DNA from: a virus
Lineage: Duplodnaviria; Caudoviricetes
Reading direction: 5' to 3' (one strand)
IMG/VR virus record: IMGVR_UViG_3300016478_000076
Coordinates: 1-53,056 of that record
DNA length: 53,056 bases
The notes under the pieces are model-generated. The model worked only from the letters and a program-made list of their open reading frames with translations. It made no database searches and was not told the origin of the DNA. Within the stretch, counting starts at the first letter, position 1, and each line of letters begins with the position of its first letter. Made by a program: the position numbers and the translations under genes. Shown piece after piece: positions 1 to 53,056 of the stretch.

Positions 1-246
1 GAATTCTTTAATTTTTGAGCCCATACCAGCTAATGAAGATTCAGTAAGTGCTTCTATATTAGCACCTTCTCTAAGCATATTAACTTCTTGGAAATCGCTT
101 TCGATAATAGCATTAAATAATGCTCTCTCATTTTGAACACTTTCTATTAGAGCCATTCTAGCTCCGATCTCACCTTTATAACCAGTAGCTTCAGCCAAAG
201 GCTCTACAGTACCTGTTACACGATTACCTCCTGTAAAAATACCCAT
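1..246 (-). CDS. Putative virion head protein, partial (runs off the left edge)
   Basis: Not in the ORF track. SD AAGGAGG then ATG at 246: MGIFTGGNRVTGTVEPLAEATGYKGEIGARMALIESVQNERALFNAIIESDFQEVNMLREGANIEALTESSLAGMGSKIKEF. Several hydrophobic-x-E sites; late promoter at 303-314. Confidence 0.7.
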   Translation of the reverse strand, partial: MGIFTGGNRVTGTVEPLAEATGYKGEIGARMALIESVQNERALFNAIIESDFQEVNMLREGANIEALTESSLAGMGSKIKEF

Positions 247-302
247 GTTTTATTCCTCCTTTTATTAGATAACTATATTATTTGCTTATATTAGTAAGCT
301 TT

Positions 303-314
303 TACTAATATGTT
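303..314 (-). promoter_or_regulatory. Late-type promoter AACA-N6-TA
   Basis: AACATATTAGTA upstream of the 1..246 gene. Confidence 0.7.
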
Positions 315-343
315 TATACTTGTACTTTGCTAAAGGTAGCGAA

Positions 344-1375
344 TTAGAATAATGACGACGAACTTTTTTCGATTTCACCAGATTTTTCATCAGCTCTGAA
401 AGTTAAGTCTTCTGATTTGATTTTATTCTCAACTTTAGTCTGACTAGTCTTGTGCTCTATATTAATCTTATTAGAAATATTCTTATAAGTTTGAGCAATC
501 TTCTCTTGCTTTCTAGCAATTTCTCTCAAGTCTTCGTTATTTTCTTCATCTGCTCTCTTATTTAATGTGTAGACATTCATAGTTAATAAATCAGACTGCA
601 TTTCAAAATAGTCTGATATTTTAACTCGAGTTAAGAAGAAAAAGTATATTAGCTCTCTTATTATAGGTATTATATTAAATACTATAACAGCGACAAATAT
701 ACCACCTGCTACGGCTACTCCATCTATTCCAAGAAATTGTTTAGAGCCTTTCTTTAAGGTAAAATCGATAGCTTTATCCATATCACCCTTAGCACAGCTC
801 TTATTAAATTTCTCCAGATTCTTAAATAGGAGATGGTCTTTAGTCTTAGATAAACCTACTTTATTTACAACTATTTCAAAAGTATCTTCTCCAGGTTGTT
901 TGATATATTCTATACAAGAAGATATCATAAATCCAACACTAGATACTATAGCTAGTACAATAGTGCTATATAAAATAGAAAGCATTTCATCGTCAAGTTT
1001 AAATCCTAATTGGAACTTGTCTTTTCTTAGCTTAATATTATCTACAGCTTTAATGATTGTATCTATAGAATCAGTCTTTTGTTTATATTGAATAAGTAGA
1101 TTCTTAATTACATTTATACAATCCATAAGTGCTTCATAATTTTCAATCTTAGTAATATCTCCAGCACTTTGTGGTATAGTACCAAAATCAATATCAGAAA
1201 CATTCTGGGTTATATGCTCATATAGTTTACCAGCAAGCTTGTTACTATATTTATCTGCATCAGCTTCATTTAGAGAAAAAATAAAGTCTAATGTCTTTTG
1301 ATGTTTTGTATCCATATAAGTTTCGAATATAGCTCGAACTTCTTTAGATACATAATTCCCAGGTTCTATTCTCAT
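344..1375 (-). CDS. Putative virion protein with two hydrophobic segments
   Basis: SD AAGGAGGTG favours ATG at 1375. Hydrophobic stretches ILYSTIVLAIVSSVGFMI and GVAVAGGIFVAVIVFNIIPII; late operon. Confidence 0.65.
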   Translation of the reverse strand: MRIEPGNYVSKEVRAIFETYMDTKHQKTLDFIFSLNEADADKYSNKLAGKLYEHITQNVSDIDFGTIPQSAGDITKIENYEALMDCINVIKNLLIQYKQKTDSIDTIIKAVDNIKLRKDKFQLGFKLDDEMLSILYSTIVLAIVSSVGFMISSCIEYIKQPGEDTFEIVVNKVGLSKTKDHLLFKNLEKFNKSCAKGDMDKAIDFTLKKGSKQFLGIDGVAVAGGIFVAVIVFNIIPIIRELIYFFFLTRVKISDYFEMQSDLLTMNVYTLNKRADEENNEDLREIARKQEKIAQTYKNISNKINIEHKTSQTKVENKIKSEDLTFRADEKSGEIEKSSSSLF

Positions 1376-1393
1376 ATCAGATTTCACCTCCTT

Positions 1394-2875
1394 CTATCTC
1401 ATAGATTTACTTAGAAGATTTACAACCTTCTTATATCCACCATCGCTAGTCTCTCTTTCAAGATTAGTAAATGATAGATATTCATATAAGTCTTCTCCAG
1501 TATCATATATCCACTTAGTAACTTCATTTACTTCATCTACTATACAGAAGCAAAGCAAGTTAAGACTATCCATTATAGGAGTAATTTCTTTAGGATTTTC
1601 TAAGTCTATATTATACTCTTTCTTGATATAGTCTATAGTGGTTTGATTTACTGTTAATGTAGTTATAGCCATAGCATCATTACTAATAGCTAATCTACGT
1701 TTAATTCTTCCTTTTAAAGCTCTTCTTTCAAGAACTTTCCAAAGTTTAGAACTGCTACCTTTTCTACTTTGAGATAAAGCATCTACCTTAGCTCTATCTA
1801 TAGCAAATAAGAAATCTTTCATAAATGAAATTTCCTTTGTAGTAGCTTTGATAAACTTAAATGCAAAGTTTTTATCTACAGATTTAGATACAAGTCTATC
1901 TACTATATCCATTGTATCTAAAGCATGCATTTTACATTTTATTCCTAGAACTAGAGTTATTGGTATAGAATACTCTTCCTTAGGAATAATAATATTTACT
2001 GTCATTAGAGTTGGAGTTAACTCATTAGCTTTCTTTACATCAGTATCAAGAAGCATATTTCTAATAGTCTCGCTATTAGTCTTCATCATACCATAAGCAT
2101 CTTTAGCATTATTCATAGTATTAGCTCTAGTAGCTAAACTATTCTTTAATTCAGCATTAATACCTTTAATCTGCTTAAGTTGCTCATTATTTTGATGACC
2201 TGTTATTATTGCAGTAGAGCGTTCTATCTGACCTGCTTTTAAATCAATATAATCTCTAGTTTTATTACCAGCGGCAATTATTGCATCACTAGGATCTGGA
2301 ATTGATGGTTTTTTATTATCTCTATTACTCTTATGTCTTCTATTAGCTTTAGACTCAGTAACTACAGCACTTCCATATATACCAGATGGAATTATTGTAT
2401 AATCTATAAGAGCAGTTTCATTGATATTATCCTCTAGATAATACCCGTCATTCTTTAGATACTCTTCAGTTACTAATTTTCTTGCTTCCATATCAGACAT
2501 AGTACTTTCAAATACATACTTGTCCATTAAGGTCATCATTCCATCTACAGTTAAATCAGATCCTATATCTAAATTCTGATGGAATTTTCTTACATGTTCA
2601 CCAGCATCTTTACCAGTGCTGATAGTATTAGCTGTAAATAACATTTGCATCATAGAAGTAGTGTTTCTCTCTTGAGCTTTAGTTACCATAGAAGCATTTT
2701 CTATAGCTATAGATCTATCAACAAGTACAGGGAATACCATTGTATATGCTGATGCAGAAGTTGCTATATTTTTATTATGAGCTTTTCCTTTCATAAGACC
2801 AATAGAATCAGTGTCTTTGATCTCTGTAGTGAGGTCTATAATATCTCTTATTACAGTTTCATGTATAGCCTTCAT
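1394..2875 (-). CDS. Putative virion structural protein (493 aa)
   Basis: Long ORF, SD AAGGAGG, late promoter at 2910-2921, sites such as VFE-S and VVTE-S. Confidence 0.65.
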   Translation of the reverse strand: MKAIHETVIRDIIDLTTEIKDTDSIGLMKGKAHNKNIATSASAYTMVFPVLVDRSIAIENASMVTKAQERNTTSMMQMLFTANTISTGKDAGEHVRKFHQNLDIGSDLTVDGMMTLMDKYVFESTMSDMEARKLVTEEYLKNDGYYLEDNINETALIDYTIIPSGIYGSAVVTESKANRRHKSNRDNKKPSIPDPSDAIIAAGNKTRDYIDLKAGQIERSTAIITGHQNNEQLKQIKGINAELKNSLATRANTMNNAKDAYGMMKTNSETIRNMLLDTDVKKANELTPTLMTVNIIIPKEEYSIPITLVLGIKCKMHALDTMDIVDRLVSKSVDKNFAFKFIKATTKEISFMKDFLFAIDRAKVDALSQSRKGSSSKLWKVLERRALKGRIKRRLAISNDAMAITTLTVNQTTIDYIKKEYNIDLENPKEITPIMDSLNLLCFCIVDEVNEVTKWIYDTGEDLYEYLSFTNLERETSDGGYKKVVNLLSKSMR

Positions 2876-2909
2876 ATATTTTCCTCCTTCTCTAATTGTG
2901 TGCTAAGCT

Positions 2910-2921
2910 TATTTATATGTT
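2910..2921 (-). promoter_or_regulatory. Late-type promoter AACA-N6-TA
   Basis: AACATATAAATA. Confidence 0.7.
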
Positions 2922-2928
2922 GCTAAGA

Positions 2929-3228
2929 CAAAAAATAAAGAGCCGTGTGGTTAATTAGCGAAGAAAAATTATAGGGGTTGCAACTTCCCTATAATTATCA
3001 ACCTTTACCTGTTGATTAGGTATGAAAGTACTTGTTACCAGATTATCGATGTCGATAGTGTTTCCCATATGTATAAAATCCTCCTTGTGAGATAGGCTTT
3101 CGCCAATGTTGTATTTTGTCATATACGGTCAAGTGGCAAGGGAATTTTATTATATGTTTTCTGGCTTTCTATTAAGTACATTCCTTTCTCAAGTATGTTA
3201 GTTCGAATTAAGTTTGGCTCTTTATTCA
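2929..3228 (-). ncRNA. Candidate ~300-nt structured early transcript with a 5'-3' closing helix
   Basis: Early promoter at 3232-3242. 11-bp perfect inverted repeat 2934-2944/3216-3226 followed by a U tract. Internal hairpins at 2967-2996, 2997-3016 and GGC-GAAA-GCC at 3095-3104. Confidence 0.45.
2955..3068 (-). CDS. 37-aa micro-peptide MGNTIDIDNLVTSTFIPNQQVKVDNYREVATPIIFLR
   Basis: SD AAGGAGG 11 nt upstream of the ATG; below the ORF-track cutoff. Confidence 0.5.
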   Translation of the reverse strand: MGNTIDIDNLVTSTFIPNQQVKVDNYREVATPIIFLR

Positions 3229-3231
3229 TCA

Positions 3232-3242
3232 TTATAGTATAT
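3232..3242 (-). promoter_or_regulatory. Early-type promoter ATATA(C/T)TATAA-N3-TGAA
   Basis: ATATACTATAATGATGAATAA on the minus strand. Confidence 0.65.
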
Positions 3243-3265
3243 GATTGTATATTTTTTTAAGGGAG

Positions 3266-3277
3266 AACAGTTAATTA
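3266..3277 (+). promoter_or_regulatory. Late-type promoter AACA-N6-TA
   Basis: AACAGTTAATTA, 22 nt before the ATG at 3300. Confidence 0.7.
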
Positions 3278-3299
3278 AATGAATTGAGGTGATTATAGA

Positions 3300-4562
3300 A
3301 TGAAACTTAAAATGAAAGTGAAACCAATTGGTAGTAGACTACATGTAAGAAGGGATGCAACCTTAGCATCTCCTGTTGTAAACTATCTATTATCAGGGGA
3401 TATCGTAATAGTAACTCAAGAAAAGAATGGCTGGGTTTATCATGATAAGGGTGGTTGGACTGCTGCTAACTATCTTGAATTAATTGAAAATATGGAAGGT
3501 GGATTTACTACTATACCAAGCTCGGTTATAAATCAAACCCCTGTTACTGGTAATGCTCCATATAATGAAACAATGTCTGATTTAGATGCCGTTAGAGCAG
3601 AAACTAGAGCAGCTAAACAAACTCAAGCTTCTCCACTAAAGCAGACTACTTTAAGTTCTGATATAAAGGATAGTTTAAAAGCTCATGGTATATATGATAG
3701 AGCTGAACTAGATAAGTTTAAATATTTTAAAAGATTTAATGCATTTGATCCTTATAATAGGATAAGAACTGTTAAGGAATATCTATTCTTTACTAAGCCA
3801 GATCTTAATATTTATTCTGATACTTCTGGAACTACATTACAACCTCAATTAGCATCAGACCCTATATTTCTAGAAATTCATAATAAGAACCCTAAGATAC
3901 TTCATCAATTACAGAGAAGTGTAACTGCTAATAAGGGTGACTTTATTACCTTATTATCTTGGACAGTAAAGAATACTATGGATATGCCTAATATCCAATC
4001 TAAAGATATAGACACTAGTGCAAATCAATTCGGTACTAGAGTATACTATAGAAAACATGGTATAGAGAGTGATGAAAATCATGAATTCTCTCTAGAGTTT
4101 TCTGAGAATAAATCTTTAGATACTTATTCATTTTTTAAGGCTTGGAGTCATTATAATGATTTAAAAAGTATCGGTGTAGTTTCTCCTAAAGACCAATATA
4201 GAGATAAGATGGAACTTCATGACCAAATAGCTGTATATAAAATTGTAGTAGATGAAATATCAGATATTATATTTTATGCTAGAGCTATAGGAGTATATCC
4301 TAAAGGTGCTCCAAGAGATAGCTTATCTCAAATATCTGAAGATATGTCTCATAACGTATCTTTTAAAGCTTTTGATGTAGAGGATTCTAATCCTATAATA
4401 ATTCATGAATTTAATAAACGGGCAAAACCTGGAACTGCTGCACCAATGTTCGATGTTTCTAAAGGACGCCCTGGTACTGCACTTGTTACTGGAGTTTATA
4501 TTGTAAGAGAAGAATATAAGAATAAACCAGGTTTCAGATATCAATTGAAATGGAGGTTATAA
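3300..4562 (+). CDS. SH3b domain + tail tube/baseplate hub-like protein
   Basis: N-terminal SH3b (LHVRRDA...GDIVIV..EKNGW....GGWTAANYL); C-terminal tube-like motifs (FSLEFSE, FKAW, IGVYPKG). Confidence 0.65.
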   Translation: MKLKMKVKPIGSRLHVRRDATLASPVVNYLLSGDIVIVTQEKNGWVYHDKGGWTAANYLELIENMEGGFTTIPSSVINQTPVTGNAPYNETMSDLDAVRAETRAAKQTQASPLKQTTLSSDIKDSLKAHGIYDRAELDKFKYFKRFNAFDPYNRIRTVKEYLFFTKPDLNIYSDTSGTTLQPQLASDPIFLEIHNKNPKILHQLQRSVTANKGDFITLLSWTVKNTMDMPNIQSKDIDTSANQFGTRVYYRKHGIESDENHEFSLEFSENKSLDTYSFFKAWSHYNDLKSIGVVSPKDQYRDKMELHDQIAVYKIVVDEISDIIFYARAIGVYPKGAPRDSLSQISEDMSHNVSFKAFDVEDSNPIIIHEFNKRAKPGTAAPMFDVSKGRPGTALVTGVYIVREEYKNKPGFRYQLKWRL

Positions 4563-4565
4563 AGT

Positions 4566-7172
4566 ATGACTAATACTACTCTAGGTACAGATACCTATAG
4601 AATACTCGAATATATACAAGAAGTAAAAAATGCTCATATTCCAGCAGATGAATCTAATACTTTACTTTTAGGTATATTTGGAGCATTTGCAGATATCGAT
4701 GCTACTCAGATTAGAAATAGTATAGCTATGAGTTCTGAATGGATGAATGAAATATTCCCTATAAGAGCTAGATTAGAAAAGAACTTATTGACTCATGCTA
4801 CTATGGCTAATATACAAGACCTTACAGCAGAACCTTCTATGATGGATGCTTTTATAGCTGTAAGAGAACAAGACTTATTAAATAATCTTAAGAATGACCA
4901 GATACTTATAGACCAAAAGACTAGAATTATGATTGGTACATTCGAATTCCATTTAGAGTTTGGAGTTATTATACAAAGACAGAAGAATTCTAATAATCAA
5001 AATATGTATGTAGCAAGGTATGATAATATTGGGAATATTACTAAGCTTACTACAGTAACTAACCCATATCTACCACCACCAGTAAGAACTAAAATAGGTA
5101 CAGAGAACTTTATATTTATAAAGGTTAGAATTAGACAAATGGAATTTACAGAGTTCCATAGAAAAGTTATTAGTAATGACTCTGTAGAGAATAAAACATT
5201 TGAATTTGATTTTGAGAATCAATTAGCCGACTTTAGTATAAATATAAATAGGAATGATGGTACTACTGTAGAATTAACTCCAGTATATGACAATACTCCT
5301 ATAGTAGATCCTACAGCTAAGTATTGCTACTATACTTATATAGGAACTAATGCAGTTAAAGTTAGATTTGCTAATACTTCTTATATACCAAGAATAAATG
5401 ATGAAATAAATGTTCATATTATTACTACTAAAGGAAGCAAAGGTAACTTTAATTATAAGGCTGATATTATAACTTACCCAGAGTCTGATACAGTATCTTA
5501 TAATAATCTTCCTATATTAGTTAGACCAATAAGTGAAGCATTCAATGGTCAAGATAAGAAGAGTATAGAAGATTTAAAGAAAGCTATTCCAAGAGAGCTA
5601 CTCTCTAGAGGAAGTCTTACTAGTGAAAAGGATTTAGATAACTTCTTTAACGTATTAAACGATAAGAATAATAAGTTAAAGTTTGTAAAGAAAATCCATA
5701 ATCAATTCACTAGAATATATTATTCATATCTATTATTAAAGGATAATAAAGAGAATATTATTCCATCTAATACTGTAGATATAAAACTAGTAGATACAGA
5801 CTTTGATAAGGTTGGAGACAGACTTATATTAAGACCTGGTGCAGCTTTACAATATGACAAGACTTTAGATAAATGTCTTAGAATACCAACTGTAGGGTTT
5901 AGTACTAACCATATAGATACTATAGAGAATGAAGGGTTTGTATATGCTACTCCTTTTACTACTGTAGTAACTAAATCTCCTCTTATAACTTCTACCTATC
6001 TTACTATCTTTGATAGAAGATATGACTTAGACTTTAAGTATATCAATGAAAACTCTTTCTTACAATTCATAGCAACTTATGCTAACTGGAAAAGAGAGTT
6101 ATTAAATAATAGAGATACTTATAAGATGGATATAGATATTACTCAGAATATAGATGAAGATTATAAGTTAGTAGAAACTGATGCTGATGGATTTATCACT
6201 GGTTCTAAGATTAAAGCTATAGCAGTATTCAAAGATACTAATGGTAATCCTTTTAGATGGTGCGAAGCTACTCCTCTATATTTTGATAAAGAAGCTAAGA
6301 CTTATAGATTTAGATTTGAGATAGTTACTGATGATGATATAGATAGAGATAGTTTTATTCATATAACTAATCTTAAAGACTTAGGTACTAATACTACATT
6401 ACATGGATTCTTTAAAGGTAATGGAACTCAAGTATCTATTCATATCTTAGCAGATATCGGTAATAGTTATAATAATAAAGAATTAGACTCTATAGTTCCA
6501 GGATTAGATAGACATACTCTATGTAATACTTATGATATAACTTCTGGAGTAGATTTCTTTATTAACTTCTCTAATATAATATCATCTACAGTAAACGTTA
6601 AGAGAGATGATATGAATAGTGCATGGTATTTCACTATAGATTCTGTACCAGTAGTAAGATATAGTTATCTACTACGTTCTGATAGAATATCTTATCTAGT
6701 AAACTATATAATGCAGAAGAAGTTCTTTCTAGATGCAGCTATATTATTACTAGAGAATCAATTCGGTATAGATTTTAAATTCTTTAATACGTATGGTCCT
6801 TCTAAGATTCATAAGATTGGACAAACTACTGATACTTTAGATAGAGTAAATCTAGAATTAGCATTTAGATTTAAGTTTGTTACTATGAGTAATAATGAGA
6901 CTTTTGTAGAAGCTATTAAGAAAGAGATTAAGAATTATATAGAGGATGTTGATAGAGATTACAATGTCCATATATCTAATATAATGACTCATCTTAAAGA
7001 GAAATTTACTTTCATTAGTTATATAGAATTCTTAGGTATTAACTCATATGACCCTATACACCAAAGTATTATAGAGAATATAGAACAGAAGTCTGTATAT
7101 GTACCAGAGTTTATCAACGTTGGTTCTAAATCTGCGGACTATGTGCCAGCTATACGTATTGTAGTGATTTAA
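4566..7172 (+). CDS. Baseplate wedge subunit (T4 gp6-like)
   Basis: Motifs TTKGSKGNF, NGQDKKSIEDLK and LTSEKDL resemble gp6/baseplate J families; tail gene context. Confidence 0.7.
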   Translation: MTNTTLGTDTYRILEYIQEVKNAHIPADESNTLLLGIFGAFADIDATQIRNSIAMSSEWMNEIFPIRARLEKNLLTHATMANIQDLTAEPSMMDAFIAVREQDLLNNLKNDQILIDQKTRIMIGTFEFHLEFGVIIQRQKNSNNQNMYVARYDNIGNITKLTTVTNPYLPPPVRTKIGTENFIFIKVRIRQMEFTEFHRKVISNDSVENKTFEFDFENQLADFSININRNDGTTVELTPVYDNTPIVDPTAKYCYYTYIGTNAVKVRFANTSYIPRINDEINVHIITTKGSKGNFNYKADIITYPESDTVSYNNLPILVRPISEAFNGQDKKSIEDLKKAIPRELLSRGSLTSEKDLDNFFNVLNDKNNKLKFVKKIHNQFTRIYYSYLLLKDNKENIIPSNTVDIKLVDTDFDKVGDRLILRPGAALQYDKTLDKCLRIPTVGFSTNHIDTIENEGFVYATPFTTVVTKSPLITSTYLTIFDRRYDLDFKYINENSFLQFIATYANWKRELLNNRDTYKMDIDITQNIDEDYKLVETDADGFITGSKIKAIAVFKDTNGNPFRWCEATPLYFDKEAKTYRFRFEIVTDDDIDRDSFIHITNLKDLGTNTTLHGFFKGNGTQVSIHILADIGNSYNNKELDSIVPGLDRHTLCNTYDITSGVDFFINFSNIISSTVNVKRDDMNSAWYFTIDSVPVVRYSYLLRSDRISYLVNYIMQKKFFLDAAILLLENQFGIDFKFFNTYGPSKIHKIGQTTDTLDRVNLELAFRFKFVTMSNNETFVEAIKKEIKNYIEDVDRDYNVHISNIMTHLKEKFTFISYIEFLGINSYDPIHQSIIENIEQKSVYVPEFINVGSKSADYVPAIRIVVI

Positions 7173-7182
7173 CAATATATTA
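7171..7182 (+). promoter_or_regulatory. Late-type promoter AACA-N6-TA
   Basis: AACAATATATTA. Confidence 0.7.
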
Positions 7183-7209
7183 AAATCGTAATCAAAAGGA
7201 GGAAATACA

Positions 7210-8148
7210 ATGTCAGTGAATAAAAAAATGAATTCTTTAGATATACTTAAAGCTAGAATTGCTCAAGAAGATGCAAGAAGATTAGAAGAAAGAGATAAAG
7301 GTATAGATGAGAATTTCAAAAGAATTCAAGAGAATACTAGCTATTTAGATATGGCTTCTAAGAGTAGAACTATAGCTAATAGAGCAGCTATTAAAGCTAA
7401 TGCTATACAGGCTATTAAATCTAGATTACTAGAGAATTGTATTTATGTAATAGCTAAAGAAGCTTATGGTGAAGATGAGCCAGTTCTAAGAAGACTAGCT
7501 GCTAATTATATTCAAGAGAATGGTGGACCTATAAAGATTCATAATAAGTTCAAACATTCTACTGAGTTATTGTCAGAGTTTGCACTTAAGATAGATAAGT
7601 ATATGGAAAGGATACTTAAAGAATCTGAAGACCGTGATGACGATGACGATGATGATGATGATGAAGTAAACTATAAGATAGATCCAGAAACAGAAGATGA
7701 ATTCTGTGAAGAAATCGCTGATTCTGATATCGAAGATATAGTTGAAGTTATCAAGAAGAGAGTAGAAAAAGCTATAGAAGACTTTATCTCTAAGAATGCA
7801 GAAGATAAAGATAAACTTAAAGAAATCATAGATAGAGCACAAGAGAAGATAGAAGGACTTAAGAATGAGAAAGTTGCTGAGTCTTATATCATAGGTGCTA
7901 AGAGAGCTATGAACCAAGTTAAAGATAGAAGACCTATGCAGCTATTAGAAGCTATGGTAAATAATATCTCTAAAGATGCTGTTAAGAATCCAGAGAATTC
8001 TCCATTTATTACAGAAGGTACATTAGATGTAGAAACTGTAATGGAAAAGACTGTAGTTTTATATACATTCTTAGAGACTCTGAATACTGCTAAGATAGAA
8101 AATATCGATGAAGTATTTATTAAAGATGTATATGAAGGTAGAAAATAA
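7210..8148 (+). CDS. Acidic helical late protein, possibly prohead core/scaffold
   Basis: Poly-Asp tract, many hydrophobic-x-E sites (ILKE-S, VAE-S, LLE-A, ITE-G), own late promoter. Confidence 0.55.
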   Translation: MSVNKKMNSLDILKARIAQEDARRLEERDKGIDENFKRIQENTSYLDMASKSRTIANRAAIKANAIQAIKSRLLENCIYVIAKEAYGEDEPVLRRLAANYIQENGGPIKIHNKFKHSTELLSEFALKIDKYMERILKESEDRDDDDDDDDDEVNYKIDPETEDEFCEEIADSDIEDIVEVIKKRVEKAIEDFISKNAEDKDKLKEIIDRAQEKIEGLKNEKVAESYIIGAKRAMNQVKDRRPMQLLEAMVNNISKDAVKNPENSPFITEGTLDVETVMEKTVVLYTFLETLNTAKIENIDEVFIKDVYEGRK

Positions 8149-8185
8149 AAAAGAATGCCTGTAGGGATGTTCCCTACAGGCTTTT
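8146..8185. terminator. Bidirectional intrinsic terminator
   Basis: GCCTGTAGGGA-TGT-TCCCTACAGGC with A and T tails between convergent genes. Confidence 0.8.
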
Positions 8186-8588
8186 ACATGTGTACAATAA
8201 ATCCAGTATTAGTTAACGTTACATTGAATAATAAATCTGGTACATTTGAAGACATTATCTGGTCAAATGTAAATGGGAGAGATTTATATTCTAATTCTTT
8301 AGAAACTTTATCTCTATTATCTATTAGATATTTCCTTATAGCTGTAGCTACATACGTAGAATAGAATAGTGGATTATGGTCATATATTTTAATCTTCTTC
8401 AGTTCACTTATTCTATTTCTTACTACTATAAAACCTGGATTAAAAGTATCTATAATAAATAATCCAGAAGCTGCTAAACTACTAGCTATATCTCCAGTAG
8501 TTCTACTGTTATATACACTCATATTTAATAATATTTTAAAATCATAAGCAAATCCATCTGCATTTAAAATTTCATTATAAAGATTCAT
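8184..8588 (-). CDS. Hypothetical protein (134 aa)
   Basis: Starts immediately after the RusA stop; contains PFTFD. Confidence 0.7.
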   Translation of the reverse strand: MNLYNEILNADGFAYDFKILLNMSVYNSRTTGDIASSLAASGLFIIDTFNPGFIVVRNRISELKKIKIYDHNPLFYSTYVATAIRKYLIDNRDKVSKELEYKSLPFTFDQIMSSNVPDLLFNVTLTNTGFIVHM

Positions 8589-8589
8589 A

Positions 8590-9309
8590 TTATTTCCCCT
8601 CCATTGTAAAGTATTCTACAGAGCAATTATTCTCTATAAAATCTTTTCTTTTTGATATTTGATTATATTGATATTTATTATAAAGCATATTTAAATAATA
8701 AATATCAATTTCTACTCTTGGTAATATACTTTGATACTTTTCTACTGTACCACGACATACAAAGCTATCATCTAACCATATAGTCATATTACTCATATCA
8801 CTATATTTCTTTCCTAAGTTATCCCAGTCAGGTTTAACCATTGGTAATTCTAAACCTATTTCCGCTAAGAACTTATCCTCCATCGGCATTGCATCTGGAG
8901 TTTTATGGAAAGTTCTATAAGTAATAATACAAGGTGTTGTTATAAGTGCTTGAAGTTCATCTAACTCCTCTCCGACAAGTCGTTTCATTCTTACATTATT
9001 CTCTTTTGCACCAGGGCTATAAACATGCACATATTGTGGCATTGCTTTTGCCATCTGATGATAATTAGATTTATTTACTATACGGTATCTATGTCTAGGA
9101 GTTCCTTCTGGAACTTCCATTAATACTAACCTTATATGTTTAAATATTAATGTTTCTAACATTAATTGTTTTTTCATAAGTATCTTTTCCATCTTGGAGT
9201 CTGATACATTATATTTTTTTACCATATATTCTAATCGTTCTTCTAAGTCTAAAGGTATTTCGGAATATTTTTCCTCATACTCTTGTAGTTTCTGTCTACT
9301 GGATTTCAA
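8590..9309 (-). CDS. rusA: RusA-family Holliday junction resolvase with N-terminal extension
   Basis: KPDWDNLGKKYSD...WLDDSFV...K...PRVEI catalytic signature. Confidence 0.85.
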   Translation of the reverse strand: MKSSRQKLQEYEEKYSEIPLDLEERLEYMVKKYNVSDSKMEKILMKKQLMLETLIFKHIRLVLMEVPEGTPRHRYRIVNKSNYHQMAKAMPQYVHVYSPGAKENNVRMKRLVGEELDELQALITTPCIITYRTFHKTPDAMPMEDKFLAEIGLELPMVKPDWDNLGKKYSDMSNMTIWLDDSFVCRGTVEKYQSILPRVEIDIYYLNMLYNKYQYNQISKRKDFIENNCSVEYFTMEGK

Positions 9310-9337
9310 TATATCACCTCCATAAAATTTAATAAAT

Positions 9338-9374
9338 AGAGGTACGCAGAGGCGTACCTCTTTATAGTATTGTT
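9338..9374 (-). promoter_or_regulatory. Late-type promoter followed by a 10-bp hairpin
   Basis: AACAATACTATA (9374-9363), then AGAGGTACGC/GCGTACCTCT (9338-9361). Confidence 0.65.
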
Positions 9375-9398
9375 TTTCACATAATTAAAATCTATTTT

Positions 9399-11192
9399 TT
9401 ATCTAGTGGTCCAACCGAGTATTTTAGAGGATGAATTAGATACTGACTCATGTAATTTAAGCATAGCCCTATTAGGTAAGTCTATAGCTTTATTAGATAA
9501 GAAAGCACTATACATTTCCATCTTCATGGCTATCTCTGGTTTTATTATAGCTATACCACACATAGTAGCTATAAAATCTAGATATTGAGTATTATTAAAG
9601 AACATTTTTAAGTCTTTACCTTTTGTCATTGTTAAAGCTTGATATAAATCTTTTATAGTAAAGCTTATTTGAACTTCTGTTGGTAGACCGTCTATATTCC
9701 AAGAACCTTCTCCACCTTTTTGAATATCCATATTAGTAATTATCCCCATTTCACAATTGAATAATCCTTTGAATACTCCTTTAACTAAGAATGGAGATCG
9801 CATTCCATTATAACCCATTTGCATCGGTAATGCTAAGGCTATTAAATGCCACATAGGAACTAAAATGTTTCTATATATACTCTCAGTATCCCCATCTGGA
9901 GAAGTGAGCTTGATATTGACACTATATGATTTGGAATAAGAGCTATCTTGCCATATTTCTGGAAATATTAACTTACCACCAGCAGCTATAGTTAAAGCTC
10001 CAGCTTTTAATCTTTCTAATACATTTGCAGGATTACTAAAGCTTAATAAGGCGTTAGAAGCATCAGCCATACTTTGTGCGACTTTATCTTCATTTAATAA
10101 GTCTGCTTTAACTCCAAACCCTGCACCTAGAAGAAAGTCTATCTCTTTACCCATATTACTAAGAGTATTCATTGAGTTACTTAACATACTCTCTCCAGTA
10201 CTATTTGAGAAAGATTCAGATATTTGATTATCGGCATCTACATAGAAAGCTACATATTCAGAACCAGAGAAGAATCCCTTAAGTCCATCATTAGTAAACT
10301 TATCCCAACTATATCTAGAGTAAGGAGTACCGTCTATAGTTTTATCTCCTAGACCAAGATATATAGCACTAGCTCTACATACACCATTCACATAGTCATA
10401 GTAATCAGCATAGTTAAATCTAAAAGTATAGTATCTACCAAACTTATTAGTATCAAACATATCTTCTAGAGCTGATTCATTAGTACCAGCACTCATTATA
10501 GCACTTAATACCGCACCTCTTTCACTTTTCTTATATCCATCCATAAAACTAGGTCTTCCTGGAGCTAATAAGAGTAGAGGCATTCTATTAACTATCTTCT
10601 CAGTAAATCTTCTCCCATAAGGAAAATTTATTCCTGAATCAAAATTACTAAGCTTTTGATCTACTGAATCCATAAACTGATAAGGGAATCCATGTATACC
10701 TCTTATAGAATTTAACCCCGAAGCCGTTTGACTTCTAGAGTTATATAATTGATAAGCATTTATATCAGCCTGATAATCAGAATAATCATCACCTTCTAAT
10801 GGACTATTGAAGTCTTTCTCAGTCATTCCTTCTGGCATTGTAACTCCACCAGAACCGTCATCTAATCTACTAAAGTTACTTGGTCCACCAGATGTACTTG
10901 TACTAGCTCCAGAAGGAGAAGATGTTCCACCAGAACTAGAATCTTTAATAGACTGAGCAGTAGAATCTTTTGCATTCTTTAATATATCTTCTATAAGTTT
11001 TAGATAGCTGTATCCTGAACTTACCCAAAGACCATTACCTATCTGAAACCATCCACTTTGTTCTTTTGTTGCTGTTACTCTATCACCTTTTTTAAGAGCA
11101 CCTTTCGATGGAAAGGATGTACTTGGACCTTCTCTCATATTCAGAGTAGTAGAAATAACTTCATATATTCTATTTATAGTATTAGTAGCCAT
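9399..11192 (-). CDS. SH3b domain + baseplate tail-tube cap/initiator-like protein (T4 gp48/gp54-like)
   Basis: N-terminal SH3b (LNMREGPST...GW...WVS), S/G/T linker, C-terminal FPEIW..S.YSVNIKL, PFLVK and GLPTEVQISFTIKDL motifs. Confidence 0.7.
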   Translation of the reverse strand: MATNTINRIYEVISTTLNMREGPSTSFPSKGALKKGDRVTATKEQSGWFQIGNGLWVSSGYSYLKLIEDILKNAKDSTAQSIKDSSSGGTSSPSGASTSTSGGPSNFSRLDDGSGGVTMPEGMTEKDFNSPLEGDDYSDYQADINAYQLYNSRSQTASGLNSIRGIHGFPYQFMDSVDQKLSNFDSGINFPYGRRFTEKIVNRMPLLLLAPGRPSFMDGYKKSERGAVLSAIMSAGTNESALEDMFDTNKFGRYYTFRFNYADYYDYVNGVCRASAIYLGLGDKTIDGTPYSRYSWDKFTNDGLKGFFSGSEYVAFYVDADNQISESFSNSTGESMLSNSMNTLSNMGKEIDFLLGAGFGVKADLLNEDKVAQSMADASNALLSFSNPANVLERLKAGALTIAAGGKLIFPEIWQDSSYSKSYSVNIKLTSPDGDTESIYRNILVPMWHLIALALPMQMGYNGMRSPFLVKGVFKGLFNCEMGIITNMDIQKGGEGSWNIDGLPTEVQISFTIKDLYQALTMTKGKDLKMFFNNTQYLDFIATMCGIAIIKPEIAMKMEMYSAFLSNKAIDLPNRAMLKLHESVSNSSSKILGWTTR

Positions 11193-11256
11193 TATATACT
11201 TTACTCCTTTCTAATAATCTAGAGGTAGGGATATTATCCTCTACCTCTAAGTTATA

Positions 11257-14200
11257 TTATTGTGGCTGAGCTATTATCTCATTCATGTTCATTATAAGTT
11301 TACCTAGACTTTCATTAGCTAAACTTCCTGATTTTCCTGCAGATGCATTTCTAATAGCATTAGCTATAGCTGCAGATTGGTCATTACTGTTCTTTAATGA
11401 CTTCATCTTTTCCTTAGGAATAGTAATGTTCAAGCCTTTGGATAACAACTCAACTACTTGAGATAGATTACCAGTATGCTCTAGCATTTTAGTGATTAAA
11501 GCTATTAATATTTGTAGAGATTGATTAACTGCTGGGTCATTTGCTACAGTAACATTATTAGTTCCTTGAGATGTAACTGTTGATGTATTATTTGTAGGAG
11601 TATTAGCAGTAGCATTATTTATAGAAGTAGTAGCTGTAGGTATTCTACCTTTTAGTTTCTGGAATATATCAGTATTCTCAAATTTATTAGATGCTGTAGC
11701 TAATCTAGATTTGATATTGGTTACTGAAGAATTAGACATATTACCATAATCTCCAAGTTCAGCTTTTGCTTGTACTTCTCTAGCAAATCTTTCATCAGGA
11801 GACATAACCTTAGTATTACCAATAAGACCATACTTCTTATAAACTTCTATCCTACGTTGTTCAGCAGCAGATACTGTAACTGTAGGAGTTGATTTATTAC
11901 CATTAGTAACTTGCTCTGCAAAGATTTGATCTGGAGTTTTAACTCCCAATCCAGCTTTAGGGTCACTTACAAATGTTGACTTAGGTTGGTTAGCATAATC
12001 ACCCATTTCAGTATTACCATTAACCATCATAGCAAATTTCTCATCTTCAGTAAGGACTCTCTTATCATATAGACCTTGTTTAGCATATGCTGCTATACGT
12101 TTAACAAAATCTACATCTGCAGCTTTTATTTTATCTACATTAGATGGTCCACTACCCATACCCATCATAGCTTGAGACTTAGAAATTGCACCAGAAGAAG
12201 TTCCAGTTGATTCAGATGGACGTATATGTCTCTTAGCGAGTATATACTTAGAGTCATTTGGATTAAATGTTTTTATAGTAGGTCCTTTAACTTTTCCACC
12301 TGCTCCACCACCATGCCCAATCATCTTTCCATTTCCATAGTACATTTCAACGTGTCCTACACCATAAGGTCTATTTTTACCATGAGATCTTTGGAAGAAT
12401 AGTAGGTCTCCAGGTCTAAGGTTACTTAGACTAGATTTACCACCTGCTACTTTACCTTTATCTACAGTAGTACCTTTACCTATTTGATCTAGAGTAGAAT
12501 GACCAACATTGATTCCAGCACCTTTTTCATAAGCCCATTTTACAGTAGAACTACAGTCAGCACTACCCTTTTCAGGATTTCTAGCTCCAGTCATACTATA
12601 AGCAAGTTTACCTTTAACACTTTCCATCTTAGCTAATACAGGTCTTACCGAACCATCAGCCATAGCAGATCCACCTAGGTCACTCTCTAGAGATGCTAAG
12701 AATTCTTTCTCATTACCTTTATCAAGTAATTGAAGATTATATTTTTCAATAGTATTAATTATCTTAGTAGCATATGCAGGGTCAGTAGCATATCCACCTT
12801 TCATTAATATATTAACAGCGGTTTTATAGTTAGAAGCACCAGCAAAACCATTATATCTCTTCTGTCCACTCATTACTGCTATATAATCTTTTTGAGAATC
12901 TTCCCATGTTGCATACTTTCTAAAGTTAGCATTTATAGTAGTACTTTGCCCATTATAAACTTCTCCAGTCTTCATATTTATAGAAGCACCTTTCCAGCTA
13001 CTTCCACATTTGATACCAAATAAGTTCTTTCCTTTCTGAGCTAGACCACTATTTCCCCAAGATGATTCATGTATAGCCTGAGCTATATGAACTGAAGGTA
13101 ATACTCTCTTACTTCTAAATCCTTCCATAGCAACTTTAATTAATCTCTTAATAAAGTCTTTCTTAGAAGTAGATAGACCTGAAGCTCCACTACCTGTAGC
13201 TCCACCTGTTCCACCGTCAGCACCTGGCATTAAATCACTATAATCTAATCCCATTAAACCTCTAATCATTATCTCTCCAGCTCTCATAATCTGTTCGATA
13301 GGACTTAGGTTTTGGCTTTCAGCTATTTGATCATCAGATATCATCTCTTCTCCAGTAGCTTCGTCTATCATAGTACCATCAGAATTAATACCTAGAGATT
13401 GATAAGCATTAGATGTAATAGCATAAGTAGAAGCTTTGATAGTATTAGCAAAGTTAAACTTATAATTACCTTTATTTCTTTCAGGGTCATGAATTATTAC
13501 TTTATCTTCACCATCTGTACCAACGGCTACAACATAGTGAGGTTTCTTACCAAATGGTGTACTAGCTCCACCTTTACCCATAAGTATAGTAGGAATACCT
13601 TGTCTAATCTTATCCATGATAGAACCACCAATAGAAGACTTAGTAGCTTTTCCATCAAGTTTCTGAGTAGAACTACTTACTCCATGCTCAGTAGCAAATG
13701 CAGGGAAGAATCCAGGTTTAGTACCACCATTCTTTTCTTTAAATCCTTTGTCTACAGCAAACTTAGCAGCTTCATTAGGATATACTTCAGTACCTTTAAA
13801 TGCACTTACAACCATAGATGCTGCTGTAGGTCCACATCCTGAATCACCGATAGTTTGTTTAACTGTATCATTCTTAGAGTTAAATCTATCATTAGCCCAA
13901 CGTCTATCCTTTTGACTGAAGAATGGTATTGCTGGAGGATCTATAGATTCCATTAAAGCATCTTTAGTTCTACCACCAGCTACAGCTCTAGCAGCCATAG
14001 TATTTTGTTGAGCTTCTTTATTTAGATTAACTTTACCAGAAGTTTCAAATGTATTTCTTTGAGCATTTCTACCTGTAGGTTTGATATCTTTTGCTCCAGT
14101 ATATCTAGCATTTTTAGCCTTAGCTTTTTCTTCTGCAGATTTGCCACCGAATATCTTAGATACCCAACCCATTCCATACTTAGGTCCAGATCCCATACCA

Positions 14201-17200
14201 TATTGTGGTTCAGAATTACCTTTACCCCAAGTAAATGGATTATACCATTTGAACTCACTCTTACTAGTCTTCTCTACATTATATTGCTTATTATATTTAT
14301 TTGCTTTCTTACTATAATCATCAAAACTTACAGCATTACTTCCAGCAGCTTCTTTATAATTAGCATAAGTAGATTTTAATGCTTGCTGTCCTTCTGATAT
14401 ATCATCTTCTATTTTTCCAGGCATTATCTTAACAACTGAAGATAGTATATATTTCTTTGGAACTAAACCAAACAAGAATCTTTGGTTTAATGCATTTACT
14501 AATCCAGATACTATTCTTACTGGTAGAGGAACATCTCCTTCTACTTGTAATATCTCATCAGCATTAGACATACCCCAAATAATATCACCTGCAGTTATAG
14601 CTACACCTACAGGTCCTAACCATCCTGCTAATTTCTTACCTGCAGAACCTAAAACATCTTTACCTACCTTTTCAGCTAATACTTTAGGTAGACCTGTCAT
14701 TCTTTCTGCAAATTCAGCACCGATGATTTTGACTATTCTAGGATTTTTAAATATACTAAAAGCTTTTTCGAATAATGAGAATCCTTTAGTAGCTAAATCA
14801 TCTACATGTCCAGCTAAAGGGGTTCCACCAATTGCATTTTTTACTTTACCACCATATCCAGTAATAGCTTTATTAGCAGTCCAAACAACAGGTTTCATTA
14901 GAGTTCTTCCTACCCCTCCAACTATGCCTTTACTATGAGCTAAGAAGTTAAAAGCAGTTCTATTTTCTTGAGCTTTAGAGCGTCCTAAAAATTCTGTTCC
15001 ACCTTCAGCTATAGAATCTCCTTCTAGAGAACCATCAGCATCTCCACCACCCATCATACTAACTAGTTTAGATAAATCATTGAATAATCCTGGTAGTAAT
15101 GGTAATGCTACTAGTAATGCAGGAGCCATCTTTAACATTGCTCCACCAAATTGAACCAAAGGTCCACCAAGGTTTTTGAGCATATCAAATATGCCACCCT
15201 CTTTTTCTTCTCCTTCTTTCTTCTCTTTAGGCTTATGACCAATTACTTCTAATAGTTTATCTTGGAAAGAATTATCTCTATTCTCTTCAGATTCTAATCT
15301 ATTTTGAACTTCACTATTTAGTGGTTTAAGAGTTCCTTTATAGTCTCTCTTAAACTTAAGCTCACCGTAAGGAGTCAACATAGAAGCAGTCTCAGGAGCT
15401 TTAGCTTCTAAATCATTAGGTATATTAGGAGTGACAGCATCTTTACCTTTATCTAATACCTTATCAGTAGCAGATTTAGCAGCTTCTTTAGCTCCATCTT
15501 CAGGATGAGATTCTCCTTTAATAGCATATAGAATTCTCTCTAATAAACCATGAGTTTTCTCTGCTATTTTTTCATTAGATACAGTAGTTTCACTTATAGC
15601 TTCTTCTACAGTTTTTGGTTCTTCTTTAGTATTATTTTGAGCTTTATTTGCTTCGGATAATTTTCTAGATTTATAACCTCTAGTAATAGCACCTCTATAT
15701 CCTCCAGCAGAATTCTCATCCATATACTTGAAAGTTTCTTCAATTTCTTTATCGGAATAACTTTTCTTGCCATCTTTCATATCTCTAAGAATCTGATTAT
15801 AACGTAATTGTTGTTCAAAATGTTCTAGTACTCTAAATGGACTTGTAACAAAATCGCCTAAACCTTTTAATAGGAAACTTCCTGCACCATCTATTATTTT
15901 TTTCATAGGTCCAAAAATCCATTTTTCCATACCTTGAGAAAATTTGTCACCGAATACAGCATTAAATACTTCTCCTACCTTTTCGGCTACTCCTTTAACA
16001 ATCATTTTTCCTAGATGTCCAACTTCTTTAGCAAGAGGTTTTATAGAATGAGCTACTGGTTTAAGCATGTTTTCTACTACAAAGAATTTAAGGTCTAAAG
16101 CTTTCTCTCTTATAAACCCTATCATACCGCCATGTAGTTTACCGTCCTTACCTTCTTTACCAATAAGCATTTCAGTAAACTTCTGACTCTTAGTAGCCAT
16201 ACCTATAGCAGCACCGACAGTAATACCGCCTACTAGACCAAAAGGTCCACTTAATGCTAAAGCTCCACCAATACCACCAGCAATTCCTCTAGGTAATAAT
16301 CCTTCTATGAACTGTTTAGCTTTAGGTCCTAATAATCCATCCTCTTCTCCAAATAAGAAGTTTTGAACTCCTTCACTCTTCTTAGCAAAGTTATATACTA
16401 CTCCACCCATAAGACCACCAACAACACCAAAAGGAGTAAATGGTAATAACCCTAGAGCAGCTCCAGTAATAGCAGACTTCTTAGTACCAGGCATATACTT
16501 ATTAAAAGTATCTATTATATCTTTAGTAACTAGACCGCCTTTTCTATTACCTTCTAAATCTTTATCACCAAATAAGAATTTCTGTGCAGATTCACTCTTC
16601 TTAAGGAATGCAACTCCAGCACCAATACCAGCCCAAGCTAAAGGTCCTCCCACTAGTCCAGCTAATGCACCAACACCTCCACCAATTATAGCACCAGAAC
16701 CTAAATGTGGAAGATAGTCTTTGAAATTCTTCTTAGCATCTTTAACAACTTCTTCTAAATCTTCATTAACTTTCTTATCTACTTCTTCTTCTTTAGTAGT
16801 TCCGAATAATGCTCTCTTGATAGAACCCATCATAGAATGCATTTCTTCTCCTACCTGTGTAGCTAAAGAAGGAGTATCTTTCTTTCCTTTAGAGATATTT
16901 TTACCACTAATTTCAGCTATATCATTTAGTGCCTGTTGTGTATCTGAATAGTCTTTAATGATACTTAATATCTTCTCTTTATCTTCACCATCTTTTTCAG
17001 TCTTTGGTACAGACTTTAATACTTCAGCTTCTATAAGAGCTAAAAGCTTTTCATTATATTCAGTTTTAGACAATCTCTTTTTATCCTTAATATTTGGAGC
17101 CATAGAATCTGCAATAGCAGAAATCTTCTCAAACATTTGAGGAATTAAAGCATTTGCATCTGCAGTAACGACAGCTTCACCTTTGTGTAGACTTGCAAGG

Positions 17201-20200
17201 TAATTATCTCTAGGGATAAAACTAGCACCATCAGCATGTTCAGGAAGGTCTTTAAAATACTGCATAAGATTTTCTAGAGGAGTATTTCCTTCAGTATTAA
17301 ATACACTTTTAGGTCTAACAGTATCTTCTACATCAGTTTTATCAATACCTTCTCTATTTATAGTATTTAATCCTAAGCCAGTAGTCATTAAATTATCAAC
17401 AGGATTAATTAAAGCAGGGCTAATAGAACTTAAATCTATAGGCATATCAGCACCAGTAGCAACACTAGCAGATTTCATACTTAACTTACTTGCTATAGGA
17501 GCTAATAATGTAGCCGAAGCTACATGTATATTTTTGCTTAATAGATTTATGAATTTCACTAAAGCTTTATTAACCTGAGCTTCTTCTTTCATACCATTAA
17601 AGCAAGTAAATAAAGCAGTTTTTAAAGCAGCTTCATCTTGATTATTAGCATCTATACCTTTAAGCTCATTAAGAATCTCTGTAATAGCAGTAAGTTTCTT
17701 AGCTGTAGATATATTCATACCTTTATCAATACCATGAAGATGTTTATATACTACTCCAGATAATACTGTAAACTTATCTTTATCTATACCTTTAGTATCA
17801 GTCAATTCTTGATTAGCATCTAATTTACTAGATAGAAGAGTCTTCTGTATCTTAGCAAATACATCTTGATTACCAAAAGTATAATTCATAGCTCCAGTAG
17901 TTTTCTCTTTTACTACTGCCATTAATGTATCATTCTTAGCATATCCATTTCGAACAATCTCTTGAAGTACAGCGACAATCGCTTTATGAGGGTCCCTGGG
18001 ATCAACGTCATCTATAATAGATTTGATATTCTTTGCTAATGATGTTTCTTTAGAGCTTCTTGGATGAAACTTAACTAAAGCTTGTAGCATTTTATCTAAT
18101 ACTATAGACTGGTCTATTTCATTTCTTTTAGTTGGGTCATACATATATTGCTCTGCTAATTTAGTAATCTTAGCTATTTGTGTTGGAGCACCAATAATAT
18201 CATTCTTTATATCAAATAGATCACTCTTAGTTTGATGGAAGATATCACTAAATACAGAAGTCGATACATAATCACCATTCTCATCTTTATCTCCAAAGAA
18301 AAATTTACCAACACCTTTTTGCATATCTTTTACTGTCATATCGCTTCCAGTAAATCTTAATAAGGTATCTCCAAACTCTTCTAACTTAGGAAATAAATTC
18401 TCTTGCATTGGTTTAAATATAGTTTCTTCTAACCATTCATTTAAGTTAGAGAAAGTCTGTTTCATCTCAACAACAAGCATATCCATAAAACCTCTAACAT
18501 GCTCACCTTTATACATCTTAACTTGCTCTTTACCATACATGATTTCATATAATCTAAGGTCTACATTATCCATCATATTAGCCATGAAATCCCATGGTTT
18601 ATTTGAGATATCAGTCATAGCCTTAGTTACATTATCAAACTTCTCCATTAAGCTAGTTCCAACCATAGTCTCTAGGAACTTTCCACCCCAACTACGTTTT
18701 TCTTTCTTTTCAGATTCAGCTTTTGCTTTTTCTATTCTAGATTCAGTATCCATCTTAGTATATAAAACATAACCGAAATCTTCTGGAGACATTTGATCTA
18801 ATTCTTCAATAATATTATATTTCTCTTTCTTTCTATTCTTATTATATTCAAATGAACGAGCATCTGATTCTTTCTTAGAATCTTCAGGGTCTTGTTGATA
18901 AATATAGTTGTTTATATTAGTATCTCTATCTAATATAGGATTATTAGTAGAATCAATTAATCTGCCTCTACTATCAACAATACCTTGTCTTCTAGGTCTA
19001 TAATTTCCAGCTCCTCCGACATTATAGACTTTAATACCTTCTAATAGAGTAGCAGTAATCTTATTAAGATAAAAGAATATATTATTCCCATAACTATCTT
19101 TAGTTTCTAAAAAAGAATTATCAGTACTTCTATTAATAGCTCCTTTTTTAACTCTTCCTTTTTCATCTACTATCTCTCCACCTTTAAAGTTATTCTCTAA
19201 AAAGGCAAATAAGCTAGTACCTTTAGCATTCTCTGCTTCAAAGTCTTTATTAAGTCTAGTACGAGCTTCCATCATACCTCTATCGAAGTTCATTTGAGAC
19301 TCTCGTTTAGCACCTTTAAACATTCTAACTATCTTATCATAGTTATCAGAGTTTATATCTAAATCATAATCAGAGCTATCTCTTCTAGGGTCAAATCTTC
19401 TACCACTAGTTAAGAAATATTGGAAGAACTTTTGCATATCTTCTTCCATTCTCTTTTGTTGCTCTATACTAGAGAATGTAAACTTCTCTAACATATCAGT
19501 CATTTCTCTTCTGACATCTCCAGCACCAGATTCTGCAGCACTTCTAATCTTATCCTGTTTCATCTTCTTTACATCTGTAATATCCATGAATTTACCAGAC
19601 TCATAATCATAGACTAATTCATTCTTTCCAGATTGTACAGCAAGTATTTTAGATAATAATCCAGGAATAACTTCAGTTAGAGCTTTCTTAGCTACACCAT
19701 CCCATGCTACAGCACCTTTATTATATTTAGAAGTATCTATAGAAGTACTTAATCTATTATTTACTCCAAATATATTACCGATACGTGATAAGAAGTTATC
19801 TTCTTGCTTTAAGTCATTAAAGAAAGATAAAGCAGAACTAAAGAATCCTGATATAGATTTATTTAACTTATCAGAACTTTTCTTAAAGTTCTCTCCTATC
19901 ATTTTAGTAACTAGCATTCTAGGTAAGAATTCTAACGGAGCAGCAGTTAATGCCATTAGTGTATTACCACCTTCAAACATATCACCCATAGCTCCAAGTA
20001 CGCCAGACTCATTCTTCATATTCTTTGCAACATTCTTAAAATATTCAGAGAAGCTTATAGCTCCACTAGCAGTTACTATGTCATCATAGTCTATCCTTTT
20101 AGAAGAAGATGTATCTTCGCCTTGAGAACTCTTATATTGATTTCTCTGCATTTCTACACTTTCTTTTAATAATGCATTAATCTCTGATAAAGTCTTTGTA

Positions 20201-20859
20201 GTAGTTTCATAATAGGTTTTACTATTATCTATAAAGGTAGACATTCCTTTATTATTAAATTCTACAAGTTTACTTATATTTTGATTACTAGCATCTAGAT
20301 AGCCATTGATATCTTTAAACGCTCTCATATTAATAAGCATATTATGCTCATATAATTGTCTTTGATTACCAACGATATATTCACTAGTTCTAGCCACAGT
20401 AGAAGAAATCATTTCTGCATTAGCTTTACTACTAGCATCTATATTATCTATTAAGTAATCTTCATCCATACTCATATCATCATCGTCAAAAGACATATCA
20501 TCATCGCTGTCAAAATCAACGCTAATATCCATATCTTCATTCCAACTATCTAATCCCATAGCCTTTTGTTCTATCTTAGCTTTTCTTTCAGGGTTATATA
20601 GTTTACCAGTAGTGATGTCTTCAATTATACTCTTATGCATTTGGTCTGCAGCTTCATATAATTTACTATTCTTGATATAATCATGTGTCTTTCTAGCTAT
20701 TAGTTTATGGTCGCTAACAGCATATGCAACAGCTTTAAATAACTCTTGGTTTGTCTCTACAGTATCTGCAATAACTGGATTGTAGCTTTTAACTACATCA
20801 GCCGTGGCATATACAACGGATTTACCAATATTCTTGATGTATTCTTGAACATTCGTCAT
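11257..20859 (-). CDS. Tape measure / tail-associated lysin (3200 aa) with C39-like peptidase, GH73 glucosaminidase and NlpC/P60 domains
   Basis: HADG...LHKGEAVV tape-measure motif; Gly-rich hydrophobic repeats; SGCGPTAASM...HYVV...DP; AQAIHESSWG...NLFGIK...YATDPAY; DCSS...PGDLLF...GHVEMY. Confidence 0.85.
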   Translation of the reverse strand: MTNVQEYIKNIGKSVVYATADVVKSYNPVIADTVETNQELFKAVAYAVSDHKLIARKTHDYIKNSKLYEAADQMHKSIIEDITTGKLYNPERKAKIEQKAMGLDSWNEDMDISVDFDSDDDMSFDDDDMSMDEDYLIDNIDASSKANAEMISSTVARTSEYIVGNQRQLYEHNMLINMRAFKDINGYLDASNQNISKLVEFNNKGMSTFIDNSKTYYETTTKTLSEINALLKESVEMQRNQYKSSQGEDTSSSKRIDYDDIVTASGAISFSEYFKNVAKNMKNESGVLGAMGDMFEGGNTLMALTAAPLEFLPRMLVTKMIGENFKKSSDKLNKSISGFFSSALSFFNDLKQEDNFLSRIGNIFGVNNRLSTSIDTSKYNKGAVAWDGVAKKALTEVIPGLLSKILAVQSGKNELVYDYESGKFMDITDVKKMKQDKIRSAAESGAGDVRREMTDMLEKFTFSSIEQQKRMEEDMQKFFQYFLTSGRRFDPRRDSSDYDLDINSDNYDKIVRMFKGAKRESQMNFDRGMMEARTRLNKDFEAENAKGTSLFAFLENNFKGGEIVDEKGRVKKGAINRSTDNSFLETKDSYGNNIFFYLNKITATLLEGIKVYNVGGAGNYRPRRQGIVDSRGRLIDSTNNPILDRDTNINNYIYQQDPEDSKKESDARSFEYNKNRKKEKYNIIEELDQMSPEDFGYVLYTKMDTESRIEKAKAESEKKEKRSWGGKFLETMVGTSLMEKFDNVTKAMTDISNKPWDFMANMMDNVDLRLYEIMYGKEQVKMYKGEHVRGFMDMLVVEMKQTFSNLNEWLEETIFKPMQENLFPKLEEFGDTLLRFTGSDMTVKDMQKGVGKFFFGDKDENGDYVSTSVFSDIFHQTKSDLFDIKNDIIGAPTQIAKITKLAEQYMYDPTKRNEIDQSIVLDKMLQALVKFHPRSSKETSLAKNIKSIIDDVDPRDPHKAIVAVLQEIVRNGYAKNDTLMAVVKEKTTGAMNYTFGNQDVFAKIQKTLLSSKLDANQELTDTKGIDKDKFTVLSGVVYKHLHGIDKGMNISTAKKLTAITEILNELKGIDANNQDEAALKTALFTCFNGMKEEAQVNKALVKFINLLSKNIHVASATLLAPIASKLSMKSASVATGADMPIDLSSISPALINPVDNLMTTGLGLNTINREGIDKTDVEDTVRPKSVFNTEGNTPLENLMQYFKDLPEHADGASFIPRDNYLASLHKGEAVVTADANALIPQMFEKISAIADSMAPNIKDKKRLSKTEYNEKLLALIEAEVLKSVPKTEKDGEDKEKILSIIKDYSDTQQALNDIAEISGKNISKGKKDTPSLATQVGEEMHSMMGSIKRALFGTTKEEEVDKKVNEDLEEVVKDAKKNFKDYLPHLGSGAIIGGGVGALAGLVGGPLAWAGIGAGVAFLKKSESAQKFLFGDKDLEGNRKGGLVTKDIIDTFNKYMPGTKKSAITGAALGLLPFTPFGVVGGLMGGVVYNFAKKSEGVQNFLFGEEDGLLGPKAKQFIEGLLPRGIAGGIGGALALSGPFGLVGGITVGAAIGMATKSQKFTEMLIGKEGKDGKLHGGMIGFIREKALDLKFFVVENMLKPVAHSIKPLAKEVGHLGKMIVKGVAEKVGEVFNAVFGDKFSQGMEKWIFGPMKKIIDGAGSFLLKGLGDFVTSPFRVLEHFEQQLRYNQILRDMKDGKKSYSDKEIEETFKYMDENSAGGYRGAITRGYKSRKLSEANKAQNNTKEEPKTVEEAISETTVSNEKIAEKTHGLLERILYAIKGESHPEDGAKEAAKSATDKVLDKGKDAVTPNIPNDLEAKAPETASMLTPYGELKFKRDYKGTLKPLNSEVQNRLESEENRDNSFQDKLLEVIGHKPKEKKEGEEKEGGIFDMLKNLGGPLVQFGGAMLKMAPALLVALPLLPGLFNDLSKLVSMMGGGDADGSLEGDSIAEGGTEFLGRSKAQENRTAFNFLAHSKGIVGGVGRTLMKPVVWTANKAITGYGGKVKNAIGGTPLAGHVDDLATKGFSLFEKAFSIFKNPRIVKIIGAEFAERMTGLPKVLAEKVGKDVLGSAGKKLAGWLGPVGVAITAGDIIWGMSNADEILQVEGDVPLPVRIVSGLVNALNQRFLFGLVPKKYILSSVVKIMPGKIEDDISEGQQALKSTYANYKEAAGSNAVSFDDYSKKANKYNKQYNVEKTSKSEFKWYNPFTWGKGNSEPQYGMGSGPKYGMGWVSKIFGGKSAEEKAKAKNARYTGAKDIKPTGRNAQRNTFETSGKVNLNKEAQQNTMAARAVAGGRTKDALMESIDPPAIPFFSQKDRRWANDRFNSKNDTVKQTIGDSGCGPTAASMVVSAFKGTEVYPNEAAKFAVDKGFKEKNGGTKPGFFPAFATEHGVSSSTQKLDGKATKSSIGGSIMDKIRQGIPTILMGKGGASTPFGKKPHYVVAVGTDGEDKVIIHDPERNKGNYKFNFANTIKASTYAITSNAYQSLGINSDGTMIDEATGEEMISDDQIAESQNLSPIEQIMRAGEIMIRGLMGLDYSDLMPGADGGTGGATGSGASGLSTSKKDFIKRLIKVAMEGFRSKRVLPSVHIAQAIHESSWGNSGLAQKGKNLFGIKCGSSWKGASINMKTGEVYNGQSTTINANFRKYATWEDSQKDYIAVMSGQKRYNGFAGASNYKTAVNILMKGGYATDPAYATKIINTIEKYNLQLLDKGNEKEFLASLESDLGGSAMADGSVRPVLAKMESVKGKLAYSMTGARNPEKGSADCSSTVKWAYEKGAGINVGHSTLDQIGKGTTVDKGKVAGGKSSLSNLRPGDLLFFQRSHGKNRPYGVGHVEMYYGNGKMIGHGGGAGGKVKGPTIKTFNPNDSKYILAKRHIRPSESTGTSSGAISKSQAMMGMGSGPSNVDKIKAADVDFVKRIAAYAKQGLYDKRVLTEDEKFAMMVNGNTEMGDYANQPKSTFVSDPKAGLGVKTPDQIFAEQVTNGNKSTPTVTVSAAEQRRIEVYKKYGLIGNTKVMSPDERFAREVQAKAELGDYGNMSNSSVTNIKSRLATASNKFENTDIFQKLKGRIPTATTSINNATANTPTNNTSTVTSQGTNNVTVANDPAVNQSLQILIALITKMLEHTGNLSQVVELLSKGLNITIPKEKMKSLKNSNDQSAAIANAIRNASAGKSGSLANESLGKLIMNMNEIIAQPQ

Positions 20860-20883
20860 ACGTTATCATACCTCCTTTCGCTT

Positions 20884-20895
20884 TAATAAAGTGTT
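20884..20895 (-). promoter_or_regulatory. Late-type promoter AACA-N6-TA
   Basis: AACACTTTATTA upstream of the tape measure SD. Confidence 0.7.
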
Positions 20896-20904
20896 ACGGG
20901 AGAC

Positions 20905-20940
20905 AAAAAAGACCCTCTAACCCAACTAAGGGTTAGAGGA
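20905..20940 (-). terminator. Intrinsic terminator
   Basis: CCTCTAACCC-TTAGTT-GGGTTAGAGG followed by a T tract on the minus strand. Confidence 0.8.
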
Positions 20941-21090
20941 TTAAATACCATATATTGTGCATGAATAAAATATTATTATCATAATTGGATATACTACAAT
21001 AATAATGTGATCAAATTAAAATAAATTACCATTCGCTAAATTTTGTTGAAATTAAGAGCGAATAAAAAAATAAGTTAACATTTATTACAA

Positions 21091-21612
21091 TTATAACCAG
21101 CTTGGTGTCTTACTTTGAACTTTGATAGAAGTATGAGGTTTGATTGGAGCTTTTCCATTTTCATACATAGGCTGTCCGTCTGGAGAAATACCAACTTTCT
21201 TAGGATAAGTAGCAAATCCTTCTTTAACTTCTTTCTTAGAAAGAAATACGTTAGAAGTTTCTCTTCCACCTAGAGGAAGTTTTCTTCCAGTTTCGATATA
21301 AGTGTTGATAAACTCTTTAGAGATATCAACCATAGCCTGTGCTTCAGACTTTTTGAAAGTATGATCTTCCATAATCTTAGCAGCTTCATCTTTAGTTACT
21401 CCTACAGATGATGCTATTACAGATGAGCACATTTCTCTTGCTGCTTGAGAAGGACAAAAAGTTCCTACTACACCTGACTTATCGTATACATCCACTGAAT
21501 ACTCTTTGTCATTAAGCATAGCTCTCATTACTCTTTCTTCATCCTTAGCAGATGCTGATTGTTGTGACAAGTTGTCTTTAATGTCTTTTAATAAATCTTT
21601 AACTTGACTCAT
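21091..21612 (-). CDS. HU/IHF/TF1-like DNA-binding protein with N-terminal extension
   Basis: C-terminal half FKKSEAQAMVDISKEFINTYIETGRKLPLGG...beta-arm...IKPHTSIKV aligns by eye to the HU pattern. Confidence 0.5.
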   Translation of the reverse strand: MSQVKDLLKDIKDNLSQQSASAKDEERVMRAMLNDKEYSVDVYDKSGVVGTFCPSQAAREMCSSVIASSVGVTKDEAAKIMEDHTFKKSEAQAMVDISKEFINTYIETGRKLPLGGRETSNVFLSKKEVKEGFATYPKKVGISPDGQPMYENGKAPIKPHTSIKVQSKTPSWL

Positions 21613-21680
21613 TTTAATCTCTCCTTTTTTTGATATAAAATAATATAAGAATAAACTCTCATATTTGTATTATAATAAAG

Positions 21681-21824
21681 TTATTGGTGTAATAACTTAT
21701 TATCAAAGTAAAATGGTGATACTGGTTTAGGTTTTTGTCCTTTCTGAATTATATAATCTTGTAATTCAGCATAGGTCATTTTAGTTAATTCTTGTATGAA
21801 TTGTACTGTTTTTTCATCTTTCAT
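21681..21824 (-). CDS. 47-aa small protein MKDEKTVQFIQELTKMTYAELQDYIIQKGQKPKPVSPFYFDNKLLHQ
   Basis: SD AAGGAGG 7 nt before the ATG; upstream promoters AACG-N6-TA and AACA-N6-TA; not in the ORF track. Confidence 0.75.
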   Translation of the reverse strand: MKDEKTVQFIQELTKMTYAELQDYIIQKGQKPKPVSPFYFDNKLLHQ

Positions 21825-21925
21825 GCTAATTCCTCCTTTTCAGCATCAATCATTACTATAACGTTATATGGTAATTAATAATATATTTTTACCACTATAG
21901 CATTTGGTTTAATTACGACTCAGTG

Positions 21926-21951
21926 TATTATATTGTTAAAACACAATAATA
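21926..21951. promoter_or_regulatory. Back-to-back divergent late-type promoters
   Basis: AACAATATAATA (minus, 21937-21926) and AACACAATAATA (plus, 21940-21951). Confidence 0.65.
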
Positions 21952-21981
21952 AAATATAATGAAGAAAGAAGGTTTTTAATT

Positions 21982-22518
21982 ATGGCTATATTTGGTAATA
22001 GCGTAACAAACCCTAGAGTATATATAGGTATGTCATCTGTATTAGAAAAATATGATTGGTTGAAAGATACCGATGCTTTAAATGTTTTATCAGAGGCAGA
22101 ATTTAATGTTAGAGCAGACCAGACAGTAAAAGACTTTACTAGAGATGCAGAAAATTATCTATTAAATGTAAAGACTTCTAAAGATAAAAAACAATCTTTA
22201 GCACAAGGTTATGCTCTTGCAAGTTTAGGTCTATATATTGTAGGTGCTTTTACTTTAGCAATTCCACTAGTAGGTATATTAGCACTAGTGGCTGCTTTAG
22301 TAACATCTATAATTAGTATAGTTCATGCTGTAGGTGTTGCTAATGATATAAAGAAGTTAAAAGATTTAAAACTTCAAGCTATTAGAGTTAGAGGTAAAGT
22401 TAAAGATAAAAAAGATGCTGATCAATTACAATTCATTATAGATATGATTGATCATGAAGTGGATGGGTTCTATAGAGACCAACCTAATAGAAATGTAAAT
22501 TATAACTACAACTTTTAA
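21982..22518 (+). CDS. Putative virion protein with a hydrophobic hairpin
   Basis: MAIFG start, VLSE-A site, ~45-aa hydrophobic stretch, late promoter. Confidence 0.6.
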   Translation: MAIFGNSVTNPRVYIGMSSVLEKYDWLKDTDALNVLSEAEFNVRADQTVKDFTRDAENYLLNVKTSKDKKQSLAQGYALASLGLYIVGAFTLAIPLVGILALVAALVTSIISIVHAVGVANDIKKLKDLKLQAIRVRGKVKDKKDADQLQFIIDMIDHEVDGFYRDQPNRNVNYNYNF

Positions 22519-22562
22519 TTAAACGCTATATGGGTATATTGCCCATATAGCTTTACTCTTGC

Positions 22563-22574
22563 AACAAATCATTA
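22563..22574 (+). promoter_or_regulatory. Late-type promoter AACA-N6-TA, preceded by the hairpin at 22525-22551
   Basis: AACAAATCATTA, then SD AAGGAGG and ATG at 22592. Confidence 0.7.
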
Positions 22575-22591
22575 AAGAAGGAGGCGATATT

Positions 22592-25500
22592 ATGATTTAT
22601 TTGGAGGAGTTAAAGAATCTTATAATATATAAGAAACCTATTCACTTGCCAATTAATTTAGAAGACAAACGTAAAGGTAGTGCTATCTTATTACTTAGCC
22701 CTAATATAAAATCATCTATAAATACTATTAATAATCCGATGTTTATTAATAAATATCATAATGGTTATTATATAGAGAAAGACATAACTCATTTTATAAA
22801 CTCTCAAGGCATATCTGAATCAGTATTAGAATGTGCTAATATATTAGAGGGTGGTAAATATGATATCTCTAAGATGATAGATGATAATATAGTTACAGAG
22901 AACTATATATCAGTTCCACATCCAGAAGGTGGAAGAACTCTAATACTATTCAATGATAGACTTGGAATAGAAGAGTCTATACAAGAAGGCTCTATAGAGC
23001 ATGATAAACTTCTAAGAAAGATTCTATATAGTGAAAGGTTTAGAAAACCTAAAGAGATATTTATTATACATGATAAGATTAAAGAATCTTGTCCTATAAT
23101 AAATAAGACTTATATCCAATATGAAAAATATAAAGGATATAATATCTTTGTTGATTTCTATTATTATAATGAAGCTTTCTTTAAGAATAATATGCTTAAG
23201 CTTAATAAAGGTTTAGACTTATACTTTGATTTTATTACAAGATTCTTTAATGATACTAGATTAGCAGATAACGGATATACTAAGAAGACTATATTTGTTC
23301 CTGTAGATGATTGGTCTAAAATCATTAAAGATGTTAATATAGAAAAGTATACTGAGACTATAAACCCTATATCAATTATATATAGACTTATTCAAACAGA
23401 TTTAGAAAGACTTAAAGCTGGTTGGAAAGATACACCTTTCTTATTCTATGGACCTGGAGGATATTTTACTATAAACTTCAATAATATAGAGAAGAAAGAT
23501 TTAAATAAGTTTATGACTTTGATTAATAGAATTATAGACCCAAATAATACTCCAGATGAAAATGATAATAGAGAATCAAATAAGTCTCTCGTAGCTACTG
23601 TAATAGATAAGATAGAGACAGATAATAATATTAAAATCAATAATCTTACTGGAACAGGTACTACCACTAAGGACGCTGTTGTAAAACGTATAGAAGATGC
23701 TGCTGTAACTTCTAAGTCTGCTACAGAGCTTGAAGAGCAAATAGAGAAAGATGAGAAGTTAAAACAATTACTTCTAGATGTAAATGATATAGAAGATAAT
23801 ACTGTTAAAATCAGTGCAGCGAGATCTAAAAGAAACTCTCAATTAAAAGAAGAACTAAAAAAGAAAACTCTTAACGATAAACCTATAGAGAAGATTCTAA
23901 ATGATGTTTATGTAAATAAACCTATAGAACCTCTAAAGCTTGAAGGTAGAGTAGATACTATCAATGAAGAATGGAATGAATTAAGGTCTACTAACTTTGG
24001 TAATGATAATGAAATGATTGGTGCTCAGATAATGGCATTTATGAATGAATTATCTGATGATAATAAATCTAATCCAATATTTATCAGAAACGTAGAAGTA
24101 GTAGACAATTCTACAAGTGAAGATTATATAAGTACTTATATATTTGAGCTTGAAGATAATAATGGTAAGAGATTTACTGTTAAGATGAATATTCCTGAGT
24201 TGGTTGATGGTAAATTCTTAATGCTTAAAGGTAATAAGAAGAGTATCAATGGTCAATGGATGTTACTTCCAGTTGTTAAGACTGGTCCAGATACAGTACA
24301 GATAGTATCTAATTACAATAAGATGTTTATATCTAGATTTGGACCTCGTGGTTATGTAGTATCTGATAGATTGATTAAAGCTTTAAATAAGATAGATATA
24401 ACCCATAAGAGTATAGAGATTAAAAATGGTGATTGTACTAAGGCTAATATCTCTTATGAATTACCGATAGACTATGTAGAGTTAGCAGAGAACTATTCTA
24501 ATATTAGAGTTGGTAAAACTACTCTATACTTTAATCAGAAAGACTTTAGAGCTAAATTTAAAGATAAGATTAAAGATAAGAAAGATTCTTTCCCTATAGG
24601 ATATGATGGTAAGGATATTATATATTGTAAATATGATGAAACTTATAGTGAAGTTTTATTAAAGATATTAGTAGAGAATGATCCTAAGTTCCAAGCTCTA
24701 TATGATGAGACTAAACCTGCTAAGAAATATCAATATTCTAAGGTAAGTATACTTAATAACGAGATTCCTCTTGTAGTAGTTGTAGCTTTCAGTGAAGGTT
24801 TACAAGTAGTATTAAAGAAAGCAGCTATTAAGTATTATATATCTGATACTAGACCTAATATAGATAAGAATAAACAAGATGTTATTAAATTCAATGATGG
24901 ATATCTTGTATATAATGTAACGTATGAATCTTCTCTATTAATGAATGGTCTTAAGGAGTGTAATACAGAAGACTATAGTATCAAAGATATAGATAATATG
25001 TCTATGTATTTAGATTTCTTAGATAAGTTTGGTGGACGTATATTAGCCGATGGTTTAGAGAATTTCTACGAGCAAATGATAGATTCTAGAACCAAGGCGG
25101 TATTAGAATATTATAATATGCCTACAGATTATGTACAACTTTTATTATATGCTTCAGATACTCTAGCAGATACTAAGTATAGTAGACATACTGATATGAA
25201 TACTGTTAGATATAGAAACGTTAATGAGATTGTAGCTGCATGTGCATATAAATCTATTGCTAGAAGCTATGGTCAATATAAGACTGAGTTAAAAAGAAGA
25301 CGTAAGGATGTTAAGTTTACTATGGATGAGAATGCTGCTGTAAAAGAGTTACTTACTCTTAATATTACAGCCGATGTATCTGACTTATCTCCAGTACTAG
25401 AAGCAGAGACTATAAATACAGTATCTTATAGAGGACCAAGTGGTATGAATAGTGAAAGAGCTTATAGTATAGATAAACGTAGATTCGATCCTTCTATGGT

Positions 25501-26875
25501 TAACCTTGTAGCTCTAAGTACTCCTCAGGGTCCTGGTATTGGTATTAATAGACAAACTACTATAGATATGAATATAGAAGGTTCTCTAGGATTAATTAAG
25601 ACTACCAATAACCCAGAAGATATAAATGTTACTAAGTCATTATCTATGTCAGAGGCTCTTACAGTATTTGGAGTTAATCATGATGACCCTCCAAGAACTT
25701 CTATGAACTTATCTCAGATAAAACATATGATGAGAGTATATGATGCAGATCCATGTCTAGTTACTACTGGAGCAGATGAAGCTTTACCTTATATGCTAAG
25801 TAATACTTTCTCTCATAAAGCTGCTGATGATGGAGTTATAGAGGAACTTACTGAAGATTATATGATAATCAAGTATAAGAATAAAGATCCAGAGTTTGTA
25901 GATCTTAGAACTAAGATTAGAAAGAACTCTTCTGCTGGTATCTATATTAATATTAAATTAGTTCCAAATGTTAAGAAGGGTGATAAGGTTAAAGCTAATG
26001 ATATTGTAGCTTATGACCCATTTAGTTATTCTTCTAAATCTGGACCTAATGATAATATAGCTCTTACTATTGGACCTATGATTAAGGTAGCTCTATTAAA
26101 TAATGATGATGGATTTGAGGATTCTGTTATTGTATCTGATAGATTGTGTAATAGAATGGCTACCGATGTAATAATCAAAAAAGAAAAAGCTGTTGGTAAG
26201 AATGCTAATATCTATAATATGGTTAAAGCTGGACAATCTATCCAAGAGGGTGAATCTTTAGTCGTAGTACAAAATAGTTTTGATGAAGAAGATGTAAACT
26301 TCTTGCTTAAGAATCTTGTAGATGACGAAGGAGAAGTTACAGACCTAGGAAGAACTCCTACTAAGTCAAAATATACTGGTACTGTAGAGAAGGTAAACCT
26401 AGTTAGAACTGTTGAGTTAGAGGAATTATCTCCTACTCTAAAGAAAGCTGTCATGGAATCTGAGAAAGAGACAAAAAAATTAAAAGCTATAATGAAGAAG
26501 TATGATATCAAACATGCTAATAGATTTGAAGAGTCTGACTATAAGCTAGATCCTACAGGAAGATTAAAGAATGCTAGAGATGGAGTTCTTATAGAATTCT
26601 ATATTAGATATAAAGATATTATGTCTGTTGGAGATAAGCTTACATTCTTTATAGCAGTTAAAGGTATAGTAAAAGATATATTCCCTATAGGTCAAGAACC
26701 ATATACTGACTTTAGACCTGAAGAGAAGATAGATGCTTTTGCTACATTTGGTTCTATAGATGCTAGACAGACACCTTCTTATAAGCTACATGCTGCTTCT
26801 AATAAAGTTGCTATAGAATTAGCTAGAAAGGTAAGAGATATCTTAGGAGTTAAGTTAGATGATGAATTTAAATAA
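22592..26875 (+). CDS. Phage multisubunit RNA polymerase beta subunit, probably the virion RNAP
   Basis: Beta motifs: IPELVDGKFLMLKG, GPSGMNSERA, STPQGPGIG, HDDPPRTSM, DGFEDSVIVS, GDKL....KGIV. SD places the start at 22592; late promoter. Confidence 0.92.
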   Translation: MIYLEELKNLIIYKKPIHLPINLEDKRKGSAILLLSPNIKSSINTINNPMFINKYHNGYYIEKDITHFINSQGISESVLECANILEGGKYDISKMIDDNIVTENYISVPHPEGGRTLILFNDRLGIEESIQEGSIEHDKLLRKILYSERFRKPKEIFIIHDKIKESCPIINKTYIQYEKYKGYNIFVDFYYYNEAFFKNNMLKLNKGLDLYFDFITRFFNDTRLADNGYTKKTIFVPVDDWSKIIKDVNIEKYTETINPISIIYRLIQTDLERLKAGWKDTPFLFYGPGGYFTINFNNIEKKDLNKFMTLINRIIDPNNTPDENDNRESNKSLVATVIDKIETDNNIKINNLTGTGTTTKDAVVKRIEDAAVTSKSATELEEQIEKDEKLKQLLLDVNDIEDNTVKISAARSKRNSQLKEELKKKTLNDKPIEKILNDVYVNKPIEPLKLEGRVDTINEEWNELRSTNFGNDNEMIGAQIMAFMNELSDDNKSNPIFIRNVEVVDNSTSEDYISTYIFELEDNNGKRFTVKMNIPELVDGKFLMLKGNKKSINGQWMLLPVVKTGPDTVQIVSNYNKMFISRFGPRGYVVSDRLIKALNKIDITHKSIEIKNGDCTKANISYELPIDYVELAENYSNIRVGKTTLYFNQKDFRAKFKDKIKDKKDSFPIGYDGKDIIYCKYDETYSEVLLKILVENDPKFQALYDETKPAKKYQYSKVSILNNEIPLVVVVAFSEGLQVVLKKAAIKYYISDTRPNIDKNKQDVIKFNDGYLVYNVTYESSLLMNGLKECNTEDYSIKDIDNMSMYLDFLDKFGGRILADGLENFYEQMIDSRTKAVLEYYNMPTDYVQLLLYASDTLADTKYSRHTDMNTVRYRNVNEIVAACAYKSIARSYGQYKTELKRRRKDVKFTMDENAAVKELLTLNITADVSDLSPVLEAETINTVSYRGPSGMNSERAYSIDKRRFDPSMVNLVALSTPQGPGIGINRQTTIDMNIEGSLGLIKTTNNPEDINVTKSLSMSEALTVFGVNHDDPPRTSMNLSQIKHMMRVYDADPCLVTTGADEALPYMLSNTFSHKAADDGVIEELTEDYMIIKYKNKDPEFVDLRTKIRKNSSAGIYINIKLVPNVKKGDKVKANDIVAYDPFSYSSKSGPNDNIALTIGPMIKVALLNNDDGFEDSVIVSDRLCNRMATDVIIKKEKAVGKNANIYNMVKAGQSIQEGESLVVVQNSFDEEDVNFLLKNLVDDEGEVTDLGRTPTKSKYTGTVEKVNLVRTVELEELSPTLKKAVMESEKETKKLKAIMKKYDIKHANRFEESDYKLDPTGRLKNARDGVLIEFYIRYKDIMSVGDKLTFFIAVKGIVKDIFPIGQEPYTDFRPEEKIDAFATFGSIDARQTPSYKLHAASNKVAIELARKVRDILGVKLDDEFK

Positions 26876-27224
26876 AAAAATAAAGATGACAAGTCATAAT
26901 ATTAGACTCGGTAAAACACCTGGAATAAAATATATATGGAAAGATGGAGAAACAGTTATTGCCGAGTTTACAGTTTTTGATTGGTGGGATGGGAAAAATA
27001 TTGAAAATTTAAAAATTAATCCTGCTTATCGTAAACGTGGTTTGTCTTATGAACTATTGGATTATGCTGTAAAAACTTTAAATGTAAACTCTTTAGCTGT
27101 AGCCAAAGATAATCATATAGCAAAACATGTATATGATAAGTATGGTTTTAAGAAAACAGATGAAGATTCAGAATACTATTATATGAGTATAAATCCATCA
27201 AAAGTATTAACAGATAAAAAATAA
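26859..27224 (+). CDS. GNAT acetyltransferase
   Basis: INPAYRKRGLS acetyl-CoA motif A and N..A..VY.K.GF motif. Confidence 0.85.
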   Translation: MMNLNKKIKMTSHNIRLGKTPGIKYIWKDGETVIAEFTVFDWWDGKNIENLKINPAYRKRGLSYELLDYAVKTLNVNSLAVAKDNHIAKHVYDKYGFKKTDEDSEYYYMSINPSKVLTDKK

Positions 27225-27259
27225 AGATGTAGGCATTATGCCTACATCTCTTTTATTTT
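27217..27259. terminator. Bidirectional intrinsic terminator
   Basis: AGATGTAGGC-ATTAT-GCCTACATCT flanked by A/T tracts. Confidence 0.8.
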
Positions 27260-27676
27260 CTTTACTTTACATACCAAATATTTCTGGTATTCTTTATTAG
27301 TTAAAATTCTCATTTGACATTGCTCAATTATACCTTCAAGCAACATCTCATGCATTTCTCCATCCATACCATATAAACAAGTATCATTAATGATACTTAC
27401 TAGCTGTAACATCTTTTGATTTTCTTCAGAGAAATTTTCAAATTTCTCAAAGAATAACTGAGCTTCTGTAGTAAGCTCAAGAAATAATACTTCTTCAGAA
27501 TCTATACGTTTTAATAACGCTTTAGCCTCTTGGTTAATATATTTTCTTGCTAAGTTAGTAACGACATAATCTTTGTCATTACAATATTTATTTATTTCAT
27601 TTATAAGATTATCAATGAAAACTTTTAACTCTTTTCTAACCTCGTTATTGTTTACTGTCATTTCGAATTTTTTCAT
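27242..27676 (-). CDS. Hypothetical early protein
   Basis: SD GGAGG favours ATG at 27676; early promoter at 27732-27742. Confidence 0.75.
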   Translation of the reverse strand: MKKFEMTVNNNEVRKELKVFIDNLINEINKYCNDKDYVVTNLARKYINQEAKALLKRIDSEEVLFLELTTEAQLFFEKFENFSEENQKMLQLVSIINDTCLYGMDGEMHEMLLEGIIEQCQMRILTNKEYQKYLVCKVKKIKEM

Positions 27677-27731
27677 AATTAAAACCTCCAAGTTTATATT
27701 TTTAAGAACCAGAATTAGTTCTTATTCACAG

Positions 27732-27786
27732 TTATAATATATCATTAATTTCATTAAGTTTTACAATTATATATTATATAATTGAA
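27732..27786. promoter_or_regulatory. Divergent early-type promoters
   Basis: ATATATTATAACTGTGAATAA (minus, from 27742) and ATATATTATATAATTGAA (plus, from 27769). Confidence 0.65.
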
Positions 27787-27803
27787 AGAGAGGTGATTAT
27801 TCA

Positions 27804-28310
27804 ATGTCTAAACAAGAACCAGTTGAACCTTTTGTAATCGAGGAATGGAAAAGTATTCCTCCAGATAATTATTACCATATCAGTAATACTGGAAAAGTAA
27901 GATATGGCGTTCACAATTTTACAGATGTAGAGGTAAAGGTAAATAAGAATGGATATCCTTATTTTATTATGGGTACTTTTCCAGATAGTCAAGTAGCAAA
28001 ACCACATGATTTAATAATGGAATTGTTTGAACCTTATCCAGAAGTCTACGATGCTAGTAATTATTATGTAGGATTTAAAGATGATAATCCTAGTAATTTA
28101 ATGATTACTAATTTAAAACCTATTAAGAGAGCTAAAAAGTTCTCTAAGGAAAGAGTAAAGGTAAGAGATACTATAGAGAATGAATACATCTGGTTTGATA
28201 ACTATAAAGATGTAGCTGCATATGTAGGTTGTACTCTTAAATTCCTTAAGAAGTTTGCAGAAAATAGAGAAGATTTTTGTGTAAATGGATGTTGGGTAAA
28301 CTTTAAATAG
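27804..28310 (+). CDS. NUMOD4/HNH-like protein with a degenerate active site and a C-terminal HTH
   Basis: EEWKSI....YHISNTGKVR (NUMOD4), HDLIMELF, VGFKDDNPSNL...NL in place of VNHKDGNK.NN, and F...KDVA.YVG (NUMOD1-like). Confidence 0.7.
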   Translation: MSKQEPVEPFVIEEWKSIPPDNYYHISNTGKVRYGVHNFTDVEVKVNKNGYPYFIMGTFPDSQVAKPHDLIMELFEPYPEVYDASNYYVGFKDDNPSNLMITNLKPIKRAKKFSKERVKVRDTIENEYIWFDNYKDVAAYVGCTLKFLKKFAENREDFCVNGCWVNFK

Positions 28311-28342
28311 ACAATATTTTTGTAAATTTATACAGTTTTACT

Positions 28343-28670
28343 AACATCCCCTTAAGGGGAACCGTTTACGGATAACCCCCAAGACAATCCACTAAGAAAA
28401 CCCACAAAACCAGTAACTCGATAAAAAATAGATCTAAAACTTAATTAACATAAACCAACTACTCAATACACAGACGAATAAAAAACACTAATTAAAATTA
28501 AATAAATTTCCGTTCCCCTCGACAACCAACAGCCTTTTAGATCTTTTCCCGAAGGGAAAACGACACTTATTTAGATTTTAGAGATTTTTAAATCCCTAAA
28601 CGAACTACTAGGTATTGTAAGGAACACCCTACCCCGAAAAACGGGTGTTTAAAAACAGGGTTTTAGAGAG
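28343..28670. other. Structured, strand-skewed non-coding locus (candidate ncRNA, origin or packaging site)
   Basis: No ORF; late promoter at 28343-28354; multiple inverted repeats; strongly A/C-rich plus strand. Confidence 0.5.
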
Positions 28671-28685
28671 AAAAGAGGTAAAAAT

Positions 28686-28970
28686 ATGAATACAATAAGT
28701 AAATCTTATTATCAATTACTAAGAGAAGACTATGACATAGATAGAATGAATAAGATATTAGACAATATAAAAAGAACTTATACATTATCTAGAAATACTA
28801 TTATATCAAAACCAGAAATACACAATAATTTAAAATTAATATCTATTGCTATAAATTTTAATAATGCATTAAATAGAAATAGAAGAAGATATATAAACGC
28901 TATTACTGAATATGACGGAGATATTATAAATATTATTAATTCTAAAGGAGAGATTATACATGTTGAATAG
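28686..28970 (+). CDS. Hypothetical protein (94 aa), paralog of the downstream gene
   Basis: SD GAGGT; shares ILD.IK..YTLSRN.IISK.E with the next ORF. Confidence 0.7.
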   Translation: MNTISKSYYQLLREDYDIDRMNKILDNIKRTYTLSRNTIISKPEIHNNLKLISIAINFNNALNRNRRRYINAITEYDGDIINIINSKGEIIHVE

Positions 28971-29136
28971 TACTTATTATATAGAGAGATTAGTAAGACA
29001 AGGTAATGGAATATTAGATACAATAAAGACATCTAATAATTATACATTATCTAGAAATAATATAATATCAAAGAATGAAGTACAAAGCAGTATAGAAGCA
29101 TATAGAGAATTTGAATTATCTTTAATATGGTATTAA
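28960..29136 (+). CDS. 58-aa paralog MLNSTYYIERLVRQGNGILDTIKTSNNYTLSRNNIISKNEVQSSIEAYREFELSLIWY
   Basis: SD AAGGAG; not in the ORF track; 20-nt identity 28778-28797 = 29040-29059. Confidence 0.7.
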   Translation: MLNSTYYIERLVRQGNGILDTIKTSNNYTLSRNNIISKNEVQSSIEAYREFELSLIWY

Positions 29137-29149
29137 AATAAAACAGTAT

Positions 29150-29190
29150 TGGAGTATCCTTAAAGGATACTCCATTTCTTTTATTTTTTT
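29150..29190. terminator. Terminator between convergent genes
   Basis: TGGAGTATCCT-TAA-AGGATACTCCA plus T tract. Confidence 0.8.
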
Positions 29191-29408
29191 ATCTTTTTAT
29201 TAAAACATCTACTAAACTCCGAATCAACTGCAGTAATTCTAATTACACAATCTCTTTCATCTATTCTACCTACTAAGAAATCATTAAATATCTCAGCTAC
29301 TCTAGATTTAAACTCTTTATATACTGCAGGAGTATATTCATCTCTATATTTAGCTAGAAGATTTTCAATCTTATCTTTTACATTTACAGAAGCATTAATT
29401 ATACCCAT
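29181..29408 (-). CDS. Hypothetical protein (75 aa)
   Basis: ORF coupled to the upstream gene. Confidence 0.7.
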   Translation of the reverse strand: MGIINASVNVKDKIENLLAKYRDEYTPAVYKEFKSRVAEIFNDFLVGRIDERDCVIRITAVDSEFSRCFNKKIKK

Positions 29409-29409
29409 A

Positions 29410-29763
29410 TTATCTCACCAATACCTTTCCATTACTAAATGTCTCAATTTCTTTTTGCATACCAGGAGTCAAACCACTATCTAATATAAGAACCTTATCA
29501 CAATATTCTTCTAGTTCATATCTAGCAGTCTTTAACTTATCTCTATATTCTTCTACACTCTTAGCCTTTATATAGAATTCATGATTCTTAAAAGTATTCA
29601 ACATCATAGATATACTTTCATTCACCCCTAGATATTTAACTAAATCTGGAGGCATAAATAACGATACAAACTCACACCCTGGATAATCTTTCATTACTTG
29701 TAACATCTGTCTTTTAACTTCAAATAGATCTGAAATTGCAGAAAATACCACTTTAAATTTCAT
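29410..29763 (-). CDS. Hypothetical protein (117 aa)
   Basis: SD AAGGAGGTG; variant promoter AACT-N6-TA upstream. Confidence 0.75.
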   Translation of the reverse strand: MKFKVVFSAISDLFEVKRQMLQVMKDYPGCEFVSLFMPPDLVKYLGVNESISMMLNTFKNHEFYIKAKSVEEYRDKLKTARYELEEYCDKVLILDSGLTPGMQKEIETFSNGKVLVR

Positions 29764-29850
29764 TTAATAAACACCTCCTTATAGTTTAATTACCCTATAT
29801 ACTTTACTATAAAGTTCTAACCATTCCAAGTACATTTATACCAATATAGA

Positions 29851-29862
29851 AACATTATCATA
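29851..29862 (+). promoter_or_regulatory. Late-type promoter AACA-N6-TA
   Basis: AACATTATCATA. Confidence 0.7.
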
Positions 29863-29890
29863 ATATCCTACAATAAGGAGGTGTATATAG

Positions 29891-30703
29891 TTGAGATTAT
29901 TAGACTGGATTAAATTTGCTATAAGACATTATAACGATTTTCGTTTTGTAGATAATATATTGAATTCCTCTATATTATATAATAACAGAGAATTGTTAGA
30001 AGAAAATAGATATGATAGTATTACAATACCAAAAAGAGAGGATGTGTATTCTAAATTGGAGAATATACTTAAGACATCGCCATATGACTTTAATAGTAAA
30101 ATAGACAAATATAAAGAGATAGCTATATCAGAAGGATTATTAAAAACTACTAATGATTATCAATTAATCAATTCAGGAGTTAAAGCAGATGATATTATTC
30201 ATTTCAAGAGTAAGAATCTATTAATGATCCTAAATCATTATATCATGTTTGCTAATCCAATGTATGATATCATAGCTATAGAGTTAAAAGAAAAAGAGAT
30301 TGTATTGAAGATGGATAGTCTAATATTCACAGCTCCATTCTTAAAAATTCTAGAAAGTGCTTGTTTAAAGATGACTGATTTTACAGCATCTGTTAGCGTA
30401 GATATGGATTATGCTATAAATAGATTAGTATTTAATGTACGTCTTAACTCTGGTAAGAGAGGTACTTATAAGGCTATCAAATTATTTTTAGCGTGTCTTA
30501 ATAATGCCTTATTAGACGACCTGAGATTCATGAATGATGATTTAGAGATGCGTTCTCTTGTTAAAGAATACTGTAGTATCTTTAAGATAGATATAGAATT
30601 CTTAAAAGAGAAAGAGTATGGTCATAAAGATGATATCTTAGAAATATTAAATAATACTATTAAATTTATTAATAGTATTGATGAATTATTAGTAACTATT
30701 TAG
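29891..30703 (+). CDS. Hypothetical protein (270 aa)
   Basis: TTG start with SD AAGGAGGTG. Confidence 0.75.
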   Translation: MRLLDWIKFAIRHYNDFRFVDNILNSSILYNNRELLEENRYDSITIPKREDVYSKLENILKTSPYDFNSKIDKYKEIAISEGLLKTTNDYQLINSGVKADDIIHFKSKNLLMILNHYIMFANPMYDIIAIELKEKEIVLKMDSLIFTAPFLKILESACLKMTDFTASVSVDMDYAINRLVFNVRLNSGKRGTYKAIKLFLACLNNALLDDLRFMNDDLEMRSLVKEYCSIFKIDIEFLKEKEYGHKDDILEILNNTIKFINSIDELLVTI

Positions 30704-30766
30704 TGTTTTAACTTATTAGTAATATGACTTTCATAGTCAATTAAATTATAAAAGGAGAGATATGTA

Positions 30767-31921
30767 ATGAGATATGAAGGATTTATACTGTACCAGAACC
30801 CTAATGTAAGATTGGTAAATGATGCTTGCAAACTTTGCTATAATGGTAAAGAGGAACCGACACTAGAGAGAAAGCTTAAATATATTGAGAATAAAGTTAA
30901 AGAAGGACATGAGAGTGTTCTAGAGCATAGTAATATAGTTATTCTTATGATAGATAATTTCCCTCAAGCACCAGACGAAGAAGAGATATGGGCTGAATTT
31001 GCAGAAGCTGCTCATTATCTAAATATTAAAACTAAGAAAGCGTCTGATGGAAAACTATATCATCTAATTGGTGGATCTATTAGAGGATATAAGATGCTTA
31101 TCAGAAATATTAATAATCAAGATAATCCTGCGGCTAGAGCTTTACTTCACACTATGCATGATTTACACAAAGAATACTTCTTCGATTTCATTCAAGCTGG
31201 TATTATGCCTTACAATAAGTTTACTGATAGTGAGCTTATTATATCTAGAGAGAATATGCATGACATGGCTCCTAGAGTAAAAGATACTTATACTATAGAG
31301 AATGTAGATAAGTTAGAATTTATTCTATCAGAAGTTAATAATATGATAGGAGAGCCCCTATACAATGCTGATGATATGATGGATATGGTATCTATAACAG
31401 TATTCTTTACTAAAGTATCAAGAATCATTTCTCAGCAGTTTACTAGACATAGAAATGGTATCAGTCAAGAGTCTCAAAGATATGTAGACTCTAGAGGAAT
31501 TGAGTTTATTGAACCTTTACAGTTCAAAGAAGGATTTGATCCAGATAAGATTTATCATACTGAAGCTTATGGAGATGTAACTCTTCAAGAGCTTGGAGAA
31601 AAACTATCTATAGTATATGGTGAACTTAGAGAGCAAGGAATTCATAAAGAAGATGCTAGATATCTATTACCTCAAGGTCTTAGAACTAGATTCTATATGA
31701 CATTCACTATGAGACATTTCATTAGATTCTTAGAGCTTAGAACTGGTTCTCATGCTCAAGCAGAGATAAGACTAATAGCTAGAGAATTATTAGAAGATAT
31801 TGAGACTTGTGATAGAGTTAAGAATGTTCTAGTGACAGAAGAAGGTTCAATAATCTTCTCATATTTAAATCCTAAGTATATGGACCCTGCAGCACAAGAC
31901 ATTGACGAAATAGTAGAATAA
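30767..31921 (+). CDS. thyX: Flavin-dependent thymidylate synthase, enlarged
   Basis: GHESVLEH, RHRNGISQESQRY, EDARYLLP and LR...HAQAEIR signatures. Confidence 0.92.
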   Translation: MRYEGFILYQNPNVRLVNDACKLCYNGKEEPTLERKLKYIENKVKEGHESVLEHSNIVILMIDNFPQAPDEEEIWAEFAEAAHYLNIKTKKASDGKLYHLIGGSIRGYKMLIRNINNQDNPAARALLHTMHDLHKEYFFDFIQAGIMPYNKFTDSELIISRENMHDMAPRVKDTYTIENVDKLEFILSEVNNMIGEPLYNADDMMDMVSITVFFTKVSRIISQQFTRHRNGISQESQRYVDSRGIEFIEPLQFKEGFDPDKIYHTEAYGDVTLQELGEKLSIVYGELREQGIHKEDARYLLPQGLRTRFYMTFTMRHFIRFLELRTGSHAQAEIRLIARELLEDIETCDRVKNVLVTEEGSIIFSYLNPKYMDPAAQDIDEIVE

Positions 31922-31931
31922 ATCAAATATT

Positions 31932-31967
31932 AAACGTAGGCTTAATTGCCTACGTTTTTATTTTTTT
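31932..31967 (+). terminator. Intrinsic terminator
   Basis: AAACGTAGGC-TTAATT-GCCTACGTTT plus T tract. Confidence 0.85.
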
Positions 31968-31984
31968 GTAAATATATTCCAGAT

Positions 31985-32001
31985 ATATATTATAACTATG
32001 A
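31985..32001 (+). promoter_or_regulatory. Early-type promoter
   Basis: ATATATTATAACTATGA. Confidence 0.65.
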
Positions 32002-32032
32002 TGAATACTATAATTTTTAAGGAGGAAATATA

Positions 32033-32779
32033 ATGAGTATATATTCTAAAACGGTAATGGATATGATGGCAAGGGCAAGTATTGTTTTAAGTGATGATAT
32101 TATACTAAATCCTAAGGAAGTTGAAGAAGAAAAAGATATTGAAATGAGAATGAATTCTAATGGTATATATACTGAAGAAGGAGAAGAATCTGTGGATAAT
32201 ATAAAAAAGGTATTAGAGTTAGCAGATAAACAAGAATTAATAGATGATATTAGGGATAATATATGGGCACTTGAAGAAAGAGATATATTTATAAAAGCTG
32301 CTGGATTTGCTCTAATTACAAAGAATTTTATTAAAGCTCTTTCTGAATGGATTGGAGATAGATCAGTATTAGAAATAATGGCTGGTACAGGATATATATC
32401 CAAGTCTTTAAAAGATGAAGGTGTTAATGTAGTAGCTGTTACTGATATAAAAGAATCTTCTTGGGGATTTAAAAAGGAATGGACTGAGGTAGAAAAACTT
32501 AGTGCAAATGATGCTATAATGAAATATAATAATGTAGATATAATAATATGCTCATGGGCTTATATGGATAATAATATGTATGAAGCTTTATTGACTATGA
32601 GAGAATATAATCCAAATGCAATAATATTATATATTGGAGAAGATTATGGTGGATGTACTGCTAATGATAATTTCTTTGAAAATCTAATACCTATTGAAGA
32701 TGATGCTTTTGAAGAAAATGTAATACCTCTATATAGACAATGGGGTGGTATACATGACGAACCTAGATTAGTAAAATAA
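32033..32779 (+). CDS. Class I SAM-dependent methyltransferase-like protein
   Basis: VLEIMAGTGY motif I, IICSW, YIGE..GGCTA.D.F. Confidence 0.75.
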   Translation: MSIYSKTVMDMMARASIVLSDDIILNPKEVEEEKDIEMRMNSNGIYTEEGEESVDNIKKVLELADKQELIDDIRDNIWALEERDIFIKAAGFALITKNFIKALSEWIGDRSVLEIMAGTGYISKSLKDEGVNVVAVTDIKESSWGFKKEWTEVEKLSANDAIMKYNNVDIIICSWAYMDNNMYEALLTMREYNPNAIILYIGEDYGGCTANDNFFENLIPIEDDAFEENVIPLYRQWGGIHDEPRLVK

Positions 32780-32787
32780 ATCTAGAC

Positions 32788-32805
32788 ATATATTATATTT
32801 ATGAA
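32788..32805 (+). promoter_or_regulatory. Early-type promoter
   Basis: ATATATTATATTTATGAA. Confidence 0.6.
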
Positions 32806-32818
32806 AGAGGTGATTATA

Positions 32819-33241
32819 ATGAACTTCGAGATATTCGACCAGTTACAACACAGAATAATGAACAAAAGAAATGGAGATATGTCATTTGAACATGTTATAT
32901 TATTTGAAGAAGTTCCAGCACTATATGCTGATTCTAGATTTGCTGTAGAAAGTGATAACTTCTTTACTGTAGATTCTAGAGAAGCAGATGCTGGAGATGA
33001 TTACTATGCTTCTATCGAGGACCGAGTATGGGTAAACTTTAGTGGAAGGTTTATAGTTCCGAATGAATATAAGCCTAAGTTATTAGAACTATCTGAAGAA
33101 CCTGATGGTAGAATTGGTATATATACATATACTGATGAGCCAGATAAAAGGGAGTATATTGATATTGATTTTCTTGGAGAATCTTCTGAATTTTCTCCAT
33201 TGATAATACCTTTTACATTTGACAATTCTAAGGAGGAATAA
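32819..33241 (+). CDS. Hypothetical early protein
   Basis: SD GAGGTG; SIEDRVWVNFSG motif; C-terminal LIIPFTFDN. Confidence 0.75.
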   Translation: MNFEIFDQLQHRIMNKRNGDMSFEHVILFEEVPALYADSRFAVESDNFFTVDSREADAGDDYYASIEDRVWVNFSGRFIVPNEYKPKLLELSEEPDGRIGIYTYTDEPDKREYIDIDFLGESSEFSPLIIPFTFDNSKEE

Positions 33242-33244
33242 AAA

Positions 33245-33763
33245 ATGGATGTTGTAAAATATGATAATACTTGGTGTGCTGTATTAAAGATTGATAACAG
33301 AGAAGATGCTGGTTCTATGTGCTATAATAGAACATACCATTTATTACCAATAGGCAGAATAACTCCAAATCAACAAAAAAATTTAAAGGATTTATTAGAT
33401 AAGTGTATAAAGGTAGAAGTTTCAGCTACAACAAAACTTCCTTTTATTGAAACTGCTAAGGATTATTATGATATCGAAAGAATTGAAAGTGTTATAATAA
33501 AACCTAAAGCTGAAAATATTAAACTTAGTATCTGTATAGAATGCAAATCTAATACTTATAATTACTGTTTAGAGCATGTTCAGATAGAAGAGATAACTTC
33601 TGATGAACAAGTATTTGATTTTCTAGATGGTAAAGGATATTCTTTTGATGACGAGAATTTAAACAGCGTTCATGCTGAATTTTGGTTTAATGACTTCGCT
33701 GGAAATAGAATATCTATATCAGAATATCGTTCATATACAGATGATGACGAGACTACTAAATAG
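33245..33763 (+). CDS. Hypothetical protein (172 aa)
   Basis: SD AAGGAGG; operon position. Confidence 0.75.
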   Translation: MDVVKYDNTWCAVLKIDNREDAGSMCYNRTYHLLPIGRITPNQQKNLKDLLDKCIKVEVSATTKLPFIETAKDYYDIERIESVIIKPKAENIKLSICIECKSNTYNYCLEHVQIEEITSDEQVFDFLDGKGYSFDDENLNSVHAEFWFNDFAGNRISISEYRSYTDDDETTK

Positions 33764-33798
33764 TAGTCTCAATTTTTATTATTTTAGGAGGCATAATC

Positions 33799-34299
33799 AT
33801 GGACAGAACTGGATTAGATAAAATGAAAGAGTTATATGGTATTAGAGCTGCTGATGATGTAGTAGCTATATTCCAACTATATAAGATTAGAAAAGAAAAA
33901 GGTTGGGACCGAAGAACTTTTGTAAGAGAGTCTAATATAGACATCTGTAATTATGATAATATAGAAAGGAAATTACATTTACCAGACCCAAGATTTAAGA
34001 TATATTTCGACATGATAACTAAAGCTAAAGAGCTTTTAGAATTACATGATCTTGATATACATAGCATTTATGCTCTGGAGATTATAGATAAAACTTTGGA
34101 GCAAAGTGATAAATACAAATATAAATATGAGTTTTTTAAAGAAGCAGGTATTAGTTCATCATACTATACCTCATTCTTTCCAATAGCAAGAACTTCTATA
34201 AGAATAAAAATAAAAAGACTTATAGAATATAAAATACAATATGAAAATAGATATGCAGAATTAGAAAGAAGATCACTTGAAGATTTAGTTTTAATTTAA
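33799..34299 (+). CDS. Hypothetical protein with a possible XRE-like HTH
   Basis: LYKIRKEKGWDRRTFVRESNIDICNYDNIER...P resembles the XRE pattern. Confidence 0.55.
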   Translation: MDRTGLDKMKELYGIRAADDVVAIFQLYKIRKEKGWDRRTFVRESNIDICNYDNIERKLHLPDPRFKIYFDMITKAKELLELHDLDIHSIYALEIIDKTLEQSDKYKYKYEFFKEAGISSSYYTSFFPIARTSIRIKIKRLIEYKIQYENRYAELERRSLEDLVLI

Positions 34300-34311
34300 G
34301 GAGGAATTTAT

Positions 34312-36099
34312 ATGGCAGAAAGAACAGTAAGACCTTTAACTAATGATGAGAAAAGAACAGTAACTAAGCTATGTGAACATTTGAAGATTCCAATAGATTC
34401 AAATGATGATTCAAAAACAGTTTTTAGAATAGCTGTAATATATGAAAGATTTATAAGTACTAAATCTAAGAAAGAACGTGTTAAACAAGATCTATTAGGT
34501 TGTATTTGTAATAGAGATTATATAGCAAATATTTTCGATGCAGCTTTATTAAAGTATACTAATAGCATGGGAAATGCTATGTATTATATACTAAACCATG
34601 ATAAGTTAAAAAATCTAAATAGTATACATGAAGTACCAGCAGCTCTTAAAAAGATACCAACTAGTGTTTTATATAAAAATACTGATACTATTAAAAGCTC
34701 CATATATTCAGCTTATAATAATTTTATTAGCAAAGATAGAAAATGGTTTTCGACTATAGATGAGCGTAATAAGGCTAGAATAAATTTGAATATGTTATAT
34801 GGTGATGATGAGTACCAATTAAGAGTATTTAAATTCAATAATAAATCAAACACAGACAAGGAGCAGATAGATATGTCAGATGATACTGTAAAATATAGTA
34901 GTAATGATATTAATAAAGCTATTAGATATCTTAAGAATATTCATATCTTAAAATCTACTGTAGAAGATATTGACTTCAATGATATCAATGCTGTAAATAA
35001 TATTAAAGCTTATAGAATAAATAACGGACTTAGTCAAGAAAAGTTTGCTAATATTCTAGAAGTATCAAGAAGAATATATTCTGATTTTGAGTCTTTAAAC
35101 TATACTACTATTCGTCAAAATATTAAGATAATTAAAGACTTATACAACGAAGGTACATTAGCTGACTATATACCTTTAACTCCTAGTATAACTTGTCTAA
35201 TAGATCATTGTTGTACTATAGAAGAGTTTAATAGTGCTAAGGCTAAAGAAGAACCTGAAGAAGAAATAAAGGATGTATCTCCAGAAGAGTTTAAAGAGCT
35301 TCTTGAAAAGCATAAGAAAATTAAGAAAGTTCTAGAAGAGAATTTTAAAGAATCTTCTATTGATGATCCTAAAGAGGAGGACCCTATGGATATATTTGGA
35401 TTTGATCCAACTAAATCTTTACAAGGACAACTTAATATACCTTTAGAGCAACCTAATATGCCAAATCACCCAATGTATGGTGGCGTTATACCTAATATTA
35501 TAAAAGATAGTCCTAAAATAAATATTGAAGATGGAAATATCTATAAAAATATAAAGGTAGATGTAACAGAATCTCCAATCGGTGTACCTAATACTATTTC
35601 TAGAGAACCACACACTCCTCATACATCATCAGAGGGTGATATAAAATATTTTACTAGTGATCAAAATGCTAGAAAAGTTCAATATGCTTCATCACAATAT
35701 TCTACTGAAAACAAAGGAGATGTTAATATGGATAATAATAAAGAAATGTACCGTGTAGGATATAGAAATAACGTTAGACAATCATTTAATCCACAGGGAT
35801 TTGCTCCAAGCTATTCAGATAAGATACTTATATCTGAAATAGTTATAGAAAGATTAAAATTAAGCATAAAACAACTAATTGAAAATATGGGATTTTCAAA
35901 ACGTAATACTTTTGTTACACTTGAACTACCAAAAGAATTTATGTTAAAATTAATAGATGAAGTTGTTGTTAAGAAAGATTACAATAGAGCTATTAATACT
36001 ATTGATTTTATAGATACTTATTTTGAGATTCTGATTAGTTCAGAACCATCAAAAGTGTTATCTGCTATAGAGAATCTAGATAGTAGATTCTTATACTAA
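34312..36099 (+). CDS. Multidomain protein with an internal XRE HTH
   Basis: IKAYRINNGLSQEKFANILEVSRRIYSDFE; three internal in-frame SD+ATG sites. Confidence 0.7.
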   Translation: MAERTVRPLTNDEKRTVTKLCEHLKIPIDSNDDSKTVFRIAVIYERFISTKSKKERVKQDLLGCICNRDYIANIFDAALLKYTNSMGNAMYYILNHDKLKNLNSIHEVPAALKKIPTSVLYKNTDTIKSSIYSAYNNFISKDRKWFSTIDERNKARINLNMLYGDDEYQLRVFKFNNKSNTDKEQIDMSDDTVKYSSNDINKAIRYLKNIHILKSTVEDIDFNDINAVNNIKAYRINNGLSQEKFANILEVSRRIYSDFESLNYTTIRQNIKIIKDLYNEGTLADYIPLTPSITCLIDHCCTIEEFNSAKAKEEPEEEIKDVSPEEFKELLEKHKKIKKVLEENFKESSIDDPKEEDPMDIFGFDPTKSLQGQLNIPLEQPNMPNHPMYGGVIPNIIKDSPKINIEDGNIYKNIKVDVTESPIGVPNTISREPHTPHTSSEGDIKYFTSDQNARKVQYASSQYSTENKGDVNMDNNKEMYRVGYRNNVRQSFNPQGFAPSYSDKILISEIVIERLKLSIKQLIENMGFSKRNTFVTLELPKEFMLKLIDEVVVKKDYNRAINTIDFIDTYFEILISSEPSKVLSAIENLDSRFLY

Positions 36100-36107
36100 G
36101 AAATGTT

Positions 36108-36148
36108 AAGAGATATGGACATATAATCCATATCTCTTTTATTTTTTT
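36108..36148 (+). terminator. Intrinsic terminator
   Basis: AAGAGATATGGA-N7-TCCATATCTCTT plus T tract. Confidence 0.85.
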
Positions 36149-36163
36149 GTAATTGTAGCATTT

Positions 36164-36175
36164 AACATCCAATTA
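36164..36175 (+). promoter_or_regulatory. Late-type promoter AACA-N6-TA
   Basis: AACATCCAATTA. Confidence 0.7.
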
Positions 36176-36190
36176 ATGGAGGTGTTGAAA

Positions 36191-36976
36191 ATGCGTGACC
36201 CAATAGTAGATAGTTCAGAAATAATAATTAATACTGATATGCCTGAGATTATCAAGATAGATAATCTTCCCGAGTTTGATCTTCAAGATTATGATTTAGA
36301 TGATGAGAAAGATTTTAAGAAATATATTAAGGCTGTAAAACAAGCCTGTCGAGGGTCTATTGAATATCGTAAGTATATGAAATTCTTAAGAGAAAATGTT
36401 GATATGAATAAGTGTAGTTTCTATGAGAATGTAAATAATCTAGATACATTTGCTATTAAAATAGAAATACATCATGACCCATTTTCTTTAGAAGATATCG
36501 TCAGAATCGTATATAATAAGCGAAGATTCAATAATGAAGATTTAGATGTAGAGATGACTGCTAAGGAGACTATGTACTTACACTATAAACTTCTCGTAGG
36601 ATTAATTCCTTTGGCAGAGACTCCTCATGAGTTAGCTGAGAATGGTTATTTATTTATTCCAGTAGATAAAGTCTTTGGTAATTATAAAGAGTTTGTAAAC
36701 TTATATGAGCCATATATGACCGAATCACAATTATACATTTTTGACAATATATTAGAATACTCTAGAGGCTATAATGAAGCTGAAAATATGGGTGTTCTAG
36801 ATTTAAAATTTGTATATGTAGATATGAGTGGAGTTTATCGTCTACCACCATATGAAGTAATCAAAACATTAATGGAGACCCGAATTCAGGAGATTAAGAC
36901 ACAGTATTCGATTGATACCTCGAACATTAAGATAATCGAACCTGTAGAGCCATTTACATTTTTAAAGAAGGAGTGA
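36191..36976 (+). CDS. HNH-like fold protein, paralog of 46675..47385
   Basis: Y..Y..FL...C...IEIHH...L.DI...H...V..I.L.ETPHEL....LFI; SD GGAGGTG gives ATG at 36191. Confidence 0.6.
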   Translation: MRDPIVDSSEIIINTDMPEIIKIDNLPEFDLQDYDLDDEKDFKKYIKAVKQACRGSIEYRKYMKFLRENVDMNKCSFYENVNNLDTFAIKIEIHHDPFSLEDIVRIVYNKRRFNNEDLDVEMTAKETMYLHYKLLVGLIPLAETPHELAENGYLFIPVDKVFGNYKEFVNLYEPYMTESQLYIFDNILEYSRGYNEAENMGVLDLKFVYVDMSGVYRLPPYEVIKTLMETRIQEIKTQYSIDTSNIKIIEPVEPFTFLKKE

Positions 36977-36982
36977 TTTAAA

Positions 36983-37489
36983 ATGAGTATGAGAGAAACA
37001 CTAAGCACTTTTGAAATACTTAGAGAAGCATCTTCAGTTGAACTTAATAATATCGAATTGGTAGACGAGAACGCTTGTATTGAAGAAGTAAGAGAGTTAC
37101 TAGGTGATATGGATACTATGGATGAACCAGTTCTATACACCGAAGAAATGGTAAATATTACCGCTCCAGATAATGGTACTAATGACCTTTTAGTAGAGTA
37201 TGAATCTCTACATAAGCTCATGGAATATCATCGTGTACATGCAGGTTTCTGTGATGAGAAAATGGCTATAAAGAAACTATCAGAGCACTATAATGTAGAA
37301 GCAGATAGATTCATTGTAGTTATTGAGAGTGAAGAGAATCACATGGAAGTTTTAGATTCTTTGAAATTAAAACTTCAAAAAGAAAGTGATCCTAAGAAGA
37401 GAAATCTTCTAAAAGCTAAAATGGCTACTATTAAGAATAATCTTAATAAGCTTAAAGGAAAAGGTATTAGAACTATTAAAAAAGGTTAG
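36983..37489 (+). CDS. Putative virion protein, acidic with a basic C-terminal tail
   Basis: Late operon; ILRE-A site. Confidence 0.6.
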   Translation: MSMRETLSTFEILREASSVELNNIELVDENACIEEVRELLGDMDTMDEPVLYTEEMVNITAPDNGTNDLLVEYESLHKLMEYHRVHAGFCDEKMAIKKLSEHYNVEADRFIVVIESEENHMEVLDSLKLKLQKESDPKKRNLLKAKMATIKNNLNKLKGKGIRTIKKG

Positions 37490-37522
37490 TTGTATAAATA
37501 TAAACCATATTAACAATTTAGT

Positions 37523-37627
37523 AACCCTAAATAAAAGTAGTTAGTATTGGTATGACTGATCTGTTCAAGACAAATAATCTCCAAAAAAGTATTGACAGTA
37601 CCCTTTGAGGTACTGTCAGCTTTTTTC
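37523..37627 (+). ncRNA. Candidate ~105-nt late sRNA
   Basis: Perfect late promoter AACAATTTAGTA (37512-37523), no SD-led ORF, terminator TGACAGTACC-N5-GGTACTGTCA plus T tract. Confidence 0.45.
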
Positions 37628-37648
37628 TTTTTATAATTTTATTTAGTT

Positions 37649-37666
37649 ATATATTATAATAATGAA
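37649..37666 (+). promoter_or_regulatory. Early-type promoter
   Basis: ATATATTATAATAATGAA. Confidence 0.65.
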
Positions 37667-37703
37667 CGAGTAAGTCAAAACTTACATAAAGGAGGTGTCA
37701 AAT

Positions 37704-38423
37704 ATGTTGACAATGTATGATATTTTTAATAGTGATACAATAAATATATTTACAGATGGTTCTATATATAAGAATCTCAACACAGGAGAAACTATTGGAA
37801 GTACAGGAGCTTTGATAATGCATGGTTCCGATTTCAATACAGCTTATTTAGATAATAGAACTGGGATATTAAGAAATACTACTAATAATGAGACAGAGAT
37901 TGAAAGTGTCTTATTAGGATTAAAATTAGCATCTGATTATATAAGAAGGACTAATATACCATACCATGTTAATCTATTCTCAGATTCTAAAATATGTATC
38001 GTAGGATTAAGAGAATGGATGTTTAACTGGATAAAGTGTACGTATTCTGGAGTATTATATAATTCATCTGGTAGCCCAGTAATGAATCAAGAAACTTTTA
38101 AGTCATGTGTATCGGTGATATTAGAATCTAATATGAATATATCTCTATATCATCAGAAAGGACACGTTGCTAATAGTGATGCTAGTATACAAAATGCTAT
38201 CAAAGTTTTTAAAGAATTAAATGGAGATAGTGTAGATTCTACATTTATAAAAACGGTATCATATTTCAATAACTTTGTAGATATCTTTACAAAGAATGAT
38301 TTAAAGAATAGAATAAATAATAAAGAGTTTGATACATTAGCTAAAGATGTAGTTGCACCATTCATACTAGACCCTGCAGGCATGGATATGAATAAGTATA
38401 AATATTTAATAAGTAAAAAATAA
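37704..38423 (+). CDS. rnhA: Ribonuclease HI
   Basis: IFTDGS, TTNNETE, FSDS, W...W, HQKGH and N..VD motifs. Confidence 0.9.
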   Translation: MLTMYDIFNSDTINIFTDGSIYKNLNTGETIGSTGALIMHGSDFNTAYLDNRTGILRNTTNNETEIESVLLGLKLASDYIRRTNIPYHVNLFSDSKICIVGLREWMFNWIKCTYSGVLYNSSGSPVMNQETFKSCVSVILESNMNISLYHQKGHVANSDASIQNAIKVFKELNGDSVDSTFIKTVSYFNNFVDIFTKNDLKNRINNKEFDTLAKDVVAPFILDPAGMDMNKYKYLISKK

Positions 38424-38434
38424 GGAGTGGTTAA

Positions 38435-38851
38435 ATGAAAATATTGATAAAGAGAGATATGCTTACGAGATATATCGCTAATACCATGGTCTATTTTGTA
38501 AATGATATTGACTATAATTTATTAACGTATGTTACTATAAGAAGTAATCCTATGTTTGACGGAGATGTTCATAATATTGAGTTAATCTATACTAGCCCTA
38601 ATAAACCTATGATTCCTTTAATATGTAATGAGTTAGTCAGAACTGATAAGAAGACTAAGCTAAATAATACTTTTATTACTATTCCGTATACAGATTATAT
38701 TATAGTAAATAGAGTAAAGCTTATCAAATTATGTATTAAGACATTAAAAGGTTTATTGCAAGGTATAGATAATAGCGAATATCATTTAGAGCTATTAGAA
38801 GGATTTAATATTCGCCATCATATAAGAGAAAGAAGAAGGGGGTATTATTAA
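38435..38851 (+). CDS. Hypothetical protein (138 aa)
   Basis: SD AAGGAG; operon position. Confidence 0.7.
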   Translation: MKILIKRDMLTRYIANTMVYFVNDIDYNLLTYVTIRSNPMFDGDVHNIELIYTSPNKPMIPLICNELVRTDKKTKLNNTFITIPYTDYIIVNRVKLIKLCIKTLKGLLQGIDNSEYHLELLEGFNIRHHIRERRRGYY

Positions 38852-39672
38852 TGGATAAGAATATGGATTTGATATTGAAACTAAGAATGCTACTTACTCA
38901 TTATAAGCACAATAGCACTATACCTAAAGTATCATTCTTTGATAACTTTGTAAAAGGATATGCAGATTCAGATAAAGTTATAAGAGATTTATATAATAAT
39001 AATCTTATAAATGATTATGAATTATCTTTACTTAATACTTTAAAGCTTACTACTTTAAAACCATCATGTGGTTCTCCAGATGAAGTAGTATTATATCTAA
39101 AAGATAGAAATATAGTAGCTCTAACTTTAGAGATGTATAATAATTCTAATGGATTAGATGAATTATTATATTATATAAACTCTAATGTTAAACCTAGAAA
39201 GAGATCTGACCTAGAATATAATACCAAATGTCTGCAGATTATACCATATATTAATGTGGTATATAAAGGTGAAACTCTTCTTCTTAAAAAGATTAAGGAT
39301 GGAGATAGAACCAAAGGAAAGTATGATTTCCCTGCTGGGCATTGGAGTGTAACAGATAAGACTATTCAAGATTGTATTAGAAAAGAACTATTTGAAGAGT
39401 TAGGAATAGATCAATATAAAATTAAAAGCTCTATATTCCGTGGGGCAATACCCCTAAGTAATGATATCTTCTCTGTAAGTTATTATCACTTAGGGTTAAT
39501 ATATACTGTCACTTTACATGATGATGCTGAGATATTTAATGCTGAACCTGAGAAACATCAAATATCTTATCTATCTGAATTAACGGTAGAAGATATCTGT
39601 AAATTTGACAATTGGCTAGTATATAGCCTAAATAAAATTAAGGAGGAAGATTATGAAAAATTTGAAGACTAG
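38851..39672 (+). CDS. Nudix hydrolase with N-terminal extension
   Basis: FPAGH......TIQDCIRKELFEELGI Nudix box. Confidence 0.85.
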   Translation: MDKNMDLILKLRMLLTHYKHNSTIPKVSFFDNFVKGYADSDKVIRDLYNNNLINDYELSLLNTLKLTTLKPSCGSPDEVVLYLKDRNIVALTLEMYNNSNGLDELLYYINSNVKPRKRSDLEYNTKCLQIIPYINVVYKGETLLLKKIKDGDRTKGKYDFPAGHWSVTDKTIQDCIRKELFEELGIDQYKIKSSIFRGAIPLSNDIFSVSYYHLGLIYTVTLHDDAEIFNAEPEKHQISYLSELTVEDICKFDNWLVYSLNKIKEEDYEKFED

Positions 39673-40321
39673 TTTTGCCGTAGTACCATTTACTTTTGAC
39701 AACGGGGCTGTACCACAAGAAATTAATGTTATGCACAATGGTGAGCATACTCCATTAAATGATGCATATAATTATGCATACAGGAATAGTGTATTCAATC
39801 TATATGCTGGAAATATTAATGGAGAGGAAGACCTTAATACACTTTGGGGCGATAGACGTATTAGTTGCTCTACTGATGTTTTACGTAATACTTTGGATAA
39901 TCATATAGACTACTTAATACTAGATACTATCAATAGAATGGAATTGACTAAATATCATCCTAGTATTGATATTCCTAGATTAAATTCAAAAGCCACTAGA
40001 ATTAGACATTGCGAAGCGTTTGATGAGGCTATGTATGCTATTTCTGATAGATATAGAGACTCTGACACGTATTCAATTGAGAGAAAAGCTTTCAATCTAT
40101 CTCATGGTGAAAGCTTCCTTGAAGCAGTAGAGATAGTATTAACTAGTAAAATATTTATATTTCTAATGGAAGAAGGATTAAGCTCTCAAGATGCTACTAA
40201 TATCAGTAATACATTTAGAACTGTTATTCACCCTGGATTAGTTGCTATGTTTAATAATGTTGTATCTGTATACAATCCTATTATAACTGGATTTACTATT
40301 AGTTTAGAGGAGGGTAAATAA
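39653..40321 (+). CDS. Hypothetical protein (222 aa)
   Basis: SD AAGGAGG; N-terminal AVVPFTFDN. Confidence 0.75.
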   Translation: MKNLKTSFAVVPFTFDNGAVPQEINVMHNGEHTPLNDAYNYAYRNSVFNLYAGNINGEEDLNTLWGDRRISCSTDVLRNTLDNHIDYLILDTINRMELTKYHPSIDIPRLNSKATRIRHCEAFDEAMYAISDRYRDSDTYSIERKAFNLSHGESFLEAVEIVLTSKIFIFLMEEGLSSQDATNISNTFRTVIHPGLVAMFNNVVSVYNPIITGFTISLEEGK

Positions 40322-40322
40322 T

Positions 40323-40829
40323 ATGAGTAAAGAGAGTGTATATGATATTCTTTTCAAAAAGAATAATGTCGGAGAACCTGAATGTAATAAAGTTGAAGCT
40401 AGATCAGGCATCTTTAATATGGATAATAAAGAGCTATATATTTTAGCACCTACAATTCCTGTTAAAACTAAGCAGCCTGAAGGTCCAGATAAAGATAGGT
40501 TAGTTTTCGATAAAATCTGGAATGATCAGAAATACAAATATCTTGATAGTTTAGAGATTAATAATAAAACTATCATGATACAGCTAATAGCTAAAGCGTT
40601 TCCTAAAACCGTAGGAAATGATTTATATAAATTTGTGCAGCACGTAGATATCCAAAGATCTACTAATGATGAGCTAGTGCAAAAAATAGTATTATTTGTA
40701 ATTAGTAAACATCAAGAAGTAGCTAAAGGTGCTTTAGCTCAAAAAGAAATACAGGATATTTACGATGAGGCTTGGGGTATCGTGCTAGACCATAAAGTTT
40801 ATTATGAGACTTCTATTGATACTAAGTAA
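40323..40829 (+). CDS. Hypothetical protein (168 aa)
   Basis: SD GAGGAGG; operon position. Confidence 0.75.
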   Translation: MSKESVYDILFKKNNVGEPECNKVEARSGIFNMDNKELYILAPTIPVKTKQPEGPDKDRLVFDKIWNDQKYKYLDSLEINNKTIMIQLIAKAFPKTVGNDLYKFVQHVDIQRSTNDELVQKIVLFVISKHQEVAKGALAQKEIQDIYDEAWGIVLDHKVYYETSIDTK

Positions 40830-40845
40830 TCTAAAGATGTAACAG

Positions 40846-40878
40846 TCATCAAAGGGTACAATCCCTTTGATGATTTTT
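40846..40878 (+). terminator. Intrinsic terminator
   Basis: TCATCAAAGGG-N6-CCCTTTGATGA-TTTTT. Confidence 0.85.
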
Positions 40879-40897
40879 ATGTTTTTAGCATAGATTT

Positions 40898-40909
40898 AAC
40901 AATTCATTA
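40898..40909 (+). promoter_or_regulatory. Late-type promoter AACA-N6-TA
   Basis: AACAATTCATTA followed at once by a small hairpin and T tract. Confidence 0.55.
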
Positions 40910-40962
40910 AGTATACATTTTTGTATGCTATTTTTATTTTTAATCTAAAATAATATATAAAC

Positions 40963-40980
40963 GTATATTATAATATTGAA
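40963..40980 (+). promoter_or_regulatory. Early-type promoter
   Basis: GTATATTATAATATTGAA. Confidence 0.6.
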
Positions 40981-40994
40981 AGGAGAGGTTATAT

Positions 40995-41204
40995 ATGGAA
41001 GAAAGTAAAAACTTATTTAATTCAATTCACATAAAAGATAAGAACATCGAAGTGTATAATGGCTGTGATAGATGTAATAGACTATTCGGTCCAAACTTAG
41101 AGAATATAAAACAAGAACCTGTCGTAATTGACGGAGAAGACATAATGAAAGTTACCTGTTTGAAATGTGGGTATGAGCACCACTATCGAAACTGGAGAGT
41201 CTAA
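40995..41204 (+). CDS. Small C4 zinc-ribbon protein
   Basis: CDRC...CLKCG. Confidence 0.75.
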   Translation: MEESKNLFNSIHIKDKNIEVYNGCDRCNRLFGPNLENIKQEPVVIDGEDIMKVTCLKCGYEHHYRNWRV

Positions 41205-41227
41205 AAACTGAGAAAGGACGGTCATAT

Positions 41228-42034
41228 ATGAATATCATTAATAGCAATATGACTCCAAATGTAGCGGGCTATGGTGCTGGATATATTCCACCTAGCCCAA
41301 TTGGATCTACTTTAAACTTAGGGGGTTTAGGGTATAATAATCAAATGCAAATGAATACAATGCAGACTATGGGTGGATATTATAATCCTTATGGTGGTAC
41401 TATCTATAACCCATATCTAATGAGACAACAACAAGAAAGAGCAATGGCTATACAAAGACAACAGATGGAGCAACAAGCTAACATTATGAAGTCTTTATCT
41501 CGTATAGTAAACTCTAGTATGTCTGATGAAGAATTTGAAGAGTATTCAAAAGTATATCAGATGCAATATGAGCCTAATGAAGAACAACAATACATTCAAC
41601 AACAGAACAAGTTTGATATGATGGCTCATTATAATCCAGAACAACATAGACCTGTTGACCCTAGAACTATTAGAAATATCTATCTTATAAATCAGGAGAT
41701 AGAAAAGCAGAAATCTAGGTTTCCAGGTGATATGTCGTTACCTGAGTACTTAGAAGTTTCTGGTGATTTATTATACGAAGCTTTTATAGAAGAAGGTACA
41801 AGAAAGCAAAAAGATCTGAGTAGAACGTATAATAGTCAGAAATATAGAGACCTTATAGATATGCATAGTAATGCAACTTCATATTTTAATACTCTATATT
41901 CACAGGCTAAGATTAGACCTAATGTTACTATAGATGATATGGAAGTACGACTTCCAAAAGACTTAGAGAACTCTGAGTATCATCAACGGCAACGGAAGTT
42001 TGTTCAACAACTTATGCAAGGTGGTGGTATCTAA
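41228..42034 (+). CDS. Protein with a Q/N/Y/G/M-rich low-complexity N-terminus
   Basis: GGYYNPYGGTIYNPY, QQQERAMAIQRQQMEQQ. Confidence 0.75.
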   Translation: MNIINSNMTPNVAGYGAGYIPPSPIGSTLNLGGLGYNNQMQMNTMQTMGGYYNPYGGTIYNPYLMRQQQERAMAIQRQQMEQQANIMKSLSRIVNSSMSDEEFEEYSKVYQMQYEPNEEQQYIQQQNKFDMMAHYNPEQHRPVDPRTIRNIYLINQEIEKQKSRFPGDMSLPEYLEVSGDLLYEAFIEEGTRKQKDLSRTYNSQKYRDLIDMHSNATSYFNTLYSQAKIRPNVTIDDMEVRLPKDLENSEYHQRQRKFVQQLMQGGGI

Positions 42035-43443
42035 TGGCTAGAATAAATCCAATGGATATATTATATGGATATAAAAAGAATACTGTATCACCAGCAGATT
42101 TTATGTTCGACAATTTAGTAGCTCCACCTCTATTATCACTACTTACTATACAAGATATAGCTGCTCTAAATTATATAGCTACATCTTTAAAATATAGTGG
42201 TGCAATAGAGAAGAAGTATAAAGCTATGGATGCTGTATTATATCCTAGAGGTTTCAGAAAGTTAGCTACTGGAACTAATAGAAGAGCATATACACATCCT
42301 GAGTTTAAGATTATATTAAAAGTTGCTTTGGATTCTGTAGGAATATCTGATAGCCCTAGAGAATATCAAAATCAATTTCTAATAAAACCTTTCTGTACTA
42401 AAGTATTTGAAGTATCGCCTTGTGGTACTGTAGCTTTAGTAGAAAGAGTCAATCCAATAACTTCTAAAGCAGAGTTTCTATCTGTAGCAGAAGATATCTT
42501 CCATCTAATTAATAAGAAGATAATTGGACAATATGTACTAGAAGACATTGGAACTAAGTTCTTTATGAATTGGGGTTTAAGAGAAGGTGGCTTCGGTCCA
42601 GTATTATTAGACTTTCCATATGTATATGAACTAGATGGTTCTAAGCTAAGATGTAATGCTCTGATTCCAGAGAACAACTTCTTACCCTGTGGAGGGTCAG
42701 TAGATTATGATGATGGGTTTAACAAACTAGTATGTACAAAGTGTGGCAGAGAGTATTCTGCTCGTGAAATTAGTCAACCTGCTAAGCAAGGTGGACATTC
42801 AAATATTATTATTGAAAAAGATATAGAGGAGGAATTTCCAGTGATTATTCAAATTAAAAAGAATGGCGAAGTTATTAGACAATCTGAACCAGAATCAGAA
42901 AGAATAGTTATTCCTGAAAGAAAAGTAGACCATGTTCCAAAAAGAACTGGACTACGTAGAAATGAAGAGTTGGTAAGGACAGTAGAGAGTGACATACTTG
43001 GAACTATTATTATTAAGAAAAAGGTTAAGTCTAATAAAAATAATAATAATAGAAACAATAATAGAAATCAAAATAATCCTAAGCCTGAAGAGCAAGTAGA
43101 AGATATCTACAAGCATGGAATACCAACAGCAGTTGTTCATAAAGAAGTAGTAGAAGATGAACCTGTTGAAGAAGAGGTGATTGATAATGAGTATGTTGAA
43201 GAACCTATTAACTCAGAAGAACCTGATGATGTTGAAGTTGGGGTTGAAGAAACTGATCCAAATGAAGAATATATCTCAGAAGAATTAAATATTAAAGAGT
43301 CAGATTTCAATGAACCTGCTGATGAAGATGAGCCAACAGAGGCTAATGAGTACGCTGACAAATATAGTCATCTAATTCCTGCTGATGAAGAAGCTCCAAC
43401 AAGAGAGAAAATTATTAAGAAAAATAATAATGACTACTATTAA
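42034..43443 (+). CDS. Protein kinase-like protein with a zinc ribbon and an acidic tail
   Basis: G-loop LATGTNRRAY, ILKVA Lys, helix-C Glu (REY), ED.....NWG catalytic loop, LLDF; C...C...CTKC; D/E-rich tail. Confidence 0.7.
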   Translation: MARINPMDILYGYKKNTVSPADFMFDNLVAPPLLSLLTIQDIAALNYIATSLKYSGAIEKKYKAMDAVLYPRGFRKLATGTNRRAYTHPEFKIILKVALDSVGISDSPREYQNQFLIKPFCTKVFEVSPCGTVALVERVNPITSKAEFLSVAEDIFHLINKKIIGQYVLEDIGTKFFMNWGLREGGFGPVLLDFPYVYELDGSKLRCNALIPENNFLPCGGSVDYDDGFNKLVCTKCGREYSAREISQPAKQGGHSNIIIEKDIEEEFPVIIQIKKNGEVIRQSEPESERIVIPERKVDHVPKRTGLRRNEELVRTVESDILGTIIIKKKVKSNKNNNNRNNNRNQNNPKPEEQVEDIYKHGIPTAVVHKEVVEDEPVEEEVIDNEYVEEPINSEEPDDVEVGVEETDPNEEYISEELNIKESDFNEPADEDEPTEANEYADKYSHLIPADEEAPTREKIIKKNNNDYY

Positions 43444-43458
43444 AAAGGAGTAAATATT

Positions 43459-43995
43459 ATGGAATCTAAAATACAAGATTACACATTTAAGATATTGGGT
43501 ATTATTGAAATATGTGGTGGAGAGTATAAAGAAAATATACTTCAGAGTGAAGATTCTAATTATGTAATAACTGCATTATGTATAGAGACTCAAAGATATA
43601 TAGCAATAAAGATTCCAGAACTTTATATATCAGATAGTGGTATTATACAGAGAAGTTTATTGGTTGCTCATGAATTAGCTATTGATAAAACAGACTATGG
43701 CTCTTTAAAAATAGGAGACATTATAAAAGATGGTAAAATTACTAAGGACCAAGAGTTCACTTTTACTATTACTGATATTATTAATGTGAGAAATCCATAC
43801 AATCATGCTATTCCTGGAGAAAACTATACGATAGAAGCTAAATGTCGTGAGACTGGTAGAGGAGTTACTATCGAAGTAACTAGAAGTACTATTAGTGATA
43901 AAGTATTTATAAAGAAAGAATTATTAGAAGCTCATAAAAGATTAGAAGAATCTTCTAATCTTGCTCAGAATATACAAATAGGTGATATCTTATAA
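43459..43995 (+). CDS. Hypothetical protein with two tandem copies of a ~75-aa domain
   Basis: F.I..I...Y.I.A.C.ET...I.I...ISD...I...LL.AH...IGDI occurs twice. Confidence 0.75.
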   Translation: MESKIQDYTFKILGIIEICGGEYKENILQSEDSNYVITALCIETQRYIAIKIPELYISDSGIIQRSLLVAHELAIDKTDYGSLKIGDIIKDGKITKDQEFTFTITDIINVRNPYNHAIPGENYTIEAKCRETGRGVTIEVTRSTISDKVFIKKELLEAHKRLEESSNLAQNIQIGDIL

Positions 43996-44010
43996 AAATT
44001 TGAGGAGGAA

Positions 44011-44244
44011 ATGAAAATGGAAAAGAGATTTAGAATAATCAATGTTATGCAAGAGTCAGTAGGACAAGGAAGTGCAAGAGCATTTATACATGCGAAATGC
44101 ATGATCTCTGGTCAACCTCTAGCTATTACCATTCCTAAAGGTTGTTTAACTAATAAGAAATTTATCAGAAACGCATTATATGAAGCTTTAGAAGAGACTA
44201 AAAAATATCATGCTATTGATGTAAATATTGGAGATACTATATAA
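44011..44244 (+). CDS. Single-copy paralog of the same domain
   Basis: FRIINV...FIHAKC..SG..LAITIP....NKKFI...L.EA...NIGDTI. Confidence 0.75.
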   Translation: MKMEKRFRIINVMQESVGQGSARAFIHAKCMISGQPLAITIPKGCLTNKKFIRNALYEALEETKKYHAIDVNIGDTI

Positions 44245-44263
44245 TAAGAAGGAAGTGAAAACT

Positions 44264-44929
44264 ATGCTGAAAGGGAATATTTATGTCACTAACGACATGT
44301 CAATAGCGACACAATTATCAGCAAACCATCTTATAGTTTGTATAAGTGGAGACACTCAAAACTATAAAGAATTTATAAATGCTACCAATGCTTCGGTAGC
44401 ATCTTTACTACTTCCACCATATGAAGCTGTACAGCGAGAAATGGACGGAGATATGAATGGATTTATGCATATATATTTTGCTCATCTTGGTAGCCCTGAT
44501 TGTACTGCTTTTATAGCAATACTATTAAGAGCTTTATTCAACGGTAAGAATATCTTAATATATCTTACTAAAGATGAGAGTAAACTTAACTATATTGATT
44601 ACTTCAATAAGTTCCTTACAGATATCTATGGATTAACTATGGGTATTATAGGAGTAAGCGATTGTGTTTTCGATATAGCAAAAGCTCCACTAGTTTTAGG
44701 AACAATGTTACTAAACGATGTCTTAACGTCAGAAGAATATCTAGCTTCAATGCCTGGTCCGATACCACCGTATCAATCAGAAGTAATTGTAGCTAAATTA
44801 ATGGCTGATCTTAGACCGTATGGTATTGTATCTCTTCCTGATGCCTTTAAATATTTTAATGAGCACATAGAAGATAAACTAAAACTAACAACAGAGCTAA
44901 TAATTCCATTTAGGAGTGTGGGACCATAA
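44264..44929 (+). CDS. Hypothetical protein, weakly DUF488-like
   Basis: LLPPYEA...F..IY.AHL...GKNILI...YGL; start chosen by SD. Confidence 0.65.
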   Translation: MLKGNIYVTNDMSIATQLSANHLIVCISGDTQNYKEFINATNASVASLLLPPYEAVQREMDGDMNGFMHIYFAHLGSPDCTAFIAILLRALFNGKNILIYLTKDESKLNYIDYFNKFLTDIYGLTMGIIGVSDCVFDIAKAPLVLGTMLLNDVLTSEEYLASMPGPIPPYQSEVIVAKLMADLRPYGIVSLPDAFKYFNEHIEDKLKLTTELIIPFRSVGP

Positions 44930-45408
44930 TGATAATATTCGGAAAATATGATAAAGATATAGAAGCAATAATAGACACACAACATGGTAAGATTTATAAT
45001 TTTACTAGTACTAGAGAGGGGTATCCTATAATGGGAATTGCCCCTCCCTCTGAATTATACTCTTTACCAGAGAAAGAGTTTGACCAATTGTATGCAATAC
45101 ATCTTATAAATGACAATAAGTTATTTGTAAAGATGTTTAGTATTGTTCTAGATGCATATCATAATAAAGAAGTATATGTTCTAGTCTCAGATTACACAGA
45201 TGATGTGAATGAGAGTCTATTAAAGTTCTATCAAGCCCGATATGGATTAATCATACCGAGAGTCAACGAGTTCTCTGATTATATGGATTTAGACTCAGAA
45301 AAGTTTACTTTTACTGTGGCTGGATTATATAACTTTGATGAAGATCTTAAGAGATTTACTACGTTGCGTCCTGATTTATTGTCTGAATATTGTATGGAGT
45401 TAGGGTGA
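44929..45408 (+). CDS. Paralog of the upstream protein, weakly DUF488-like
   Basis: IAPPSEL...EFDQLYAIHL...NKEVYVL...RYGL. Confidence 0.65.
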   Translation: MIIFGKYDKDIEAIIDTQHGKIYNFTSTREGYPIMGIAPPSELYSLPEKEFDQLYAIHLINDNKLFVKMFSIVLDAYHNKEVYVLVSDYTDDVNESLLKFYQARYGLIIPRVNEFSDYMDLDSEKFTFTVAGLYNFDEDLKRFTTLRPDLLSEYCMELG

Positions 45409-45414
45409 TGATAT

Positions 45415-46230
45415 ATGTCAACCTTGTATAATCATGATGTCTATATAAGTCCTTATATAGACTTCGTGATTTCTGGTATAATAACTGAGTATGATATATC
45501 TAAAGCTAATGCTAATATATTATTATCTATGGGTATTATAACTAAAGAACTTAGAGATTATTATATTGCTCTTCCAAGAGAGCAAAGACAAGTATATCTA
45601 GGAATCCTTATTCGTGATAATAAGGATGCTAATAGAGCACTTAAAGAAGGTTTTATTAAATATCGTAAAGCCTTCTTTGAAGCTAATAATATTAGCGATA
45701 GCGAAGTTGTGAATATCCGTAAGGATGCTATATATTTACTTAATAAAAGAGCATCAGTCACAGTCTTTGACCAATATATAGAGTTCAAAGCTAGTAACGA
45801 ATATACTTCATATTATAATATATCTAAATCATTACAGATATTTTATCTGCATGATATTGTAAATAGAAGAGAGATAATTGACTTGAAAGGTATTAGTGAT
45901 GATATGAAACATTATCATGCTGATTATATGCTAGACTTCTTTCAAGTCTTATTTACAATAGCACAAACAGAGCCAATAGAAGAAGTTATACGAGTATTAT
46001 CGTTCTTCTATAATAACTATATCAACTTAAATCTAGAGGTCGGTTATTATAGAGAGTTAAATGCTAAATGCTTGTTTCGTTATAAGCCTACTTCTATTAC
46101 GACGTATACTACAATGTATGCTGATGAAGATTCTAAAAGTGTTTTAGATATATCAGTTAATAGAGAAGTATTAGAAAGATTAATTAAATTATATAGCAGA
46201 ATTCACATTTCACAAATAAAGAGAGTATAG
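45415..46230 (+). CDS. Family-B-like DNA polymerase palm (catalytic) fragment
   Basis: EYDISKANANIL (motif A-like), R.QRQVYLG (motif B-like), IRKDAIY (motif C-like), LKGI. Confidence 0.6.
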   Translation: MSTLYNHDVYISPYIDFVISGIITEYDISKANANILLSMGIITKELRDYYIALPREQRQVYLGILIRDNKDANRALKEGFIKYRKAFFEANNISDSEVVNIRKDAIYLLNKRASVTVFDQYIEFKASNEYTSYYNISKSLQIFYLHDIVNRREIIDLKGISDDMKHYHADYMLDFFQVLFTIAQTEPIEEVIRVLSFFYNNYINLNLEVGYYRELNAKCLFRYKPTSITTYTTMYADEDSKSVLDISVNREVLERLIKLYSRIHISQIKRV

Positions 46231-46264
46231 CCACTTAAGGCTATACTCAATTTATTTTTTCTTT
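46216..46264. terminator. Bidirectional terminator
   Basis: GAGTATAGCC-ACTTAA-GGCTATACTC between convergent genes. Confidence 0.8.
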
Positions 46265-46715
46265 AACGAGGAGAGTTATGTTGAATAATATAGTTATTTA
46301 ACTGAATATAAGCTCTATTAGCTATAATAACTGAAAGGCTATCTTGGTTGTATATCTTGGTAAGTCTAGTAATTAAAGCAGGACTCATAGTTCTAGATAT
46401 TTCATCTACTAAGCCTTTACATAGTTCTGTTTCTTTTTCAGTAGTGATATACTCAGTAAAGGTTATACCTTCTTGAATTAGATAATATAACATTATTTTT
46501 TCTATTATCATATCTAGTAAGGTAAAATCGTCTTCTTCAATTGTTAAACCCATGTCTATTTTATATCTATCTAATCTAGGTTTATTTTTTATATAGATAG
46601 CAAGTCCATTTAATATTTTAATTGTAAAAGCACCAGCAAGAAATAGAAATATCACATAAAATATAGTAAGTACATCAATAATATTCGTGTCCAGACGCAT
46701 TAAAAGTTCGTTCAT
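46263..46715 (-). CDS. Membrane protein with a single N-terminal TM helix
   Basis: IIDVLTIFYVIFLFLAGAFTI; SD GGAG before MNELL. Confidence 0.7.
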   Translation of the reverse strand: MNELLMRLDTNIIDVLTIFYVIFLFLAGAFTIKILNGLAIYIKNKPRLDRYKIDMGLTIEEDDFTLLDMIIEKIMLYYLIQEGITFTEYITTEKETELCKGLVDEISRTMSPALITRLTKIYNQDSLSVIIANRAYIQLNNYIIQHNSPR

Positions 46716-47385
46716 TATAAACACTCCAATCAATTATTTTTTCTCTTAATTTTAATAAATCCGAATCATATGATTTATCATTACTTATACAGTTATCAAT
46801 GTAATTAATTACTTTCTGTGCAACTCCCATAGTTATACCACTAGAATATAACTCTAGAAATTCCCACCACTTACCAATAGTCTGGTCTGGATGAATAAAT
46901 AATCCATCAGCATTATGATATAATTGATGTGGAGTTTTAGACATCATTACTATATTTACTCTATGATTAGTATGCTCTTGTTTAAGTAAGTAAACTAAGT
47001 CAAATGTAGTAATATATCCATAAGTGTTTAATATATGCTCACATATGATAAGTGCTATATCAAATATAGTAAGTGTCATATGATGCATCTCTATAGTAGC
47101 CATTTCATTAGTAATATTTCCATGTACTTGACATCTATCTAGTCCAAGTCCAATAAGAAACCCTTTGTAGTTGTTATACCTTACACTATGTCTAAATCTC
47201 TGTAAGGAATTCTTGATAAAGTTTGAATAGTCTTCAGAGTTCATTAAACTATCTCTAGTTTCTGCGAATGCTATATCATAAGCACCGTAGTCTGATGTTA
47301 GAGTAGGATTACCCATATCATTATAGGATCTTACTCCTGGCAATTCGTTGTGTTTCATTACGTCTGCATTTTTAAGCATACTCAT
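46675..47385 (-). CDS. HNH-like fold protein, paralog of 36191..36976
   Basis: C...IEMHH...IFDI...H...V.....KTPHQLYH....FI. Confidence 0.6.
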   Translation of the reverse strand: MSMLKNADVMKHNELPGVRSYNDMGNPTLTSDYGAYDIAFAETRDSLMNSEDYSNFIKNSLQRFRHSVRYNNYKGFLIGLGLDRCQVHGNITNEMATIEMHHMTLTIFDIALIICEHILNTYGYITTFDLVYLLKQEHTNHRVNIVMMSKTPHQLYHNADGLFIHPDQTIGKWWEFLELYSSGITMGVAQKVINYIDNCISNDKSYDSDLLKLREKIIDWSVYNERTFNASGHEYY

Positions 47386-47423
47386 ATTATTTCGACCTCC
47401 TCCAAATGTAAGCGTATTACGAT

Positions 47424-47455
47424 TACATAATATTAAGTATCTTTATCATATTGTT
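47424..47455. promoter_or_regulatory. Face-to-face late-type promoters for the divergent genes
   Basis: AACAATATGATA (minus, 47455-47444) and the variant TACATAATATTA (plus, 47424-47435). Confidence 0.55.
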
Positions 47456-47473
47456 AAAGGGGTGAATACGGCT

Positions 47474-49768
47474 ATGTCCAATAATATCGTCACAAGTAAC
47501 CAGTTTATGGATAAATTAGTGCAATATTTGAAAGAGTTGTCTCTCGGGACAATCATTAAGAACGAGGAAGAGGCTAATAGATATGAGACTTTAGCATCTG
47601 CAAAAGATTCAGATTTATTTTTAGCTTGTATGGATAATTTTGTTAGCTTTGGAACATTCTTAAAGTTTGATAAAGTTCCATTGGAAAGAGCTGGAGTTCC
47701 AGCCAAATATATACCTGCTTGTATTATAAATAAGACTGTTATTCCACAGCCTTATAGAGAAGCTTGTGTAGAAGAGCAAAGAAAGTATACTATAGAGACT
47801 TATGTAGAAAGAAATAATTACTATAGAATGCTTAATGGTCTTCCTGATATGGAAGATTTACCGTTATATTATTCTCATCCAGATATACCTTCTGGAGTAG
47901 CAATGCATGAACTTTCTCTAGGTCTAGTAGAGACTTTAAGAATTAATGGTACTCTAGGTCGTATAATAGAATCTTATCCAGATAAGAGATATTTAAGATA
48001 TCTTGGCTCTAGAAAGATACCTCTATATAATGCTAGAAGAGGTAATAGATTCTCTGCTTTATATGTACCAGAGTGTGAATCAAACTCTATAAGAGAGAAG
48101 TATATGGATATGTATGAGAAGAATAGAATATTTACTCTAAAGACTGTTTATAGTGAAGCATTCAAATATTCTTCTAATCTATATGATAACTTTATAGAGG
48201 TATTTATTATAGTACAAACTGTAGTAGATATGATTAATGATTTACCTGAGATTATTATTAGAAAAGAATTCTTTGATGAAGAGAGTATAAGAGATATGTT
48301 TCTATCTCATGGTATAACTTACTTCTCTGAAATACCATTTAGATATCAATTAAAGATGGTAAAGAATCTAAATACTTTACTTAAGTATAAATCAACTACA
48401 AAGAATATGGTTGATATCTGTAAGATATTTGGATTTGAGAATGTAGAGATATTTAAGTATTATCTTCTTAAGGATAGAAAGATGACTATAGATGGAGACT
48501 TTGCTCCTCCTAAGTATATACTTCATTCTGATAATACTCTAACAGAAGTACCTGGAAGTGAATATGATTTAAAGTTTGTTAAAATGCCTATAGATGCAAA
48601 TCCAGATGATTATATTAGAAATACTACTAATCATTTATCTTATGAGGAGTTAGTATATAATGATATCTTCTGGAATGGTCCAGATGCTACAGAAGAACTT
48701 CATCTAGAAATTAAACAAAAGATAATAGATGAAAACTTCAACTATGTTCACTCTAAGTATTTATCTATAGATACTATATATGATTTAAATAAATTAAGCT
48801 TTGAGTTATGCTACTTATTTAATCTTATTATAGATAATATTAAGAATGAAGAAATACTTACTCTTAGAGTAAGAGAGATTAGTTATGATAAACCATTTAG
48901 ATTATCTGACATATTAATTATGCTATTCATATTAATGTATGAGAGATATGATATAGAAGATGATATAATGGATACTTCTGGAAAGATTCTTCATATCACA
49001 GGATTTAACTTTGAAGCTAATATGAGTCAGATATCATCATGGTTAGCTACCAAAGGATATACTCTACAAGATGTAGGTATAGATGGATTTACTATACCAC
49101 AAACACCTTTTGTAAACTTCAATGATTTAATGAAGGTTTATATTAATAATAAGAAGGTTCATGACCATTTAGTTAAAATGATGGCAACTGCAGATAGATA
49201 TCATATCTATAAAATATATAGAGATTTATATGATGCTTTGATGATATCTGACTTGAATACTTCTACTTTTAAAGATAAGAATGGAAACTTTGCTGGTACT
49301 TATACTAACTATATTAAGGATAGAGATCCTCTTCTATATGATTTTATTACTAATCTTAGATTACTAGATTCTGCTGAGAAGAATGATAAAATAATAGCTA
49401 CTATAGATGGTATAATATTAGCCCTAGAAGAATATCTTCATAACGATGAATTTGATTTCCAATTTGCTAATATGACAAATATTAGTAGTGAGCTAGTCAA
49501 AGGATATCTTTATAAAGTAATAAACTTCTTTAAGAGTTATACTGTAGATTTATTAAGTTTAAATACTATCTTTATTATAGAAGATAAGGATAGAAATAAA
49601 GTTAATATTGTAGATGATATCTGGATTACTAGTATCTTTATACCGAGGTCTCCAGCAAGTAATCATGATAGAAGACCAGATGAAATTATCTTATCTAGAA
49701 AAGGTATATATAAGCATTCTAACGCTAGAGGGCAAGATGACTTTATCATAACCCCAACATATTCATAA
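47474..49768 (+). CDS. Putative baseplate wedge/tail structural protein
   Basis: LNTLLKYKSTTKNMVDICKIFG resembles the wedge/tail-I 'KGT' motif; C-terminal INFFKSY; start placed at 47474 by SD. Confidence 0.55.
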   Translation: MSNNIVTSNQFMDKLVQYLKELSLGTIIKNEEEANRYETLASAKDSDLFLACMDNFVSFGTFLKFDKVPLERAGVPAKYIPACIINKTVIPQPYREACVEEQRKYTIETYVERNNYYRMLNGLPDMEDLPLYYSHPDIPSGVAMHELSLGLVETLRINGTLGRIIESYPDKRYLRYLGSRKIPLYNARRGNRFSALYVPECESNSIREKYMDMYEKNRIFTLKTVYSEAFKYSSNLYDNFIEVFIIVQTVVDMINDLPEIIIRKEFFDEESIRDMFLSHGITYFSEIPFRYQLKMVKNLNTLLKYKSTTKNMVDICKIFGFENVEIFKYYLLKDRKMTIDGDFAPPKYILHSDNTLTEVPGSEYDLKFVKMPIDANPDDYIRNTTNHLSYEELVYNDIFWNGPDATEELHLEIKQKIIDENFNYVHSKYLSIDTIYDLNKLSFELCYLFNLIIDNIKNEEILTLRVREISYDKPFRLSDILIMLFILMYERYDIEDDIMDTSGKILHITGFNFEANMSQISSWLATKGYTLQDVGIDGFTIPQTPFVNFNDLMKVYINNKKVHDHLVKMMATADRYHIYKIYRDLYDALMISDLNTSTFKDKNGNFAGTYTNYIKDRDPLLYDFITNLRLLDSAEKNDKIIATIDGIILALEEYLHNDEFDFQFANMTNISSELVKGYLYKVINFFKSYTVDLLSLNTIFIIEDKDRNKVNIVDDIWITSIFIPRSPASNHDRRPDEIILSRKGIYKHSNARGQDDFIITPTYS
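49756..49767 (+). promoter_or_regulatory. Late-type promoter AACA-N6-TA
   Basis: AACATATTCATA at the end of the upstream gene. Confidence 0.6.
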
Positions 49769-49792
49769 TAAATAATATAAGAGGTGATAATC

Positions 49793-50614
49793 GTGAGAGA
49801 AAAATTAAATTTATTTGATTTATCAGATATAAAAGATGATCATAAGATAATATCAGGCAGACCTGTTGGCGAGGTTACTATAACGAATAAATACACTGGA
49901 GAAACAGTACTAAAAAAGAAGAATAAGATTATTCTTCCAGGATCATGTACTGCTGCATCTAACCAGTTTGATATTCCAATACTTCATACTACTCCAACAT
50001 ACAATGAGAAACTTCAACTAGAGAATAGTGTAGTAAATACAGACCCTCTAGCTATAAGAAATGAAAGAGTATACTTATTCTGTATTGGTACAGATGGTTG
50101 CGGACCTCACCAATCTCAAGTTTATGATGTAAACTATGGAATGTGGTGTCCTCCAGATAAACTAGTACCATTCAGAACTGTTAATATTGATAATGATTTA
50201 TCTACTGCTCATAGAGAGAGATATTTCGGTAGAGTAAAGCTATTCAATAATAGTAAGATAGCTTATTACTTTAAAGGATTTGATGCAGATCCGACTTGGC
50301 ATCAAAGATATGTAAGTGATAATACTCCTATAACTTCTGGTGTATATGATACTGGAAGATTAGATGAGATTGTTAGTTATGTAGAATTAAAGATGAGTGT
50401 TGATGAGGATGATGCTAGAGAGTGGTTTGCACTTACTACAGGAGTTAATCATGCTCTTATTAATACTATATCTCTGCTAACAGCTAGCTATACTACTATA
50501 GGAGATATAAGGTATTATCAAGATATTAGACCATACACAAAAATCAACTTCCCAAATGAACCACTGGTTGATGTGAACAAGGGTCTAGATATTCTTTATA
50601 GAATTTATTATTAA
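49793..50614 (+). CDS. Putative baseplate structural protein
   Basis: KKNKIILPG, FCIGTDGC and the terminal LDILYRIYY pattern typical of baseplate/tail-collar proteins. Confidence 0.55.
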   Translation: MREKLNLFDLSDIKDDHKIISGRPVGEVTITNKYTGETVLKKKNKIILPGSCTAASNQFDIPILHTTPTYNEKLQLENSVVNTDPLAIRNERVYLFCIGTDGCGPHQSQVYDVNYGMWCPPDKLVPFRTVNIDNDLSTAHRERYFGRVKLFNNSKIAYYFKGFDADPTWHQRYVSDNTPITSGVYDTGRLDEIVSYVELKMSVDEDDAREWFALTTGVNHALINTISLLTASYTTIGDIRYYQDIRPYTKINFPNEPLVDVNKGLDILYRIYY

Positions 50615-50669
50615 AAATATAGTGTGAGGTTAATCCCTCACACTCTTATTTTAAGAGGTGGTGATAGTA

Positions 50670-51887
50670 ATGGCAAAAGCTAGAAAGATTACTTCTAAAG
50701 AAGATATAGATTTTTTATTAGGTATTACTGAAGATACTATTACTAAGACATTAATGATGAAGATGTTTGGTAAGTTTAAAACAGCTCCAAGATTTGACCC
50801 TACTGATGAAGTTATTATACCTCCAGGGTCTTATGGTCCAGAAGGTAAAAAGAATAAGAATTCTGTTACTACGACTGTAGGTATATGGGTTACTAATAAA
50901 CTTTTATTTGAAGGAGAACTCTTTGAACACTTTAAATATCAGAATAAAACTATGACTGGTGGAGTAATGAAAGATATGGCTAAGAAGATATCTTATCTTA
51001 TTCTAGAAGATAAAGTAGAACTATTAGCTCTAGAAACCTTTCTACAGAAAAGAATGTGGTTAATGAGATTTGTATCTATATTAAGTCCTAATGATACAGA
51101 GAAGATGTTACTTACATCACATGCTTTAAAGAAGAAGAAAGAAGAGTTATTTAAGAAGTATAAAGATGGTATAGAAGCTGGTGATGAAGTTACTGCTGTT
51201 AATCTAGAGAAAGAACTTCTATCTGCAGCAAAAGATTATCTTAAAGATGACCCTGCTATGGATAACTATGATAGTGGTGCTAGAGGTAAGTTTGATAATG
51301 GATTTAAGAATATGTATCTAGTAAGAGGTTCTGTTGAAAGTCCAGACCCTACTAAGTCTTATGAGATTATCACTAGTAATTATATGGATGGTATATCTAA
51401 GAAAGACTTTGCTACTATGGCAGACAGTCTTGTAGGTCCTGGATATAGTAAAGCAAAAGCTACCGCACCCGCAGGATATAGTGTAAAACAATTTGAGCAA
51501 GGATTCCAGCATGTTGTTTTAGATCCTCCTGGAAGTGATTGTGGAACTTCTGAGTATATTACTGTAGATTTAACAGCTAAGAATGTTGATCTATATATGT
51601 ATTGCTATATTAAGGATGGTTCTTCTCTTGTAGAATTAACCTCTGATAAGATAGATAAATATATAGGAAAAACTGTTAAGATGAGATTTAGTTCTGTATG
51701 TGAATCTAAAACTGGTAGATGTAATAAGTGTGCTGGTAATCTATATTATAGATTAAATCTAAGAAATATAGGACTTACTACTACAGCTATACCTAGTAAG
51801 ATACTTAATATGAATTTAAAGAAGATGCACGTTTCTCAGGTTAAGTTAGCTGAGATGGACCCTATGAAAGCTTTTGGAATGAGATAG
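50670..51887 (+). CDS. Phage RNA polymerase beta' C-terminal subunit
   Basis: TTVG, SGARG, SNYMDG, bridge helix KAKATAPAGY, DCGT, R.SSVC...CNKCAG zinc site, trigger loop MNLKKMH. Confidence 0.9.
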   Translation: MAKARKITSKEDIDFLLGITEDTITKTLMMKMFGKFKTAPRFDPTDEVIIPPGSYGPEGKKNKNSVTTTVGIWVTNKLLFEGELFEHFKYQNKTMTGGVMKDMAKKISYLILEDKVELLALETFLQKRMWLMRFVSILSPNDTEKMLLTSHALKKKKEELFKKYKDGIEAGDEVTAVNLEKELLSAAKDYLKDDPAMDNYDSGARGKFDNGFKNMYLVRGSVESPDPTKSYEIITSNYMDGISKKDFATMADSLVGPGYSKAKATAPAGYSVKQFEQGFQHVVLDPPGSDCGTSEYITVDLTAKNVDLYMYCYIKDGSSLVELTSDKIDKYIGKTVKMRFSSVCESKTGRCNKCAGNLYYRLNLRNIGLTTTAIPSKILNMNLKKMHVSQVKLAEMDPMKAFGMR

Positions 51888-51919
51888 ATTATTCTAGAAG
51901 ATAGCGTGTGGAGGTTGTT

Positions 51920-52600
51920 ATGAATAATAGAATAAAATTGGCTGCTGAATTATATGTAGAGAGAAATAAAAATATGGTATTAAAATCTAAAGTATCAGAT
52001 AATATATTTTATCATTTAATAGATAAAAATGCTAAATTTGATAAATACGGATTAGTATCACCTCAATATATATATGATAATAAAATAAAGAATTTATACC
52101 CGCTATTAGATTTATCACTTAGTAAATATGCTGATAGAATAGTTGATACTTGGAATATTGAAAAATATAAAGGTAGAGATCCTAAAAGTCTTAGCAGAGA
52201 AGAGATAATGGATGGTATAAAAATATTTAGAAAAGATGAAAATTCTTTAAAATATATTTATCTTTTTAAATACCCACCATATTTTGGATTAGGTAAAAAT
52301 ATGGATAATATACTTAAAGACAAAAAACTTATTAAAATAAATATAAATAATTCATCGGTATGGTATATAGATTATGGATACGAAAATTCTTATATTGGTA
52401 ATAAAAAATTAGATTTTCAATATTATAATGATATATCAATAAAAGATTATTATAAAAATTATAAAGATAATAATAGTCCTATATTTGCTTCTTTAAATCA
52501 TATTTCGATAATATGGGGTGATGGACATATACCACCAGAATATTTAGAAGAAGTTCCAATTCCAAACAAATCTAATATCGGTCATTTACTAAATAAATGA
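51920..52600 (+). CDS. Hypothetical protein, possible ADP-ribosyltransferase-like fold
   Basis: FYHL.......GLVS, YIYLF and the terminal HIPPEYL resemble KptA/DUF952-type ART motifs. Confidence 0.45.
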   Translation: MNNRIKLAAELYVERNKNMVLKSKVSDNIFYHLIDKNAKFDKYGLVSPQYIYDNKIKNLYPLLDLSLSKYADRIVDTWNIEKYKGRDPKSLSREEIMDGIKIFRKDENSLKYIYLFKYPPYFGLGKNMDNILKDKKLIKININNSSVWYIDYGYENSYIGNKKLDFQYYNDISIKDYYKNYKDNNSPIFASLNHISIIWGDGHIPPEYLEEVPIPNKSNIGHLLNK

Positions 52601-52630
52601 GATACCCATTATGGGTATCTCATCTTTTTT
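52597..52630 (+). terminator. Intrinsic terminator
   Basis: ATGAGATACCCA-TTA-TGGGTATCTCAT plus T tract. Confidence 0.85.
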
Positions 52631-52652
52631 GTTAAAGTCTATAATATCAATC

Positions 52653-52670
52653 ATATACTATAACTGTGAA
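52653..52670 (+). promoter_or_regulatory. Early-type promoter
   Basis: ATATACTATAACTGTGAATAAGAACT, nearly identical to the 27742 site. Confidence 0.7.
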
Positions 52671-52721
52671 TAAGAACTTAATCTTATTCTATTATTTTAT
52701 AATCCTAAGGAGGAATTTATT

Positions 52722-53056
52722 ATGTTAAAAATATCAAAGAAAAACATACTTGAGCTTATGGAAAAAACAAATCTAAAAAATATCAGTGATCCAATCAAAA
52801 GGATTCATGCAACCAAAGAACTTATTAAAAATGAAACCGTGAATCTAGATAATATTAATATAATTGGAAAGAATATCGATGTTCCGTATATTTATTTATC
52901 AACTTTAGAATGCTGTGAATTAACATTTATAACACACTCTGGGTTAAGTAATATCTATATAGTCTCAGATATACTTGGAGTACAAACAGATTTTGAATTT
53001 GAAGATGCTTTAAATGTACAACGTGAACTAGAACTTTTATTAGAATTTGGATATTA
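52722..53056 (+). CDS. Hypothetical early protein, partial (runs off the right edge)
   Basis: SD AAGGAGG; MLKISKKNILELMEKTNLKN... open to the window end. Confidence 0.7.
   Translation, partial: MLKISKKNILELMEKTNLKNISDPIKRIHATKELIKNETVNLDNINIIGKNIDVPYIYLSTLECCELTFITHSGLSNIYIVSDILGVQTDFEFEDALNVQRELELLLEFGY

What the first reader, a model, noticed from the sequence alone, without database searches (positions are those of the whole stretch)
2955..44929. Shared short peptide motif (hydrophobic-x-P-F-x-F/I/L-D/E) in 8-9 unrelated proteins: candidate phage docking code
Seen in sequence: PVSPFYFDN (C-term of the 47-aa peptide, 21681), LIIPFTFDN (C-term, 32819), AVVPFTFDN (N-term, 39653), EPVEPFTFL (C-term of the HNH-like protein, 36191), EPVEPFVIE (N-term of the degenerate HNH, 27804), VVAPFILD (near C-term of RNase H), LIIPFRS (C-term, 44264), SLPFTFDQ (8184), and weakly VATPIIF (37-aa peptide, 2955). 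The host proteins are otherwise unrelated and the motif is almost always near a terminus. Codons differ at synonymous positions (gaacctgtagagccattt vs gaaccagttgaacctttt; ccttttacatttgacaat vs ccatttacttttgacaac), which points to selection on the peptide rather than recent DNA duplication. Established parallel: T4 gp43, gp55 and gp33 share a terminal clamp-binding peptide. Inference: a common binding tag for one hub (sliding clamp, SSB, RNAP, or a replication-compartment import/localisation factor). The micro-peptides, which are little more than the motif, could be adaptors or competitors.
Basis: partly seen in the sequence, partly recalled or inferred. Interest (0 to 1): 0.88.

Follow-up and report, generated by a model that had tools for sequence, protein, structure and literature searches.

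The report
Shared terminal peptide tag, jumbo phage
Several unrelated proteins of this uncultured giant phage carry the same short peptide at one end, and related phages put their own versions of such a tag on their DNA- and RNA-handling enzymes, so it looks like an address label read by one still unknown receptor.

Summary
The window is about a fifth of an uncultured jumbo phage distantly related to Bacillus phage AR9. Five proteins carry h-h-P-F-[TYV]-[FI]-[DLE] within 12 residues of a terminus, against about 0 in shuffles. They share nothing else, and synonymous codons differ.

A matrix trained only on tails from other genomes picks the window's tags as its top hits. Orthologues keep the tag.

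Three near-complete relatives each have their own flavour at protein ends:
- CPFx[IV]: 11 sites, 10 terminal.
- FMxR: 40 sites, 26 terminal.
- I-x-F-[VL].

In the relatives the orthologous clients carry the local flavour at the same end. They include a DnaB-like helicase, an SF2 helicase, an Mre11-like nuclease, non-virion RNA polymerase subunits and HNH endonucleases. AR9 and LPJP1 show no enrichment.

Best reading: a co-evolving docking or sorting tag for one phage-encoded receptor. The receptor is not identified. No clamp or SSB family was detected.

The parts
21681..21824 (-). 47-aa micro-protein: short helical N-part plus C-terminal tag ...KPKPVSPFYFDNKLLHQ* (tag codons 21716 down to 21699)
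   Evidence: A matrix trained on foreign genomes scores it 17.8 bits. A family-like small ORF lies just upstream of 10 of 15 distinct relatives of the 173-aa gene; an eleventh is cut by a locus edge, and G001 has one too. The relatives' tails are LVEPIIFFDD, LIEPMIFFDN, IRPFVYLR, TKPFICL, LFVFQWDN and PYCPFMIIHEK.
21091..21612 (-). 173-aa protein of unknown function, always encoded directly downstream of the micro-protein and divergent from the RNA polymerase beta gene. This is context and a receptor candidate, not shown to bind.
   Evidence: Synteny; alignment A3. No PHROG hit. No blastp hit in AR9 or LPJP1. The Atlas search was uninformative.
32801..33241 (+). 146-aa protein (weak LPD28 hit) with C-terminal tag ...SPLIIPFTFDNSKEE* (33209-33226)
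   Evidence: It is the highest matrix score in the window, 19.2 bits. Homologues at 92-96% identity keep the tail. The G001 orthologue at 32% identity ends ...LLHCPFYIDDKK*.
39653..40321 (+). 222-aa protein with N-terminal tag MKNLKTSFAVVPFTFDNG... (39686-39703) on a 26-residue extension
   Evidence: AGGAGG lies 6 nt before the ATG. The homologue at 91% identity keeps the tag. The homologue at 63% identity is annotated from the residue that aligns with M27, so it lacks the extension.
36176..36976 (+). 266-aa PHROG 12252 protein (orthologue of AR9 g242) with C-terminal tag ...IIEPVEPFTFLKKE* (36950-36964)
   Evidence: The AlphaFold2 core is confident but the tail is not: residues 245-255 are below pLDDT 50, the last blocks score 51-65, and there is no secondary structure. 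Of the 119 other listed homologues, 46 have a P-h-x-aromatic/aliphatic anchor in the last 16 residues, against 10% of interior windows; the split is 46 of 90 at 245 aa or longer and 0 of 29 shorter.
27804..28310 (+). 168-aa HNH/NUMOD4 endonuclease with N-terminal tag MSKQEPVEPFVIEE directly before the NUMOD4 'WK' (27828-27842)
   Evidence: matrix score 13.7 bits. An HNH family traced from G001 carries each lineage's own flavour at the N-terminus (MKELYTPFTIK, MKTFMTRIP, MYRPITFENE), while AR9's copy starts at the NUMOD4 motif. That blastp found no counterpart of this family among the window's called proteins, so orthology with 27804-28310 is not shown.
44228..44929 (+). 221-233-aa protein ending ...TELIIPFRSVGP*: moderate case, with a family-wide conserved tail h-h-x-P-h-h-x-G-h
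   Evidence: The tails of distinct orthologues are listed (for example LQKPFVRGV*, FSPVFRVKT*, LIDPLVSI*). Matrix score 7.7 bits.
2955..3068 (-). 37-aa peptide ending ...EVATPIIFLR*: weak case. It fits the generalised P-h-x-F tail, but its conservation was not shown.
   Evidence: strong ribosome-binding site score; matrix score 7.2 bits. No hit in G001 by tblastn at 1e-3.
37695..38423 (+). RNase H (type 1) with a C-terminal extension. VVAPFILD (38358-38372) lies 21 residues from the end: weak or uncertain case.
   Evidence: Pfam RNase_H 2e-12. Only the closest orthologues keep a similar segment (PFNID, PIRFSLD), while the last 12 residues (..KYxxLI..) are more widely conserved.
8184..8588 (-). 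134-aa protein with SLPFTFDQ (8276 down to 8259), 30 residues from the C-terminus: an exact core, but not terminal
   Evidence: No homologue found in the loci or in G001.
42034..43443 (+). 469-aa RIO/Bud32-like kinase fold with a Cys4 ribbon. Its N-terminal SPADFMFDN (about 42088-42114) is a look-alike, probably structural, and not counted as a tag.
   Evidence: Foldseek matches Rio2 at 6.7e-5 with probability 1.00. The residue 21-30 block has pLDDT 87. [FY]x[FYW][DEN] is present in 25 of 31 orthologues aligned from the N-terminus, whatever that lineage's tag flavour.

Best explanation
The motif is a short linear 'address tag' on flexible N- or C-terminal ends of otherwise unrelated proteins. 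Where functions are known, these proteins act on DNA or RNA.

It belongs to a system shared by a clade of uncultured jumbo phages related to AR9. Each lineage uses its own tag sequence:
- this window: h-h-P-F-[TY]-F-D-N
- relative G001: [YR]-C-P-F-x-[IV]
- relative G005: K-x-F-M-x-R-[DEV]
- relative G003: I-x-F-[VL]

Each lineage places its tag at the same end of orthologous clients.

Most likely mechanism (inferred, not shown): the tag inserts as an extended peptide into a groove of one phage-encoded receptor that co-evolves with it. This gathers replication, recombination and non-virion transcription enzymes, and the homing endonucleases that exploit them, at the site where phage DNA is copied and read. 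The 47-aa micro-protein, a helical stub plus the tag, would be an adaptor or a competitor.

Shown: the tag exists, is non-random, is terminal, is selected at the peptide level, is retained in orthologues, and changes in concert across clients between lineages. One modelled tail is low-confidence and has no secondary structure. Inferred: binding, a single receptor, and that the receptor is phage-encoded.
For: In the window:
- Enrichment and terminal position.
- Peptide-level rather than DNA-level conservation.
- No other similarity among the carriers.

Cross-genome validation: a matrix trained on tails from other genomes ranks the 146-aa C-terminus, the micro-protein C-terminus and the HNH N-terminus as the top three independent hits. 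At 12 bits or more, 4 sites were observed against a shuffle mean of 0.43, and 0 of 300 shuffles reached 4.

Ortholog retention:
- 36176-36976 family tails: 46 of 119, against 10% of interior windows.
- Micro-protein family in 10 of 15 neighbourhoods, plus G001.
- The 146-aa orthologue at 32% identity keeps a tail of the G001 flavour.
- Homologues at 91-99% identity keep the tags.

Lineage flavours:
- G001: CPF.[IV] occurs 11 times in called proteins, 10 within 12 residues of an end and 1 at residue 26. The shuffle mean was 0.08 with a maximum of 2 in 500.
- G005: FM.R occurs 40 times, 26 terminal. The shuffle mean was 3.5 with a maximum of 8 in 300, and codons vary.
- Unbiased terminal-versus-interior pattern scans return CPF and FM.R as the top patterns.
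- Each flavour is enriched only in its own genome, and none is enriched in AR9 or LPJP1.

The same clients carry the tag at the same end. Their identities are divergent DnaB, divergent family B DNA polymerase, RNA polymerase Rpb2 domain 6, ResIII helicase and HNH/NUMOD4. AR9 g089 and g226 are annotated as non-virion RNA polymerase subunits.

The modelled tail of 36176-36976 has low confidence and no secondary structure.
Against: - No receptor was identified and no binding was shown.
- The strict window pattern is not enriched in relatives. FxFDN as DNA matches 2-5 times per genome, about the same as the reversed control. PFxFD has 0 matches in LPJP1.
- The G003 flavour is degenerate. The unbiased scan did not recover it, and its regex was written from the ortholog table.
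- All four regexes were defined after seeing the data.
- In the relatives' 20-kb loci the matrix is only modestly enriched at C-termini: 5 observed against 0.95 in shuffles. It is not enriched at N-termini (1 against 1.35), and interior hits also exceed shuffles (27 against 13.55).
- Three window cases (RNase H, 8184-8588, the 37-aa peptide) are weak.
- Gene calls and start codons come from my own heuristic caller.
- The window holds only about 21% of its genome, so its full client list is unknown.
Confidence: 0.6

Rival explanations
1. The receptor is a host protein, such as the host sliding clamp, SSB partner pockets, RNA polymerase or a chaperone. The different tag flavours would reflect different hosts rather than a co-evolving phage receptor.
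For: - No phage clamp or SSB family is detectable, so these phages may lean on host factors.
- In AR9 and LPJP1 the orthologous DnaB-like helicase ends in ...DSGIPF* and ...EDDIPF*. As I recall, this resembles the C-terminal tip of bacterial SSB, a host-interaction motif.
Against: - As recalled, the known host hub motifs (clamp QL[SD]LF, SSB tip DDDIPF-COOH) are conserved across bacteria. The four flavours here are chemically very different from them and from each other.
- The tags work at N-termini and are followed by further residues. That does not fit the free-carboxylate SSB-tip mode.
- The hosts of these contigs are unknown.
Confidence: 0.12
2. The tag is a degron. An AAA+ protease (ClpXP, Lon, or a phage enzyme) would recognise the exposed hydrophobic or aromatic end and time the removal of these enzymes.
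For: - The tags sit at the extreme ends: residues 2-8 or the last 5-12. As recalled, terminal degrons sit in such positions.
- The tags are rich in aromatic and hydrophobic residues.
Against: - The clients include enzymes presumably needed through late infection: orthologues of the non-virion RNA polymerase subunits and the replicative helicase.
- One identical motif at both ends, replaced in concert across lineages, is not the known pattern of ClpX or Lon signals (recalled).
- No protease was linked to the tag.
Confidence: 0.08
3. The tag is a substrate-docking motif for the clade-specific RIO-like kinase (42034-43443). It would copy the kinase's own N-terminal F-x-F-D-N segment, in the way AGC-kinase hydrophobic motifs and PIF peptides use one pocket (recalled analogy).
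For: - The kinase fold match.
- Its N-terminal DFMFDN lies in the confident part of the model and nearly equals the window tag PFTFDN.
- The kinase is shared by the tag-bearing genomes and has no blastp hit in AR9 or LPJP1, and no tblastn hit in the phage collection.
Against: - The kinase segment stays [ED]-F-x-[FYW]-D in lineages whose tags are CPFxI, FMxR or IxFV. The resemblance is therefore specific to the window lineage and may be coincidence.
- Thirty-nine other proteins show the same presence/absence pattern.
Confidence: 0.08
4. There is no common function. The similarities would be chance, leftovers of shared ancestry or module shuffling, or a DNA-level signal such as a promoter or a nuclease site that happens to be translated.
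For: - The window alone gives only moderate statistics for the strict 5-mer: 5 of 1000 shuffles.
- Eleven 6-mers are shared by two proteins each, and I estimate about 8 by chance from composition.
- FDN codons spell TTGACA.
Against: - The foreign-trained matrix and the ortholog retention.
- 11 against 0.08 and 40 against 3.5 in relatives, almost all terminal.
- Synonymous codon variation.
- The DNA pattern is found only in frame.
- There is no room for a promoter before the next gene.
Confidence: 0.04

Closest known systems
T4-type clamp-binding peptides (gp43, gp55, gp33 C-termini binding gp45) and PIP-box / beta-clamp motifs (recalled from the literature)
   Same: One short hydrophobic or aromatic peptide sits on flexible N- or C-terminal ends of many unrelated proteins. 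These include both replication and transcription components, so a single hub can recruit them.
   Different: - No beta-clamp, PCNA or gp45 family was detected in three near-complete relatives, AR9 or the window (the gp45 control was silent). A comparative study says this phage group lacks a classical clamp (PMC7824862, passages read).
- The sequences do not fit QxxLxxFF, QL[SD]LF or LDFL-type consensus (recalled).
- The tag sequence is replaced wholesale between related lineages.
Bacterial SSB C-terminal tip (acidic run + I-P-F-COOH) (recalled)
   Same: It has an I/V-P-F core. The orthologous helicase of AR9 and LPJP1 ends in ..GIPF* and ..DDIPF*, which suggests where the tag may have come from.
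   Different: - In SSB one hub carries the tail and many clients carry pockets. Here many clients carry the tail.
- The window tags are followed by 4-10 more residues or sit at N-termini, so a free Phe carboxylate cannot be required.
Cargo-sorting peptides: encapsulin cargo-loading peptides, microcompartment encapsulation peptides, peroxisomal PTS1/PTS2, T4 capsid-targeting sequence (all recalled)
   Same: A short terminal label, usable at either end, marks a defined set of proteins for one destination.
   Different: - No compartment or shell is known for AR9-like phages. The review read in passages says they lack chimallin (PMC13282480).
- In relatives the clients include orthologues of non-virion RNA polymerase subunits, so capsid packaging is unlikely.
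Protein import into the Chimalliviridae phage nucleus (Imp1/PicA)
   Same: The same class of cargo, namely helicases, RNase and non-virion RNA polymerase, is selected for one place (PMC13282480, passages).
   Different: [quoted passage not shown] Here the signal would be a linear terminal peptide, in a different phage group.

Membership tests
Clamp-binding peptide system (T4 gp45 / PIP-box / beta-clamp motif) | A ring-shaped sliding clamp is encoded or used | tested here: not met
   PF00712 and PF00705 give 0 of 5 records (G001, G003, G005, AR9, window), with positive controls ringing. PF02916 also gives 0 of 5, but its control was silent, so that search is uninformative. A divergent clamp or the host clamp is not excluded.
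Clamp-binding peptide system (T4 gp45 / PIP-box / beta-clamp motif) | Peptide matches a known consensus (QxxLxxFF, QL[SD]LF, [ST]LDFL[FY]; recalled) | tested here: not met
   The window tags are h-h-P-F-[TY]-F-D-N. The relatives have CPFx[IV], KxFMxR[DEV] and IxF[VL].
Clamp-binding peptide system (T4 gp45 / PIP-box / beta-clamp motif) | Motif on flexible termini of several replication and transcription proteins | tested here: met
SSB C-terminal tip motif | Acidic run ending in I/L-P-F at the very C-terminus with a free carboxylate (recalled) | tested here: not met
   The window tags are internal to the tail or N-terminal. The feature is met only by the AR9 and LPJP1 helicase tails.
Capsid-targeting / virion-packaging signal (T4 CTS type) | Carriers are virion-internal proteins | tested here: not met
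   In the relatives, carriers include orthologues of AR9 g089 and g226, which are annotated as non-virion RNA polymerase subunits, together with a DnaB-like helicase. The window's own carriers include RNase H and an HNH endonuclease. No PHROG 'virion structural protein' of the window carries a strong tag.
Chimallivirus nuclear import cargo | Phage encodes chimallin and Imp1/PicA; cargo is recognised by surface patches | not tested
   No chimallin query was available to me. The review passages state that AR9-like phages lack chimallin. A clade-specific FtsZ-like protein exists in G001.
Short linear motif (SLiM) in the general sense | Short, in a disordered region, convergent in unrelated proteins, conserved in orthologues | tested here: met
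   Low-confidence, unstructured tail; unrelated carriers; ortholog retention. Binding to a partner was not testable here.

The most novel reading that the evidence does not exclude
These phages use a linear N- or C-terminal signal peptide that licenses nucleic-acid enzymes, and selfish homing endonucleases, to enter or attach to a phage-built replication and transcription compartment or scaffold. That structure might be organised with the clade-specific FtsZ-like protein. The signal and its receptor would be rewritten together in each lineage. This would be the first sequence-encoded protein-sorting code of a bacteriophage.
Probability: 0.25. Interest if true: 0.95.

Novelty: new variant of a known kind. 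Interest (0 to 1): 0.8.

Why it matters
Hub-and-tag recruitment is known from T4 and from cellular replication. A tag carried by 10 to 26 proteins per genome, usable at either end and replaced in concert between related phages, has not been described in the papers I could search. Two full-text searches found nothing on it, and the jumbo-phage review passages state that nucleus import in other jumbo phages lacks terminal signals.

If the reading holds, it gives three things:
- A way to read from sequence alone which proteins of an uncultured jumbo phage work together on its DNA, including many small proteins of unknown function.
- A direct handle, the peptide, for fishing out the unknown organising receptor.
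- A natural example of a sorting or docking code and its reader evolving together, useful for engineering orthogonal recruitment tags.

It also shows homing endonucleases acquiring the local tag, which would be a new facet of how selfish genes adapt to their phage.

Tried and rejected
- **Promoter or DNA-element reading.** Rejected. TTGACA inside the FDN codons is 25 nt from the next start, and the DNA pattern matches only the three in-frame sites.
- **Close relatives in the phage collection and IMG/VR.** Single-protein queries found none. A profile of the PHROG 12252 family then gave 80 loci.
- **Strict window motif in relatives.** Not enriched. This led me to look for other flavours instead.
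- **Function of 36176-36976.** AlphaFold2 plus Foldseek against the PDB found no match at E of 0.001 or better.
- **Profile searches against PDB sequences.** The kinase-like family gave only low-complexity hits. The micro-protein gave nothing meaningful.
- **ESM Atlas for the 173-aa protein.** No usable hit.
- **Complex prediction.** The 173-aa family with the micro-protein family returned 'no answer'. I count it neither for nor against binding.
- **Clamp and SSB families.** Not detected.
- **De novo terminal patterns in AR9, LPJP1 and G003.** They gave only lysine-rich or low-complexity patterns, a paralogous KWG-repeat family in G003, and a local paralogue cluster in AR9 (..ILESL). None of these is a tag.
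- **Kinase N-terminal FMFDN.** Considered as a tenth tag and set aside as probably structural.
- **Supplementary files.** None were opened, and none bears on a claim made here.

Full report
**What the window is.** The window is a 53-kb contig with 30% G+C. It is the whole record held for this virus, and CheckV rates it 21% complete. Its 1438-aa RNA polymerase beta-like protein is 29-33% identical to those of Listeria phage LPJP1, the Staphylococcus jumbo phages, Bacillus phages PBS1 and Goe21 (AR9-like), and Yersinia phiR1-37. No near-identical phage record exists in the collection. It is therefore a fragment of an uncultured jumbo phage of the group that carries two multisubunit RNA polymerases.

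**Checking the observation.**
- In my 49 called proteins (16,512 aa), PFTFD occurs in three proteins with 0.0042 expected. Only 5 of 1000 within-protein shuffles produced an equally improbable 5-mer in three or more proteins.
- The post-hoc pattern PF[TYV][FI][DLE] occurs 6 times, 5 of them within 20 residues of an end. Forty shuffles gave means of 0.03 and 0.00.
- Of 29 PF dipeptides, 6 lie within 12 residues of a terminus.
- The carriers share no other similarity.
- The DNA version of the motif, allowing 3 mismatches, matches only the three in-frame sites.
- The TTGACA that FDN codons spell lies 25 nt before the next start codon, so a promoter reading fails.

**Independent validation from other genomes.** The 266-aa protein 36176-36976 (PHROG 12252) has 983 database homologues, many on contigs of 180-265 kb.
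- Of the 119 listed homologues other than the 99%-identical twin, 46 end in a P-h-x-(aromatic/aliphatic) tail within the last 16 residues. Only 10% of interior 16-residue windows match. All 46 are among the 90 proteins of 245 aa or more, and none among the 29 shorter ones.
- A matrix built from those 45 distinct foreign tails, scanned over the window's proteins, ranks first the C-terminus of the 146-aa protein (19.2 bits). Next come the C-terminus of the 47-aa micro-protein (17.8), the N-terminus of the HNH endonuclease (13.7) and the homologous tail itself (12.9).
- Four hits of 12 bits or more compare with a shuffle mean of 0.43, and none of 300 shuffles reached four.
- AlphaFold2 models the protein's core with confidence but its tail with low confidence and without secondary structure.

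**Retention in orthologues.**
- Homologues at 91-99% identity keep the tags.
- The homologue of the 222-aa protein at 63% identity is annotated without the 26-residue N-terminal extension that carries the tag. This fits a modular add-on, but I could not see its DNA.
- The complete relative G001 is collinear with the window at 29-56% protein identity. Its orthologue of the 146-aa protein ends ...LLHCPFYIDDKK*, and its micro-protein ends ...KPYCPFMIIHEKIIK*.
- The micro-protein is a real, conserved gene. A family-like small ORF lies directly upstream of the 173-179-aa gene in 10 of 15 distinct neighbourhoods. An eleventh is cut by the locus edge, and four show none.
- The micro-protein has a conserved helical part (F-I-x-x-L...E-I-x-x-Y-I-x-x-K-G-K-P) and a variable aromatic tail.

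**The wider system.** I fetched three near-complete relatives, together with AR9 and LPJP1, and looked for patterns enriched in protein ends over interiors without using prior knowledge of the motif.
- G001 returns CPF: 11 of 13 occurrences are terminal, uncorrected p = 3e-8. G005 returns FM.R: 25 terminal proteins out of 40 occurrences, p = 7e-12.
- In the window, F.FDN was the top terminal-enriched pattern: 4 of 4 occurrences terminal, uncorrected p = 3.5e-4, in the scan that allowed patterns seen in four proteins.
- In G001, CPF.[IV] occurs 11 times in called proteins. Ten lie within 12 residues of an end and one at residue 26. The shuffle mean is 0.08.
- In G005, FM.R occurs 40 times, 26 within 20 residues of an end. 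Typical forms are M-K-x-F-M-x-R-D at the start and ...K-V-F-M-K-R-D-K-x* at the finish, with varied codons. The shuffle mean is 3.5.
- G003 has a more degenerate I-[SRKT]-F-[VLE]: 26 occurrences, 14 terminal, against shuffle means of 15.7 and 2.5. I read this pattern from the ortholog table, and the unbiased scan did not find it.
- Each flavour is enriched only in its own genome. None is enriched in AR9 or LPJP1.

**Who carries the tags.** In the relatives, orthologous proteins carry the local flavour at the same end. No counterpart of the helicases, nuclease or polymerase subunits lies in the window itself.

| Client | End | Tags seen |
|---|---|---|
| DnaB-like helicase | C | MYCPFSIA*, KKFMTRVPA*, AIRFVS* |
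| SF2 helicase | C | local flavour in each lineage |
| Orthologue of AR9's Mre11/SbcD-like g002 | N | local flavour in each lineage |
| Orthologue of AR9 g089 | C (G001 and G003; the G005 orthologue ends ...SKLKRD* without the local tag) | local flavour |
| Orthologue of AR9 g226 | N | local flavour in each lineage |
| PHROG 12252 protein | C | local flavour in each lineage |
| HNH endonucleases | N | local flavour in each lineage |

- The AR9 record annotates g089 and g226 as non-virion RNA polymerase subunits.
- Pfam and PHROG name further clients as divergent family B DNA polymerase and RNA polymerase beta pieces.
- The AR9 and LPJP1 orthologues lack such tags. Their helicases end in ...DSGIPF* and ...EDDIPF*, which recalls the tip of bacterial SSB and hints at the tag's origin.

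**Mechanism.** The concerted replacement of the tag across many clients, its position on free ends, and the nucleic-acid-centred client list point to one receptor that reads the tag and co-evolves with it.
- Virion packaging is unlikely, because non-virion polymerase subunits are clients.
- A classical clamp or a bacterial-type SSB is not detectable (one search is uninformative). This agrees with a comparative study that notes the absence of a classical clamp in this group (PMC7824862, passages).
- Forty proteins are shared by the three relatives and have no hit in AR9 or LPJP1. They include the 173-aa partner of the micro-protein, a RIO-like kinase and an FtsZ-like protein. These are the receptor candidates.
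- I could not test them further. My one complex prediction gave no answer.

**Limits.**
- The regexes are post hoc.
- My gene caller is heuristic.
- G003 is weak.
- Matrix enrichment in the 20-kb loci of relatives is modest.
- Binding is inferred throughout.

Noticed in passing
window 42034-43443 (+): The 469-aa protein has a RIO2/Bud32-like protein-kinase fold (Foldseek 6.7e-5, probability 1.00). Its family alignment shows invariant Lys, Glu, Asp and Asn positions, which I read as kinase-like (not tested), plus a four-cysteine ribbon. It has no tblastn match in the phage collection and no blastp hit in AR9 or LPJP1.
   Followed up: partly
L122 (AR9 3583-5268) and LPJP1 204109-205881 (L145): The DnaB-like helicases of AR9 and LPJP1 end in ...DSGIPF* and ...EDDIPF*. 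This looks like the C-terminal tip of bacterial SSB (recalled), so it may be mimicry of the host SSB tail by a phage helicase.
   Followed up: no
G001 22876-24030 (L084:2876-4030): An FtsZ-like protein (phmmer against PDB FtsZ, 1.7e-12) is encoded by the tag-bearing relatives and has no blastp hit in AR9 or LPJP1.
   Followed up: partly
window 46675-47385 (-) and 36176-36976 (+): There are two paralogues of PHROG 12252. The family has conserved His and Cys residues and an unknown fold, and every AR9-like phage record shows two places. Only the 266-aa copy has the tagged tail.
   Followed up: partly
window 11257-20859 (-): A 3200-aa protein has an endolysin or peptidase-like domain at residues about 2564-2718 and glycine-rich hydrophobic stretches near residues 1470-1540. 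It is probably a virion-associated giant protein.
   Followed up: no
window 30767-31921 (+): There is a thymidylate-synthase-like domain (PHROG 85, 6.8e-34, residues 207-346). The comparative study read in passages ties uracil-DNA in PBS1-type phages to the absence of such enzymes, so this phage may use a different base chemistry.
   Followed up: no
G003 41365-47305 (L111): A tandem cluster of about nine paralogous genes carries KWG[FL]IN repeats. It produced a false 'terminal motif' signal in the unbiased scan.
   Followed up: yes
window 8590-9309 (-); 38851-39672 (+); 26859-27224 (+): A RusA-like resolvase (PHROG 140, 2.7e-15), a NUDIX-domain protein (Pfam 1.2e-6) and a small acetyltransferase-like protein. 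None of them carries a tag.
   Followed up: no

Follow-up and report, generated by a model that had tools for sequence, protein, structure and literature searches.

The first 12 nt of a predicted early RNA of a distant AR9/PBS1-like jumbo phage pair with 11–12 nt that abut and overlap a TTTATTTTTT tract about 270 nt downstream, as indicated by sequence and by covariation. Judged by comparison with related sequences, this feature is real, conserved, and under selection. In our favored reading, which we regard as fairly probable, the arrangement is a split intrinsic terminator that would at the same time act as a clamp, burying both ends of a small, translationally masked early mRNA with an exchanged open reading frame (ORF).

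A predicted early unit between two divergent virion genes

The window, that is, the whole stretch of 53,056 nt that was analyzed, is an IMG/VR virus record rated as 21% complete by CheckV. The genes flanking the early unit match PHROG families of virion structural proteins. A tblastn search with the 493-aa protein (1394–2875, minus strand) matched 13 records, none of them over more than 80% of the query, with about 30% identity to a virion protein of the Bacillus phages AR9 and PBS1 and their relatives. Because the neighboring genes match virion proteins of AR9 and PBS1, the window is taken to be a fragment of a distant jumbo phage of this kind. A blastn search of positions 2500–3700 against 50,697 phage records gave no match, and an Rfam search at E values up to 10 returned three chance-level matches (12.8–19.7 bits, compared with gathering scores of 50–86.7), with no family assigned.

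The divergent genes 1394–2875(−) and 3300–4562(+) are separated by a gap of 424 nt, and the early unit lies inside this gap on the minus strand (Table 1). For AR9, the early promoters have been described as AAATATATATTAT-(6N)-G+1 and the late promoters as AACA-(6N)-TA/G (PMC5312081). As judged from motif scans, the promoter motifs in the window obey the AR9 rules, and G3227 is predicted to be both the transcript start and the first base of the helix described below. The motif TATATTAT occurs at the same spacing in the units of the relatives. In two related, near-complete genomes (236 kb and 244 kb), the strict pattern WWTTRTATATTAT-6N-G was found 25 and 8 times, respectively, and a reversed control of this pattern 0–1 times per strand. 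A near-identical second copy of the early promoter of the window is located at 52649–52664(+).

Table 1. Positions of the features of the early unit and of the signals compared with it (positions in the window)
Feature	Position	Strand	Basis and remarks
Late (non-virion RNAP type) promoter AACA-N6-TA	3266–3277	+	motif scan; for the 420-aa virion gene 3300–4562
Early (virion RNAP type) promoter core AATCATATACTAT	3246–3234	−	10 of 13 AR9 consensus positions, plus 6N and G
Six bases between promoter core and predicted start	3233–3228	−	AR9 spacing rule
Predicted start G3227 and 5′ arm GAATAAAGAGCC of the closing helix	3227–3216	−	AR9 rule, fold, inverted-repeat search
Anti-SD AAAATTCCCTTG	3148–3137	−	pair probabilities; partner of the SD region
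GGC-GAAA-GCC tetraloop hairpin	3104–3095	−	sequence; formed in the MFE fold
Shine-Dalgarno (SD) motif AGGAGG	3085–3080	−	sequence
37-aa ORF MGNTIDIDNLVTSTFIPNQQVKVDNYREVATPIIFLR and stop codon	3068–2955	−	ORF list, SD-led; frame open in natural variants
Local perfect 10-bp hairpin in the 3′ half of the ORF, then TTTTTCTT	2996–2987 / 2976–2967	−	repeat search
3′ arm GGCTCTTTATT	2944–2934	−	inverted repeat, MFE fold; then T tract
TTTATTTTTT tract, predicted 3′ end	2939–2930	−	overlaps and directly follows the 3′ arm; tail common to ordinary terminators
Late promoter motif AACA-N6-TA	2921–2910	−	motif scan; for the 493-aa virion gene 1394–2875
Ordinary hairpin terminators	29179+, 31955+, 36137+, 40931+, 46251+, 27225−	both	hairpin and tail scan

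An earlier note on this DNA had described an early-type promoter between two divergent late promoters, a transcript start complementary to a site about 270 nt away that runs into a U tract, a long leader with a tetraloop hairpin and a strong SD motif, and a micro-ORF with a hairpin in its 3′ half. All of these elements were located where the note had placed them, and the observation as a whole goes far beyond chance. The note had likened the whole to a terminator with a 270-nt loop. As a sequence architecture, namely a 5′–3′ closure followed by a U tract on a self-contained RNA, this description holds as well.

The two ends of the predicted RNA are complementary

A repeat search found a perfect 11-nt inverted repeat (2934–2944 / 3216–3226) with 271 nt between its arms, followed directly by TTTATTTTTT. 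With a G-U pair at +1, followed by these 11 perfect pairs, the predicted helix engages the first 12 nt of the RNA. Accordingly placed in the MFE fold of the 298-nt unit, the closing helix starts at +1 and extends from pair 1–295 to pair 12–284. The slightly longer RNA 2925–3230(−) folds at −72.8 kcal/mol (z = −5.46, none of 100 shuffles as good), again with the end-to-end helix in the MFE fold. A perfect inverted repeat of at least 11 nt anywhere in the sequence was obtained in 24 of 2000 mononucleotide shuffles of the 298-nt unit, and a repeat of this length joining the first 14 and the last 25 nt in none of 2000. However, seven of the 11 pairs come from motifs (AATAAAG/CTTTATT) that these phages also have at further starts and terminators, which makes the window by itself weaker evidence than it appears; for the variable part of its helix, with the T tract excluded, the energy was −10.6 kcal/mol, and 8 of 300 shuffles were as good. 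On the sequences compared, the decisive support for the helix is the covariation among relatives and not the window alone. A function of the helix as an RNase III processing site was dismissed by reasoning, because the 12 bp of the window are short for that enzyme.

In each of the six ordinary terminators of the window, a TTT(T)ATTTTTT tail comes after a local hairpin of −8.4 to −18.6 kcal/mol, and in three of the six an AAATAAA flank that resembles the 5′ arm lies beside the stem. The tract at 2939–2930 is the sole intergenic tract of this type in the window that lacks a local hairpin, and the 45 nt preceding it fold at just −0.5 kcal/mol. The same was observed in two near-complete relatives: among the 30 of their early-promoter units that were examined, only the syntenic unit of each genome has no local hairpin at the first T tract, and these two units exhibit strong 5′–3′ pairing (−15.6 and −24.3 kcal/mol). 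The other early units have a local hairpin or have no such tract within the 1.5 kb examined. Thus, the split arrangement is peculiar to this slot, and early RNAs in general do not share it. The idea that all early RNAs bury their 5′ ends was rejected, because a local helix starting from +1 to +3 was found at seven of the 30 early starts compared with 128 of 900 shuffles, a weak trend. Five of the seven early starts with such a local helix use the stem GAATAAA(A)G/CTTTATT(C), which is the sequence of the closing helix in the window.

A loop of 270 nt is unfavorable for hairpin-driven termination by bacterial RNA polymerase. To our knowledge, little has been established about termination by the multisubunit virion RNA polymerases of jumbo phages. 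In three relatives a second T tract lies next to the late promoter, so that the tract might also serve this promoter.

Pairing is kept while the arm sequences change

Homologues of the 493-aa protein are numerous, with 1971 at E ≤ 0.001 among 8000 scored candidates. The loci of the relatives were obtained from alignment-based scans (16 viral and 46 metagenomic loci); scanning viral contigs with a single protein yielded none. Altogether, 35 distinct upstream regions of at least 690 nt were taken for comparison, and 34 of them contain two signals upstream of the structural gene, an early promoter at a distance of about 450 nt and a T{2-4}AT{5+} tract at about 70 nt (the promoter of L003 was located in a separate step). 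The sole exception, L005, has neither the promoter nor the tract. In all 34 units, a late motif is located between the T tract and the structural gene.

Each unit was folded from the start given by the AR9 rule to the tract. For 30 of the 34 units, this resulted in a closure with 12–26 closing pairs, the first paired base being at +1 to +6; the local hairpin in front of their tract is weak (−0.5 to −9.9 kcal/mol), and these units are 298–379 nt long. In the remaining four (L007, L008, L009, and L023), closing pairs number 0–7 and the local hairpin is strong (−10.7 to −15.2 kcal/mol). Because closure and local hairpin are mutually exclusive in front of the same tail, the helix, we argue, stands in for the terminator stem.

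The arms themselves differ by lineage, with GAGCC/GGCTC in the window, GCATATAGAT/ATCTATATGC in the L013 group, GACTTATAG/CTATAAGTC in L010, and CCTATGGATAT/ATATCCATAGG in L014. For the covariation test, nine lineages were represented by one sequence apiece and the conserved T tract was left out; a first pass had used 25 arm pairs. The cognate 5′/3′ duplex was the best in nine of nine rows and nine of nine columns, with a mean of −15.1 kcal/mol for cognate and −5.9 kcal/mol (sd 2.3) for non-cognate combinations, and none of 20,000 permutations reached the observed sum. In agreement with this, RNAalifold recovered a 17-pair closing helix from 18 sequences of the L013/L034 group, in which two pairs have double compensatory changes and five others G-U/A-U changes on a single side; a helix over the SD motif and the start codon was recovered from the same 18 sequences. 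The pair counts were not taken from a global MAFFT alignment of 14 units, in which the 5′ end of the window is misplaced. As pairing is kept while the arm sequences change among the relatives, the closing helix is a product of selection at the RNA level. Compensatory changes and conservation of the ORF in relatives had been proposed in the earlier note as checks, and both were found; the evidence for the ORF is given in the following section.

Leader and small open reading frame

The SD motif of the window is predicted from pair probabilities to be masked (unpaired probability 0.17), its partners being unit positions 85–89. In all 12 closure families examined, the unpaired probability of the SD motif is 0.09–0.37 and a pyrimidine-rich analogue of the anti-SD is present; in three units with a local hairpin, the unpaired probability is 0.17–0.54. 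Since the SD accessibility of the unit ranks third lowest among the 28 window genes with a good SD motif, the masking is conserved but not extreme. The alternative pairing UUGCCA/UGGCGA exists in the sequence, and this part of the leader is invariant among the near relatives seen.

An SD-led ORF of 37–87 aa was found by script in 30 of the 34 units, and the four L034-type units have an ORF with a weaker SD motif, as judged by inspection of L034. From lineage to lineage, different ORFs occur. In the L013/L034 group, a conserved, soluble-looking protein of 82–87 aa is encoded, for which a median dN/dS of 0.25 (78 pairs) indicates purifying selection. The predicted fold of the 86-aa family is helix-strand-strand-helix-helix (mean pLDDT 65.1). 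A Foldseek search of the PDB with this model gave no matches at E ≤ 0.001, and an ESM Atlas search with the same fold gave no usable match. The 37-aa peptide had no match in Pfam or PHROGs, and for the ORFs of ten relatives no PHROG match was better than E = 0.079. With the 82–87 aa family, the peptide of the window has KVDNYREV-like residues in common (BLASTP, 11 residues, E = 0.005), and its end is of the PII-FL type that L022 and L030 also have, which is suggestive of homology. The coding evidence for the 37-aa allele, based on sequence, is modest.

Strain variation

Contigs of four runs, which were selected from a screen with 16 rows containing at least half of the sampled words, were compared over positions 2400–3800. 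One allele of wastewater strains, present in runs X15 and X17 and in one X2 contig, differs by 22 substitutions and an insertion of 3 nt, and all of these changes lie within 2960–3063; in X17 and the X2 contig, one base is missing in addition at 2964. Between 3064 and 3523 this allele has a single change (at 3089), and in the helix arms it has none. The ORF frame is open in every variant form, and the database proteins P0122 and P0123 represent these alleles as well, joined in the gene prediction to the frame of the leader. In the divergent allele, 13 of the 37 residues differ (dN/dS 0.56, dS 0.35). With a dS of 0.35 in the ORF, while the flanks diverge by about 1–2%, the allele was presumably replaced through recombination in the leader and terminator regions that flank it and are conserved. 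The variant tables also reveal that changes at 2993 and 2970 in this allele turn one U-A pair of the local hairpin into C-G, and that the closing helix of another allele gains an A-U pair through a change at 2945. The contigs from the RNA libraries of X15 and X17 cover the unit plus the flanking late genes on both sides and may be DNA; they were rejected as transcript evidence, because neither a discrete RNA nor ends are visible in them and the flanking late genes are included.

Cultured relatives

The synteny is the same in AR9, with g213 on the minus strand, a gap, and g214, the homologue of the 493-aa gene of the window, on the plus strand. This gap of 423 nt contains no CDS, and an early promoter is annotated at 181705–181717; in two AR9 records, no CDS is annotated for the unit. 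As in the window, the unit upstream of g214 comprises an early promoter, an SD-led small ORF, a T tract, a late AACA promoter motif, and a long-range helix around the ORF. It differs from the window in having a local hairpin near the tract, an ORF of only 15 aa, and an enclosing helix that begins at +22 instead of +1. For the AR9 RNA, the fold has a z-score of −5.07, with the ORF lying inside a helix of 13 bp and the 5′ end base-pairing with the U tract. Phage BpSp has a homologous ORF of 14 aa, and the Listeria phage LPJP1 an ORF of 12 aa with a long local terminator; the micro-ORFs of these three phages (12–15 aa) are hydrophobic-leaning. In the Fusobacterium phage JD-Fnp1, the homologous gene is present in a co-linear block and the unit is absent.

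In the AR9 transcription study, 33 of the 34 predicted early promoters were detected, the exception being located before g057, and neither g214 nor P214 is named in its main text (PMC5312081). Of 43 AR9 virion proteins, 41 are late, with g084 and g215 as the exceptions (PMC5312081), which would imply little early read-through into g214. We infer that a short early RNA ends before g214 in AR9.

Proposed mechanism and alternatives

In the reading that we favor, the injected virion RNA polymerase would start a monocistronic early transcript at G3227, as expected from the AR9 rule. The end-to-end helix would then form the stem of an intrinsic terminator, with the whole mRNA as its loop, and early transcription would be halted ahead of the late promoter of the 493-aa gene. 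With both ends base-paired, the RNA would be expected to resist 5′-end-dependent as well as 3′-exonucleolytic decay, and the conserved upstream anti-SD would mask the strong SD motif, so that translation of the small ORF would be reduced or conditional. The ORF itself would encode a fast-changing small early protein, the alleles of which are exchanged by recombination in the leader and terminator flanks. A bolder version is doubtful in its full extent. It holds that the unit is a true bipartite terminator of the virion RNA polymerase with the mRNA as loop, the formation of which is set by RNA folding and translation; the default product would be a nuclease-resistant, masked, blunt ‘panhandle’ mRNA, and ribosomes at the stop codon, 8–15 nt from the 3′ arm, would open the helix and thereby link translation of the fast-evolving early protein with the lifetime of the RNA or with transcription continuing into the virion operon.

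The position of the stop codon, 8–15 nt before the 3′ arm in eight of the ten families compared, would also suit a translation-gated attenuator. The unit would then be the leader of the 493-aa gene, a ribosome finishing the ORF would block the helix and allow early read-through, and masking of the SD motif would restore termination. The masking in all 12 closure families fits such a device, and the long 5′ UTRs of AR9 (26–491 nt) have been regarded as possible translational controls (PMC5312081). Nevertheless, we consider it unlikely: the late class of nearly all AR9 virion proteins speaks against early read-through, the late promoter downstream of all 34 units means that the gene needs no early promoter, and the ORFs vary in sequence and in length from 37 to 87 aa, unlike typical leader peptides. 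Rather unlikely, too, is that the helix stabilizes the RNA ends only, as in the hbs mRNA, where a 14-nt 5′/3′ pairing protects against cleavage (PMC5737220), and that termination is due to the U-rich tract, a local ORF hairpin, or a factor, or that the arms mark a DNA-level recombination boundary of a mobile cassette. The local hairpin in the ORF with the following TTTTTCTT might itself stop some transcription, and the swapping of the ORF allele between conserved flanks recalls the PeSL cassettes of T4 (PMC2839356). Yet, closure and local hairpin exclude each other before the same tail, which argues against a helix that serves the ends only; the arms lie exactly at +1 and at the tract, a register at the RNA level; and there is one such unit per genome, unlike the dispersed PeSLs.

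That leader and arms are more conserved than the ORF in near relatives (1 versus 22 changes) and that the folds of the window and AR9 units have strong z-scores could indicate that the RNA itself is the product, a structured early non-coding RNA of about 300 nt in which the ORF is incidental. This is improbable in view of the strong SD motif and open frame in 30 of the 34 units (with the L034 type judged by eye), the indels that preserve the ORF frame, the purifying selection in the large 82–87 aa family, and the lack of an Rfam family match. The earlier note had suggested a regulated micro-peptide or a structured decoy RNA; a masked SD motif and a real ORF with a structured 3′ half are supported, and a pure decoy is conceivable but not needed. 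It had also pointed to type I toxin mRNAs. In a stored mRNA of this kind, the closed full-length RNA would be inert, and processing would activate translation of a toxic peptide. A long-distance 5′–3′ interaction together with SD sequestration is the architecture of the hok and aapA3 mRNAs (PMC6733600), and the micro-ORFs of AR9, BpSp, and LPJP1 lean toward hydrophobicity. However, hydrophobicity is lacking in the peptide of the window (GRAVY −0.01; maximum for a 15-aa window, 0.47; net charge −1), relatives encode charged proteins of 44–87 aa, among them the soluble-looking 82–87 aa protein, and the partner of the SD motif lies upstream and not at the 3′ end. An antisense early or late phage promoter motif was not found inside the unit (plus strand, 2930–3227), and sigma-70-like matches in the region numbered 8, compared with 7.5 expected by chance; antisense promoters of the host type may be present all the same. 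The toxin interpretation is not supported by the comparison, and we regard it as very improbable.

The unit offers a natural, covariation-supported case of a putative terminator stem that is split by about 270–350 nt and uses nucleotide +1 of the transcript. A limited full-text search of the published literature found no description of a split terminator of this kind among the matches listed. If the unit terminates transcription, the accepted limits of loop size for intrinsic terminators would fail for the virion RNA polymerase system, and one helix would serve as terminator and as a stabilizer of both ends. We know of little work on how the early mRNAs of jumbo phages survive while the RNA of the cell is being cleared. 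The unit would also mark a conserved slot in which small early proteins are exchanged between strains; such exchange slots are the usual location of anti-host and anti-defense factors. Because AR9 grows on B. subtilis 168 and carries a syntenic version, the idea is testable at the bench.

Comparison with known systems

The type I systems hok/Sok and aapA/IsoA share with the unit the interaction of the mRNA ends, the sequestered SD motif, and the small ORF (PMC6733600). In the hok and aapA3 mRNAs, the end-to-end interaction itself sequesters the SD motif of an antisense-controlled toxin gene (PMC6733600). In contrast, the SD motif of the unit is masked by an upstream anti-SD, the helix is fused to a U tract, and neither a hydrophobic toxin nor an antisense signal was found within it. 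Thus, a 5′–3′ interaction and SD sequestration are both present, the latter with a different partner, whereas a small, hydrophobic, membrane-active peptide is not. The T4-type PeSLs resemble the unit in that small, variable early ORFs are exchanged by recombination between conserved regulatory flanks (Arbiol et al., 2010; PMC2839356). They differ in having sigma-70 promoters, local stem-loops, and many dispersed copies (PMC2839356), whereas the unit is a single, syntenic element with a phage RNA polymerase promoter and a split stem. Replacement of the ORF between conserved flanks is observed for the unit (divergence confined to 2960–3063, dS 0.35), and dispersed copies are not, as only the syntenic unit is split among the 30 early units of two genomes.

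With intrinsic terminators, including the phage's own combination of a hairpin and TTTATTTTTT, the unit has in common that a helix abuts a U-rich tract; such tracts typically have about 7–9 nt, and the one in the window directly follows and overlaps the 3′ arm. Its arms AAATAAAG... and ...CTTTATTTTTT resemble the two halves of the ordinary terminators of this phage. Unlike in these, the halves are 271 nt apart, so that the compact, short-loop hairpin is missing, and the transcript begins with the upstream half; the role in termination is predicted. In its architecture, the unit resembles a terminator joined to a long-range interaction of the two UTRs. A similar pairing occurs in the hbs mRNA of B. 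subtilis, where a 5′ UTR segment of about 14 nt pairs with bases directly before the terminator and influences the access of RNases (Braun et al., 2017; PMC5737220). The hbs mRNA retains a normal terminator hairpin and uses an internal 5′ partner, whereas the helix of the unit starts at +1 and would replace the hairpin. [quoted passage not shown]

Small-ORF ends and leader fusions

The 3' ends of the small ORFs were compared between the window (2955-2975) and the related loci L010, L013, L022, L030, L003, L006, and L020. By inspection, the last codons specify Ile, Phe or Leu in most of these ORFs, and are formed by a U run located just 5' of the stop codon, for example, GAATTTTTAT; either a peptide motif or an RNA element may be conserved here. 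Also by inspection, the distance from the stop codon to the 3' arm of the closing helix is 8-15 nt in 8 of the 10 families. In two public contigs, which encode the database proteins P0122 and P0123, a reading frame opening with ATG 3232, located 5' of the predicted start of the RNA, is made continuous with the small ORF by an indel in the leader. The proteins called after this fusion are 92-94 aa long. Because the window has a stop at that place, these fused proteins are probably artefacts of gene calling.

The fold-back contig

In a contig of the RNA-library sequencing run X17 (record 12), positions 3207-3270 (+) are fused to 3211-2767 (-). The contig is thus an inverted fold-back, and its turning point, near 3209-3211, is located just inside the 5' arm of the closing helix. 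Either a cDNA snap-back or an artefact of assembly could account for this structure. Promoter DNA from 5' of the predicted start is part of the contig, which, therefore, maps no RNA end.

5'-terminal hairpins and ordinary terminators

The early promoter of the unit is present in the window in a second copy, directly 3' of an ordinary terminator consisting of a hairpin and a T tract. The 5' end of the RNA predicted to start at this copy would form a local hairpin of 8 bp, GAATAAGA...TCTTATTC, which begins at +1 and precedes the SD of the ORF at 52722. In the related genome G001, five early transcripts open with one repeated leader element, GAATAAAAGTTAGTAGT..CTTTATTC, a 5'-terminal hairpin that likewise begins at +1.

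The tail shared by the six ordinary terminators of the window is unusually invariant. In three of the six, an AAATAAA flank is complementary to this tail, so that the single A of the tract also has a partner.

Features in the window and in related genomes
Feature	Location	Strand	Remark
Ordinary terminators	window 29179, 31955, 36137, 40931, 46251	+	common tail TTT(T)ATTTTTT
Ordinary terminator	window 27225	-	common tail TTT(T)ATTTTTT
Region of the second early promoter copy, AATCATATACTATAAC	window 52596-52700	+	1 mismatch to the promoter of the unit
Single 3200-aa ORF	window 11257-20859	-	
Leader-element loci of G001	L069, L071, L075, L081, L091		
Gap with small-ORF paralogues	L014 2400-3461		1062 nt
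Micro-ORF, AR9	L065 2776-2823		
Micro-ORF, BpSp	L097		
Micro-ORF, LPJP1	L099		

Syntenic units in relatives

At the related locus L014, the gap contains three tandem paralogues of this relative's small ORF, each 71-82 aa long. A separate early promoter precedes the first two, and the closing helix encloses the last one alone. At the syntenic site of three cultured jumbo phages, CDS-free gaps contain unannotated, SD-led micro-ORFs of 12-15 aa, the sequences of which are alike and hydrophobic-leaning.
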